Made by a program: the position numbers and the translations under genes. From Ramazzottius varieornatus (taxonomy: Eukaryota > Animalia > Tardigrada), in assembly GCA_001949185.1 (NCBI GenBank), contig BDGG01000012.1, forward strand, positions 426,973-490,972: a stretch of DNA of 64,000 nt, written 5' to 3'. Below are positions 1-64,000 of the stretch, in pieces (position 1 is the first letter of the stretch; each line of letters starts with the position of its first letter). The notes beneath the pieces were generated by a model. That model searched no databases. It was not told the DNA's origin and saw nothing but the letters and a program-made list of their open reading frames with translations.

Positions 1-512
1 CTGCATTCGCTTTCCCAGAAGTGAGACCTTTGAAGGATATTGGTCAAAATCATGCTGACGCAACCTAAAACACAGCTCGAACATCAACCGCAACCCGGAA
101 GTCCCTATGTACCGTACGTTCGCGCAATCCACCTATATTTCGCCTCAAACTGTCCATCAGATCCATCCTTCATAGAAACGATAATTAAAACACAGCCAAG
201 AGGCAAGCGATAACCAGACAGTTGAGTGGTAAAGAGTATTTTTCACTTACGACAGACCGATCACGTTCCAAATGCTGAAGAAGTAAAAAATATCAGGTGT
301 GCGTGAAACTCTATAGAAAATCAAAACTTGCCAGATCAAAACCAAGATATGACAAAGGAATAAGGATAAAGGAAGTATTACAAACACACATAAAAGTAAA
401 AAAATCAACATAATTACCGAAGAAACATTTTAGGGGACCATCTTTGATAGCACAAACCTTCGCAGAAGCTGCATTATTCTTGACTGAGGGGAAACCGTGT
501 TGCTTGTATTCT

Positions 513-2496
513 TCACTCCTCCTTCTTGTTCTCATCATTCTCTTCTTCCGGGAAAGCCAGTTTAATCTCGGTCTTCTCGATTCGGTTATTAACGATCCAC
601 GGATCTTTCTTTATTTCTTCAAGCGGAATGCGGTCTTTGCCTCGGCGTTGCAGCATGGCACGAATCAACCTTTCCGGCCCAGCACTGATGAGGCGAGGGT
701 CGATCTTGTACTCACAATGACGAATCAGTTCGTGAGTCTCTTCGATGCTGGGTGGATCAGTCTCGAACGGTGGCCGACCGACCAGGAACTCGTACAACAG
801 AACACCTTTAACGGTTAAGGAAATGAATGCAACGGACAGAGAAGAAAATAAGATTGTAGTTTTCAGTAGTTTTTTTTATCCATCTCTACTGTTGTATACC
901 TGTGCACCAGATGTCAATCGTGGCGTCATAGAGGACTCTGTCAACGAGTTCTGGAGCCAAGTAGTCCGTGGTTCCACAGACCGTTCGTCTTTTACTGGAC
1001 GCAGCGTGAACGGACCAGCCAAAGTCCGCCAGCTTGATCTCCCCATACCCACCTAGAAGCAAATTTTCCGGCTTGATGTCTCTGTGGATGACTTTCTTTG
1101 CGTGGCAGTAGAGAAGGGCTTCAGTCAGTTCCGCAATGTACTATAAAGAGAACAACGTTATCTGACTTATCTCGACAGGGTGCGAGCCTGCGACCTGGTC
1201 CAGTACTCCAGTTTCCTGTCTATATGACACGACACGACATGGCATGACATAATCTGACGTAACATATAACATGACACACACATGCTATGCTTGGTAAGTT
1301 ACTGTATTCTCTCCGGAAATGGATGTACGTCACTCAATTCAAAATGTGAAACTGCAGATATGGTCGGTAGGCGGTAGCTCATACGATTGAAACAGCTGTG
1401 ACACCACAGGATTCAATCAATCCAAATCAATCCGGAGAGTTCGCATTTTGCTTGGTTCAGTTATGAAATCAGCTGTTCTTTGGATGACTCGCACAGACTA
1501 ATAGTATTTTGGCTTACCGTGTTAACCATTCTGTCTTAGCTGTCGTGTGATGTCATTTTTCTCTGTGAGCTGTCTCTTACTGTAGTTTGACTCCATAAAA
1601 CGGCTACTAAAGCTGTCCGTAAATACGTCAAGATCTGACGCCATGCTGGCTTTGTGTAACAGCTACGCTAACACTCTAGTGAACCAGATATCAGTGACGT
1701 ACATCCATTTCCGGAGAGAATACAGTAAGTTAAGTACAGTACACGTGTACTGTACGCAGTACGAGATGATTGTCTGAGTTGATTGTTGATAAAACAAAAA
1801 CAAACTTCCTCCTTGACCACTTCATCTGTAATGTCTCGATAGTTTCTCACACTTGCGCTTTCTGCTTCCGTGAAACGTCCTCGTCGACGCAACAGTCGGA
1901 AGAGTTCTCCATTAGGAGCATACTCCAGGATGAGGTAGATGCGAGACTCGTCCCAAAAGTATCCATACATGAGTAGAATGTTGGGATGATTGAGGCGGGC
2001 GTTGATCTCAATCTCCCTGCGGATGGACTGCTCCATCTTCTGATTCTGCAGCTCTTTCTTGAACAGAACCTTCAGCGCCACGATGAGTTTTTCCTTCTTT
2101 GTGCGAGCTAGGTAGACCCGGCCGAAAGCCCCGCGTCCAAGCGGCTTTCCAATGTCGAAGCGATCGAGCGTCCATGTTGGTGCCTCCGGTCGCGATATCG
2201 GCTGAACTACAGCGGCGCTAGCGGGAGTCTGTAAAGCAGCTGAAGCCACTGAAGAGGTGACTGTATACTGAGCTCGGGAGACGGATCGGGTGACCCGCTT
2301 TGAGGATGGTTCGACATCTAAAACAAGAAAATCGTGATCGACGCTAATTATTTTTCCGAACCATTTCCTCGTTTTTTTTATTCGTCTCCTGTATTCATAA
2401 AGTCTTCGTTATTTTCGTGCACTCGGGCGTAGAACCAGAGCTAACTTAGCTTGGTTACAGGGATGGTGAAAGTACTAGCTTACCTGAAGCGCTCAT
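513..2496 (-). CDS. AURKA: Aurora serine/threonine kinase (Aurora-A-like), 4 coding exons (~2496-2484, 2317-1852, 1141-899, ~805-513)
   Basis: [89 protein letters not shown] carries the Gly typical of Aurora A (Asn in Aurora B). GT-AG junctions keep frame. Confidence 0.93.
1302..1725. mobile_element. 424-bp MITE (Tc1/mariner-pogo-like ends) in Aurora intron 2
   Basis: Perfect 33-bp TIR CTGTATTCTCTCCGGAAATGGATGTACGTCACT (1302-1334 / 1693-1725). TA on both sides, extending to TAAGTTA on both flanks. Confidence 0.88.
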
Positions 2497-3103
2497 CTTG
2501 CCCGGAGTGGCGCGTGCGGCTAAGATAGCTGTAGAGCAAGTCAAAGGCTTGATACGTGGCTCCGCGGAAGCAATCCAGATTATGCAGTTCAGTCGACCGC
2601 AGAAACTACCGATTTGGATCTGAGATCTCTGTCATAAACTCAAGTCCTTCACGTCGGAACGCTGTCCAAGTTGTTTTCGGGTTCAATTCCAAAATCCAAA
2701 TTCACGGATCACGACAAAGAAAGTGGCCTGGGTCGCGGGGTGACTGGATACCCACCCCCCGGGAATGGGTCGTGCCCGCCGAATTGAGCCACCCTGATTG
2801 AACCCAAGGACTGGCGGGAACCGCAACCGCTGGAGGGCCGTGGAGGCTTCGCCGCGGTCGTACGTGTCACTCGTCAGGATCCGACCTCTGAAAAGTGTAG
2901 ACTAAATTTCCGGAAACGCTGTTCGAGCACTGTCAACTAGCGTCAACAAGTGGTCGAGGGACGGTACAATGGAAGCCACTTTTCTTTCATCCAGGCATAG
3001 TGGCGGCCTGGCGGGTCTACTACTGGAGCTATGCCCGTGATCAGGGATGGGCTAAGGGCCTGACTTGGCCTGGGAATGTAATTCTGTAATTCCATATCAA
3101 TTA

Positions 3104-3248
3104 CTGTAAATATTCGCTGCGTCCGCGCAGTAGGTCATCGTACAAGTGAAGTACAGCCCCGGTCCGGTTTCACGGATTGCGCAACTCCCTACGGGGGTGC
3201 ATCGTCGCGTACGTGTACGTACTGTGCGGACGCAGCGAATATTTACAG
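3104..3248. mobile_element. 145-bp MITE with TA target-site duplication
   Basis: TIR CTGTAAATATTCGCTGCGTCCGC(G/A)CAGTA (3104-3132 / 3220-3248), flanked by TA. Confidence 0.88.
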
Positions 3249-5750
3249 TAATTATTTGAACTTTTTTTTGAATCAGTCTTTTCAAATTACCGTATTCAAG
3301 AACTACATTTAAATACAGGCTGAAAGTTCCACAGGATCATTCCATAGTTACATTTAGCCTAAATAAGATTTTATGAGAGGATAAGTGGATCATTTCTAAA
3401 TCTGGCGACTTCTGAAACAAAAGAAGGAGCACCTCTAAGATCGAAACTCAAACTGCAAACAGAGAAAGCCTGAGAAAGAAATTTTCCAAATTGTGCTTCA
3501 AAAGATATTCACGGCTCACTTTCGGGCACATGGAAAAAGTACGACAAAACAAAGGGAATTACTAGACTAATCACACGGAAGATCCGAACGAACAAATAAT
3601 GCGTGCTGCAAGTTACAGATCTGGTTTTGATGAGGATTGAACATGCAAGGATAGAGACTATTCAACCACCTTGGTTGTTATTCCGGTCATTGATCCTCTG
3701 ATTAAGTAGCATTTTCCCGTTTTAATTTCAAACACACCCTGATTGACTGGAACGGCTGCACGCCTGTACTCGGACCTGATTCATGCGTACGACTTCGTTC
3801 AGAAACATCCATTACGAAAATCAGAGATCTTATCAGTTGATCTTCCCCGGCGGCGGAATGATCGGGAGGTAATCTCAACTTTGTGTAACGGCCATTCGGT
3901 AGCCCTTCGAGCTGTTTGAACATTCGAAGCCAATCCGGGCTTAAATGGTCTGCGGGAGGTTCACCGTTTGGAAAACCTCGGGGTTTTATCGTTGGCGAAA
4001 CAAAGCTCAGGCTGCTAGGGTAGCGTCCATCGGTACTTGGAAGTGCAGGGCGCAAGAGAAAAAGTAGTATTGCAATCGTGGTGGTTTATCTCAGCCCACT
4101 CTCTTCCCGCGTGCGATCGGAGGACGCTGCGAAAAAGACACACATCGCTGCACATTCCTGCGTTAAACTGCTCAGCTGGCGTCCTGCGCTTGAATTTGTT
4201 CTATTGTTGCTGGTTTGAGCCTGTGGGCATGAGTTCAGAACCCAAATAATTGTACGTTTTAGTGTAGCGAATAGTAAAATTTCTGGATAATCCGTTTTTT
4301 CAACTCTCACACAACTTATCATTCCTAGCACTCTCGTTCGGATCTTTCTGGTACGTTGTTTCGCCTTGGAAGTTGTGCGGTATGCACGGTCTTAGCTTAA
4401 CTGTTTCATGATGAATAATACACGCCCGATGGATAATTATGGGACAGTAAATATCACGGGACAGACCTTGTCGCTGCGGTGGTACGGGAACATGTGCGTA
4501 CACGACTGATTCACACTAATGTACTTTTCAACATTTTTCTACGGTTGTAGTTCCATTTTACCGTCCTTTCCGCCTGTCCCATAACTTTACTGTCTTTTAA
4601 TTACCCATCGTGCACGTACAGAGCACTGAAAGCATTAGAGAAAGCGTATATACGTAAATACAACCTGAAGCGTAAAGCGTAGTGAGAGCGTGATAACTGA
4701 CGTAGTTTATTTGCGGAGAAACTGAGCCGTGGCATCTGTCATGTCGTGCGGTGTCTCGAGCTCGCTCAGACTGTGCAGTTAGAATCAACAATCAAAGAAG
4801 GCGTACGCCATTATTGACCGAGGGACCGGAGTGCCGCGCGACCCAACATGAATCTGTACGAAAACGGAAAATTTTAGTCATGCGAGGAAACGCTACCGCT
4901 GTACCAGAAGGACATGCTTGAGAACTGGAAGTCGGTGGATCGACTCATGCTCGGCCTTTTTTTCATATTTATTACTGGTATTAATTGTAATTCCCACCCC
5001 AATGAGCTTTCCCCGGTCTTCCCAGGCAGACGTTCCCGGTCTTCATGTTTGGGCGGAAATTTCCCGATACTGTAATTCTGGACTCGTTTTGGTGGAAATA
5101 TTCCCGACATTCCCGGCCTTAGTCCAGATGTGCCCGTGATACATCAAACTTCAGCCACCGAACCACATTCAGCAAACTTAGTCCAGAGGTTGATACGACG
5201 CTCGAGCAGAGCATAAAATTGGATCAGCGTAGGAATGAGCAAATTGAAAGGGAGCACGTGGACGGAGCCGAACCGACTGCATCCACTAATGTGCTCGGTG
5301 CTTAATTTACGAGTTAGGCATATGGGCCGTTACTCGAGTGCATAAGAAATCCGAGTAACGTTCCAACTAGGCTTTTCTGTGGGTATTACTTCCCAAAAGT
5401 TGTTGAAAACCTCTGATTTGCTTTCAAGACGTTCCACCGAGGTGCCAACTGCTCCTCTAACTGCATCTGTCAGGGTTAAACGTCGGTTATTAATTATGCG
5501 TCAAACTGCAGCAACCACTGCACGCTTGGCTGTGACTTCGTCAACCTAGAAAACAACGAAAATCTCAGTTTGACCGTGGGTGTAACTGTTGGTTTCGAAA
5601 GTTCGATAAGACTGCTACTTCAACTGTGACTTTTGCCACAGCAAGAACTGTGTCTCTAACTGTGGCTTTTGCCACTTTTTGGATTCTACTTTGCCTTTAA
5701 CTGCTGCTATTCGTATCGAGATTCACTTGAGCTTTAAGCAGTCGCAACTG

Positions 5751-6270
5751 TAGAGTAGGGAATTGGATCGCGCGGCGGGTCCACGCGGAAGCNNNNNNNN
5801 NNNNNNNNNNNNNNNNNNNNNNNNNNNNNNNNNNNNNNNNNNCTTCCGCCCTGGAATCTGCTGAAATTGTTACCGCTTGGACTCGCTTAGTATTTGATGT
5901 GACTGTTTTCCGCATGAATGTTTAAAAGTAAACCTTATTGCGTCACATTGCGAACAATCTATATGATAGGCAACCACAGGAAACTGTTGTCCTATGCACA
6001 GTTGGGTTTCTTTGTACTGTAACATCCATGAGTTGAATGTTATAAACGCAATTTCGGCAATGTATTCCTTAAATTCGTTGCTTCTGAATTCAGACTCGTT
6101 TACCTTGCCCGAAGTACCGCTCACTTCCGTTTTCGCGTCGGCATTAAAGGTTTACCGCCCGCTTTCGTCTTGAGATTACCAAAATTTATTCCGCACAGTC
6201 CAGCGTGGACAAGAAAATTTTGTGAAATTCTGGTTTCCGCCAAGGAAAAGTTGAGCGGTTCCCTACTCTA
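5751..6270. mobile_element. Putative ~520-bp non-autonomous TIR element spanning an assembly gap
   Basis: 12-bp inverted ends TAGAGTAGGGAA (5751) / TTCCCTACTCTA (6259-6270). Related pieces (GGATCGCGYGGCGGGTC, TAGAGTAAGGAA) recur at ~6415-6460. Confidence 0.45.
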
Positions 6271-6881
6271 TGGAACTGGAAATCACTTTTTCCGTTGCTG
6301 TATCAAGACTGGAAACTTCGTGTGATTTGACATCGCATCTTACCAAAAAGTCATTAATTACGAAAATTGATGGAGGATTTGCAAAACCTTCCGGAGAAGT
6401 TACGCTAATCGGCTGGATCGCGTGGCGGGTCTCAACCTCAGCCGATTAGAGTAAGGAATGGGAGGGTCCAAAGTCTTACGCTACTCGGATTTCTTGCGCT
6501 GCTCGAGTTCCGTATCAACCTCTCTAGTTACGAGTGGCTCGATTGCACCTTCAGTACACGGTACGGTGATTATGACAAGTAATATTTTCTTCCCCAATAG
6601 AAAGTCAAACCCTACTGTACAGTGCCGAGCAAAAAATCTCAACCAGCAACGTGCCTATAAACGAGGTCTTCAAAAAGAAAGTATCAAAACAAACATTTCA
6701 AATGTCGGACGTAAAACCCACAGTATGGCAAAGCATAGACTCCAAAGAAAGAGCCGTACAGAAGCACAAAAGATATGTTCAGAAGTAGACAGAAAGACAC
6801 AAGTAATAGAGCGGACTGAAGGGAGGAGAATCGAGCAGTCCAGTTCATAATCAGATCTTCGGGTTGCAGGAACCAGCAACT

Positions 6882-7997
6882 TCACGTTTCCATGTCAGTC
6901 TGAGTACCAACTTCCACGCGCGCGTCCTCCTTGTCCATTTGCTGAAGAGATATGTAACCGATTTTGCAAATTGAACGAATACTTCGAGCACCGCAACTGA
7001 ACAATCACGATAAGATAAATGTGACCAACCTCCCGTAGAACGTCGGCAATCAGCGCTGCGTCATCCAACGCTTCCTTCATTTGCCGATTGACTGACTTCA
7101 GTGCATCTAGTTCTTCCCAGACCTGAAACACTTTTCGCTGTGAAATGGACTTGCAACTACTGTATAAGCAGACCGACCAGCCACAATCCAAATGCCACCG
7201 TTACCGTAAGAGTATGTGGAAAGTAAAATAAAATATTCGTGCCTCCTCAGCAGCAGCTGAACTCACCATTCTATTCTCTTCCAGCGCGATTTCTAGTTTC
7301 TTCCGAAGATTTTCCGCTTCGACTTGCCAGTAGCTCTGAGAACGCGATTCTAGACGAAGCAATTAATGAGCTAAGTACTTGACATCCCTCAAGAAGATAG
7401 ATCTATTGAGAATGCAAGACGGAAAAAAGTAGAATTTCGTGTTCTAAGTTGCAACAACCAGACAAAACAATGCTTACCTGTCACAGCTTTGGACTCCGGA
7501 AGGATAAGTGCCGAGCTCACTTCTTCGATGTGTCCAGCGTTAACTTCTACTGATGTGGAGGGTTGGGCGGAAGTTGAGAGCAGCTTGTCGTCAGCAACAT
7601 CTTCGTGAATGGTGAATGGCTTGCTTCCGCTAGCGATATTTCGACGCTTCTTCGTGGAAGCAGGTTCAAGGGAGCTATCGGACTTGCTGCGACCGGAAAC
7701 ATTCCCAATAACAATCTGAAAATGACGTGAAAACGGTCAGAAGTGCGAATGTTAATTTATACGTTAACTTTACAACAGTTACTCACCTTCTCCTTTTTTG
7801 ATAATGTCGTCTTCGACAGCTGCTCCTGCTTGTTGGGCTTTCCTGCCAGGTGAGAGCCTTCACTTGTGGGTTCTGCAATATTCAGAGCTCGATTCTTGAT
7901 CTGCGAAAACATCAAAAACATGGGAATCAAGTTTCGACCGACATCTAGGACGAGTTGCTTCCAGAATTCGTGACGGTCATAAGCTCTGACTTACCAT
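6882..7997 (-). CDS. GMNN: Geminin-like replication licensing inhibitor, 6 coding exons (ATG-only first exon; ~7900-7788, 7715-7478, 7349-7268, 7122-7030, 6941-6882)
   Basis: Spliced product MIKNRALNIAEP...SQSYWQVEAENLRKKLEIALEENRMVWEELDALKSVNRQMKEALDDAALIADVLRE. It matches the geminin coiled-coil signature YWxxxAExxRxxLxxAL.EN and has an N-terminal D-box-like segment. Largely missed by the ORF track because the exons are short. Confidence 0.8.
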
Positions 7998-9240
7998 TTT
8001 CGCGACGTTTCTGGCAGCGCCGCAGCGGGCCCTTGATGCCTTATTCCAATCTACTGAATACGTTCCACAGTAAGTAATAATACGGAAAAGGCTATGAATC
8101 CTGGAGGACGGGAAGGATTTACAGAAATCCGAATTCCGAAGATGGAGGAAAATAACTTGGGAAGTTCGTCAACAGTCGACAGCGACCGCGTGCTGCGGGC
8201 GGCTGATTACTTGATCAGCTTTCCGCAATTTTTTTCTCCATTCTAACAATTGGCTTGAGCCAGCTCGGTAGAAATGCACGGCCAGATCAAGTCTGTCGTT
8301 CAGGAAAAGCCCGTTGACTTGTAACGTAGATCGACAGATTTCTGTTGTCCTCGGCATCTGGTCTTGGCGGTGTTTTGGTGAGCCACACGGTAGAAGAGTG
8401 TAAAGTGTAAACCTGAGCGTGCTGCTGGGTGCCAGGGGCCAACAGAACGCCCCTTATGGGCTGCCTTCTGCTGCTATATGACATGACCAGAGAACCTCGT
8501 CTCAAAATATGACAACACACCATGACCGATGTGCATACTTTCGAGGTAGAAAACGTAAGTCGGGCATAGTAATTTTCGCATCATAATTCAGGTATATTTT
8601 TTCTGATGAGCTTCCGCTGCATGTGATCACGTGCTTGTTGTTCCAGAGGTAGATCAATGTTTTTCCTAAAGGTTCGAACCTTGGGAACGATGAAATATTG
8701 TAGGTCGGAGGAATCTGTCGAGAGGGAGAGACGGGTCTGCCCAATGTAAAAAAGCCCGAAGCTGTATCAACAAGTGTGAGATGAGACTTCAATCAAGCGA
8801 CGATAATATAGCTTAAACTTTTCTCACTGCCCGAACTATCGTGCGAAAATCGCTATGCCCAAATTATGTCCTGTACCCCGTATCAACATTTTGCGGAGCG
8901 CTTTTCCATTGATTGCTTGAAATGTGCCGACGGTAGTCTCAGCGAGACTACAGGAGAGCTTTAACTCTGCTCACATACGGGCCAGGACACTAACTGGCCA
9001 TTCACCCCAGCTGGTGACTGTAAACGGTGACGCATGAACCACGTGATGTGACGTCATATGAATGTTATGTTATATGTTATATCACATGAAATGACATATG
9101 ACACGACCAGAGAGAATTCCCAAAAAATCTGGAGAAGGTTTCCGGCCCTTCCAAAGCGCTCCATAATGCCTGACGCGGAACTTGCAGGCTCTGCGAAGGA
9201 TTTGAGAGGTTGCCACCAATTACCAAAGGTCCGACAGGAC

Positions 9241-9858
9241 TAGTGCTGGCAACGATACGGTATACCAATATCGTATCGAAATATACTGAATCTTCGCGAT
9301 AAAATATGCGGCAGATATCGTATCAAAAATGTCGATATGGAACTCGTATCGAATAATGCAATAAAATATTCGGCGATATCGTATCGCGCCATATCGATAT
9401 ATTTTCGATATATTGATATTGTGCTTAATGGCAAACTCACCAGTAATATCTCGTTTACGGAAGACCATGGTTAATTCCAAAACTTGATTTTGGCCATGGT
9501 GTACCGAGCACACTCTGCCCATTCGGTTCTGGTACTAATTCTGTCCAGGTTTCCATGTGTTTAAAGTCTTGGTATAGGCATGTCTTTGCTGCATCCGACG
9601 CTTTCGATCTCACTAATACTTTATGTGGAATTCGGCTTCTTGAGTTTTTGGGCTTGAATCAGTGGAACTCCGAAAAACTAAAATTCCAGAAATATTGATA
9701 TATCGCTGCGATATCATACGATACATCGAAAATACGGTAACGGAAAAGTATCGTATCGTAATTACGATATCGAATGAACATCGAAGACCGCGATAAATTC
9801 GCCGACATTTTATCGAAAAATATCGTATCGAAGTATATCGTATTTTTGCCCGCACTGG
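9241..9858. mobile_element. ~620-bp hAT-like MITE with subterminal ATATCG/CGATA arrays
   Basis: Imperfect TIRs TAGTGCTGGCAACGATACG / CGTATTTTTGCCCGCACTG. Dense ATATCG/CGATAT motifs at both ends (9253-9420, 9695-9845). No TSD recognised. Confidence 0.7.
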
Positions 9859-10623
9859 GAACGGCCGAACAGAAATTCGCGGGGCGGCACCCTAACGGGT
9901 ACTGTTGCCGTCGAGGGAGGCTAAACGGGAAGAAAACAGGAATTGGGATGATGGCAGCGCGTATCCCAAGTTCCTAACCATTGGATTACTCCCCTGTGAC
10001 TTAGAATGCAATGCAATATCCTTATCTCCTTCGTTTGTGACCTACTTTAGCTTCTCCTCAGTCACATTCCATTCACAAGCCTATCTCCACTAATGGTGTA
10101 CTTTGCCCTTCACAAAGCTCAGCCGAGGGGTTCAAACACAAACCTACGAACAAAACCAGCTCCGCAACGACAGCTCGTGCCCAAAAATCCTATGTTAGAC
10201 CACTTGAAATCATTTGACATCGGTTAACATGGGGTATCAAGTCGCTGGCAAGGTTAAGCTCTGCGAGTATTACGTAATAGCCTTACACTAGAGAGGTTGA
10301 TATTTGACTTGATGAGTGTTTAGCAAAGATTTAGCACAGCGATGAGCCAATCGGAATAGACCACGGAGGCGGGCTTGAACCGATTGAACCCACTATTCTA
10401 TGCAAGCTCTGAACTTTGCATAGCGCATACGGGACGCCATTCCGATGTTTAGTGGAGCTTGCATTGCAATTCAGCTATTTCTCTCCGGGGCATAAATTAC
10501 TGTCGGTAACACGAAGGGTAAATTTTCACCTCGTCTACTCTCCGGAAAGACTTCGAAATTTTCGAACGGAAACTTTAAAAATTTTTCTGTGTATTTCCAT
10601 AGTTTTTGATATCAGTGATAACG

Positions 10624-11401
10624 ATGGAAAAGTCGATCGCTGTCGATGGGTCAGACGCTCATGACCTGTCTATAGCAGAAACTTCCAGCTCAGGTAAACC
10701 ACGGAGGGACTTCAGTCTGGAAGAAGAGATTGCTTTAACGAAATCGAGGAGAAGAAGCCGAAATTTAATACCGCTCAGGCCGGCTGGAAAGATGTCAAGA
10801 TCGCTATAGACACCTTCAACGGATTCCAGCGAGAAGTGCGATGCTACAAGCTTCACTACAATAACTTACTGAAGAAGTTTCAAGCCAACGACAACAAAGC
10901 AAGATGGAAGAGTGGATCGAAAGAAAGTGTCACCAAGCTAAAGGTGGACCTGGCGAATTTGGTCGCGTTACAGCGTGACGCTGACATCGAAAACGCTGCT
11001 ACGGACGAGAAGATCGTTCCTTCCACCTGCGCTAGGCCAGCTTCAGCTCATGCTTTCAAGGAGAAGCGACTACTCGAGGACAACGAGAAAAGGAAGGAGA
11101 CCGACAGAAGGCCATGGAAATCTATAGCAGGAAGAAGGCAGATAACTATGGCTCTACTCATGATGACTCTTCAACCGAAAGGGATAGCTGCTCGGAAAGC
11201 TCGAGGAAGATGAAGAAAAAGAAGGTAGATATTGAAGCTGCCATTTTACGCAAATGGAAATGGGAAAGCAGACTAGAGGAGAGAAGGATCAGGCTGGAGG
11301 AGAGTAAGTTGGAGATACGGCGGAAAGAATTGGAGACACGTGAGAAAAAGCTCGCCGTAGGTACAAATGCTACCCAAATGTTGCCTCGATTGGATGATTA
11401 G
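10624..11401 (+). pseudogene. Frameshifted Myb/SANT-like DNA-binding ORF of the transposon
   Basis: Three overlapping frames join: RRDFSLEEEIAL.. / ..REVRCYKLHYNNLLKKFQANDNKARWKSG.. / ..RLEERRIRLEESKLEIRRKELE. This is the trihelix plus C-terminal charged coiled-coil layout of Harbinger DNA-binding proteins. Confidence 0.6.
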
Positions 11402-11443
11402 ATGCATTTTTCAGTGTGTTATGGTGAAGCTAACGATACCGTC

Positions 11444-11692
11444 AACTGTAGCTTTATGTACAACCTTGTGGAATTCTACGTGCTGTCACTGCTGTGAGTC
11501 CTTTAACTGTAGCCTTGGTACTGGGCTCTACTTTGAGGTTAACTGCAGCTTTACACTGTATGCTCAACTGCAGCTTTGCACTGTATGCTCAACTGCAGCT
11601 TTATTCCCAGTCTCAATGTAAAAGTCAACTGTAACCTTGTGCTACTTAAAGACAGCATAAGATATTAACTGTAGCCTGCAGTGTAGCTTTTA
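11444..11692. repeat. Degenerate AACTGYAGCTTT short repeat array between the two transposon ORFs
   Basis: About 8 copies of (T/C)AACTG(T/C)AGC(T/C)TT, including a near-exact ~25-bp tandem unit at ~11540-11605. Confidence 0.65.
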
Positions 11693-11853
11693 ATCTGGGC
11701 ACATCAATGATCCGAATGGTAGGTTTAGCATGTTTATTGCAGGTCCAGGTGGAATGTTGAATTGTCACAGACGAGAGAAGCCAACACTAGATCAAAGGAC
11801 GTTTCTGAAACGCACTCTACTGAGCACTAGAACCAAATTACAAGTTTCTTCAC

Positions 11854-12638
11854 CTAAATCTTTCGATCAAGAAAGGATGTCCAGGGAAATCTGGAAATAC
11901 AGAAGGCACGATTTGTCAAAATACAGAGTGACGTCAAACGTAGAACACATGCACTCACGTTCTTGCATAATGTCCACGGCGGTGTTCGTTGGCCGAACTC
12001 GACGAAGCCTGTTTTCGTCACCGTTTCCGTTCCCTGAGATGACAGGAACGTTAATCCCAGCGAACTCTGCTGCTTGTGCGAAGCGAGTCGAATATTGAGC
12101 CCGACACTAGTGGCCAGACTGTGGACTGTTTTTTGGTCCACTGATCCTTCTCCTGTTCTTCCAAATTCTCCTTGAGCCAATGACGAAACAAGCAGTCGAT
12201 GGCGTCATCACGATCTACGTCGGTTGACGCGTCAAGCTCAAACATTTCCAGAAGCCTAAGTGACGAAAGGTTAGGAAGTCTATCTGCGCTGCGAAACGTA
12301 CTCAGTCAACACCGTCAATCAATGTATGTACAGCAGATAGGCTTACCATGTTTTCGTCACTTTCGCGTTGAGACGCTTGAACCGCTTTGAAGCAAGCGGA
12401 GGTGGGACGTTCTCTTCTCCGGGGATAGTTTGAGCAGTAGCAGTGGGAAGAGGCAAAACAGGCGAAGGTGGGGAAGGACTATCGGTGGAGAAGGCGAACG
12501 TACAGGGCTGACAGCTGAGGCCGGCTCAACAGAGGTTGTACCTTGCTTCTTCTTCTTGGGCTCTTTCTTGTTCTTAGAAGGGACCGTTGTCGAACTTTCT
12601 CTGGGAAGCTTAAGGACAGGACCATTACGGAGAGGCAT
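11854..12638 (-). pseudogene. Decayed second ORF of the transposon, function unknown
   Basis: ORF fragments MPLRNGPVLKLP..KKEPKKKKQ (NLS-like) and MFELDASTDVDRDDAIDCLFRHWLKE, broken by stops and frameshifts. No DDE motif recognisable. Confidence 0.35.
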
Positions 12639-13111
12639 GGTGTATAGCTACAATCTTCGAGGAAAACTACACAGTGAAAGACTGAAAGTAGGGCAAACCT
12701 ACAGTTGGGCAAACCTAATGGTGAGGCGAAAAATAACATTAAAAATTTATCGAACGCGTGCGTACGTGAGGTATGCTAATCACGAGTTTGCGTAGTGCAA
12801 GTCGCAACCTCTGCTGGTTTAGTGCAGCCAGGGGGCGGAGCTTGCTCACTGTGCTAAACCTGTGCTAAACACTGATCAAGTCAAATATCAACCTCTCTAC
12901 TGTATCAGCGGCAACAAATCAAAACCCATGACGTCAACTTGTGAAAGAGTTTCTTCGGTCCACTTGTTCTTCGGTCGACCCCTTCAGTTCTTCCAGAATC
13001 CAGATTATTCTCACGTCTTTTATTCGTGCGAGTATTCGTGAGGATACTGAGAAGATGTTTATACGTTTCGCCCGGAACTAGAGGAAGGAATATCGGAGGA
13101 CGCATTGTAAA

Positions 13112-14909
13112 ATGTCGCTCGGTCGATTGGATCGACTGCGTTTCGTCGTACGGCAGTTTGCGACATCATCAACCATCTACGCTCGAGGAGCACCACGCTA
13201 TCCAAAGCCTATCCCTGAAAAGAAAACCTACAGCGAAGATGACTTGGCGCCTCAGGACTTCTCCCAGGGAAAAGATGCCTTTGCCAAACCAAAGCGTGAG
13301 TTCAGTATGGAAAAATTCACGCAAGCCGTGCGGGGAGATAGAACACCACGCAGACCGGGCGTCAGCGCTGACGCAGCTCGTTCTTCGTCCAGCAAGACTT
13401 TACGTCGCAAGACGGATTCTTTAGGATTCGAAGAAGATGAAGAGACTATGGAGGGACTCGAGGGGGACAGAACAGCCGAACCGTCCGCAAGAATCGGACC
13501 GAAGAAAGATTACGACACTTCGCCGATCAACAAAAGGCACTCGAGCGAGAGATCGACACCGAAAGAAGCTCCTACTGAGGATAACGAAGTACCGAGTAAA
13601 CATCAGAAGAAAAGGGAACCGAAACGAAGTGGAAGCAGCAAGCGGAACGAGACGGAAGGCCCACGGTACGAATAATGTATATCAACAGGCGCATGACGTC
13701 ATACATGACATCTGCGTGGTACAGAGGCGGCTGGGGGTTATTGAAGAGGTCCGCAATTTGGCCCTTTTTCCACGAAGTTGCTTATCAGGTCGCTCGGCAC
13801 ANNNNNNNNNNNNNNNNNNNNNNNNNNNNNNNNNNNNNNNNNNNNNNNNNNCTCCAGCCGCCTCTGGTGTGGTACCGTGCAGTGAGATAATGCGCCACTT
13901 GACCGAGGCAGAAGGTTTAGGAATGTTGCGGCCTGATTACCTCTTTTCCAGATCGCGATACCCGTTTCTGGACGACAAGAATCCGATATTTAAGAATACG
14001 GTGAATAAAGTCAAGAACCGTACGGAGCGGCTAAAGCATCGGCGTATCCTTCTCGAAGGCCATCGACTCGTCACCGAAGCCGTCAACAATGGTGTGAGAA
14101 TCGACTCGGTCTTCTTCTCCAACCCCGAAGCTTTAGCCTCCGTCAACGAAGCGGAGCTGCACGCGATGAAGGCCGACATCTACCACGTCTCTCCAAAACA
14201 GATGGCCCTCTGGTCGGACATGACCACGGCGCCAGGCATCATGGCGGTCGCGCACATGCCCAGTCCTTCCGTCATGGACATGCGGAAACAAATGCCGTTA
14301 ACCATCGTACTTGACAACATTCGTGATCCGAACAACATGGGGGCTATAGTCCGGGTCGTAGCTGGGGCTGCATGTACACAAATCATAGCCATGAAGGGAT
14401 GTGTGGATCCATGGGATGGCAAAGTGATCAGATCGGCCATGGGCTCGCACTTCCATGTACCCATTCACTATAACATGGAATGGGAACTGCTGAACAACTA
14501 CATTGACAACCCGGCGACTGTCTTTCTAGCGGATAACCTAGAAGATCGCCACTCTAGTGTTACGCTAGATCTCGAAGGCAAACAGTCACCGAGGTTGTTT
14601 CCCAGAAAACGTGACGCTCAGTTGGAGACTGTGCCGTACCATCACGTGGACTTTAGAGAAGGAAGTGTGGTGCTGATCATTGGCGGCGAAACGCACGGGG
14701 TCAGTCCTTTCGCCTACAGCATGACAAAAGAAAGAAATGGCAGGAAGTTGATTATTCCTTTGGGAAATTATGTTGAAAGCCTGAATGCGGCTTCAGTTGT
14801 TGCTGTTATTGCCTTTGAGATGCGCAGACAGAGGCTGTTGTTAGACGATGGCATCTCGGAGGACGCGGAAGTCTATGATCCGCAACCCGCTCCTGGCTTG
14901 CTACAGTAA
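13112..14909 (+). CDS. MRM3: Mitochondrial rRNA methyltransferase 3 (SpoU/TrmH SPOUT family), exons 13112-13665 and 13952-14909
   Basis: ILLEGHRLVTEA, IVLDNIRDPNNMGAIVR, GCVDPWDGKVIRSAMGSHF, LIIGGETHGVS, IIPLGNYVESLNAA. The Arg-rich N-terminus MSLGRLDRLRFVVRQFATSS looks like a mitochondrial presequence. Confidence 0.9.
13682..13904. repeat. Family-A intronic hairpin, interrupted by a MITE
   Basis: Arms TCAACAGGCGCAT and ATGCGCCACTTGA. Confidence 0.65.
13722..13866. mobile_element. hAT-type MITE (interior in N-gap) inserted in the MRM3 intron
   Basis: TIR CAGAGGCGGCTGG / CCAGCCGCCTCTG with 8-bp TSD GCGTGGTA / GTGTGGTA. Confidence 0.8.
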
Positions 14910-15336
14910 GGGTTTTTGGAGTTGTTTTTACCCCTCATCCTTCTGTTGTTTTGGTTTTTGTTATGATATTTCTTACATGTAAAATCGTAATATTACTTGG
15001 CTCCTCAGGTACCATTTTTTGGGCAGAACCTCGTGCGGAGACCCTGTTCTGGTAGTGTCTAGCAGCTTGCTGCAGATGAGACTGGCGCTGTCCGATTTTG
15101 CGAAAGCTAGCAGTTTTGTAGTTTGAGGATTCAGCAAAGCAGCGGAGAAAGGTTACCGACGTGCTGTGATCGGGAAATCGGACTAGCGGTGTCATCTTGA
15201 TTTCAAGTGCGGCAGCGTGCGGTTCGGCACGAAGGAAGGTTATTCGTAGGGCAAGCTGGATTATCCGATTAGACCGTATAGATGGCAAGGCCCAGTGGAG
15301 GACTTCAGTGGAATTTTGAACACTGTGTGGTTTAAA

Positions 15337-16769
15337 ATGGCATTCTCGCGCGCCATTCGGTTGGTCGGGTTTTTGGTTGTGGTTATTTCAATCCGTTCAA
15401 CTTTCGGAGGTAAACTAAGTTCTCTATCGGCTGTCTTCTTCAGTTCTCGTCAAAATCACGGAACGTCATTCTACTTCGTCAAAGCTTGACCTCCTATGTT
15501 CAAGATCTTCATTCGAGCAATGTCAACTTCCTTGTTGGTTCTTTGCAGTACCACGAACGCACCTGAGGTCCATCAACGCTGATCCGCTGTTCACAAAATG
15601 GCCCAACAGTACCATCCCGTACTACATCGATTCCGTCTACAGTAAGACCAGGTTCCTTTGTGTTTAACGTTTTCCCATTTCGAAGACTTGATCCAGTCAG
15701 TCAAGCTAAAAACTGCGTACCTGTATCGACTTCTGACTTCCGCTCAATGAGTCAAGTTGTCTATTAGCCTCAACCACCTGGCTTCTTATGTGTTAGCCAG
15801 TGTCTTTACTACTGTAGCTTCGAAACAAGCCCAGCTCATACGGTCCGCCGCACAGAAAGTAAGCACCGACATGTCTGGCTGCATCAAGTTCGTCGAAGTT
15901 AAGCCAACATCTGCTCAGTACAAGATCAAAGTTACACCCTTCAAGACTGGCACGTAAGATGTCTCGCATTGTATACGTCTATACATGCCCTACTTCCGCT
16001 TCCGAATTATTCTCTTCCCTCAGGAGTGTGAAAGAACTTCGCTGTTCAGCCTACCCTGGAATCTTTACTGGTTTCCAGCAAGCCGGATACAAGGAACAAC
16101 GCATAGTTCTCGTGGAGGGCGAACAAGGATGCCTTGATGGAACCCTCCATCCAATCATGAAGTATTTCACTATCATCCTGGGCAAGATCAACGAGCACCA
16201 GAGATCCGACAGGGACGACTTCATTAAAATCAATGAGACCAACCTTGTGGATAGTAAGTCGCAGCCATCCATCGTTTGGGAACATTTCCCATTATGTCGG
16301 ATGTCAACAAACAAAATGTGCAAGATTGTCGTCTCAAGTGGCTCAAGTGAAAACGATTCGGTCGAGTTCCTAAGTGGCGCACGTGTTATTGGCTTGAAGT
16401 TGAAGTGTGGGTCACTTTAGACAACGATCTTGTACGTCTCGTTGCCGGTCTTCCATGTGGAGCTTTGTTCTTTCAGACTCGCAGAATATCTACCGACAGC
16501 ACGATCTGACCGACACCTTCTCGACCTGTTCCTACGACTACTGCTCCATCACCCACAACCCGGAAACGATGTATACGCCGGACGGAAGTAAAGTGGGCTT
16601 CACAGTCCTCAAAGCGCCGTTCTACATTCCGAAGCTCACCCGCCTGTCAGAGTGCGATTGCAAGGACCTCAGCATCCTCTATGAATGCGAATCCAGCAAG
16701 TGCGAGCCATTGAACTGCGCTGGCTTGGTCAAGACCGCCGGCGACAAGAAGCTACCTGAGGGGCATTAA
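15337..16769 (+). CDS. Secreted astacin-fold (M12A) protein, catalytically inactive; 5 exons
   Basis: Signal peptide, KWPNSTIPYYID, GCIKFVEV, LGKINEHQRSDRDDFIKIN, YDYCSITHN. The zinc motif HExxHxxGxxH is replaced by KYFTIILGKIN. Confidence 0.85.
16321..16432. repeat. Family-A intronic hairpin (astacin intron)
   Basis: CAAGATTGTCGTCTCAAGTGGCTCA, an internal TTCCTAAGTGGCGCACG, and TGGGTCACTTTAGACAACGATCTTG. Confidence 0.8.
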
Positions 16770-17339
16770 AGAGGACGGTAGAAAAATTCCGGCTCTCAAT
16801 TTTTTTTCAGCTTCTTCAAAAATCTCTATGTACACGAAAGGAGGCAATCTCCCGATGCAACAACTCAAAACTCAGTCAACAGCATAACGTAACTCAAGAC
16901 CATCCTTAACAGCGATTAAACTGTCAGTCAGAGAACTAAGAAACAGCAGTTCTTTCCCTTCGTGTTAAAACAGAGCTTTATAAGTACAAGTGAAAACAAA
17001 AAGTCCATTTGTCCAGCTATGAGAATATTTCTTTTTTTGGGCATTTTCCAGAAGCCACTGAAACAGAAGAGCAAAACTAGTGTTAGTTCGGACGCAAGAC
17101 CACACGAAACAAGACCCAAATGTTCTCACCTTAATCTTATTTCAGTATCACATTCGATTTGGAATCACTTTCGAGCGCTGCTCGAAGAGCTGCTGTCTTT
17201 TTACTTTTCGTTACATCAAGTATCGTCTACGGATTTCCAGGAGACGCACTCCTGCCTCAACCTGAGAAAGATGCTCCATCGGCAATCATGTTAAAATTAT
17301 TAAAAGACAAAGATGAGCAGTTTTGAAACTTACAAGGTA

Positions 17340-20300
17340 TTAACTTCCGACAGCTGCATTTTCTTCCGTCACCGAACTTCGACTTCCTTCTCCTTTCTTC
17401 TCTTTGCGATGCTTCTTCCGGTGTTTCTTCTTATCGGTCGGCGAAGCTTCTCTCTTGGAATGCTTCTCCGACTTTGAAGCCTTGGAAGACTTGTCCTTTT
17501 TACTCTTGGACTTGTGTGATCGGCTGGACTTGTGCTTGCCCTCGACCACTTCACCAGCTTCCCTACTCTCCACCGAAGCATCCCGCTTCCTCGAAGACCG
17601 CTCTTTGTCCTTTTCACCACCGTTCGACTCCTTTCCCTGCCGTATACCCTCCCCCACACTCCTGGCGTCCACTATCTTGGACGTACCGGCTACTGAAAAA
17701 GAACACTGGAAATAAGACTTGAGTTAGCATTTGCGAAAACAGATGGAAGGTCGGCAGACAAACTCGATCAGACTGTCTTCTGAAGTGGCGCACGTTCTTA
17801 GTGTTACTGACCGAAAGCGTACACCATCTGAAAAATTTATCTGATCGAGTTCATTCCAGACTCAAAAATCACTCTTCTGAATTTATCATACTTGTAGTTT
17901 CATCTCAAAAATTTTCTGCTACTTTATATGCTGGAATATTTCCTGTTACAGCAAAAAAATTAACCAGTTCTGACTTGAGATACTTTTCTGGGGTACAGAT
18001 ATTTTGTTTTACAGTCTTACCGTCTTCCTTTTCTTTGCCACTCTTGCTCGACTTGTCCTTATCTTTCTTCGAGCTCCGCGACTTATGCGAAGACTTGTCC
18101 TTGTCCTTTGCGTCATCGTCCTTCTTCGACCTATGGCTCTTTCGGTCCTTGTCTTTATCTCGGTCGGACGGTTTCTGAGAGGATGAAGCATCGTCGCTCC
18201 TTCTCTTGACGTCCCGCTTGTCGGGCTTTGGTGTCTCACTTCGCGGTCTCTTCTCACGAGACTTCCAGTCAGTTTTCCAGTTCGCACCCTTCTCTTCCCG
18301 TTCTTCATCGCGATCTGAGGGTTTTCGCTCTTTGGACGACCGGTCCTTATCTTTACGAGAACTTCTGGAAGACTTACCGGAACGCTTCTCACTTCTTTCT
18401 TCCTTGTCTCCAGCTTTGTCGGAAGCGGATTTCTCCTCTTCGGCGCGGGAAGACGTCCGACTCTTTTCGGCGTTCTCTTGGCTCAGCAGTTCTGCCTCTC
18501 CCTCCTCCTAATAAAACAGACACAGCACTTCGTTAAAGTATTCCAATTCGGAAACCGAACCAACTGCCAATCCAGCGAAAGAAACAGGCAGCCGTTACAT
18601 CCACCTGCACACCCACGATCCGAACTAAACAAACTGCTCTAAGTATACAGGTGCATAAGATTCTGTAACATTTCGTTTGCCTACTTTCAATGTCTCATCC
18701 AATCATCCACTAATTTCATAACAGAAAACGACAATACCATGAAAATATAGAGTAAGGTAAGGTATTATTGGTACCTTCTCGTTGGAGTTTTTGCGACTGG
18801 ATCGTTTCTTGAGGGACTTTTGGTCGGCAGATTCACTTCGCGCCCTCTTTTCCTTCTTCCTGTCTTTATCTTTGTCTCTCCTCGAAGACCTCGACTTCTT
18901 AGATCGAGAACCATCGTCTTTACGATGAGAGGAAGAAGCTTCGGAAGTTTTGTCTGTATCTTCGCGTTCCTTTTCTTTCGGTGGTGAATCCAGGGGGTCG
19001 TTCGTTACTTGCGAAGACGCAGGGTCGTTCACACTAGGAAGACTTTCCTTGGCAGGAAGATTCAAGGGTTCATCGAAAGGCTTCGATGCTTCCGCCACTG
19101 TCAGCTTTTCCTTAGAATCAACACCTAAAACAAGAAGAGTAATAAAAAACCAACATCAGAGGCATTTGGAAGCTCGGTAAACAAACTTAACCAAATGGTT
19201 ATCCCCAGTGGCGCACGCATCCAGCGGGTAAAACTGATAACGTGCGCCACTTGGAAAAACGATTTGGTCAAGTTTGTTTATCGACCCTGCATTCTCAAAA
19301 ACTTACTTGTTGAATCTAACGACGGTCCCGGTTGCTGACTCGGTTCAGCTTTAACTTCCGGTACGGGTTTCACGTCTATTGTGTTCTCTTCTTCCTTCAT
19401 ATTCTTCGCATCCGGTACAGCTTTTTCCGCCACCGCGACTTCCGGTATCTTCTCCGGTTCTTTCTCTCGCTTCACCGTTCCAATCGTCTCAATCTTCCTT
19501 TCCGTCCTATCTGACCTGTCCTTGTCCCGATCACTCTTCCCCTTGGAAGACGGCGATAAGTTCTCGTCTCGCTTCCGGCGATCCCGATCACTCAGCCTCG
19601 AGTCCTTTTTGTCATCTGACCTGGACGAAGTCTCCCGCTTCCTGTCTCGTCGGTCAGGCGAGTAGTCTCTCGATCGTCTTCGTTCCGGACTGCGACTACT
19701 TCTTCGTCGGTCACGATCGTCATACTTGTCGTACTTGCTACTACGATCATCTCTTCTCCTGTCGTCATCTTTGTCCCGTCGATCTTTATCTCGGTAATCT
19801 TTGTCATCACTACGAGACGACTTCTCCGGAGACCGTCGAGGTGGGTCGTCGTTGTGAGGAGCCTGAATTGGCACTTTCGGTGTATTCGGAATTCTAAAAG
19901 TCAAAATGAATTAAAGCAATCAAAAGAATCCGAAAGCTCGGAAGCAATCCGAACCAAACCTTTTCCCAAAGCGGCGCACGTTTTTAGCATAGCTGCCTGG
20001 AAGCGTGCGCCACTGGGAAATGCAATCAGGTCCAGCTTGTTGGCCGAGCTCCCAAGTATGGGAAAAACCCTCCAAAGATTGGTTAAGTGGGAAAACTACT
20101 GGACAGATTGAACCTACCTTGTTATTCGGAGGTTCGGTAGAGGCTGCTGTTGTTGGCCAGGCACCATAGCTTGAGCAGGTATCGCCGGCAACTGCTGACC
20201 GTACATCGCTCGAACAGCGGCTGAAACAGAAAAGTACCGCGTCACGAAACAGCAAAGCTCCTCAGTCAACCTGAAGCAACAATCGCATCTTACCAGGATG

Positions 20301-22974
20301 TCCCATTCCGAAAGCAACACCAGGGTAGCGCATACCAGGCATGCCGGGCATCACTCCTCCGTAAGGCATGGCACCTCGCCAGGCACCACCCATGGCGTAA
20401 GCAGCCGGACCGAAGGCAGCTCCAGAAGCGTCTCCGTACCTTCGAACGTGACAGCACCATGATGAAATGGCTGGTCAACTTGAGAGACTGATACGAATTC
20501 AAAAAGGAAATAGGTTGATCCTTACTGGTTTGCGGCATAGAATCCCATCTGAGCGGGGTTAGCCGCTGGCTGTCTTGGCCGGGCGTTGTTACCCATAAAC
20601 ATGCCACTGTTCTGTTGGAAGTTGCCACCGACATTACGATCGCGAGGGCTTGGAATGTGTGGAGCTTGGAAGAGATTGACGTTCACGCTAGGAGTTGCTC
20701 GCGTCAGAGAGCCGATTTGCTGTGGCTCGTTCGATGGCGGTGTCCGATCTTGAGGATGATGCTGCTGTTGTGGCTGCAAGAAGTGAAGCACGGACATTTA
20801 TAATCATCAGTAGCTAAACCGAGCCAAATTCGGACCAAGATTTCATATCGCTTCGTTCAGAGAAGATGAACAAAAAAACCTGCTTATGTCTCGCGAACTT
20901 GCATACACGTGTTATTCAACTAAGTAACGGCTTCATGTACGCAGGTGCAAACCCATGAACAGAATTCCCTTGCCAATCTCCTGAACCCTAACTGAGATTC
21001 GGACATGGAAACTCAAGTTTCAGTTTCTCGAGAAATAAGAAAAATGAGTGCTCGCTGATAGCTATTCAGACGAAATTAAGGACTCACCCTCTGCTGGTTG
21101 TGATGGCCATACTGGTGATGGTCGGGTCTCGTGACGGTCTTGGTAGGACGAACCACATTCCTGCCAGGTCCAGCAGGGATGGCCGGAGGTGTTGAAGGTT
21201 CTTTCATGTGGCCAACGTTAGGCCGACTGACTTCGTCTCTCCGCTTCTGCTTCTTGATCTGCACATCCCGCTCCCATTTCTCGACGGAATCACGAAGTAG
21301 CTGATTCGGTAGACACTCGTCGTACTTAAACTCCACTCCGCAGTTTGGACAGTTGTTGTCGTCACTCAACGACCTCGTCTGAACACCTGGAAACAAAGAA
21401 ACATAAACAAGTGAAGTAGAAGAGTAGACTGAGAAACAGAACCAACTTACAATCATCACAGTAACTCTTTTCGCAACAAGGCAGCTTCACCGCATTTCGT
21501 ATCACATGTTGACAGAGGTTACACCGCAGATCCTGAGGAATGTCTTCATATTCCGGACCGCTAAAACCAGAAGGAAACAGTCAGCTTGTTCATTTATTCG
21601 AAGGGTGGAAAGTGATAAGGAGTTTCCATCAACTTACGTATCGACTGGAATGGTGGCGTAAGGTGCCGGGTTGGTGTTTTCCGTGGTGGGCTTCATGACG
21701 GGTGCTCTCATCTGGTTGTTCCTTCTTGGCGGCATATGATAATTGCTCTCGCTAGCATTCGGGCACCTGTTGGGCCAGTGCCCGGTACCGCCACAGTTCT
21801 TGCAGATGTAGGAAGGAGGAGGATTCGCACTCTGAGAGTTCCGCGCTCGGCTGACATATCTGGAAACACATCTCAAGTACTATTCCCCACCTAACTAACT
21901 GCCAAGCCCATCACGAAAGGATGTCAAAGCCACTGACTGTGTTGAGCGAAAAGAACTGTGTGACGGAAGAGACCAACTTACGCTGTGTGATCGTAGAAGA
22001 GCAAGCATTGATACATCATGGCCAGGATCTTCTGATCTTCCGGCAGATCCAACTCCGAGATATCCGTCGTCTGCAAAAGACAAAAGTGAAGGTTTTTCAT
22101 GGAAGAATTTTCTATAAAACTGGAAGAGAGAAGACAGGAAGCTGAACTCACAGTGGTGATGAGCGTGGGAAAGCCGAGCTCAACAAACTCTGGATCTTGC
22201 AGACCTTGCGCCACTTCTCGATATCCATGACCTGCAAAATAACCTGCCATTATGGTACGCATTGGAAGAACGAACGGGAATATTCCTCCACAAAGAAACA
22301 GTCCAGAAACCGGAAAGAACGGGAAGAGGAAAGTGAGAAGCAGCTTTAACAACCTTGCGACTATTTCAAGCCGTAAATCAACATTCACGCCAATCAATCG
22401 AAAACCCTGTCACATCTTAAACCATGATGGTTCTCTGGATCAGTGCTGGATCTTTCCAACAGACTCTCCTTCGACGTCTCACAAACCAGAATCATCTTCG
22501 CGTCGGTTACCTGAATAATGGTGGTCCAAAGTCTGTTCAGAGTTGGTTCGCTCCATCACTTTCTTGGCCGGAAGTTCAGCAGCGACGCTAGTCGGCTCCT
22601 TGACAGCTGCCTCTTCTGCTACTTTATCACCATTCTCTCCTCCAAGAAGCCTTCGCGCAACCAGCACCGTGGTATCTTTCGGGATCTCCGTATCGTCGTT
22701 GGCATAAACTACAAGGAGAGGGATTTGCAGCAGATGTGTGGCAGGAAACGTTTATGTAGCGAGAGTTACCTTCGCCAGTCGCGTCATTCTGAAGGGACAA
22801 CTCCGACGGTGCTTGACGCTTGTCCGGACGGGAACTGACTTGATCCAACTTGTGCTTGGTACTGATATGGTTTTTCAGCTCCTTGACACTGACAGATGAT
22901 CCAGAAAAGGCGAACTTGTCCAGGGTAGTCTCATTCTTGAAACGGAAATGAATGACTGCGTCAGCCATGACCAT
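17340..22974 (-). CDS. RBBP6: RBBP6/PACT/Mpe1-like E3 ligase (DWNN, CCHC knuckle, RING, SR/K-rich tail), multi-exon
   Basis: VIHFRFKNETTLDKFAFSG (DWNN); YICKNCGGTGHWPNRCP (knuckle); LRCNLC..AVKLPCCEKSYCDDC..CPNC..LPNQLLRDSV (RING); long RS/KD-rich C-terminus. 3' end approximate. Confidence 0.9.
17761..17851. repeat. Family-A intronic hairpin (RBBP6)
   Basis: AACTCGATCAGA..AAGTGGCGCACG / CGTACACCA..TCTGATCGAGTT. Confidence 0.85.
19178..19280. repeat. Family-A intronic hairpin (RBBP6), ~40-bp stem
   Basis: TAAACAAACTTAACCAAATGGTTATCCCCAGTGGCGCACG / CGTGCGCCACTTGGAAAAACGATTTGGTCAAGTTTGTTTA. Confidence 0.92.
19935..20050. repeat. Family-A intronic hairpin (RBBP6)
   Basis: TTTTCCCAAAGCGGCGCACG / CGTGCGCCACTGGGAAA, with outer AGCTCGG / CCGAGCT. 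Confidence 0.85.
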
Positions 22975-23528
22975 CTTCTTCCTTCGCAATCGACCTTCAC
23001 TCCTTCGCTTCCACCTAAGGACAAGAGCACACTATCTGTAGTTGAATGGGAAATAACTTTCCATAACTCAGTGACATCAATCGATGAATTCCACGTCAGA
23101 TAGCAATTTTGATGAGGCATAAACTCTGATTAAGAAAATTTAAGAAAACTGGACCGGGCACAGACCTGAAACCTGCATGACTGATAACCCGGTGAATGAT
23201 GAGCACGTTGAACTGGCCATACGAACGATGGCCTGATAATCAATCAAGACCGAGTGGTAAATCTCCCACGTGGGTCGACGTACTACCCGGTCCCAGTACA
23301 CTAGACCACGTGATTCCATTCAGCGAAAGCGGAATCAGCGGATGAGCATTCTTAGCTCCACCTACTGGCGGATTGTAAGTTAACGAACGACAGTCCGTGA
23401 CGTCGACCCACTCGGCACCTCCACGGCTCGAACCGGAAAGTCCGTCTTTCCACCCAATCCAGCGGGGAGCCTGCGGTTTTTTCGCTGCTCATTGCCTTCT
23501 TCGAGCGTTTCGTTCTGAAGAAGTACCA

Positions 23529-23725
23529 TTATCCGCCTAGAAAACGGCTGCAACCATTGGTCTGCTTCGGGCTTCCTAGACTTAGCCCCACTTATCCGCC
23601 TAGAAAACGGCTGCAACCATTGGTCTGCTTCGGGCTTCCTAGACTTAGCCCCACTTATCCGCCTAGAAAACGGCTGCAACCATTGGTCTGCAGCCACCGT
23701 CTGCTTCGGGCTTCTTAGACTTAGT
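23529..23725. repeat. 63-bp tandem repeat, two exact copies plus an interrupted third
   Basis: Unit TTATCCGCCTAGAAAACGGCTGCAACCATTGGTCTGCTTCGGGCTTCCTAGACTTAGCCCCAC at 23529, 23592 and 23655. Confidence 0.95.
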
Positions 23726-24478
23726 GCTCACGGATTCCCGTATCGACCACTCTTCTAATAAGAAACCTAAGCTCCTCTTACTCTGTGGGTCTCTCCGGAA
23801 ACAGATAGAACTCACCGGGGAACAATGAAGAAAAACCTATCCGGCTGTCCCTATTAAAATAGTTGAGAAAAACTGGCAGAGCAGCACCTACTTCGGTGGA
23901 ATGCACCGACTGCGGAAGAGCCAGCGGAAGTACTTCCAACCTGAATGCTCCCATGCAGTCGATTGGCTGACTTTGTGGACTTGAGATGATACAGAATTGC
24001 AAACCCACTGCTCTGGACCATGGTTGCCGGAACCACGTGGGGATATGACTCAAATGGAGTCGGATCCCATCTCCTTGAGATGACATGAGTCACATGGCAT
24101 CCACGGCCCAGGCATCCCTGTCCACGGTGACGTCACCGACTTTTGCGCCCTCACGCGACTATGTCATTGCCGATGTTCCGTCCGTTACGCTTGTAGCCTA
24201 AGCAGGTTGATTGCTTTTCTGGCCTCTCCAACGCATCGCCTTTTTACACGCGGTCGAATTTCACTTTTCCGTCTTCCGAAGAAATCCCGAATTTCCGATT
24301 CCCGAACCCTGTTCTCCGAGAAAGCTCCCTGCAGAGACGGATCGTTTTCTTGAGTTCCAGTTTTCCTCTCGAACCTGTTTAAGGTGTTTATCTTGTCTCG
24401 CGTTTCCCGATTCCTGAGCGGTTTACTGAACGATTTCGTTCTGTTCTAGGTACGCTTCACGACGACCTCGACCATATT

Positions 24479-26079
24479 ATGGCGACGATGATGGCGTCGG
24501 CTCGCTCATGCTCTTTTTGCTGCAGTTTTTGTACCTCTTACAAGCCAGTCTTGACAGCCAAGGACTACTTCGACAGCCTGCCTCCGGCAAGCATTATTCG
24601 GATAATGCACTTGTGGAATCTCTACTGGATCGGCAACCGCGACGGACGCTATTCAGAGGCGGACTGGGAGATCCTTGCGGAAAAAGCTCAGAGCATTGGG
24701 TCCTGCTTCTTTCGGATGGTTCTGGAGCTTCGGACAGTCAGCGCAGAATCTGAAGAAATATTCGTGACGATGATAACCAAGTTTCACTTTAGTAGGTTTT
24801 CCTCATATACAGTTCTCCTCAATCAAACGATCAAGCTAAGGCACGCACAGCTCAGGCAATTAGTGTGTGTCAATGTTGGCTTGATTGAATCTTGACCGCA
24901 TTAGTGTACGTGGGTGTACTTGCTGGGTCTCCAACAAATCAAACAGTGATTTGCGGGCGTGATATTCTGCCTTTGGTAGTTTCGTAACTTTCTTTGTCAA
25001 TTATTTCTTATTTCTCTCTGTAGTGTTGGCTGGCCGAAGGCAGGAACTGGTCGAGAATGGACTTCACCTCGAAGACCCATTTCATCCTATTAGCCCGCAG
25101 TACGGCGAGGCCCTGGAAGTGAAGATCGCGGAATGGCGAGAGTATAACATGCTTACCGAAGCTGTTATCAGCCTTCCATCCAGAATGATGATTCGACGAT
25201 GCCTCAGTCACTCTAACGCCGTGCTGATGGAGACGTTCGAGTATGCCATGCAAAGCTGGCATAAAGTGGGCGAGGATCGCATTGACAGTCTAACTAAAAC
25301 GTGGATCTGGAATGACCGTAAGTCAAGTTGGTGCCTTCCATTCGTCTTTCCGTATCCTGAATTCTTTCTTAGTATGTTATTCTCACAGATAACTTGAAGT
25401 CGGGCCAGATGTCGGATCCTGCCGCTCTTGCGGAAGAGGAAGTCATGGTTGGTCTGGTGGCTCCATCGCAGCTGATGATTTGTGCTGCGACAGAAGAAGA
25501 CATCGTCATGGAGGAGCATCCTTCCCACAACTTCGGCGTTTCTGCTTCAATGGCCATTCTTCGCGAAACTACCTATGGCAGCGACGTTAATGAAGGTATT
25601 CACTAGTCAGTTTCTTCCCTACGAGTCTTGCTGAATGTGAATCGCAGAGATGGTTTCGGAAACGTTGACTTAAAGTATTTTGCGTTCTTGTAGGAAGCTC
25701 GGTGTCCAGCTCTCCTTCGACTTCGTCCAAAGACAGCGGTTCCTGTTCACAAAACTTCTCTTTTGCCTCTGGAAAACCGTATGACCGCGAGAACGAACAG
25801 GAAGGAAGCGACATCAGTCGCTTCCTTCCTGTGAAGGAGGTGAAGAACGGAGGGAAGCGAGGTCGAGTGTTACGATGCTTCCGGGCGGTCTTCCGTTGCT
25901 TGACGGTAAGTGTGTCTTCCAAAATGAGCATGTGCTGCCATGTAGTCTTCTTATGGAGAAGTATTGTCAATTGTGGCCTTCTTGTTTCATAGGTATGTGT
26001 GAAGGGCCCTTCGACGGACGAGTGGACAGCTGTCTCGGAAGGATCATCGCTAAAGCTTTCTCAAAACTCAACTTCTTGA
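24479..26079 (+). CDS. Unknown multi-exon protein (no recognisable family)
   Basis: ORF segments 24479-~24791, 25024-25317, 25389-~25595, 25693-25905 and 25993-26079 can be joined in frame through GT-AG introns. Confidence 0.5.
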
Positions 26080-27084
26080 AGTTCCTTCCAGAGGGTCCTC
26101 AGTGTGTAACTTATTGCTCTTCTTTTCTTTGGTTTTTGTTTGATCTTTTACTGCCTGTGTTTGCCTTACCCGTGAATCCGCGGGTGAGCTTCCGGCTAGG
26201 AGTGTGTATTGTGAGATCCTGGTTAAGTGTGGTACTGTATTTATTAAGCGGCATGTGCGGCTTGTGTGAATCTGTACATTATCGTTATTTGGACTGACTT
26301 TTTATTTCTTTCCAATTTCTGGACCAAACTCTTCGTTGTCTGAAGTTTTCTGTTGTTGAACAAGTTTAAAACCTCCTTTCCGATGCGAGATTGATTGTCG
26401 GTGAGCCTTCCGCAGAACTCCATCGTTTAACTGCCCCACTGCAATACTTGGAAACATATCACTTCCCGCCGACAGCAAACTGATGGTCCTAGCAGTCACA
26501 ACAGTGCGTAACTGTTTCAGCACGATGGGTTTGTCAAGGGTCATCGTCGCCGAAAAATTGGATACGCTTCTCGTGCATCATCTCACCATGGAAAGCCCGA
26601 GTGGTCAACTCATGTGTAGGCCAAGACGCGAAGTTGAGGGATGGACCCAGTTGTTGAGCATTGAGAACCGGTCTTCCTGTTGACAGGAGATGCGAACTCA
26701 AATCAGGTGCTCGATTACAGCCGGTTGTCTTGACAGAGAACAGAATTTCTTCAAGCCAAAAAATCTATATGTCGCTAACGAAGCCATATAATCCTGCCAC
26801 CGCCAGTTTATTAGCTGTACACGTACGCCAAGCTCTTTTGCTTATTAGACCGGTTTGATGCTCCCGCTTCGTAAGAACTAAAGCTACAACCTTTGATTGC
26901 AGTCCCTCATTTGGGACAAGTCGTTCAGAAGCCAAGTCACACAAGCAGTAAAGAGTAAAAAGCCAGGACGAGGTGAGCATGTAGTTCGAAGACCAAAGGA
27001 AGTGAAGTTCAAAAAAGAATAATCGTCCTGTGTCGCAAGTGTTACGAAAGAGCATCCAATCTATCAGTAAGTCTTCCAAGCGAC

Positions 27085-30000
27085 CTACAAGTTATTCTCT
27101 TCGGCTGCTTCTCCTCCTGGGCCTTCTTCATCGGTCCACTCGTCCGACGCCGAGACGTAACCGCTATAGTCATTCTCTTCTTCTCCATCGTCCTCTTCGC
27201 CATCCTCCTCGTCCGGTCCGTCCATCCACTCATCTTCTTCGCCACCGTACATATCATCTGAGTTTAGAACATGATTATGAGTACGAAGTGCGAAGTGCGC
27301 CGCTGCTGTTGTGAAGGAGCCTACCGTAATCATCGCCGGAATCGTCTCCTCCATAGATGTCACTGTCGTTGTCATCATCGTCATCCTCGTCGCCATAATC
27401 GTCCTCGTCTTCTCCATGCTCTTCGTCAAGCTCCTCTTGTGTCTTTCCAATCCCAATTTGAAACAAGCGACCATACGACCAATGTGTTTCGTTGTACTGT
27501 TCGGCGAAAGCAATGTGATTGTCCAAACAATCTGTTGCCATTGCAGTGAACTTCTTCTTGAGATCCCATGTCGCTGGGAAAGAAAGAACCTTCGTCGAAA
27601 AAACTGCACATCAAACATTGAGGCTCGAAGGAAACCCCTAGTCTTACCAATGGTGCTGTAGTCGAATGCGTCGATGGTCAGAACCTGTCCCTTGTACTGG
27701 CCGTTGATTTGGTCCACTTCCTCGTCCTCGATGAAGGGCATGGCGTAGATAATGTGACCGGAAGCATTGAACATCATGTGGGACTTGTGAAGGGCCGGAA
27801 TGGACTTGAGTAACTTGAAGTTTCGTACATCCCACTAAAGAAAAAATCGCATCAGTGGCAGACTCAGAGCTAGTAAAACAAACTCGACGTGTTCGTCATC
27901 GCAGGTGGCGCACGCTACCGACCAAACGCACTCGAAATGTGCACCACTTGGGAATCCGACGACAACAATGACAAAATACGCCACTTGGGAAAGCGATGCC
28001 GCCGACAATCTTACCACTTCGGAGTCGATGATGATGGTGTTTCCATTGGTATGGAAGATCCCATTAGAAGTTTCACGTTCGAACTGATCGAACTTGTGGA
28101 TGAGTTGTCCACTCCTTGCGTCAAAGATAAGACCGTCGTGGGTGATGAGATCGTCGGAAGGATGGAAGCTTGGACGGTTCCTCGAGTAATGACCGCTCAG
28201 ACCGTTATTCTGAAACATCAAGGTCCGGATGCCCGTCTCCAAGTCCAGCAGCTGCAACAAGAAAACCTTCTCATTGAAGTTGAGGGCGACCATTGCAAAA
28301 GTTAACTTACGAAACTGTCTTCCAGCTGCAGTCCGATGCCCGTGTTCGATCTCCAGTGCGGCATGTCCAAGTAATGCGTGTTCTCGTACTGCTTCAACAG
28401 AGCACATTCGGACTCGCCGTTGAACCTCCACATGGAACTTGTCTCGGTACAACAACTGAGGAAGGTGTTCTGATTGTCACTAGCCAAGGCCTTCACGTGG
28501 TAAGTCTCGCAGATGTCATGGCAAGGCTTCGAGAAGGTCGGCTAGAAAAAAATATCAGTTGAGTACGTTGACACGTTCATGCAAGCATTCGTTCACAAAA
28601 CTGCATACTCAAACATCGTTGCTTAGCTGACGTTCATTTTATGTAGGTGCGCGAAAGGCTATCTAAAAATGCATTACCCTTGTCAAGTCGCGCAGGTTGT
28701 ATCCGACTACGTATCCCTCACTTCCGCCCATGACGATGTCTTTTTGCATCGCACCCAAGAACGACACGGAGAGCATCCCATCAGCCGGGTCGAAAACTCC
28801 TGGATCGACACTAGGGAACTCGATGTTGCTGACGTGCTTAAACTTGCTGAAAATGTGGTGTCGATCCAAGTTCCTGCCATACAGGTGACCATCGTACCTA
28901 CCCAGTCTGGCGGTCATTCGCATGCAGACATCGGCCGGTGGTCGGAGGAGGTTTGAGGGTGGCGCACATCGGTGCTTCCTCTGAAGGGAGAAAGGTGGAC
29001 ACAGGGCGATGGGGTGCTCACATTCGGCATGCTGAGCCCGGAAGCTGTTGGCTACGATACCGACGAGGTTCGGAAAGCCGTTGACTGTCGTAGGTGCATC
29101 GGTGGCGTCGAGGATCTCGTTCTTTTGAGTGGAGGCCAGAGAAGCCGGTGGAAGGCTCTTTGGTGTATGAGGAATCTTGAATCCGTTCGCTGGAGTAGCC
29201 GTGCTGGACGAAGAAGGCGAACTGAGAACTAGGAAAGAAGGTGCTCATGTTATAGATCACCTTCATGCATGTTATGCTGTGTGTATGTCTTACTTCCGGT
29301 TTGCCCTCTGACAATGCCAGGACTGATGGACAATCTATTCCTTCGCTCGGTTCGTTCGCTATTGGGCGTGTTCTGTACGGCGACCCTCTTCAAGCCGACT
29401 TCGTCAATCAGGCATTCAGCCGTGTTCTTCAGGTCACGACTCTCCAAATGAGCCAGAAGCAAAAGGTCTATCTCTTGAGAAGCGAAGGTGATTCTTGTTC
29501 GTTTCACAATGTCTTGCTTGGCCACGTAGTCCACCAGGTTCACCGGAATAGGGCTTTTCAGCTTGATTTCAAAGACCATCTCTAGTAACTCAGTGGCGTA
29601 CTTCTCGAACTTGGGACTGTCGATGGGATTTACGGACGTACTTTTGTCTCGTTGAATCAAAACTGCGAGAAAATCCATTGGTTCTATTCAGTATTAACCA
29701 CTTCACTAATTTCAAATTTGATTTACTACTTTTCCTACTTTGGTTCGGACTTTTATGATACCTTGAAGTTCTCCGCCACGGATGAAGGAGAGCTGCTGGA
29801 AGATCTGCCGACATGGTGCCGACCGAGCTATTCCAGCTAAAACCTTACAAGCCAGTGCTCGAAGTCCCGGCAAGTCTGATGGCTGCACTGGATCATCTTC
29901 GTCCGTAGCTTTGGGGTTCAGAATCCGCAGCATGTTGCGAATGCCGCGATATCTGCGCAACAGACCAACGAGCATCTCGAAGTGTCCGACATCGTTCCAG

Positions 30001-33000
30001 AACGGCCTGCCGACACCCTTCTTCTGAGACGCGAACTCGATCTCCACATCGGTCTTCTGCAATGCCAAAAGGCTAGCTTCGCAGTTAAATTTAAATAACG
30101 ACCATGAGACTGATATGACAAAGACTTACACCGGTTCGAAGCCCATAAACGCAGTTGGCAATGACTTGTAACGCTGCTTTTTGGATATCGACGTTATGAC
30201 CTTCTCTCGACAGTCGCAGAAGCAATCTTTCAAAAAGGCATCCAGATACAGAACTTTTCTCTAATTTGGAGAAATGTTGACTGCTTACCCAATTCCGCTG
30301 ATGGTCGACTCAGGGTTTCCAGGCGCGATTGGCTGGCTTTTGTAGGCGATGAGGACATCCTGGGCCTTCTGCGCCAGAACGCACTTCTCGAGTATCTCCA
30401 GGCACGACTTGTGGTACGGCGTGATACCGAAGTCCCTTATATTGATCCAGTCGACATCGACGATCTCCAGGATGATCAGCAGCCGGTCGATGCCACCGTA
30501 CTCGGCGAACCTGGCGACTCTGCCGAGCCAGCCGCGAGTGGCGCGACATAACGGCGTATTGGTCAGGATGTACTCTCGCAGGCTATCCAGACCTTCCTTA
30601 TCTTGTGTGAAAGCCTAGAAAAACATACCGACTTTCGAAATATTCTGTCGATAGACTATCTTAATAAAAGTTCGGCAAACAAACTCGACAACATTGCTTT
30701 CAAGTGGTGCACGTTCTCAGCGTTACCGGCTGGAGGCGTGGGCCATCTCATCGAGTTCCCAAGTGGCGCACGTTCTTACTGTTATCGGCCGGTACCGTGC
30801 GGTACTTGGAAAAAAACTTATCGAGTACGTTTGCCTGGTTCCCGTTTCATACCTTGTTGTGCGAAATTCCACGTTTCCCACTGCGAAACCACTCAGCTTT
30901 CATGATCATGTCGGTGGTGAAGTAAGTGAGCAAGGCTTGAAAGACGGCAGTCAAGGCTTCTGTGGCGGCGACCAGTTGTTCATCGGTGGCGAGTTCTCGT
31001 TCCAGTTCCCCCTGTTGCTTCCAGAAGTATTCGTAATGCGTTAGCTACAACCAGAAACATTACATGTCCGCCCTTGAAGTGACGGAGAAAGATAAAACGG
31101 CGGACATACCAAGTTGAGGAGTTGTCGTAAGCCTTCAGTGCCTTCCTGGTCGAAAACTTCCATAAACTGTCGGTACTGAAGAGCTTTGACGAAGAACTTA
31201 GCGGCCCACTTCCGGGCTGACTCGTGACCGGACTTCAAACCGGCTTCGACCATGTAGATAGTAGCTTGGGTAACCAGAAAGCTCGGGTAGCTGGCCTCAC
31301 CCGGATTCTTGATCATCTACGACAGCCAAACCATCAGAAAATCACCAAAAGTTCATAATCGAAATCCTAAACTAAAGCAGAAGCGTCGACTCACCGTTTC
31401 AAGGGCGTACTCGGACGACTGAACAATATTCATCATGACTTTGACGACAAAGACCGATGGGATGGACGGAAATGGGATCTTCAGTAACTGCGTTAGCCGA
31501 GTTGGAGTTTCAAAGAACTTTGAAGTGAATCTATGGTTCGTCAGAAGGTTGGCCAACAACTGCAAAAAGTTACATAGTCAGTATGATTAGCAGGTGGTGA
31601 AATAACATTAGAACGATACAGTTAACTTACAGATATGACCTGACCAAGTATTCGGACATTGATACGTTTCCTGTAGTCGAGAAACTCGTAGCATAGTCTC
31701 AAACCATCCTGCTCGTAGAAACCCGAGCCGAAGTCATCTGGTAGAGTGGCGAGCCCGACGAGGAAGTCAAGCGTTAACCTCACCTCCAGGTTCTCATCCA
31801 TCGGAAGTACCCTAAAGTTCTGCGATACTTCACCCATCTGCAGTCTCTCATACTCTGCCCACGACGAAGTCGAGGACGTCTCATCGATGTTTCTGACCTC
31901 AGAGACCGCTGAGTTTTGGTTCGACTTGAGCTTCTTCCTTCGAGGGGCAGAAGAGCTCGGTGTGCTCACGTCTGCCCCGATGTGGCTTCTGGATCTCTCT
32001 AAGCGACGCTTGGAGCCACTCTTTGGAACGGGAGGAGGCGTCTGGAATAACTGGGCCGCGTTATCGGTATCGGCATTCTGGGGAGCCTTGCTTGTGGATG
32101 GCGTTGATGGTGCGGGCTCGTTGCGCGACTCGGTTTCGCTGATGGTTGAGAAGAGTGGCCGGAAAGCCGTGAGGTATTCTCGGAGCCGACGAAAGCATCC
32201 GGAAACCTTTCACAACAGAAAATAGAGAAAAATATTCTATTAATAGAAAAGAATAAAGACAGAAACGAATACTCTATTGGATTAGTGTATGATCCGACTG
32301 AAATCCTGGACGTTGGTCTTACCAGATTTCGGACAGGGCCCAGCTTGATCCTGAACTCATCGATGACCACTCGTTCGAAGCACGTGCCATAAATTCCGAA
32401 AAGTAGCGCGCGTATTTCCGTCGCGTTGCGGGTTGGAAGGCGGACAGCTTGGGAAGAGGGTGGCTCGAAGGACATCATCTGCATGCATGGAAAGAAAATT
32501 TCGTCGTGTTCGAAGAACAGCCTCATGATCTCGGCGTCTTCCGTGTCGCTGGCGGAGAGACTCTGTACCACAGCATAGATGATCGCCGCTGCGTAATACT
32601 GGATGTCGGGATCGTTCTCGCTGTCGCACAAGTAAGAAACGCAAAGCTGGAACAGAAACCATACGTGGACAACCGGACGTAGAATCGCAAATTGTTACGT
32701 TCGATTGATTTGAGTCCATGTATCATCTTGATTGCTGAGAATGCAAATTTTGACATTTCGACATACAGCTTTGATGAGATCGTCGTCCACGGAATCATCG
32801 AAGATTTTCGACACTTTCTCCATCAGAAAGTGTATTTTAGGACTTTCAGACTCTCGGGAAGATAACACATCATCCGCAGGATCACGGTGAAGGCCAAGAG
32901 CTTCTTCGAAAGCTTCCTGGACAAGAAGGGCCAACCTGAAATTTTTCACGTTTAGCATTACGCTTACCGGTAATTTCCCATTACTAATCAACAGGTACTT

Positions 33001-33283
33001 ACTGCTTCATGGTCTGCAGCATTTCCGCATTCCGTTTTCTTGAGCTCAGACCTGTACCAAATGCTTCTATGATCACCTCCGCATCTTTCTTGTAGGTATC
33101 ACTAAGAGCACGAAAGCGTCTGTTGGAACGTAATCCTCTCGGAACGCCGGCCATCTGATCAGCGGCAGCCAGCAGATCACCAGCCATCTGATCCAGAAAA
33201 TCCATATCGTTAGCAGCATCTTCGTCGTCTAACGGTGGAGAATGATCGTGCTCAAAGTTCCCGGGATCTTCCTCGTCCGCCAT
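27085..33283 (-). CDS. DCAF1: DCAF1/VprBP (mahjong) CRL4 substrate receptor: ARM-like, LisH, WD40, acidic tail
   Basis: LRALACKVLAGIARS; LisH QEIDLLLLAHLESRDLKNTAECLIDEVGL; LDRHHIFSKFK; IHKFDQF; TIDAFDYSTI; long D/E-rich C-terminus. Confidence 0.92.
27893..27998. repeat. Family-A intronic hairpin with an extra arm (DCAF1)
   Basis: CAGGTGGCGCACG / TGTGCACCACTTGGGAA, plus a second CGCCACTTGGGAAAGCGAT. Confidence 0.8.
30682..30826. repeat. Tandem double family-A intronic hairpin (DCAF1)
   Basis: TTTCAAGTGGTGCACG / GCGTGGGCCATCT, then TTCCCAAGTGGCGCACG / CGTGCGGTACTTGGAA. Confidence 0.85.
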
Positions 33284-33936
33284 GGTGAGCGAAGGTGAAG
33301 TGGACACGGGATACCGATCAGATTTAGGTGGACCAAACAGAAAGAAGGGAAGATTGTCCGCCGGAAAGCAGATGTCGCTCAGCCTGTAATCAGCAACAAC
33401 ATCGGGCGTCTCTTTTTCTAACAATACCGTATAGGCGTATACTATATATTCATGATCCACAAGGCTCAGACGAGCTGAAGATCGAAGAGCAGGAGCCAGG
33501 AAGATGTCGCGATCGAGGGGAAAATGACATGACCAATTGACCATGAGGTTCAGAATAAAAATTTTCAGAAGCGAACTAGCGAAGACTCGAAGAGCGAACG
33601 TTATCCCCGGCTCAGATTTCAGTGCCGGCGCGGAAAGCGGCAGATAGTCCGACCCAAGTCACCAAGTGGAGGTATCGAGTCGGGAATAGGGGCACGCCAC
33701 CGGCCAGCCTGCAGAGTGCGGGCTGCGGGTCACCGTGCGGTCACCTATCAGCTGACGAAGCCTGATCTTCTGATTTCCTGCTCTGTTGACGTTTTCAATC
33801 TGGATCTTCTCCGACTTCTGATCCTGAAGAAACCTTGTCGAGACTCGAGGTGGAAATCAGAATGCCTGCTGATATCGGGAACTGTTAGATCTGAGGATCG
33901 TCATTCTGAATTCGTTCGTATGGTGCCGATGCGATA

Positions 33937-36900
33937 ATGGGCAACCATTATTCTGTTTCGACTGCGGAGCAGATCTATCCTGTGGAGCATTATTTCACAG
34001 ATCTTCCAACCCTAACGCTTGGTCCAAAGTAAGTTTCTTTACGGGGTTATATGTTTGCCATAAGTCACACATGAATGGTTGATATCTCACAGGCTCGGAA
34101 GTACGCGGTTTATGAAGGTGACAAGAGCAAACCACAGGTATGTGGTCTTCCTTAAGTCAGTTAACCGATCCAGCTAAAAGTATAGTAATCTTGCTTTTAC
34201 AGTGAAGGACCGTGCGTAGTGAAAATCTTTGTCATCCACGATCGAAGCTTGAGCTTAGAACTATATCAGAAAGTTTTGTCAGGTACGCAAGCACATCTAA
34301 GCTGCACGTAGATCGAGTTGGAGTTCCTTTCATGACAATTTGCCTTTAATAGCACAACGAGACGCTCTGCAATACTCCACCCACTGCCTCCCGTTTTCTT
34401 ACTTCGTGGTACGCGGGCATACAACTTTTCACTTCTCCTGCGATGGTCCTCTTACTACCTTACCCTTTCCGTAGCGCTCGGATCGCTCTGCTGCACTCTG
34501 TCGAGCATTCGTCAAAGACACACTGTACGACCGTATGAATGCCCGACCGTACCTGCTGGACATGGAGAAGAAATGGATAGCATTTCAGATTCTATCTGGT
34601 CTCCAGGAATGTCACGAGAAAAATGTACGTCGAAGACACCTTTCATTAGGTTTTTTTATAGCACAGAAGACCTTATAATGCTCATGTTCTATTTTGTTTC
34701 TAGGTTTGTCACGGCGATATCAAGAGCACGAACATCGCTGTGACCAGCTGGTTCTGGACGTACCTGACGGACTTTGCCAGCTTCAAGCCCACATTCCTCC
34801 CCGATGTAGGCTGGTTAACCCGGTTACGGAATGAGTATAGGTAGGGAATGACAGAATTTCTGTAGGGCGACCCGGCGGACTTCAACTACTTTTTCGACAC
34901 GAGTCGCCGACGAACCTGCTATATAGCCCCGGAAAGGTTTCTGAAGGGCGTGGCGGTGGCCTCCTCCGATGTGGTCAGTTGGAAGCTCTCGCTGCCTGAG
35001 CAGCAGCAGGAAGCGCGGATGGCTAAGCTCCACTGGTCCATGGATATCTTCTCAGCTGGGTAGGTGAACCTTCAAAACTCTATCAACAAGACTTAGGGGA
35101 AGCTAAGCAAAGAACTTCGACAAGATTGTTTTCCCAAGTAGCGCGCATTTTCAGTTGTGTTTGCTGGAGCAGTGCGCTACTGGGATGAACGACCTTGTCG
35201 AATTCGTCCCAAGTGATCTTTCGACAAGTAACAGGTCGGGGTTGTGTGTTTGTTTGTTTCCAGTTGTGTACTGCTGGAGCTTTTTGGTGACGGAGACCCT
35301 CCATTCGACCTGTCGAGGTTGCTGGCCTATCGAAGTGGGGAGTTTTCCCCGACCGAGGCTTTGAACAAGGTTGAGAGCGACGGCCTACGGGTAAGCATCC
35401 ATATCTATTTTGAACTGGCTTGGTTCAAGAACTGTTGTCCGTTGTAGAGCCTGATAGAAAACATGATCCAAAAGGATCCTACTGCCCGAAGACCCGCTGC
35501 TGAGTATCTTCAGTCACTACGCGGAAATGTCTTTCCTGAAGTATTTTACTCGTTTTTTAACGGGTATATGCACAACTACTGCCTACCAGCCATTCCAGAT
35601 GACAAAATCATTCGGTAAATTCTAGCCGTTTTTGACTGTGTTTCCGCTGAGACAGGGTTTGGTTATCTCACTTTTTGGAATTTTCAGACTGAAGAAAGAT
35701 TTGCCCGGCATAATAGATCGACTTGCGGAAAGCGAGTCTGACTGTTTCGTCTTGGTCTTGTCCTTATTACTCTCCAACTGGAGATGCTTGAATCACTGTG
35801 ATGCTAAACTGGCCGCATTGGACATTGCGGAACAACTAGCCCCGTTACTTCCGGTGGAGTTGGTCTTGGACAGACTACTTCCTTATCTGGTAAACTTTTC
35901 GAAAATCGTAAAAGTTGTATCAAGACACTCTGTGAAAAGAACTTGTATTCTCCCCGGAGCTTCTTGATTGTTGCTCGATTGATTGATTAATACCTGTTCT
36001 TTTTTAGTTGACGTGTGTGGACGACGAGCTACCATCCATTCGCTCCAGCTTCATCGTCACATTCACCAAGATCCTCCGCACCATTCCCTCCGTCCGGCGC
36101 AACGAAGGCCACATCTTCCGCGCCTACATCCTGCCCGACATTGAGAAGCTGGTCGCTGATGCCGACCAGCGAGTACGGACTACCTTCGCTATGCATCTGG
36201 CCGACCTGGCTGAAACCTCCATGCGTTTCCTTGAGCTCTCCTACTTGAGCTCCACCAGTGTCTCCAGTCAGGAAACGCTGTACGGTCTGCAGAATGAAGA
36301 TCGCTACCCCTTCGACGTGGAACGTATGCTACTCTTGAGGTACTTCCAGTCGTTACTGGAGAAGATGGTCCTTCGGCAGAGTAACTCTGTCAAGAGGGCG
36401 CTACTGGAACATGGAATGGCTAAACTGTGTCAGGTCTTTGGAAGGAAATTGACAAGAGAGATTATACTACCACACCTCGTCACATTCCTTAACGAGAAGG
36501 TAACTAATATTACCTTCACTTGTGTGGAATTCTTGGCTTCAGTAACTCCACGTCTTTATAGCCGGACTGGCAGCTTCGAGTTGCCTTCTTTGGATCGATT
36601 GTCGGACTGGCCACGTTTGTTGGCTTAGAAGGTGCTGGGGTCTTTCGAGCGCTGTTGGAACAAGTAAAGAAGATGTGGAACCGTTTGGTCGTTTTCATTG
36701 TGGAAAATGCTTCATTTTTCAGGGTTTGACTGACCCTGAGGAGTTTGTTTTGCTGCAAGCTCTCAGAGCTTTCCTCGACTTGGTCAAGCTCCAACTCATG
36801 CCCAAACGCTCGGTGACCGAACTGCTGCAGTTCTGTGCGTGCTTGGTCATTCACCCGGTAAGAGTCCTTCCGTGCGCCCACGACTGTACCGCAAACGTGT

Positions 36901-39846
36901 TTACGTATGTCAGTCGTACATGTCAACCTCTGGTATCTTAGAACTTGTGGATACGAAGAACCGCGGTTGCTTTGTTTGTTACTGCATGTAAGGAAACCGA
37001 CTTCGCGGACCGGCAAATTCGCATCCGACCGTTACTGCTAAACTTCCTTGACCCAAAAATCACTTTCATTGACGAGGAGGTAAGATGACATTCTGAAGCA
37101 CTCATCTGCATTTCACGTTATGTCTGAAGAGCTGCGTCAGATAACGGGGCATTGTTGCAGGAATCCTTACTAGGAGCGTTGGTTGCTGCGATAGATCGAC
37201 GTATCTTCTCTGTCATAACGGAAGGGCGAGCCGCACGAACCTTACTCCAGTTCCTCCAAACTCATGCCGACAGCCGATTGAAGCTTTCTCAAGAAGACGA
37301 CATGGTCCTTCGTATCAGTATATCCGAGTATCAGCTGTACCAGCGCCTGCACTCATTTGGCATCTCCGAAAACGACCGGAAGAAAATTCTGGTTAGAGCT
37401 CTTATCAAAGACGACAAGTGTTTCCTTACACCTTCGTCAGAATCGGTTCTTTTTTCTAGCTAATGCTGGATTTCGTGCTAAAGCTGCGAATACCGTCTCA
37501 AACGATGGAGAAGGAATTGGCGATGGAGGCCGACACGTTAAGCGAGCGCACCAAGATTGTGACAAAGATTGAACACACTGTGCCTGTTCGGTCCGTACCG
37601 GAAATCCCGGGCTTCGAAGGTGTAGTGGACCTGATGGTGCCTTCAAGCCTTCCTCGAAGGGACAAGCAGACGATAAACGACTATATGCTTCGAACCGCTA
37701 TGGTATGCAGTATATCTACCTTTGATGAGGTCATCTAACATTGCCAATCTTACAACCTGTCGTGTCGGACAGAGCCAGGAATGGTCAGCGGTGTTCGGTC
37801 CAGATAACCGTGAGACCACTCCGCAGTCGACGGTTCAAAAGGATACAGAGGACCCTGCAGCCGTTCCTGCACCGAACCATCTAGCCGATACGCAAAGTTC
37901 GTCTTCCGCCTCGACGCCGAGCAAACACAGTAAATTATAGCTCGCGCCACGTCTTTCTCCCTTTGTGGTCGAGTACCGTTGTCACAAGTCTTTTTATCTG
38001 GTGTGTTTGGCTAGTTGCCGTTCGGATTCCCGACTGCGAGATGGAGCTTCGGCGCTACATCCAGATGAGGCTACAGGAACGAAGCGTCGAACTGAGCAAT
38101 GAAGTCTCACTTACGGACCTCGAACCACCTGCGCTATACTACGATATGCTGAGAGACTGGAAGCCTACTGGTCATCTAGTTGCCCATTTGCATGAGCATA
38201 AAGCCGCCGTCGTCCGGTAAGTCGTGGTACCTGTCTTAACGAACTTATCACCAAATGCATACCCGTCGTGTTCAACGGAATGTTTTTTTATTGTAGGTTG
38301 CGGTCCAACAGAAGTAATGGTGACATCTTGAGCTGCTCTCTGGATGGTACCGTCAAGCTGTGGGATTGTGCACGGATGGAAGGCCGAAGCTTATCCAATA
38401 GAGCAAAGTTCACGTACAAGCAGATGAAGAGTCCGATAAGAGCTTTGACGTACTGCGAAGAATGGAAATCTTTCGCCTGTGCTGGGGAAAACGGAAGTCT
38501 CCACGTAGTCAGGTAAGGAACACTAGTTGTACTCCAATTAGTATGATTGGGTACTTCTCAGTCATAATCTTCGAGCATTCTGGGTTTACAGGTTAGAGTC
38601 GGATGTAACCAAGTGTACCACGAAACTGGAACGCTTTGTCGACCCAACTCGGGACGGAAATGTGGTAGATATGGGATACTGCGACCCAGGTATGGTACTT
38701 GGCTGTATCTTCCAGTCACGGACTTTAGCTTTCTGTTACATTGACCACTCCGCTCTGTTTTAGGTTCCCAGAATATCGTAGCTTTCGTCACTTCGCAAGG
38801 CGTCATCGCCGGCTGGGATTTGCGAACCGCTGGCCATGTGTGGAAACTCCAAAGCGACCTGCGATACGGTAAGTATCTCAGCTGGAAGATTTGTGAAGCT
38901 TCTCTGGTGAAAAGTCTGGACTGTTTCAGGAATGTTAAAGACATTCTGTATCAGTCCAGAGCAGAGCTGGATTACAAGCGGAAGTAAGGACGGTTTTATC
39001 GTCACATGGGACCTTCGCTTCCGCATACCCATCACAAACCTCCAGCACCCGGCCGGGGCACCCATCAGCCGGCTGTACACCCACCCGAATATAGACAGTG
39101 CAGTCATAGCTTGCGCCAAAGGTAACAATGAGGTGACGGTTTGGGACACGGCGACCAAACAGCGCATCATGGGAGTGTGGTGCGGGCCTCCTGCACCCTA
39201 TACTTTTGGCCAACCTGATACCACCAGCCATTACTCTATCCGAGGTCTCCAGATTCTCTGTTGTGAGAACCGCCACATGTCCTTCATAACGGGAGGTACT
39301 GATCGAAGGCTAAGGTATTGGGATACCACACAAGCGGAGCAGTCGTACATGATCGCAGCCGCCACTGGCGAAACCGTGGTCGATCGGAAACTCCAGTGCA
39401 AGTAAGTCTATGCAATATGGGGCAAAGGCGGTGAGTCGGTCACCCCTGGTGTTTACCGGGTGACGTCAGCGAGCCAAAGACTTTCTCAGGGTGGCTGATT
39501 CAGCTGGCCTACCACGCTGGAAAGCTGTCTATACGACGATAGTTATACTGAACCGTATTGATAACCAAAACCGAGGCTTTGGTGTTCTAGATGCGTTCAG
39601 GTGGAGACAGTTGACGTCTTGTACGAGTTCCAGTCCTCAGTACGATCCATGTCAGCTTCCACCAGTGGAGTTTCTTCTTCCTTCACCAGAGACCCGGATT
39701 CTCACGCTAATGCCCGAGCACCCCTCGCTGATCTACCGTCCACTGGCCATGCTGATGCCGTCAACGATCTGGTCATCTGCTCAACGGGCAACCAGTTGTT
39801 TTTAGTTTCGGCTTCCCGCGATGGTATTGTCAAAGTCTGGAAGTAG
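33937..39846 (+). CDS. PIK3R4: PIK3R4/Vps15 (myristoylated kinase-like, HEAT and WD40 domains)
   Basis: MGN start, [92 protein letters not shown]. Confidence 0.95.
35112..35205. repeat. Family-A intronic hairpin (PIK3R4)
   Basis: TTCGACAAGATTGTTTTCCCAAGTAGCGCGC / GTGCGCTACTGGGATGAACGACCTTGTCGAA. Confidence 0.9.
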
Positions 39847-40114
39847 TTTCGTTTCAATCTTATTTCTAGTCAGACTTTATATACCAGTGCTGAGTAAGTT
39901 GCCTTGATCTCTAATGTGATAAACGACGACGATATGTTTTTAAAACGAAAAGTGTACAGAAGTAGGAATAAACTTACTAAAACCTGAAGAAAAATCTTTA
40001 TCTGACAAAAGCACGCATCTTAAACAAATAAGAACGACTCTTAGAGGAATTTTGAGCAACTTCACGGAATATCTCTGACGGAGGAAATGGAAGAGAAATT
40101 AGAATGGGGCAGTT

Positions 40115-41316
40115 TTATTTGCCTTTGCCCATCTCCGTTGAGCGTTTGGTAGCAGCTTCGACAGCGTTGATGACCGCATTGCGAAGTCCGCCTTGTTCCA
40201 GAGCGTGTAGGCCATGGATGGTTGTTCCGCCTGGACTGGCAACAGCGTCGCGAAGGACTGCTGGGTGGGTGCCGGAAGCTGTCACCATTTTTGCAGCTCC
40301 CTACAAAGAATTCCTTGAAGTTTAACATCTCAAGCCGAGGTACATACTAATTTAATCGAACGCAGTTTCTTACAAGAACGGTCTGTGCAGCTAGTTTGGT
40401 GGACAAGTCACGCGGAAGACCCATTTTGACGCCTCCGTCCGACAGCGCTTCAATGAAGGTAAATACCTGCCAGAATCAACCAGTCATCAGATTCGAGCGA
40501 GTAAAGGAGGATAATTATGGTAATCGAGCTTACGTAGGCTGGTCCACTTCCGCTAAGGCCTGTCACCGCATCGATCAGCTTCTCGTCGATCTGGCTGCAG
40601 AACCCAAGCGAGGAGAACATTTTCTCTGCTAGGGCGGCGTCTTCGGAAGTACATATGGAGTTCGGACAGAAGACACAAGCGCCATATCCTGGATACAGCG
40701 CTGGTGTGTTGGGCATTACTCGAATTATGCGCGCCGGTTTCTCTAGAGCCTAAAAAGAATTGACCCGTGCATAAAGGAAAGACATACGAATAAGTGTAGC
40801 AGAGTTTTATGCGGACCGGGCTTTAGGTACCTTTTCCATGCTCTCAATCGCAACGCCAGCCGCCACCGATATGACGAGCAAATTTCTCTTAGCGATAGTT
40901 GCCGATAGCTCCTGCAACACTTCTTTGACAACGTCAGGCTTGACGGCGAGGATGAGGATGTTGACTTTCTCCGCAACTTGCGCGTTCTCATCATATACGG
41001 TGACTCCGGCCTCCTATATGCAATCGGACTATCGGAGTCGCATAAACTGAAAGGATTCTATCGTCAGCCTTACCTGGATTTCTGAAGAGTCCCAGTTCGC
41101 AGGGCAACTTGCGAAAGTGTTCGAGCTGTGGAAGAGACCTGTAAAATTAATATGGACATCTACAGAGATCTACAAAGTGCGCATAGTACTATAGTACTGC
41201 GCGGAGGTGAATATAGGAGAGTTGGATGATACCATACCTGACTCGATGAATCCTTTTGCCATTGCAGTGGCCATCTTTCCAGCTCCAACGAATCCCACAG
41301 TATTGGTCTGGGCCAT
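40115..41316 (-). CDS. PYCR: Pyrroline-5-carboxylate reductase
   Basis: [72 protein letters not shown]. Confidence 0.95.
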
Positions 41317-42013
41317 TTCAGCTCCCGAAGTTATTTCCAAGGAATGTGCACGGAAGAATGCGGAAGGAGAAACCATCACAGTACAGTTCTCCTGTTTCAA
41401 TATCCAGATTCCACTCATCCCAGAACAGCTGACTTGCGCATCGGTCGATGCCATGCAGTGATGTCATACATCATTACTGCCGCCTGTTTACTATCATATC
41501 GCGATCGCGCGATCCACCAGCCTATTCCTTGTGCGAGTACGAATACACGGAATACATTTGCTAGACTCTGGAGGTGCTACCAAAAGGAACATTTACGTGT
41601 TTACATGTCAGATCTTTCGAGTCAATGGACCTTCTTTTATCGTAAATCGACGAAATTGAGATGATCCCGAAAGACCCGGAACGAAAGCAAACTAGAGACA
41701 CCACAGTTAAAAAGGTAAAATGGCAATCGACATGTTCCCGAACAAGACACGAAAATTAATGAGACCAAGAGAACCGAAGATTCAATAAGAACAAGAGAAA
41801 GGTGTACGTCGTGGAACAGTCTACAGAGCAGCTAAAAACGAACAAAGAAGCAGCCTCCATCAGCTACTTTCCCGACCACGGTTTTCCGCCATGTCTGGGT
41901 GGATAGAAGGTTTCGCTGTTTCTGATGAGTTCCGCGGACTTCCGATACGAGTCATCGGTCGTCACACAGTAGTCCACTACGAGGGAAATTGGCGTAAAAA
42001 ATTACTGGACGAT

Positions 42014-43406
42014 TCAATGTGAAGCTTCCGTTCGAGACCAACCTCCAGAGTAAGGGTCCCATTCCCACTGCGGACGGTTTCTACAGTGTTCGCCCCAATG
42101 TCCGCACTTCCCGCAGTTATAGCAAGATTTTATTCTTGCTGGCCTCTTCGGGTTAGCCTTCCATGGAGGTTTACCTAAAGAACCTGAAAACCATTGGACC
42201 ATTACGCTTGGGAACAAAACCGAAGTTACGCTTGGGAACAGAGCAAGACTTGAGGACCGTACTTACCGGAAGGAATAGTTGTCGGCGTTTTGAGACCTTC
42301 TTCCCGACTGATACACGATCCACAACTGTACGAAGTTTTTAATCTCGCAGTACTGTCTGGACTTTGAGAGGCAGTCTGACATGCGAGAACATCAGTATCA
42401 GACAGTGACTTGATTTTTGGGTCGTCGGGAGGTCCAGGCTTTTCTACAACCGGGGGGTATCCTTGTTCATGGGGCAGTGTGGAACATGGTTCTCCGTTTT
42501 GTCCAGGATCCACATCTCCGAAATCACTGAGCAGGTGGGTAGACTCGAACGAATGATTAAGGCTAAACTCCTCTAGCTCTTCCGAGCACAGACTAGCGGT
42601 CGAAGTCCCTACTGAATTCATCAGAGGTAGAGCAGATAGGATCTGTGAACAATGTGACGTTGGCAAATCATTTACCCAATTCGGTTGTTAAAGTGGCGCA
42701 CGGTATTACTCTTACAATGGCCTTTGACAGTGGTACCATGCGCCACTTGGGAACTCGACGAATTTCGTTTACCCAGATAGCGCAGGCTATTAGCCAACAG
42801 CACTGGAAATGTGCGCCACTTGGGAAACTGTCGTTTTTTACTCACGGACGGTGTACGAATTGCTGTCCGTCGATTCACAAGTTCCACCGCCAACTGGCCA
42901 AGCCGGAGTCGCCGATGGAACCGTAATGCGGGATGCCGGTAGCCCATATTGATAATCATGAGAAGGTCCGATAAGACTTGGCCGTCTTCTAGTCGTCCCA
43001 AATGGCCTGGTATGTCCGCTTTTTCCAGGAAATCACAGATAATCTCTCCACAGGACGTGCTCAGAGTATGCAGAACACTAAAATCCAGGAGAACCTGGTT
43101 ACGAGTCATCTCGTTGGTAAGAAGCGACAGCGGTTCCATGCTGTCGTATGACTCGCGCATCGAGAAGACGTCGTTGGTTCGCCGTATGAGTTCTTGGGCT
43201 TCCACAACGCTTTGCCAATCTCTACCCATAAAGGAATGGAGGATAGTGTGGAAATAACGCACTTCTAAATTGGTCATAGTATTCAAAAGAGAAAAGAAGA
43301 TTTCGAGGCGTTCATGGTTATCGAGGCCCGTGTCCATCCATTCGCGGATTTTGCCGCCGGTTTCAAATACGGACGTCACCGGAAGTGCCGCTTCGGGCTT
43401 CTCCAT
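42014..43406 (-). CDS. ZCCHC14/ZCCHC2-like protein (conserved N-terminal helical domain plus C-terminal CCHC knuckle), 3 exons
   Basis: REWMDTGLDNHERLEIFFSLLNTMTNLEVRYFHTILHSFMGRDW resembles the ZCCHC14/2 N-terminus. C-terminal SCYNCGKCGHWGEHC. Confidence 0.7.
42691..42828. repeat. Tandem double family-A intronic hairpin (ZCCHC-like gene)
   Basis: AAGTGGCGCACGGTA / TACCATGCGCCACTT, then GTTTACCCAGATAGCGCA / TGCGCCACTTGGGAAAC. Confidence 0.85.
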
Positions 43407-43644
43407 GGTGTAGGCACAACAGTATTCCTAGCAGAAAAATATCTCGCTGGGTCATCTACAGCCAGCACGACCTACGTTAAATTTCGAAGTCATAGATATG
43501 GGTGTTCTTCTCGTTATTGTTTAGAGTTCAGTTCAGCGTTACCTTATCAACACACACGCTGCCGATGAGGATACCCCGCACTTCCGGTCTGCACGCACTG
43601 CACGGAAACTAACCATTCAAAGAGAACTTTGTGCCGACTAAAGC

Positions 43645-45753
43645 CTAGACAGTCATACTAACGAGTAACACCCTTCTTCTTCTAACGAATCCAACAACTG
43701 GTGAGCTGAAAGAAAAACGGAGAAAGAGGAACTGGCGAACGAGGCAATGGGTTAACGAGAGAAACTCAAGAAAACAAAACAAGAATTCTGGAGGTAGAGG
43801 ACTTTGATCATTGGATGTATTCGTACGGGCCTCGTTGATTGATGCAACTAGTGACGTCCATATCGCTCCAATCATATTCCCCGGGTGCATGAATTTCGGG
43901 GTCGAAGTCTGGACCACCGGCAAACTCGAACCATTTTTTTTCTCCAAAGTCTTTTCCAGCTTCTTGAGTTGGTCCTCACCTTCTGCCTTCAAAACTCTTC
44001 CAAAAAGGGTACCTTTGATGTCTTCGGTCCGATTCCCTTCCGCGTGGATTTCCAACACCCACTTACCCGAAAACTCTTTGTTTTTCTGACGTTTTGTGTT
44101 CCCCTTTTTTCTTTCTTTAATATCACCTTTGTCAGCTTCTGATTCTGAAGGGGCCCACAGCAGCGAGACCGATCCGGCCAGATCGTGCACCAGTTTCTTT
44201 TCAGTAGACGACAGCGGAAGCAACAACTGAGGTAGTCGCTTTTCCGTTTGCTTAAAGTTCTTGAACTGGGATTCTTTAGCGATCTCTTGAGAACGATATT
44301 TTATCTACAAAAATAGGTGTGTCAATGTGGAATGCACTATAATTATGGTAACTTCGATTAACGAATCAGATTACCTGAAAAGGATAAGCGACGCGGCAAA
44401 GGTCCAGGAAGCGACGCGATGTTTCCGGACAGTTTTTCATATCGGGCAAGATCTCTAGCGTCATGGCCTCGCGGGCTTCGTCGTCGTCGTCGCCGTAGTC
44501 TTCGCAGGCCTCCTCGGACAGTCGCCAGTTCAGGCAACCCACCTCTTGCTTCGTTTTGGATCTGCGTGAGACTGCAACGGACTTTCCCTTGACAAGCTTT
44601 GCAGCTTCTTCTTTGGTTATAACACCGTCCTGCCAATAACAATTCAGAAGCTCCTTCGTGAAATCCTCCATTATGCCGACGGGAAAGTCTTACAATCGTT
44701 ATATCAGGTACCTTGATCGGACCGTCAACCAGTTGATCCATGGTCATGAGAGCGAAGCGAATCTGAGGCAACAGCGGCTGAAGAGCAGCCACCGAGTCGG
44801 GCTTGACTCTAGCCTTCTTCGCTTTAACAGGCTCCTCGTCGTTTCTCAAACGTGACGGCCCATTCTCCGCCCACCTACAAAGACACCTACCTATTCGTGC
44901 ATGATCAGAAAAGCGAAGATATATGGCTAATTTCCACTCACTTTTGAGCGATCTTGTAAAGCTCGATTTCTTGAGTGTCATTGATATTCAGTTCTGAGAT
45001 CTCCGCAGAATCTCCACCATCATATCAACGCTAACATCCGTCAAGTCTTGCTTCTTGAGAGCCGCTAAAGGATGTCGGTCGATTTCGTCAAGTGCCCCAC
45101 ATTCGATTTCTTCCTCAAGAAGACGCGCCTGCCAAAGGAGAAATATTTCTTACCTTTCACCACGATAGCCGAACGCTGAATCGCTTACCATCGGTAAAGC
45201 GAAACAATCAGCAAGTACAAACCTGAGTAAGAAGGCTGCAAACATTGATCTGGCCTCTCACACGAAGGCTGTTCAGGATCTCCGCTCTGCAGTGCTTAGC
45301 CAGCTCCGGAACTCCATATTGTGTCGCGCACTGCAGCAGCTGCAGGACTACCGTTGCGATTTCTGCTTTCTTGCCTCCAGCGAAGTTCGGTTTCTGATCA
45401 GCGTAAAGAAAAGCGATCAGAGCTTCGAATATCTGCTTTGGATAATTGGCAATGGCCACCGTTGTCTGGGTGGTGTTAGCCGCTGGTCCAAAAAACATGG
45501 CGTAGAAGACTTCGCTGCCGATGGCAAGCATGAACCTGCAAAGCAGGAGAGGCGCATGAACACTTTGGTGCATCTTGACCCAAAAGTCAGTCGTTCGTTT
45601 CACTTACTTGTGGGCCGGGATGTTTTCCGTCACGCCATCGTTCTCAAACTCGAAAGTAACATCCGCCGGAAGCGGCAGATGTTTCAGCAGGTATTCCCCG
45701 CGATGGCGCAGAGTCCTTGCGTTTCCCTGCCATCCCCAGTTGGCTTTCAGCAT
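43645..45753 (-). CDS. BTB/POZ-BACK domain protein (BTBD1/2/3/6-like N-half, divergent C-terminus)
   Basis: NWGWQGNARTLRHRGEYL..ADVTF..IPAHKFMLAIGSEVFYAMFFG, FEALIAFLY, LLPQIRFALMT. Start and end approximate. Confidence 0.8.
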
Positions 45754-46424
45754 CTTTGCAACCTGTGCTTCCCAAGTCCCGACGTCCGCAATCCGACAGT
45801 AGTGCCAATCACTAACTTCTTTTAGAATATACGCAATATGTTGTAGCCCGGTACGATATTGACTGGAGCAACCTGCGTAGAACGGTCCAGCTGGATTCTC
45901 TTCTTCTAACTATCCCCCGCAGATCGACTGTTGAGCATACTGCCTCTGAAAATTCTGAGGGAGCTCAAGTTAAACCGCTGGAGCCAGGTGAGGACCGGAA
46001 CGTCTGGACTTCAAACCTGGATTCGGGGCCTTCCGGTCCCGGAAATTTTAACATTTGACAAGTCGTGAAGAAGAGTGGGAACTGGGGAGGGGAACTGCGA
46101 TTTGTCGGGATCGACCGGAATCACCGGATGACTGGACCGCCCGGCGATCCCGACATCGCCCTTCGGAGAAGTTTGTCGAATCAGCTCGGCTCTTCAATCA
46201 GTTGCAGCTTTCGACACGGACCGCTCTTTGCCCCTGAAGGCGAATTGACAGTTGACCTCGGCTCGGGAATTTTCGGCCAGTTTTTGGCTTTTTGCGGCTT
46301 TTTGTTGTCCTGCTTGATGCTTCTCCAATCATCCAATGTTTCGTCCCTTATTAGTGTTGTCGTAGTTCGGTTCGGCCATCACTGAGGCTTACTCTGGTAT
46401 CTGCTAACTTCCTAAAGATTGAAT

Positions 46425-47096
46425 ATGGACGGGAACGATTTGGAGACTCAGCCGGAGGATCTGAATACCAGCAACACCTCGGAGACGACAACGATGCAGC
46501 TGCTAGCCGAGCTGAAGGACATCTGGCGAAATGAACGATTTGCTCCTGAACTGCTTCCGCACCATGTCGACCTTGTGGACTGCTTACTGGAGCAAGTGCG
46601 AGTGATGGAGGGGAATGTCGGGAAGGCCCGTGGAAAGGAGCCGTACCGCTGTCACGTCCACAAGATGGAGCTGAATCGGATACGCTTCATGTTGTCAAAC
46701 TACCTCCGATGTCGCCTGGAGAAGTTGGAGTTGTTCACGACTCACTACAGACAACTGTCAGCAGAGCAACAAGAACATTTCTTGAGCCCAGCAGAACTGA
46801 CATTCCTGAATAACTTTGCAGACAAGACAGATGAACTGCTGACGAACAGTGTTGCGCCTTACCTGCCAACAGGAATGCCCGTCTTGGACGCCTGGAAAAA
46901 GAACCCAGCACGTCCGAAACTGGACTCGTTCGTCTTTGTCCAGCCCAAAGAAGTATTAGAAGGTGTTATCTTAGATGCGGGAACGCAGGATGGTCGAGAA
47001 GAGGAGATCGTGACACTGGAAGAAGGCGGACAGTATCTACTCAGATATTCCTCCGTGCGGGAACACGTCATGGCTAACAGGGTTCTACTCATGTGA
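46425..47096 (+). CDS. GINS4: GINS complex subunit 4 (Sld5), single coding exon
   Basis: WRNERFAPELLPH, HKMELNRIRFMLSNYLRCRLEKLE, LSPAE, PKLDSFVF, YLLRYSSV. Confidence 0.95.
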   Translation: MDGNDLETQPEDLNTSNTSETTTMQLLAELKDIWRNERFAPELLPHHVDLVDCLLEQVRVMEGNVGKARGKEPYRCHVHKMELNRIRFMLSNYLRCRLEKLELFTTHYRQLSAEQQEHFLSPAELTFLNNFADKTDELLTNSVAPYLPTGMPVLDAWKKNPARPKLDSFVFVQPKEVLEGVILDAGTQDGREEEIVTLEEGGQYLLRYSSVREHVMANRVLLM

Positions 47097-47132
47097 ACGA
47101 TTGGTTTCCTTCATGTGAACGATTGGTTTCCT
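47089..47132. repeat. 22-bp perfect tandem duplication covering the GINS4 stop codon
   Basis: TCATGTGAACGATTGGTTTCCT x2. Confidence 0.9.
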
Positions 47133-47452
47133 CCATGGACCATTGGTGAACTTCAAAAGCTAACGACGGTGTTAGTGGATGTAGTTTCGAAGACAAAATT
47201 GTCATGTATTTCAATGTTTCCAAAGCGACCTACACAATGTGATAACTTGGAATTACTTATATCCCGTAAAATATTCTTCCATAGAATCCGTACGTGCGTT
47301 CTATAGTCGTATATGCGATTTTTTGTTGAGCTGTTTATTTTGTTTTTTAGTTCAAAATTTCATAAAATCGTCATCATGTTGTGTATCTGACCGGAAGTGC
47401 CCATAAAAATCTCGCAACTCGCACAGTTATCCTGTTGGACAGCGGATAAAGT

Positions 47453-48311
47453 ATGCCCAAGCCTATCCCGCCTTTCTCGTCCAAACCTATTGCTCCTTCC
47501 TCCTTCGACTATAAATCCAATCATCCAGCTTCCAACCCTCGTTGTGGAGATTGTTTTAAACGGTCGACCAACGGACCTGACTATTGGCAATCAAAGTACC
47601 AAACCAGCTCTGCCAAATCATCCCGATCGGAAACCGAGAGCGAGTCCCGCTCGCGATCCCGCCCTGTGTCCTACGGTAGCAGTACTCAAGCCGGATCTAT
47701 CACCCTATCCTCCTCCAGACGCGAATCGCGGTATTCCTCTCCTACCCGCCATTCTCGGGGTGAAGATGGCTCCTTCCTGTATTCGGATTTTAGTACTCCT
47801 CCTAGACATGTGCCAGTAAGGCCGACCTGTGTCGATGATCGAGCGGAGCAACGCGCAGCGAAATTAGCTCACAGTTTCAGCCATATGCATATCGGTCGGG
47901 ATCCACCGGGGACCTCTTCGAGTTCCTTCTCCTCGCGTTCGCTGCCACATCCTCTTCGTATATCACACAGTACGGCTTATCAACCTTCGGCGTTATCGTT
48001 GTCGAATATTCCGGAAGACCCGGAAATAACCGTGGCGAATCGGAGGATTGGTACGAGGTTGCAGAAGATTTACGCCAAACCTGTGACGAAGCATACCAAA
48101 CCGATAACTATAAGGTCTCGCTGGGAACTGGCCGAGAGCGAACGCCATCGAGAAATTCACCGCATTAATAAGGTAAGAAGCTTTAGGAAACTTTTGTCGA
48201 TAACACGCAGTTGGAGATACAGTCATGATGGTTTTCTATTCGCAGGTTGTGAGCCAGAAAATAATAAGGGCCCGAAATGGCCCTCCTCTACCCGCCGAAA
48301 GAACGCGGTGA
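47453..48311 (+). CDS. Ser-rich disordered protein with two basic helical segments, possibly CFAP97/hemingway-like; exons 47453-48171 and ~48246-48311
   Basis: Long ORF plus a GT-AG intron. ITVANRRIGTRLQKI and ERHREIHRINKVVSQKI loosely resemble the paired I.RxNxxLxxxL motifs of CFAP97. Confidence 0.55.
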
Positions 48312-49465
48312 TATGTATAATTTCTCTTTGTTCTTTTTCCGTATTTCAAAATTCAAATTCTTGTTTCCGTTATAAAACAAAAATTTCTAATTCTAAGGCA
48401 TTGAAGTCTTCCTTGTTTCGTCTTGTGTTGGCAGTCTTCCACTGTACATAATCACTCAAAGAACTGCGCACGTTTGATGCTTCTATTTTGTACTATGTGC
48501 CTCCTGCAGGCAAACTGTTATCCGTCTCCGAAATTAAGTCTTTCTGACGTCGTTTCGCCACTTTTTTGTGAGATATCGATGCTGTACGACGTGTGTAAAT
48601 GGCGGTCAGAGCATCATCACAGACACAACGAGTACTTCCGGTTAGGTCCCCGTTAACTTAGTGTCACCAGCCTCTGGTGTCACAAAACTTACTGTACATG
48701 GTACGCCATATGGTGAAGCGACACGGTTAGTACATGATTTCCGATTTTGAATTTTTGACGAATTTACTTGCGACTTGCGACCTGGCTATTTACATTTGCC
48801 AGCTCTAGCTTTCCAGAGTTCAGACCTTCGACGAAGCCTTCGGTAACTGTTCTTTCTTCTGATGATCTGATCTGAGGAACTGTGGATGGATGAGTGAAAC
48901 AGCTGCGCGGATCGCGGTTGCAGGTGTGTGGATTATTTCAGTTTTGATTTTTGTGTGCTGTAACCACTTTCAGCCACTGCAGCGTGGACGTTTGTTAGGC
49001 CGAGCGAAGCGAGACCCTTTTAAGTCTGTCGAGATTTCAATGGACGATCAGATTCTTCGAGCTTTCACATATCGCGAACTCTGTACTGAAAACAAATGCG
49101 TAACTTGATCCGGGTCACAGAAATTTTTTACTCGCAAGTGCAACGTAACGCAGTAGAAATGTGTGGCCTATAATCTTTTGCCTCCTTTACTCGGCCTTCC
49201 CAGTGGTCGGAACCACTAGCTAGTTACAATTTATGCAATTATTTCGCCAGCCTCACTTCATCAAAGAAAATACGCTGGTAAGTTTGTACGCTCTCTCAAC
49301 TTTACGATCTGTTTACCATCTAAATGTGGAACACGAGGTGCCAAGAAACTGAGCTTATTGGACACCTCGATCTTTTTTATTACTCAGTGAAGTGTAAACA
49401 TCGATGCTCTTCTTCACAGTGATCACACTTAGCTTACTGTCACCAGTACTTTATCACCTCCAGAA

Positions 49466-51275
49466 ATGACATTGGAAGATCCACCATCGGGATTAATGTG
49501 GATGTCTGCTGGAGCAGTGTCGTTTCTAGTGGTATCCAGCTTGCTAGTTATCTGCGCTGAATTTAAACGTAAACAGTAAGTTGACCACGTCGTTGCTAAT
49601 AAATTACAATGTAACCACGTGACTTTGACGTCATCCGCGAGTTGATCGGGGAATCTTGACTGATACTTTTCCGTTTTCCAGGAACAAAACACTCAAAGCT
49701 GAGCCCGTCCAGCTTCTTTACAGGCGTAAGAATACGGATTACGGGGTAAGAAATTTTTCAACCGCTCTGGATCTAGTAGCGCGGTGACACTGATGGTGGT
49801 CGTTTGTTTAGGAAAGCGGTGGACGACCTTCAGCGGCTGTCAAGCAGACGACCTTGCAGCTGCCATCCAGCGTTGAAGCTCGCTCAACCTCTCCCACATG
49901 GCGCAACTCGTCTCTGAGCCGCGAATTACCGGCTATACCGGATTCACTGGAGCTGGGTGAAGGTGTTCGTGATGAGCGGTACGAGAGTGCTTCAAATCTC
50001 TACGCATACCTGGACGATGTGCGCACTAGAGAAGAGCACGAAAACGCCCAAGCTTCAGACTCTTCGCGGGACGCTGAACTTCCGGTGAGTCTTTGCTGTC
50101 CACCCATCTTCACAAGATCTTGAATGGACGTCTACGATAGTTGAGTGCGCTTGTTTCTGGCTGTAGGTGGTTCTTCCGAACGGACGTGTTCATCCCTACG
50201 ACCGCATTGGCGGACACGGTCCGCTCTCGCCAACTCTTCATGCCAACATGGCGCTAACACCGCCGCCAGTGTCCACTGCGCCCTTATTGTCCACCAGCAC
50301 TAACAACCATGCATTCATACTCAACCAAATGGACAACGAGCAGGAATATCGGGGTGGTAAAGAACTCGCATTATTCATTCCCGCCTCACAGAACTTAGGT
50401 TGGTCGGCTGGCATAGAATCTGATCGGTTTTCTGAATTTAGCACGCTCGGACATGTCCTATACCAGCATAACCGTGCGAGCACCGCTCTCCAATCTTCGA
50501 GCCAGACGTTTTTCCGAAGACGGCTACACTAAACTCTCCGGCGAAGAAAGCCATCTGTACGCTCAGGTAAGAATGATCCACACGCGGATGTCCGGCAAAC
50601 AGACTCGGCAAGATTGATTTTCCAGTGACGCACGCTTCCCATGTTATGGGTTAAGGGCGTGCGCCACTTGGGAAAACAGTCTTGCCGAGCTCTCACATCG
50701 TCGACGAGCCCGACCAATAAGAACCTCATGTACAGTGTAATGTGGTTTAGGTTGGGGGAGATTATGGTGGTTCGATGGTGTCGGACCCCAGTTCGGTGCA
50801 CATTTACAACGAGTTGTACGCCGAGATTGACGGGCGTAGCCAGATTAACCCGTACGCCACCAGTCGCTTAGCGGTGGTCCATCCTGCCGAGGCTGGTGAT
50901 GGTCCTTCCACATCCGGCATGGCGTCTGGTTCTTCCCGCAGTCCTCCGACACCGGAGGAGCTGGATAAACTGTACGCAAAGATCAACAAACGCAATCGTG
51001 CACCAGACACTCAGCCGTCTTTTGTAGAAACCCCGTCCAATCAAGTACCGAGACCTAGTGAGGTCTCTTCGCTGAATGATATGCGGGCTTCGGTGGACGA
51101 GGCTATCAGCACTATGGACACGTCTCTTTCCCGCTTTCTGGCTAATGGTACTTCATCCAGAGCGATTGATCAGACTAACACTCACACTGTAGACCGTAAT
51201 ATGAATCTCGAAAGATCACCGGTAGTGACAACGAGAAATCTCTCGCGCCGTGAACATGTTTATGAAGAAATGTGA
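49466..51275 (+). CDS. Single-pass transmembrane adaptor with multiple Tyr motifs (PAG1/Cbp-like), 6 coding exons
   Basis: Short ectodomain, TM LMWMSAGAVSFLVVSSLLVIC, basic KRKQ, then a disordered tail with SRELPAIP, LYAYL, PYDRI, YTSI, LYAQV, LYAEI, LYAKINK and VYEEM*. Exons join in frame. Confidence 0.75.
50604..50689. repeat. Family-A intronic hairpin (PAG1-like gene)
   Basis: CTCGGCAAGATTGATTTTCCAGTGACGCACGC / GCGTGCGCCACTTGGGAAAACAGTCTTGCCGAG. Confidence 0.92.
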
Positions 51276-51514
51276 AGCGGTCATCGTGTTTTGAATTCTT
51301 ATGTCTGTACTGTAGTAATATTTTTGTAAAGCACTGTTTAGTGACGAAGAAGTAAAGTCCAAAGTATGGGAAGAGATAACGAGGTCGAACATCAATGAAA
51401 CCAGAAAACCGATCCGCTACACATACCCGCGCTTTCGAGCCGCGCTTTATGATAAAATATAACACCCTGGCAGAAAAAACAGTAGGTTGAGATAATTAGA
51501 AATATCACAGTGCA

Positions 51515-54500
51515 TTATGAAAGGTATCTGGCTTCTACGCGGCTCTTCACTTCATGCAGAATATGGTTTCCGTACTGGGAGGCTAGAAGCGCGTCAAGAT
51601 TGACAGCGCGCTCTAAAGGACGGACTGCGGATGACGCCAGAACCCAGTTGATAACTTCATCGGCGACGAAACCGAGCTGCCTTTCCACACTCCGCTCGTA
51701 CACCACTGTAAAACAACAAGCATGAGCCGTACAATAGTCGCCCTAAATACTGTAATGCTTCTTTAACTTCGCGAATTACGTCCTAATACACGTGCAGTTG
51801 GACGCCGGTCCAAAAATTCTGCCCTATAAACCCCCTAAGGGATGTTTCGCGCGTATGATGACGTAGTTAGCGAAGTTCAAGAAGCATCACAGTAGTAAGG
51901 ATGCCCATTCCGCCTGACTTGCTTCCTGAGACGGAATTCGGAAAGGAATTCCTAATTTTCCTATTTTCCGTTTCCTAAAACGGCTCAACCAAAAATCGGA
52001 ATTCCAATACGGCAGTTCAAGGAGCAAAACACCAGTCGGGTGTACGTTAGGCCCGCCCAACAAGCTCAGCAAGATCGTTTCCAAGTGGCGCACGAATCCA
52101 GCCAGTTAAAATCACAACGTGCGCCACTTCGAGGTCATTTTTATCGAGTTTGTTTGCTCTGCTTTTATGTAGTGAGAAAAATGACACCAAAACTCGACCG
52201 ATCGGCGCAGAAAACGGGATTCCGCTGTGCAAAACCGGATTTTGATAAGCGGAATTCCGGCCAGATCCTTGTATTCCGAATCGGAATTCCAGCGTTCCCA
52301 ATCGGGCTCAGCCGGAACGGGGCGGAATTAGGAATGGAACGGAACGGAAAACGGAATGGGCATCCTAACTAAATAGTACAGTAGTTATTTCGAACGCAGT
52401 GCTGACTTTCCAAAAAGCTGCTAGTCAAGTTGGTGTCAGGCACGGCCTTGTCTATTCACCCGTAGAAAAAAGGGCAGAAAATGTGCTGTACTCGTACCGG
52501 CAATGTTTTCAGCAGTGAGTCTTTCCTGGATCAGCTCATCCAGCGCTGCCTGTTTCAGCTCGAATGCCAGGTACTGGTCGCTGAGCTGGACGACGTCGAG
52601 CAGCACCAGCGCTTGATGAAACATGAACTGCATCACGGGGCATTCTCGGACCTCGCAGCCGCAGAGATGGTGAACAAGGAGCGTCAATGCTTCCAAGGAG
52701 GTCTCGCTGATCTTGACCACCTTGTCCGTCTGGCCCTCGATGAAGTGGCCAGCAGTCAACATGGCCTCAAAGACCTCGGAGGACGCAGAGAGACGTCGAC
52801 GGTTGACCAGCAGATACTGCCCGTCGTCGACGCTCAGTGTCGCTTCTTGGGCGGAAGTGAGACCCAGAAGACTCTCCGCGTACTGGCAACACTCCATTGG
52901 CGCGTCGTCTTCGACATCCGCAGTATTTCTATGGCAGAAAACAGAACGTCATCGGCGGATAGCCGTCAGAAAAACTTTGATTGGGAGCTGGTCAAACAAA
53001 CAACAAGATCGACATCTCATGAGGCGCACATTCTCGTCAACACTGAATAGTAACGTGCGCCACTTGAGACAACAACCGTGCACTACTTTTTGTTTGCCTA
53101 GCTCTCAATTGTTAGGGAGACTTACGTCGGCAGGTGCGTGGCTTCTTGTGCATAATTCTCGCTACCTGTGACGAAGAAGCCATGCAAGGCCTGGGCAAAC
53201 ATGACTCGATCCCCGACATTCCCCTCCAGGTTCATGGCCACTTGCATCAACTGGTCCATGACAACCTCCTTCCCGAAGAACTTTCTTCGGTCCGCGCTTG
53301 TCTGCAGCAGCAACGCCGCACTGGCGATGCAAGTAAGTCTCACGTCTGGCGACGAGCGCAGACAGAGATGCAAGAGCTCGCCAAAGCCAAAATGGCTCTC
53401 CCCTTGTCTTCTCATCTGTTTCAGCAAGCTGGTCTTTTCTTTGGTATTCCCTCTTCCGTCAGTGTTCGCTTCGATGAAATCAGGATGGTGTAGCATTAGC
53501 GGAAAACCGTGTTTGATCAACGGCTGAAAGCACAAGTGTGAGCGAATGATATGGGCTAGAATCGAAACGGCGTCCTCTGGTGTGGCTTGTGAGCTGGTAT
53601 TACTGCCTCTGGTCCTGCTTTTGGTGTTTTGGGAGAGGTAAGCCACTAAACTACCCAAAGTACTTTTGCCCGTGAGACTGGGTGCTAATTCGTTACGGTA
53701 GGATATGGAACCGAAGAAGGCCATGATGTAATCGACAGCCTTCTCCGCGTTGCGCTTCGTCCACTTGGAACTTATGTTGTCGGTTACAGTGTGGGTATCT
53801 GTGTCTGTAGACGTGTGGAGTTTTTTGTTACTGTTTGGTGAGTGTTCCGAAGGTTCATCGGATAGTTTTCTCTTCAGTGGCGATCTTGGAGGATCGGATC
53901 CGCTAGTCGAAGGCGATGCCTCTTTCTCTAGACCCAGATTGGCCACGGCCTACGAAGACGGAAGAGAGAATGCACGACTCTGTCGATAACCGAAACGCTG
54001 GCAAAAGATTTCCGCAGATCGTTATGCCAAGTGGCGCGAATCACCATTGTCACAAGCTGGGGCGTGCGCCACTTGGGAAAACGATCTAGGTAAACTCATT
54101 TGGCAGCTGACATACACCCGGAAGTCAAATTACCGTGACAAGTTGGCTACTGTCAGTGTCCATGGCTTCCTCTTGGTGGACCACGGGTGACCATCGGCCA
54201 CCACCACCGTCCGCTTCAAGGCTTGTTGTGTGTGTAGGCGACGTAACCGAACTGGGCGATGACTGTCCCGAGAAGCGGCCTGGACTGAATGGGTTTCCCG
54301 ACCACATGGACCTGCCGGGACTACCTTCATACTCTCTCATTTCTTGTGGCAGCGACGGTGGCGAGAAGACCGGACTGTTTAACATGGCCGAGACCATCGG
54401 CCACTCTTGTCGACTTTGTAGGGGAGTGTTTTGCGCGGCATAGTTGGCCTGAACTTCTCGCTGGTACGAAGGACTACTGGCACTGTATATCACACTCTGA

Positions 54501-56271
54501 GGTGCTCTGGTATTTGACGTATCTCCGCTGTCATGCAGTGTCTCTTCTGATGCGACTAGCGGTGCATTTTCGACGTTCGTGTGAACAGTATGTGCTTTGT
54601 GTCTCATATTCTTGGTTACACCGCCAACCGGAAACAGAATCTGCATGGCTGACTGCAAGTGTCTGGTGGCTAGAAGAACCACCCCGTTCTTGATGAGACT
54701 CTCCAGGGTCCGTTCGTCATGACGAAACTCTGGCAGACAACTAAGAATGTGTAAGTGAACCGAGTCGTACAAGGAGGAAGCGAGAACACTGAGGAGCACG
54801 GGGATGCCACCGAGGTCGTTCAGCTTGACTCGGTTGTACCCGTCGTAACAGCAGGTACTCAGTGCGTACACAATCTTCTTCTGCATGCTGGAGACTGTAG
54901 TCTGACCTTCGTCAAACCCTAAGTGTTCCAGGAAGCAAGCCATGACACCGTTACTGCCCATATCTCCACGAATGCTGCCGTTGGTCGATAGCAGGCACAG
55001 CAAGTCCAACGCCAGCTGCTGGATACCTAAAACAAACGCACAAGAGAATTAAGACTTAGCATAGGTATTATCCGACGTTTGGTTAACCTGCAGTTTCGTG
55101 GGAAGTGAGAGTGAGAAGGCGTGGTACGAAAGCGCGATTGTCACGAGCCAGCTGCACCATCAGTCGGTCCCTTTCGTTCATCAACGGTGTAATGATGCTC
55201 TTCTCCTTATGAACGGTGGGAGTAAGCTCATTGGCAAAGGTGGTTAGACAGGACAGAGCGTGCTGGAGCACCTCGACATCGTCCTGCTGGACTAACAGCG
55301 ACCCAACTGCGGCCACAAAGCCCGCCCTGATCAAGTCGCGCTTCAGTGTGGAGGCTTGACGAGCCGTGCGTATAGCCATGGTCAGACATTGGCTGGACGA
55401 ACATGACAACAAACTCTTCAAGGCTTGGATGACTTCAGCTGTCAGCTTTTGTTGACGGGACAGCAGCTGAAGAACGGAATCGTTGAGCAGAAGGTTCCCC
55501 AAACAGCAACAGGCCAGACTTCGAGCTTGATCCTCGTATCCATTTCCCATGCACCTCACTACAGCACACAACCAACAGAATGTTAGATACTTACCTTGTA
55601 GTAAACAGAAAAGTGAAAGCTAATCGCTCTCAGTTGACTGAAGGACTACTGCACACTTCCACGAGCTGTAGCAATGCCAGATCAGGGCCGTGCCCGTGTT
55701 AGGCGATGACGTAATGGTCTGCTGGCGTCATGCACTAGCTTTGCAGTTTCAACAGTGTCATTTTCTTTGCTTTGGCGAATCGAGCGGATAAGTCCCTGAA
55801 TGTTTCCGCTTATTTTAACATTTTAAACTTACAGAAAGTGCGCAGTGACTGTTCGGTCGAGAGCGCCGAACGGCCAAGAACGCTGCTGGTCAGATAGGAG
55901 AGAAGGTGCAAGCTGGCAGTAATGGCATGAACGTGTTCCGTCGACGTGGACTGCGGAGCAATCCGCGTGGTGCGTTCCTTGGATAGCGACGATCCTATTT
56001 CCATGAAAGATGAGACGTCGATTGGGGGAGACGGGGAGCGAGATTCAATATCGTGGGTTAGAACAGCCATCAGGAGTGAGACACCACCAGCTTCCACCAG
56101 CTTGTCTCCGTCCGACGGGTGACGACGCACATGTTTTCGAAGGTAATCCACCACTTGCTTCTTCTCTCTCCAGTCATTGTTTGCCTCGTCTTTCAGCCTG
56201 TCCAACTGAGTGTCCAGCTTCGTTCGAGCTGGACGTGGTTGAGGATGGTCTCCTCTGCTGTGATGATCCAT
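51515..56271 (-). CDS. ARMC5: ARMC5-like protein (ARM repeats plus C-terminal BTB)
   Basis: ARM-type helices (ARSLACCCLGNL, NRVKLNDLGGIPVLL), an SP-rich linker, and BTB VNRRRLSASSEVFEAMLTAGHFIEG..LLVHHLCGC. Confidence 0.85.
51750..51892. mobile_element. 143-bp MITE with TA TSD in the last ARMC5 intron
   Basis: ~33-bp TIR CTGT(A/G)ATGCTTCTT(T/G)AACTTCGC.AA.TACGTC flanked by TA. Confidence 0.8.
51897..52367. mobile_element. ~470-bp hAT-like MITE with GGAATTCC/TTCCG subterminal repeats
   Basis: TIR (A/T)AGGATGCCCATTCCG / CGGAATGGGCATCCTA, with many CGGAA/TTCCG motifs near both ends. Confidence 0.75.
52059..52154. repeat. Family-A hairpin nested in a MITE within the ARMC5 intron
   Basis: AAGATCGTTTCCAAGTGGCGCACG / CGTGCGCCACTT. 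Confidence 0.85.
52993..53096. repeat. Family-A intronic hairpin (ARMC5)
   Basis: TCTCATGAGGCGCACATT / AACGTGCGCCACTTGAGA, with outer CAAACAAA / TTTGTTTG. Confidence 0.8.
54016..54087. repeat. Family-A intronic hairpin (ARMC5)
   Basis: AGATCGTTATGCCAAGTGGCGCG / CGTGCGCCACTTGGGAAAACGATCT. Confidence 0.9.
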
Positions 56272-56747
56272 TGCTTCCAGTCCCACAAACTCGTAGGAGC
56301 ATTACTTCATCGCAGCACTTCGCGTGTCCAGGGAGTTCAAATAGAAGACTCACTAAACATCATCAAACGGTGCCATTAGGTTATGAGCACAGAGAAAAGT
56401 TCAGGAAGCCAGGAAACCCAGGAGTCCAGGACCAAGGTGAACCGTGAACACGTGAAACTGCACTGCAAAAAGTTGAAACGTCTTGAGGAAGACATTCTGA
56501 CATACTGACAGACTGCACGTCATGTCATATAGCGAAACTTATAACGTACTCTTCACTCAAACATTCCGGATTTCGGAAGAACTAATTGCAGCTTTTGATT
56601 CCGATGCGAGACGAGGTCTTGATAACCTCGTTTATTTTCATCCAACAGCTGAAATCTGGAAATTCGTCAAAAAACATCATTTTCCTCTTGACCTTTCCGG
56701 ATCGAAAATGAGATCGTTCTCTCCGAAAGAAAGCTGGTACACAGTCT

Positions 56748-59700
56748 TCACCCGACATAAGGGTATGGAAATCGTAAAGAATTGAAAGGAAAAACCGGTC
56801 CCTCTAGATTAGGTCTATTGGGCGGATAGTACTCAGCGTAGTCGTGGTACCGGCTTGTCGAAGTCGAAACCATTGTCCCCATCGTATGCATTCCATAACT
56901 GGGATATGTCGGATTGAACCCATAATACGTTGTTTTCGACGTGCCAGCACTCAACGTCGTCGTGATCGGGAGTGTTGGAACCGTTACAGCCACCGACGTG
57001 GAAGGAGCTGGGCTTGTACTACCTGTTGTTGTTGTTGGTGAAGTACTGCTGGTCAACTGGATCTGGACGTCGCCTGGTGGCGCATTCATCCTTATGAAGT
57101 CCAGATAGTTGGCCACTTTGGTGTACTGAGATCCGATATTCGACGCGCAGGGATCGTCACCGAAAGAGGTGAGACCGGCAACGTAGTGCGACCTTGTTGT
57201 CGGGTTGTAACACATGAAAGGTCCGCCACTGTCAACAAGTGAAGAGTGAAGACGGAAGCATTGTTACCAGTTACGAGAGAAAAGGGAAGTTGTACCTGTC
57301 TCCGAAACAGGAGTCCTGGCCACGAACTCCACCTGAGGCAAAGGTTCAAGACTGGTAAGCAACCGGAAGGGCGAGTATCCGACGGTAGATGTTCGTACCT
57401 GCGCAGATGAAGTCATCCAGATCGGTGTCGACGTTGTTTGAATCCGTCAGTATTTCGCAAGAGCCATCGGTGGACTGCTGTTTGACGGCTTGAGCTACCC
57501 ACGTAAGCGGGATGTTAGCCGGCTGAGCTGGAAACATATAATACGAAATCTATAATCAATGAACCCGCCCGCCATTACCATGCTGAGCATGCCTAATGTG
57601 AAGCACTTATTAATGAAGTTCTATAAACTGGACTTTGCTAGATGGTCCGGTATCAGCGGACATTTCGGCTTTCTTGCGCTTACGAGTATTGTCGGTTACA
57701 GTTGACCCGAAGCCGGAGATCTCGCACTTTTCACCCGTTGCTGGAAGACGGTCAGTCACACAGGCTGTACAGTAACAGCCTGAAGGAGTGAAGGTGATTG
57801 CTTCGGATAAGACGAGTACTGCTGTAATAATACCAACATTATTCCAGTAATTCTAAATTATCGCATTATTGCCAACGAGATTGAAGCAGTGAAGTCCGGC
57901 CTACAGACATCCGAGACCGTACCGATATCGTTATCCAAGTTTTCGGGATTCCACTGTGGATGCGGAATAACTTTGGCAACGGTGAATGTGGCAACGCAAC
58001 CACTTGGGTCAGAGTCCGCAGGGTACTCGATGGCTCCAATAATCACCGTTACGTTGGCGGCTGGAAACACCACGCTGAAAATACAAATCGTATCCACAGA
58101 TTAGCATCAAATCATTCTGGTTCACACGGAGGGAAGGCGTATGAGGTAATACCTCGCCTCATTATGGACGCAATGTCCAGCGGTCAGAATAGTCCGCGAT
58201 CCGATTATTACTCCTGCACAAATAGCAACCTGCCTGAAATGTAACTAACTCTACCAAGCCTTATTCAATACGAGTAGAATTAACCGTACCTCCGCAGAAC
58301 TGATAGAATTCATCTCCAACGGTCGCTTCCATGGTTGCCTGTTCGACAAATGACACCGTAGCTTGACATATCACAAGACAGTAAAGCTCTGCGCGTACCT
58401 GCCAACATATCTCTCGCGGACTGGTAGCCAAAGTCCCGCCGATAATCCTATTGGTCTTTTTCGAGAACCGCCGAACTTTCCTCTTTGCATTCACGCTGGT
58501 CGCAACCTTTCCAGTAGAGCTAAACTGGGCTGCGAAACCAAATGGGTCGGTGTTGCCACCGAGAGGGACACCACAAGGTACGCCGGTGGGCGGGCTTGTA
58601 GTGGGTTGAGTTGATGAAGGAGTGCTGGAACCTCCTGAGATGTCACCGATAGTCACATCCCCCGCAGGAGAGTTGGCTACTATCCACGAATGGTAGTTGA
58701 ATACTTTAACGCTTTGACCACCGTCACCGGTCCCGCAAGTTTCTGACCCGAAGGAAATGATACCGCCGAGGTAGTACCGGTTACTGCTGGGGTTATAGCA
58801 GGTTAGAGGTCCACCAGAGTCACCGACACATTGATCCTGACCGACCGCTCCGACGGAACATCTGTGTGGTCGTCAGAAAGGACGAACGCTAATACCGTTA
58901 CATGCATAAACTGGGACAGACATTAGTAATAACCGTCGGTACTTACATGAAATTTGTCAGGTTGGTCGATGCGCCACTGTCATCCACGAAAAAAGCGCAA
59001 CTTCCGCTGGTTGCCGTGTTTTGTTGCAAAATTGTTTGGACGACCCACTTCAGTGGGATCGGGTCGCGGGGACCTATGGCTGTAACGGGGCTTAACATCA
59101 CTGCACTACATCTTCGGTACATCTTCTTATTCAAGCTAGGCTCACTTACCAGAAGAATTTGCAATCTCGTTTCCATACCCACTCATGACGCAGGTTTCGC
59201 CAACTGCTGGAATGCGGTTCGGCAAGCAGATGGTACATGCGCAGGGTTTGCCTTGAAGATCAATGGCTTCGCTCAGAATTAGAAGAGCTGCAGGGGAAAA
59301 GCTATAGACGTGTACTTATTCTGATTGTTATTTAACAGAAGAAGATTTTCTGTACGTGCCTAAATCGTCATCGCTGGTGGGGTACTGGAACGTCGGGTAT
59401 GTGATTGTTCGTGTCACTGTGTATTCTTGGGCGCAACCAGTGGGATCGTTAGCGTTGGTTGTCGGCGCACCGCTGTCCATTGCGCCTACCGTCACGAAGA
59501 TTGAGCTGGCAACCACTGGATTTCTACAAAACGGCCGGCTGATTGAACGACAGTCGTACGCAAGTAGAGACCATCTGTTTTCGCTCTTACGCGTCAAGAT
59601 CCAGAAGACAACTGGCGGAAGCGAGGATCGTTCGCGAGCCTATGATGATTCCACCACAAGATATCTGTCCGCCGTTTGCAGGCAAATCCACAACCACATA

Positions 59701-61851
59701 AGCCTGGAAACACAGAGTGGAGTTACTGCAGATATATATAAAGCTAGGCAGCAGACAAAAAGAAAGTGCTGTAGGGATACGATGACGTACCTGCCAACAG
59801 ATGACAGTTGCTGTAGTGTCAAAACCTCCGATGATCCTTGGCGCTCCGCGGATGCGTTCTTTTCGTCGACCATTCAAGTTCATTCTGTGGACAGATGACA
59901 ATCTTCGCTTGCTCTTGAACTGCGAAACAATGCCGAAAGGGTCTACGGCTCCATTTCCGGGTAGGCCGCAGCCTTCTCCGGAGGGAGGAGCAGGTGTAGT
60001 GGAACCTCCAGGCGCTGGCGTGACGGTTCCTGTGTCGGAAATGACCACATCACCGACCAGTGCATTCTGTTGGATCCACGAAAGGTAGAGCGGCAGTTTG
60101 GTATTCTGGCCTCCTAAGCCCGCACCACAAGTCTCTGATCCAAAGGAGAGGAGACCCGCGGCATAGTGCGAACTCGTAGTCGGATCGAAGCAAGCTAAAG
60201 CACCTCCTAGAAAATATATCGGCAGTTAAGTGACGCGAGAGACCCGGTGGACGAGACGTCCAGCGTCGTCATGTCAAGTGGCGCACACTTCCAGCCAAAA
60301 ACAACGCAAACAGGCGCCACTTGAGACACCAGTTTACACTTCTCGTCCACCTTGTGGTAAAGAAACCCAAGAGCAGAAAACCTATGCGAACCTTGGTCTT
60401 CCAAACAGGAATCCTGGCCGGCGGAACCCCCAGCACCTACAAAGCATATATTTGGATAACATACTGACATTCTTATTTATGACGTGTGGTCCTTTTACAG
60501 ATGAACAGGGAAGTATCCGTTTCGGCGGTTCCTGCCGCGTTTGCAAAGACCGGGCAGGCCGCCACGTCGTCTTCGCTGATGATCGTCTGAGCCACCCATT
60601 TCAGCGGTATTGGAGTATTCGAGACTACAAGCAACAGACCATAGAACATCTATCGAAAGCCCCAACGTCTCAAAAGGTACTTACGAGTCAAGTTGGCATT
60701 GTCGAAGCCATATCCACTGACAATGCACTTCTCCTCGACATTCGGCTGGCGGTTCTTCAGACAAAGCGTACAGGCACACGTCTTGCTGCTCAGGTCAATA
60801 GCACTGGCCAGCGTTATGATGGCCACATCATTGTTGTTCAGTTCGTAGTTGAAGTCTGGATGGGCGGTGATGGACTGAACCTCGAAGGTTTGCGCACACC
60901 CAGTTGGGTCGTTCGCGTTGGTGTCCGGTGCGCCATTGTCAATGGCTCCGACGACGATCTGGAACTGGCTCGCTGACATCTGCGTTCTGCGAACCAAGAA
61001 GGAACGTAAATTTCTATCGAGTGAATTCACGCGAAGTACTCACGCTGTGTCGAGGTCGTAAAGACAGGCAGCCGTCGTCAAGATGGTCCGACTTCCGATG
61101 ATAACTCCGCCGCATAACTGGAGGAACTGGGTAGCCGTTGCAGCCCACACGAGGACCTGCAAAAAGAAATATCATTTATCTCATACACAGTCGCAGATCT
61201 ATGTATTTGGGGAAGTGAAGATTCTCGTTTTCCCAAGCGACGCACACTTCCAGCCAGTACCAAAGGATGAGTACGCCACTTGACTCAACGGTATATATTT
61301 GGTTTGTTTGCCGACGTCGCATTTCAGGCCAAAGGGTTCGACTGAGCATCACTTCAGTGGTGTACCTGCCAGCAGATTTGAGAAGGAGCCGTTGTGGCGC
61401 CTCCAATGATCCGTTGGTTATTATTTCCACTTAGTCGACGCCTGGAGAACTGACCGAATGCGCGAGGGTCCGCTTCAAGCAGTTCAACATCTCTACTCCT
61501 CCGCGCGGAAGCTGCAAACTGAGCGGCCAGTCCGAACGGATCAGTCTGGCCGTCACCAGTGCGACCACAGGCTTCGGTGGTGCTCTGTCGTAAGAAAGAA
61601 TGCGCGACCGAAGCCAGAACCTGCTTCCGTGTGAGTACATTTCTCCCACGGTTCTTGTGAGTTTCACGGCGGCTGAATACGTTTCGATGCGGACGGAAAG
61701 AACTTGGAGGACTGGCCTCACTGATGAAGTTGTCCATCGTCAAGCGAGGGTTCTTCTGGCTCAGTCTTTTCTTGATGAGCCTGATGCCGCCTACTTCGGC
61801 CATGATAAGAAATAATCCAAGAAAATATATCAGACGGAAAATTCCCAACAT
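56748..61851 (-). CDS. Secreted polyprotein of three tandem trypsin-like (S1A) domains with a Ser/Thr-rich tail
   Basis: Signal peptide and three RIIGG..ICWQ..CGG domains. Domain 1: LTTAAC / EDQGG. Domain 2: LASASC / GDSGG. Domain 3: LTAGHC / DNDI / DSCFGDSGG. Confidence 0.88.
60273..60327. repeat. Family-A intronic hairpin (protease gene)
   Basis: TCAAGTGGCGCAC / GGCGCCACTTGA. Confidence 0.8.
61226..61290. repeat. Family-A intronic hairpin (protease gene)
   Basis: CGTTTTCCCAAGCGACGCAC / GTACGCCACTTGACTCAACG. Confidence 0.75.
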
Positions 61852-62215
61852 GTTGAACGATGTGACATGAATCGACTTTCAAAATGAGGCACTGTTCAAA
61901 ATTCTCCTTGTACTAAATTTGAGATTATCTTCTTCACGCATGTTTGAAGATTTGTCGGTGGGAGATTTGTCAGTAGAAGAGAAAGAACTAGTTCGAAGTT
62001 ATCGTGAAGGCTCTTGAACTGTCCGACAACCTAAATTTGACTAAAGTGTCGCTTTACTACTCCGTGGAAGTCATTCGCACACAGTGTATCACATCAAACA
62101 GTGGGATGTAAAACTGCAATTTTCACATTCAATAAGAACTGTGGTGTTTGTCCGTCATAGGTCGAGCGAATTCTACGGCAATTATTGAAACATTTCTGTC
62201 TAAGGAAATGTTCGT

Positions 62216-63180
62216 TTATGGCGGAGAAGGTGCTGAAGGTTGTACTCTGAACGAAAGGAAAAGTTTCACAGTTCCGTAAACGATAAGACACCCTAATGCC
62301 GTACCTCCGACCGCCAACAGGTAAGGTTTCAGGAAGACGGACAGCGAAGGGTTTCGATAGATGATAATGACGTTATCGTTCTTGTTCAGTTTGGCCTTCT
62401 CCGTAGCGAAGTGCTCGAGCTGGAGCTCCGTCTGGGTCTCCATATCGATCCGAAGGTTGGCTATTTCCTCGTCCAAATCTGGTAACGAAAACAGGATCCT
62501 TTCCGCGTGAAACTCTTCCAGAATCATGTCCGTCGTTTGTGCAGCAACCTGCAAGAAAACATCTCATGTAAAATATTGAAACCGCCATCCCGAATGCTAT
62601 CAAACAAAACGCAGCTGCCTCTCGTGAACATGCATACAACGAGCCATGTACCGCACAAACACGCATCAGTATGCAGGTAGATGAACAAGCCATCCGTCAA
62701 AAACCGACATACAATGAGCCATATATCGCAGAGCTACGTTAGTATGCAGGTACATGAAATTGCCCTTACGTCTTGAGCAGTGATGGAAGTCGATTCCGTC
62801 TGACACGACACTACTTCTCTCCTGACTTGTCGATGAAGTAGCTCGCGCATCACATTTTCCATGAAAAGCATGTTGCTTTCCAAGCATCTTTGGAAAGCGT
62901 CAACTTGTTCCTGAGTCTTGAGATCAGCTGTGTTGGGCACAGGAAACATCTCGCCGTTCATACGACTTAACCCCACAGCGCCGTCACTCATCATTCCGTT
63001 CAGGTTGCCTTCCAGATGCCGTACGCGCGTCACGCAGTCTCGCTGGAGGTCTTGAATGTTCTGAAGACGTTTCGTGATTTCGGGATCACTGATGGACGTC
63101 CGGACAGACTCGCTATTTGGCTTCAGGGATGCATCCACTTGTGTGTCACCTCCGGTGTCTCCATGATGCTCAACTGACAT
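62216..63180 (-). CDS. Unknown coiled-coil protein with C-terminal hydrophobic anchor; 2 exons (~63180-62770, 62548-62216)
   Basis: Two ORFs joined by a GT-AG intron. C-terminal YLLAVGGTALGCLIVYGTVKLFLSF is followed by a short tail. Confidence 0.65.
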
Positions 63181-64000
63181 CTCGGACGATTGTTGATGCG
63201 TCGCAGTCCGAGTATTCCCCTGTCAATCAATTCAGCGTCTGGAAGAAACAGTTTCAAATAAGAAACACGGGACAAGGACCGCACGGAGCAGAACAATGGG
63301 GAAAAAGAGCTCTGCGATAGAAAACAAAAAACTTAAATTGATTTCCGCGAGAACCAGTTGATTGAAACCAAGACTTGATTTCATGACGCTGGAATCTCGA
63401 TGGCTGATGGCTGAGGCCGCTGAGCCATCTAGAGTCAAGGGCGGACTGCGCCGCTGCGGCAAGAACTCGGAGCTCTCTCGAATTCGATGAGGATAAACGA
63501 CTGATGAATCTTAAAGTCAGAAATGCTCTGTGCGGCATCGGTAGCATAGTACCACCTAACCAAGACGGAGGTCCAAAACAAGCCGACCAACATTAAAGGT
63601 ATATAAACGTGGTACTACACGACCATTACCTAGGAGGAACTGAGGTCCTCAGACCGCCAGACGATACTCTGCAGTTTGCACTAATTGAAACGCACTAATT
63701 GATTTGTGACCATGCACAACTAGTGGACCTATCCCAGATTTCTGCACAGCCCTCCGCGATCGACTTGTAAGATAGAAGAGTGTAGAAGATACAACCCAAA
63801 ACTGCAAACGTGCTGACTATGCATATCGCGCACCCCTGGACGGTGAAGAGCTTCTAAACAAATTTTTATAGCGATATTCGACTCGAAAGCGCGCACAGGC
63901 TAAAATTTTTCCGGGAACCCACTGTACCTGGTGTACCGGACATCAACTCACAGCTCTGTTCCAACTAAAACAGTATTACTAGTGGCTATTTCAGAAGCGC

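What the first reader, a model, noticed from the sequence alone, without database searches (positions are those of the whole stretch)
13682..61290. Family of intron-restricted stem-loops (CCAAGTGGCGCACG core) across the whole window that may fold enlarged introns back to short effective length
Seen: 15 loci (13682, 16321, 17761, 19178, 19935, 27893, 30682, 35112, 42691, 50604, 52059, 52993, 54016, 60273, 61226) carry inverted arms GATCGTTTTCCCAAGTGGCGCACG..CGTGCGCCACTTGGGAAAACGATC around an unconserved loop, usually ~22-30 nt. All lie in introns of nine unrelated genes on both strands. I saw none in intergenic DNA, even in the MITE-rich 3-13 kb region. Host introns are mostly ~180-240 nt (e.g. 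19125-19306, 35060-35263, 50567-50750, 53949-54134), versus ~55-95 nt for ordinary introns here, so removing the ~85-105 nt hairpin leaves a near-normal length. No consistent TSD was evident. Inference: either a tiny palindromic mobile element tolerated because it self-pairs in pre-mRNA, or a domesticated structural splicing signal, dsRNA/ADAR substrate, small-RNA precursor or protein-binding site. I do not recognise it as a described family.
Basis: partly seen in the sequence, partly recalled or inferred. Interest (0 to 1): 0.85.

Follow-up and report, generated by a model that had tools for sequence, protein, structure and literature searches.

The report
Old hairpin transposon relics filling introns
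The repeated hairpins are decayed copies of a 123-base miniature jumping element, probably of the Sola type, that landed about ten thousand times in existing short introns of a tardigrade. They are spliced out with the intron and are not a maintained RNA signal, though two inner 10-base boxes are unusually well kept.

Summary
Fourteen of the 15 loci are copies of one palindromic family. The 15th (13682, across the assembly gap) is a different palindrome that carries only the core box.

The unit is a 123-bp near-perfect palindrome flanked by a 4-bp target-site duplication, 5'-ANNT-3'. It is the published hallmark of Sola transposons, so I read the family as an old, dead, Sola-like MITE with about 10,000 copies.

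RNA contigs show four host introns (182-328 nt) cleanly spliced. Element-free neighbours are 64-86 nt. Removing the element leaves a normal intron (median about 84 nt, never under about 52), so it entered existing introns and did not create them.

The arms decay independently: 63% of positions are paired against 62% expected, with no covariation in the box. The hairpin still folds, but only through inertia.

Two things remain unexplained. First, density per kb is roughly 15-50 times higher in short introns than in long gaps, and target-site availability does not account for it. Second, the two inner 10-bp boxes and their spacing have diverged about three times less than the rest.

This scan has already reported the same family in at least six other stretches of this genome. 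New here are the TSD, the Sola assignment, the residual-intron analysis and a TSD-based clock.

The parts
16298..16454 (.). Composite copy (two cores: 16298-16343 and 16344-16454) in intron 16254-16476 of a + strand gene
   Evidence: nhmmer. Intron joint GT..AG seen in 4 RNA runs.
17745..17865 (.). Full-length copy in intron 17693-18020 (328 nt) of a - strand gene
   Evidence: RNA joint CT..AC.
19168..19290 (.). Best-preserved copy (123 bp). Flanking 4-mers are ATTT (19164-19167) and ATTC (19291-19294). Host intron 19123-19304 (182 nt, - strand). Without the element and one TSD copy the intron is 55 nt.
   Evidence: RNA joint.
19931..20053 (.). Full-length copy in intron 19894-20117 (224 nt, - strand)
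   Evidence: RNA joint.
27876..27954 (.). Partial copy (inner part; a further fragment lies at about 27964-28005) in predicted intron 27835-28014 (- strand)
   Evidence: No RNA check.
30666..30843 (.). Composite two-core copy in predicted intron 30615-30852 (- strand)
35098..35210 (.). Copy in predicted intron 35060-35263 (+ strand)
42654..42827 (.). Composite two-core copy in predicted intron 42609-42845 (- strand)
50586..50692 (.). Copy in predicted intron 50567-50750 (+ strand). The capped model preferred another strand, so the boundaries are uncertain.
52047..52166 (.). Full-length copy inside a long (about 790 nt) predicted last intron, 51707-52496, of the ARMC5/BTB-like - strand gene. 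The intron also holds another inverted repeat at 51733-51909.
   Evidence: Read by eye, no RNA check.
52983..53106 (.). Full-length copy in predicted intron 52929-53125 (- strand)
53992..54106 (.). Copy in predicted intron 53950-54133 (- strand)
60266..60330 (.). Partial copy (box-centre-box only). Host intron model 60195-60337 is low-confidence.
61225..61320 (.). Partial copy. Host intron model 61157-61454 is low-confidence.
13681..13903 (.). Not a typical member. A separate palindrome whose arms (13681-13735 and 13852-13903) carry the core box at their outer ends. It encloses the N gap at 13802-13851 and lies in predicted intron about 13668-13951 of the MRM3/SpoU-like gene.
   Evidence: Continuity across the gap was not tested.

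Best explanation
The stem-loops are relics of an ancient non-autonomous DNA transposon (a MITE). The host is a 55.8-Mb animal genome whose size, contig number and earlier scan notes point to the tardigrade Ramazzottius varieornatus.

The ancestral unit was a 123-bp near-perfect palindrome. It begins GGGAGCTCGGCAAAC, carries the inner box AAGTGGCGCA on each arm, and has a centre of about 9 nt. It duplicated a 4-bp 5'-ANNT-3' (mostly AWWT-like) target on insertion. That duplication is the published hallmark of Sola1/Sola2 transposons, so a Sola-type transposase most likely moved it (inferred).

About 10,000 copies remain. All are old: no two are more than about 83% alike.

Copies sit inside introns that already existed. 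They lie at least 9 nt from the 5' splice site and usually at least 22 nt from the 3' splice site, and they are removed with the intron (shown for four loci).

In pre-mRNA the insert is predicted to fold on itself. This would keep the splice signals close together and may be why a 123-nt insert was harmless in 55-90-nt introns (inferred). The fold survives today only because about 20-25% decay per arm is too little to destroy a 57-bp stem. It is not maintained by selection.

The strong excess in short introns is real and its cause is not settled. Candidates are differential retention, where intergenic copies were lost to selection or deletion, and insertion bias towards transcribed gene bodies.
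For: Family and copy number:
- 17 units in the window and 37 in an arbitrary 200 kb of contig C1, about 185 per Mb.
- 2,819 loci keep both 8-mers at the fixed spacing, against 0 in the control.

Palindrome and ends.

TSD:
- The middle two bases of the left and right flanking 4-mers co-vary in direct orientation (z 3.2 and 3.6, n=43).
- In an independent genome-wide set, 12 of 36 are identical against 3.9 expected (P=6e-5).
- Among non-palindromic pairs, 8 match directly and 0 in inverted orientation.
- AWWT/AWDT is described as a hallmark of Sola1 (PMC3845634) and as the TSD of Sola2 (PMC3627910).

Age: the best matches to any copy are 73-83% identical.

Splicing: GT..AG joints in 4 RNA runs from 4 studies.

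Pre-existing introns:
- 36 confident host-intron models have a median length of 213 nt.
- The residual without the element has a median of 84 nt and a 10th percentile of 60 nt.
- The 19168 copy leaves a 55-nt intron.

Enrichment:
- 2.0 copies per kb in coding-flanked gaps under 100 nt, against 0.04-0.12 per kb in gaps over 500 nt.
- 77-82% of blocks have flanking exon and splice evidence above the shuffled flanks.
- Introns are only 34% of non-coding DNA (PMC5531438).

No maintenance of the fold. The fold still forms.
Against: - No autonomous partner or Sola transposase was sought or found, so the superfamily call rests on the TSD alone. The TIR shares only its first two bases with published Sola1 MITEs.
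- A neutral relic does not explain two things: the inner 10-bp boxes keep 0.92 identity against 0.72 for the outer arms, and their spacing is unchanged in 85% of copies against 56-65% for equal-length stretches of the arms.
- Intron calls outside 16-22 kb come from my own crude model, not from annotation or reads.
- The sample is about 350 kb, 0.6% of the genome.
Confidence: 0.8

Rival explanations
1. The inner boxes (AAGTGGCGCA and its inverted partner 27 bp away) have been co-opted in thousands of copies. They would act as a paired binding site for a sequence-specific protein, for instance a host factor or a domesticated transposase DNA-binding domain. The MITE origin still holds, but many copies would now be functional cis-elements.
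For: - With the boxes masked in the search model, box identity is 0.92 against 0.72 for the outer arms in an arbitrary 200-kb sample.
- In indel-free arms the figures are 0.90 against 0.75. G/C sites inside the box keep 0.89 against 0.71 outside it.
- Upstream and downstream boxes are equally kept, 0.922 each. That fits a symmetric DNA site.
- The spacing is better kept than arm length.
- The TSDs, which date each insertion, are at least as decayed as the outer arms: 30-33% remain intact. The boxes were therefore spared after insertion, not only before.
Against: - No binding protein is known and no motif match was tested.
- It would require constraint on roughly 70% of about 20,000 boxes, which is a very large number.
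- Part of the outer-arm divergence is subfamily variation and misalignment in homopolymer runs.
- A local mutational cold spot is not excluded.
Confidence: 0.25
2. The hairpin is a maintained RNA structure that folds enlarged introns back to a short effective length and is needed for their splicing.
For: - All 39 full-length copies are still predicted to pair end to end.
- Inserts avoid the last ~22 nt of the intron and the first 9 nt.
- There is a slight excess of sense-strand G-U over A-C mismatches, 290 against 244.
Against: - Pairing is 63% against 62% expected from independent decay of the arms.
- The box shows no covariation beyond slid controls.
- The terminal parts of the arms, which would close the loop, are among the least conserved (identity 0.75).
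- Introns of 267 and 314 nt with no intact element are spliced.
- The G-U excess is what transcription-linked mutation asymmetry would give.
Confidence: 0.07
3. The element is an introner: it created the introns that it sits in.
For: - The chance that a gap between coding segments holds a copy is about 10-17% whatever the gap's length.
- Another MITE in this genome was reported by the scan to act as an intron (s1-794825, not checked here).
Against: - After removing the element, every well-modelled host intron keeps at least ~52 nt with its own splice sites and pyrimidine tract.
- Both TSD copies lie inside the intron.
- Distances from the element to the splice sites vary from 9 to about 195 nt.
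Confidence: 0.02
4. The intronic hairpins act as dsRNA sources: substrates for ADAR editing, or precursors of endo-siRNAs or mirtron-like small RNAs.
For: - Imperfect stems of about 42 bp are predicted in pre-mRNA.
- Low-depth RNA contigs retain element-bearing introns.
- One run shows A>G at 16313 and 16316 inside a copy.
Against: - That run differs from the reference at 17 places in 6 kb, including exons, so the changes look like strain variation.
- No Rfam family matches.
- No small-RNA data could be examined.
Confidence: 0.05

Closest known systems
Sola1 and Sola2 DNA transposons and their MITEs (e.g. Sola1_NA of Bombyx mori and Rhodnius prolixus; PMC3845634, PMC3627910)
   Same: 4-bp AT-rich TSD of the form AWWT/AWDT, terminal inverted repeats that start with GG, a short non-coding unit, and hundreds or more copies.
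   Different: The tardigrade unit is only 123 bp and is palindromic over its whole length. Its TIR sequence is unrelated beyond the first two bases. No transposase partner was identified. Copy number is far higher, and copies concentrate in introns.
Genic MITEs of plants and nematodes (Tourist/Stowaway; palindromic intronic repeats of C. elegans). From general knowledge.
   Same: Small palindromic non-autonomous elements that are enriched in or near genes, fold into hairpins, and are tolerated in introns.
   Different: Those use TA or TWA duplications. The per-kb excess in 55-90-nt introns seen here is stronger than the usual 'near genes' bias.
Introners and introner-like elements (Micromonas, Aureococcus, fungi). 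From general knowledge.
   Same: High-copy elements found in introns. Some are MITE-like with a TIR and TSD and have stable predicted structure.
   Different: Introners supply or recruit the splice sites, so the intron is essentially the element. Here a complete ordinary intron remains once the element is removed.
SETMAR and the Hsmar1/MADE1 MITEs of primates (a domesticated transposase that still binds thousands of MITE ends). From general knowledge.
   Same: A possible analogy for the well-kept boxes: a short sequence-specific site dispersed by a MITE and retained genome-wide.
   Different: No binding protein is known here. The conserved site is internal, next to the centre, not terminal.
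Structural 'zipping' of long yeast introns, where complementary segments bring the 5' splice site and branch point together. From general knowledge.
   Same: An intramolecular helix shortens the effective distance between splice signals.
   Different: In yeast the pairing is needed for efficient splicing. Here the pairing shows no sign of being maintained.

Membership tests
MITE (non-autonomous class II element) | Terminal inverted repeats | tested here: met
   The consensus is a perfect palindrome of about 57 nt per arm; model position p pairs with position 188-p.
MITE (non-autonomous class II element) | Target-site duplication flanking the element | tested here: met
   4-bp ANNT. Direct co-variation of the middle bases, z 3.2 and 3.6. 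12 of 36 identical against 3.9 expected, P=6e-5; 8 direct against 0 inverted.
MITE (non-autonomous class II element) | Small, non-coding, high copy number | tested here: met
   123 bp. About 185 units per Mb in an arbitrary 200 kb. 2,819 loci with both boxes intact.
MITE (non-autonomous class II element) | Autonomous partner with the same ends | not tested
A pattern tool cannot span kilobase gaps.
Sola superfamily | 4-bp AT-rich TSD, AWWT/AWDT | tested here: met
   The outer bases A and T are near-invariant (0.69-0.82). The middle bases are W-W in 58-67% of old copies.
Sola superfamily | DDD transposase of the Sola type encoded by related full-length elements | not tested
Sola superfamily | TIR related to known Sola elements | tested here: inconclusive
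   The TIR starts GGGAGC, against GGACCG in Sola1_NA. Only two bases are shared.
piggyBac, Kolobok or Ginger2 (other 4-bp TSD superfamilies) | TTAA or TATA duplication | tested here: not met
   The flanks read A..T, not T..A.
Introner | The element spans the intron and supplies or recruits the splice sites, having inserted into an exon | tested here: not met
   The residual intron has a median of 84 nt and a minimum of ~52 nt. Flank lengths are variable. Both TSD copies are intronic.
Conserved structured RNA element | Base pairs kept by compensatory change, with pairing above the neutral expectation | tested here: not met
   63% of positions paired against 62% expected. In the box, 9 two-sided changes against 7.3 expected, with slid controls at 7-14. 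The outer-arm excess (201 against 150) fits palindromic subfamily variants.
Conserved structured RNA element | Match to a described RNA family | tested here: not met
   No Rfam match at gathering score in the window. Only chance-level hits at E<=1 over two copies.

The most novel reading that the evidence does not exclude
The two inner 10-bp boxes, held 27 bp apart, are not mere relics. They would be retained in thousands of introns as paired binding sites for a sequence-specific protein, perhaps a domesticated transposase domain. A dead MITE would then have wired a genome-wide, intragenic cis-element network in a tardigrade.
Probability: 0.2. Interest if true: 0.7.

Novelty: new member of a known kind. 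Interest (0 to 1): 0.35.

Why it matters
By itself this is an ordinary thing: an old MITE family, here given ends, a TSD and a likely superfamily for the first time.

It accounts for a noticeable share of intron length in a very compact animal genome. About 10,000 copies of about 125 bp come to roughly a tenth of the 12.4-Mb intron span. This explains why introns fall into two size classes, about 55-90 nt and about 180-240 nt.

Two open points could matter more widely. One is why a DNA transposon survives almost only in minimal introns. Possible reasons are targeting of transcribed linker DNA, or shelter from deletion and selection. The other is why two short boxes and their spacing have resisted decay in situ.

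Anyone annotating tardigrade genes, or scanning them for 'conserved intronic hairpins', should mask this family first.

Tried and rejected
1. Orthologous-intron test. 

2. More genome sample.

3. Orientation relative to the host gene. This was abandoned because only about 9 central bases are asymmetric, so strand scores are nearly equal.

4. Target availability as the cause of intron bias. Rejected: AWWT occurs 23.8 times per kb in short gaps and 25.6 in long gaps, with AT content 57% against 55%.

5. Introner reading. Rejected.

6. Metagenome scan for the box pair. It returned 104 hits, about 75 of them one identical hairpin of a gut bacterium and the rest unrelated bacterial hairpins with other spacings. 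None carries the arms. This is not evidence about other tardigrades.

7. Rfam. Nothing found.

8. A-to-I editing. Contigs of one divergent run cannot show it.

9. My first intron finder over-extended introns. The capped version reproduced all four RNA-proven introns exactly.

10. Searches were script errors or empty runs.
Full report
**What is there.** The core motif is far above chance. It has 20 matches at <=2 mismatches in the window against 0.30 expected. It has 1,720 exact matches in the 55.8-Mb assembly against none for the reversed control. They also recover 37 units in an arbitrary 200 kb of contig C1 (L001-L020). That is about 185 per Mb, or roughly 10,000 genome-wide. Consistent with this, 2,819 loci still carry both 8-mers of the box at the right spacing, against 0 in the control. 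About one locus in five is a composite with two cores.

**Anatomy.** Per-column consensus over 114 units gives a perfect palindrome in which model position p pairs with position 188-p. It starts GGGAGCTCGGCAAAC, has the box AAGTGGCGCA on each arm, and has only about 9 unpaired central bases. The element proper is 123 bp. Conservation stops four bases beyond each end. Those four bases read A-N-N-T on both sides.

**The 4-bp flanks are a target-site duplication.** If the flanks belonged to the palindrome, the two sides would be reverse complements. Instead the two middle bases agree in direct orientation. Identity excess is z=3.2 and z=3.6 at exactly the expected cells of a 17x17 scan (n=43). 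An independent genome-wide pattern search found 52 loci against 0 in the control. Of the 36 usable loci, 12 have identical middle dinucleotides against 3.9 expected (P=6e-5). Among non-palindromic pairs, 8 match directly and none in inverted orientation.

**Likely superfamily.** A 4-bp AWWT/AWDT duplication is described as a hallmark of Sola1 transposons and their MITEs (PMC3845634), and as the TSD of Sola2 (PMC3627910). TTAA (piggyBac, Kolobok) and TATA (Ginger2) do not fit flanks that read A..T. I therefore call this a Sola-like MITE. The assignment rests on the TSD alone, since no transposase was looked for.

**Age.** No copy anywhere in the genome is more than about 83% identical to any of three query copies. 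The family is long dead.

**Where it sits.** RNA-derived contigs from four studies laid on 16000-21999 show GT..AG joints for twelve introns.
- The four introns that hold copies are 223, 328, 182 and 224 nt long.
- Six element-free neighbours are 64-86 nt.
- Two further long introns (267 and 314 nt) hold no intact copy. The 267-nt intron may hold an internally deleted relic.

For the best copy (19168-19290), removing the element and one TSD copy leaves a 55-nt intron with its own donor, branch-like site and pyrimidine tract. The insertion point is 12 nt past the 5' splice site.

I built a capped splice-and-coding model for the other loci. It reproduced all four RNA-proven introns exactly. Across 36 confidently modelled host introns:
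- Median length is 213 nt.
- The residual without the element has a median of 84 nt, a 10th percentile of 60 nt and a practical minimum of about 52 nt.
- The 5' flank is at least 9 nt and the 3' flank is usually at least 22 nt.

The elements therefore entered existing introns and were filtered away from the splice signals. They are not introners.

**Enrichment.** I defined coding segments with a self-trained codon model. Copy density is 2.0 per kb in gaps under 100 nt (element length excluded), 1.2 per kb in gaps of 100-200 nt, and 0.04-0.12 per kb in gaps over 500 nt. Between 77% and 82% of blocks have flanking exon and splice evidence above the 99th to 90th percentile of shuffled flanks. Published figures give 35% exon, 22% intron and 43% intergenic for this genome (PMC5531438). 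Introns are thus only a third of non-coding DNA, and 14 of 14 loci in introns in this window is very unlikely by chance. At least one 'long gap' copy (52047-52166) turns out by eye to lie in a long intron, so the true intronic share may be higher. Target availability is not the reason: AWWT frequency and AT content are the same in short and long gaps. I cannot separate insertion bias (transcribed or nucleosome-free gene bodies) from differential retention (purging from compact regulatory DNA, or loss through large deletions that introns cannot tolerate).

**Is the hairpin maintained?** It is not.
- Over 4,843 pair cells, 63.2% are Watson-Crick against 62.3% expected from the column frequencies.
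- In the box, two-sided changes number 9 against 7.3 expected, within the range of slid controls.
- The outer arms do show an excess of two-sided changes (201 against 150; slid controls 110-148). This fits palindromic subfamily variants, such as the CAAG/CTTG and CCAG/CTGG forms.
- Reading mismatches on the host sense strand gives G-U 290 against A-C 244. This is a marginal bias of the kind transcription-linked mutation produces.

All 39 full-length copies nevertheless still fold end to end (mean MFE -51.6 kcal/mol, z about -6, about 42 pairs across the centre). It is not a conserved function. This contradicts the companion note s1-794239.

**The boxes.** I checked the earlier agents' claim with ascertainment that cannot favour the boxes.
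- With the boxes masked in the search profile, the arbitrary C1 sample gives identity 0.92 in the 10-bp boxes, 0.72 in the outer arms and 0.66 in the centre.
- Restricting to indel-free arms gives 0.90 against 0.75. G/C sites keep 0.89 inside the box against 0.71 outside it.
- The box CpG keeps 0.96, while the other CpGs are the most decayed positions.
- Upstream and downstream boxes are equally kept, 0.922 each.
- Box-to-box distance is unchanged in 85% of copies, against 56-65% for equal stretches of the arms.
- 94 of the first 100 genome-wide box pairs span 42-43 nt.

Selection for mobility before insertion could conserve a transposase site. However, the TSDs, which date each insertion, are intact in only 30-33% of copies. 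They are thus at least as decayed as the outer arms, so the boxes have been spared since insertion. I have no tested explanation. A paired protein-binding site is the leading idea. A local mutational cold spot, or residual alignment bias in the homopolymer-rich arms, cannot be excluded.

**The gap locus.** The stretch 13681-13903 is a different palindrome. Its arms (13681-13735 and 13852-13903) carry the box at their outer ends and share an unrelated inner segment. The N run lies between them. It sits in a predicted intron of an MRM3/SpoU-like gene, with a donor near 13668 and an acceptor at 13950-13951. I did not test continuity across the gap, because the one read-laying run was used elsewhere. 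The locus is excluded from every count.

**Limits.**
- Only one 6-kb stretch could be checked against RNA.
- A metagenome scan for the box pair returned only unrelated bacterial hairpins.
- Rfam has no match.
- Full-text searches found no description of this family.

**Verdict.** This is a new member of a known kind: an old Sola-like MITE lodged in pre-existing introns. Two questions remain open, the intron bias and the protected boxes. The same family was already reported by this scan in at least six other stretches of this genome.

Noticed in passing
window 3099-3253, 4419-4618, 12258-12362, 51733-51909: Other, unrelated inverted-repeat elements with 30-60-nt arms that are 78-89% complementary. 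Three lie in the gene-poor 3-13 kb stretch and one in the same long intron as the 52047 copy. They look like other MITE families that do occur outside introns.
   Followed up: no
window 16024-17692: RNA contigs join exons of a + strand gene (joint GT..AG at 16253/16477) to exons of the convergent - strand gene (CT..AC joints from 17057 on). The two genes therefore appear to overlap at their 3' ends.
   Followed up: no
window 18507-18773: A 267-nt spliced intron with no intact copy but with GGCAAACGAAAT and CAGTTTGTTTAG pieces about 35 nt apart. It may be a copy that lost its centre (nhmmer E=0.065).
   Followed up: partly
window 16313 and 16316: One RNA run (X10) reads G for A at two places inside a copy, in a low-depth intron-retaining contig. 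The same run differs at 15 other places in 6 kb, so this is probably strain variation and not editing.
   Followed up: no
window 60266-60337: In the low-confidence model of this host intron, the 5' splice site (GTAAAC on the - strand) falls inside what looks like the decayed outer arm of the copy. If true, the element supplied a splice site here. There was no RNA check.
   Followed up: no
family-wide (model positions 40-41, 53-54, 62-63 against 77-78): CpG sites in the outer arms are the most decayed positions (0.59-0.82 identity), while the CpG inside the box keeps 0.96-0.97. This hints at CpG-specific mutation that spares the box.
   Followed up: partly
L001-L020 (C1:1,000,001-1,200,000), e.g. 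C1 positions 1,166,258-1,166,487 and 1,145,567-1,145,800: Several two-core composites share nearly the same internal junction (model position about 124-132 joined to about 46-52). This suggests a dimeric subfamily that transposed as a unit. The window's own composites have different junctions.
   Followed up: partly
L051 and about 75 further metagenome loci: A common gut bacterium has a 45-nt hairpin whose stem happens to be the same 10-mer pair with a 25-nt spacer. It is unrelated to the tardigrade element.
   Followed up: partly
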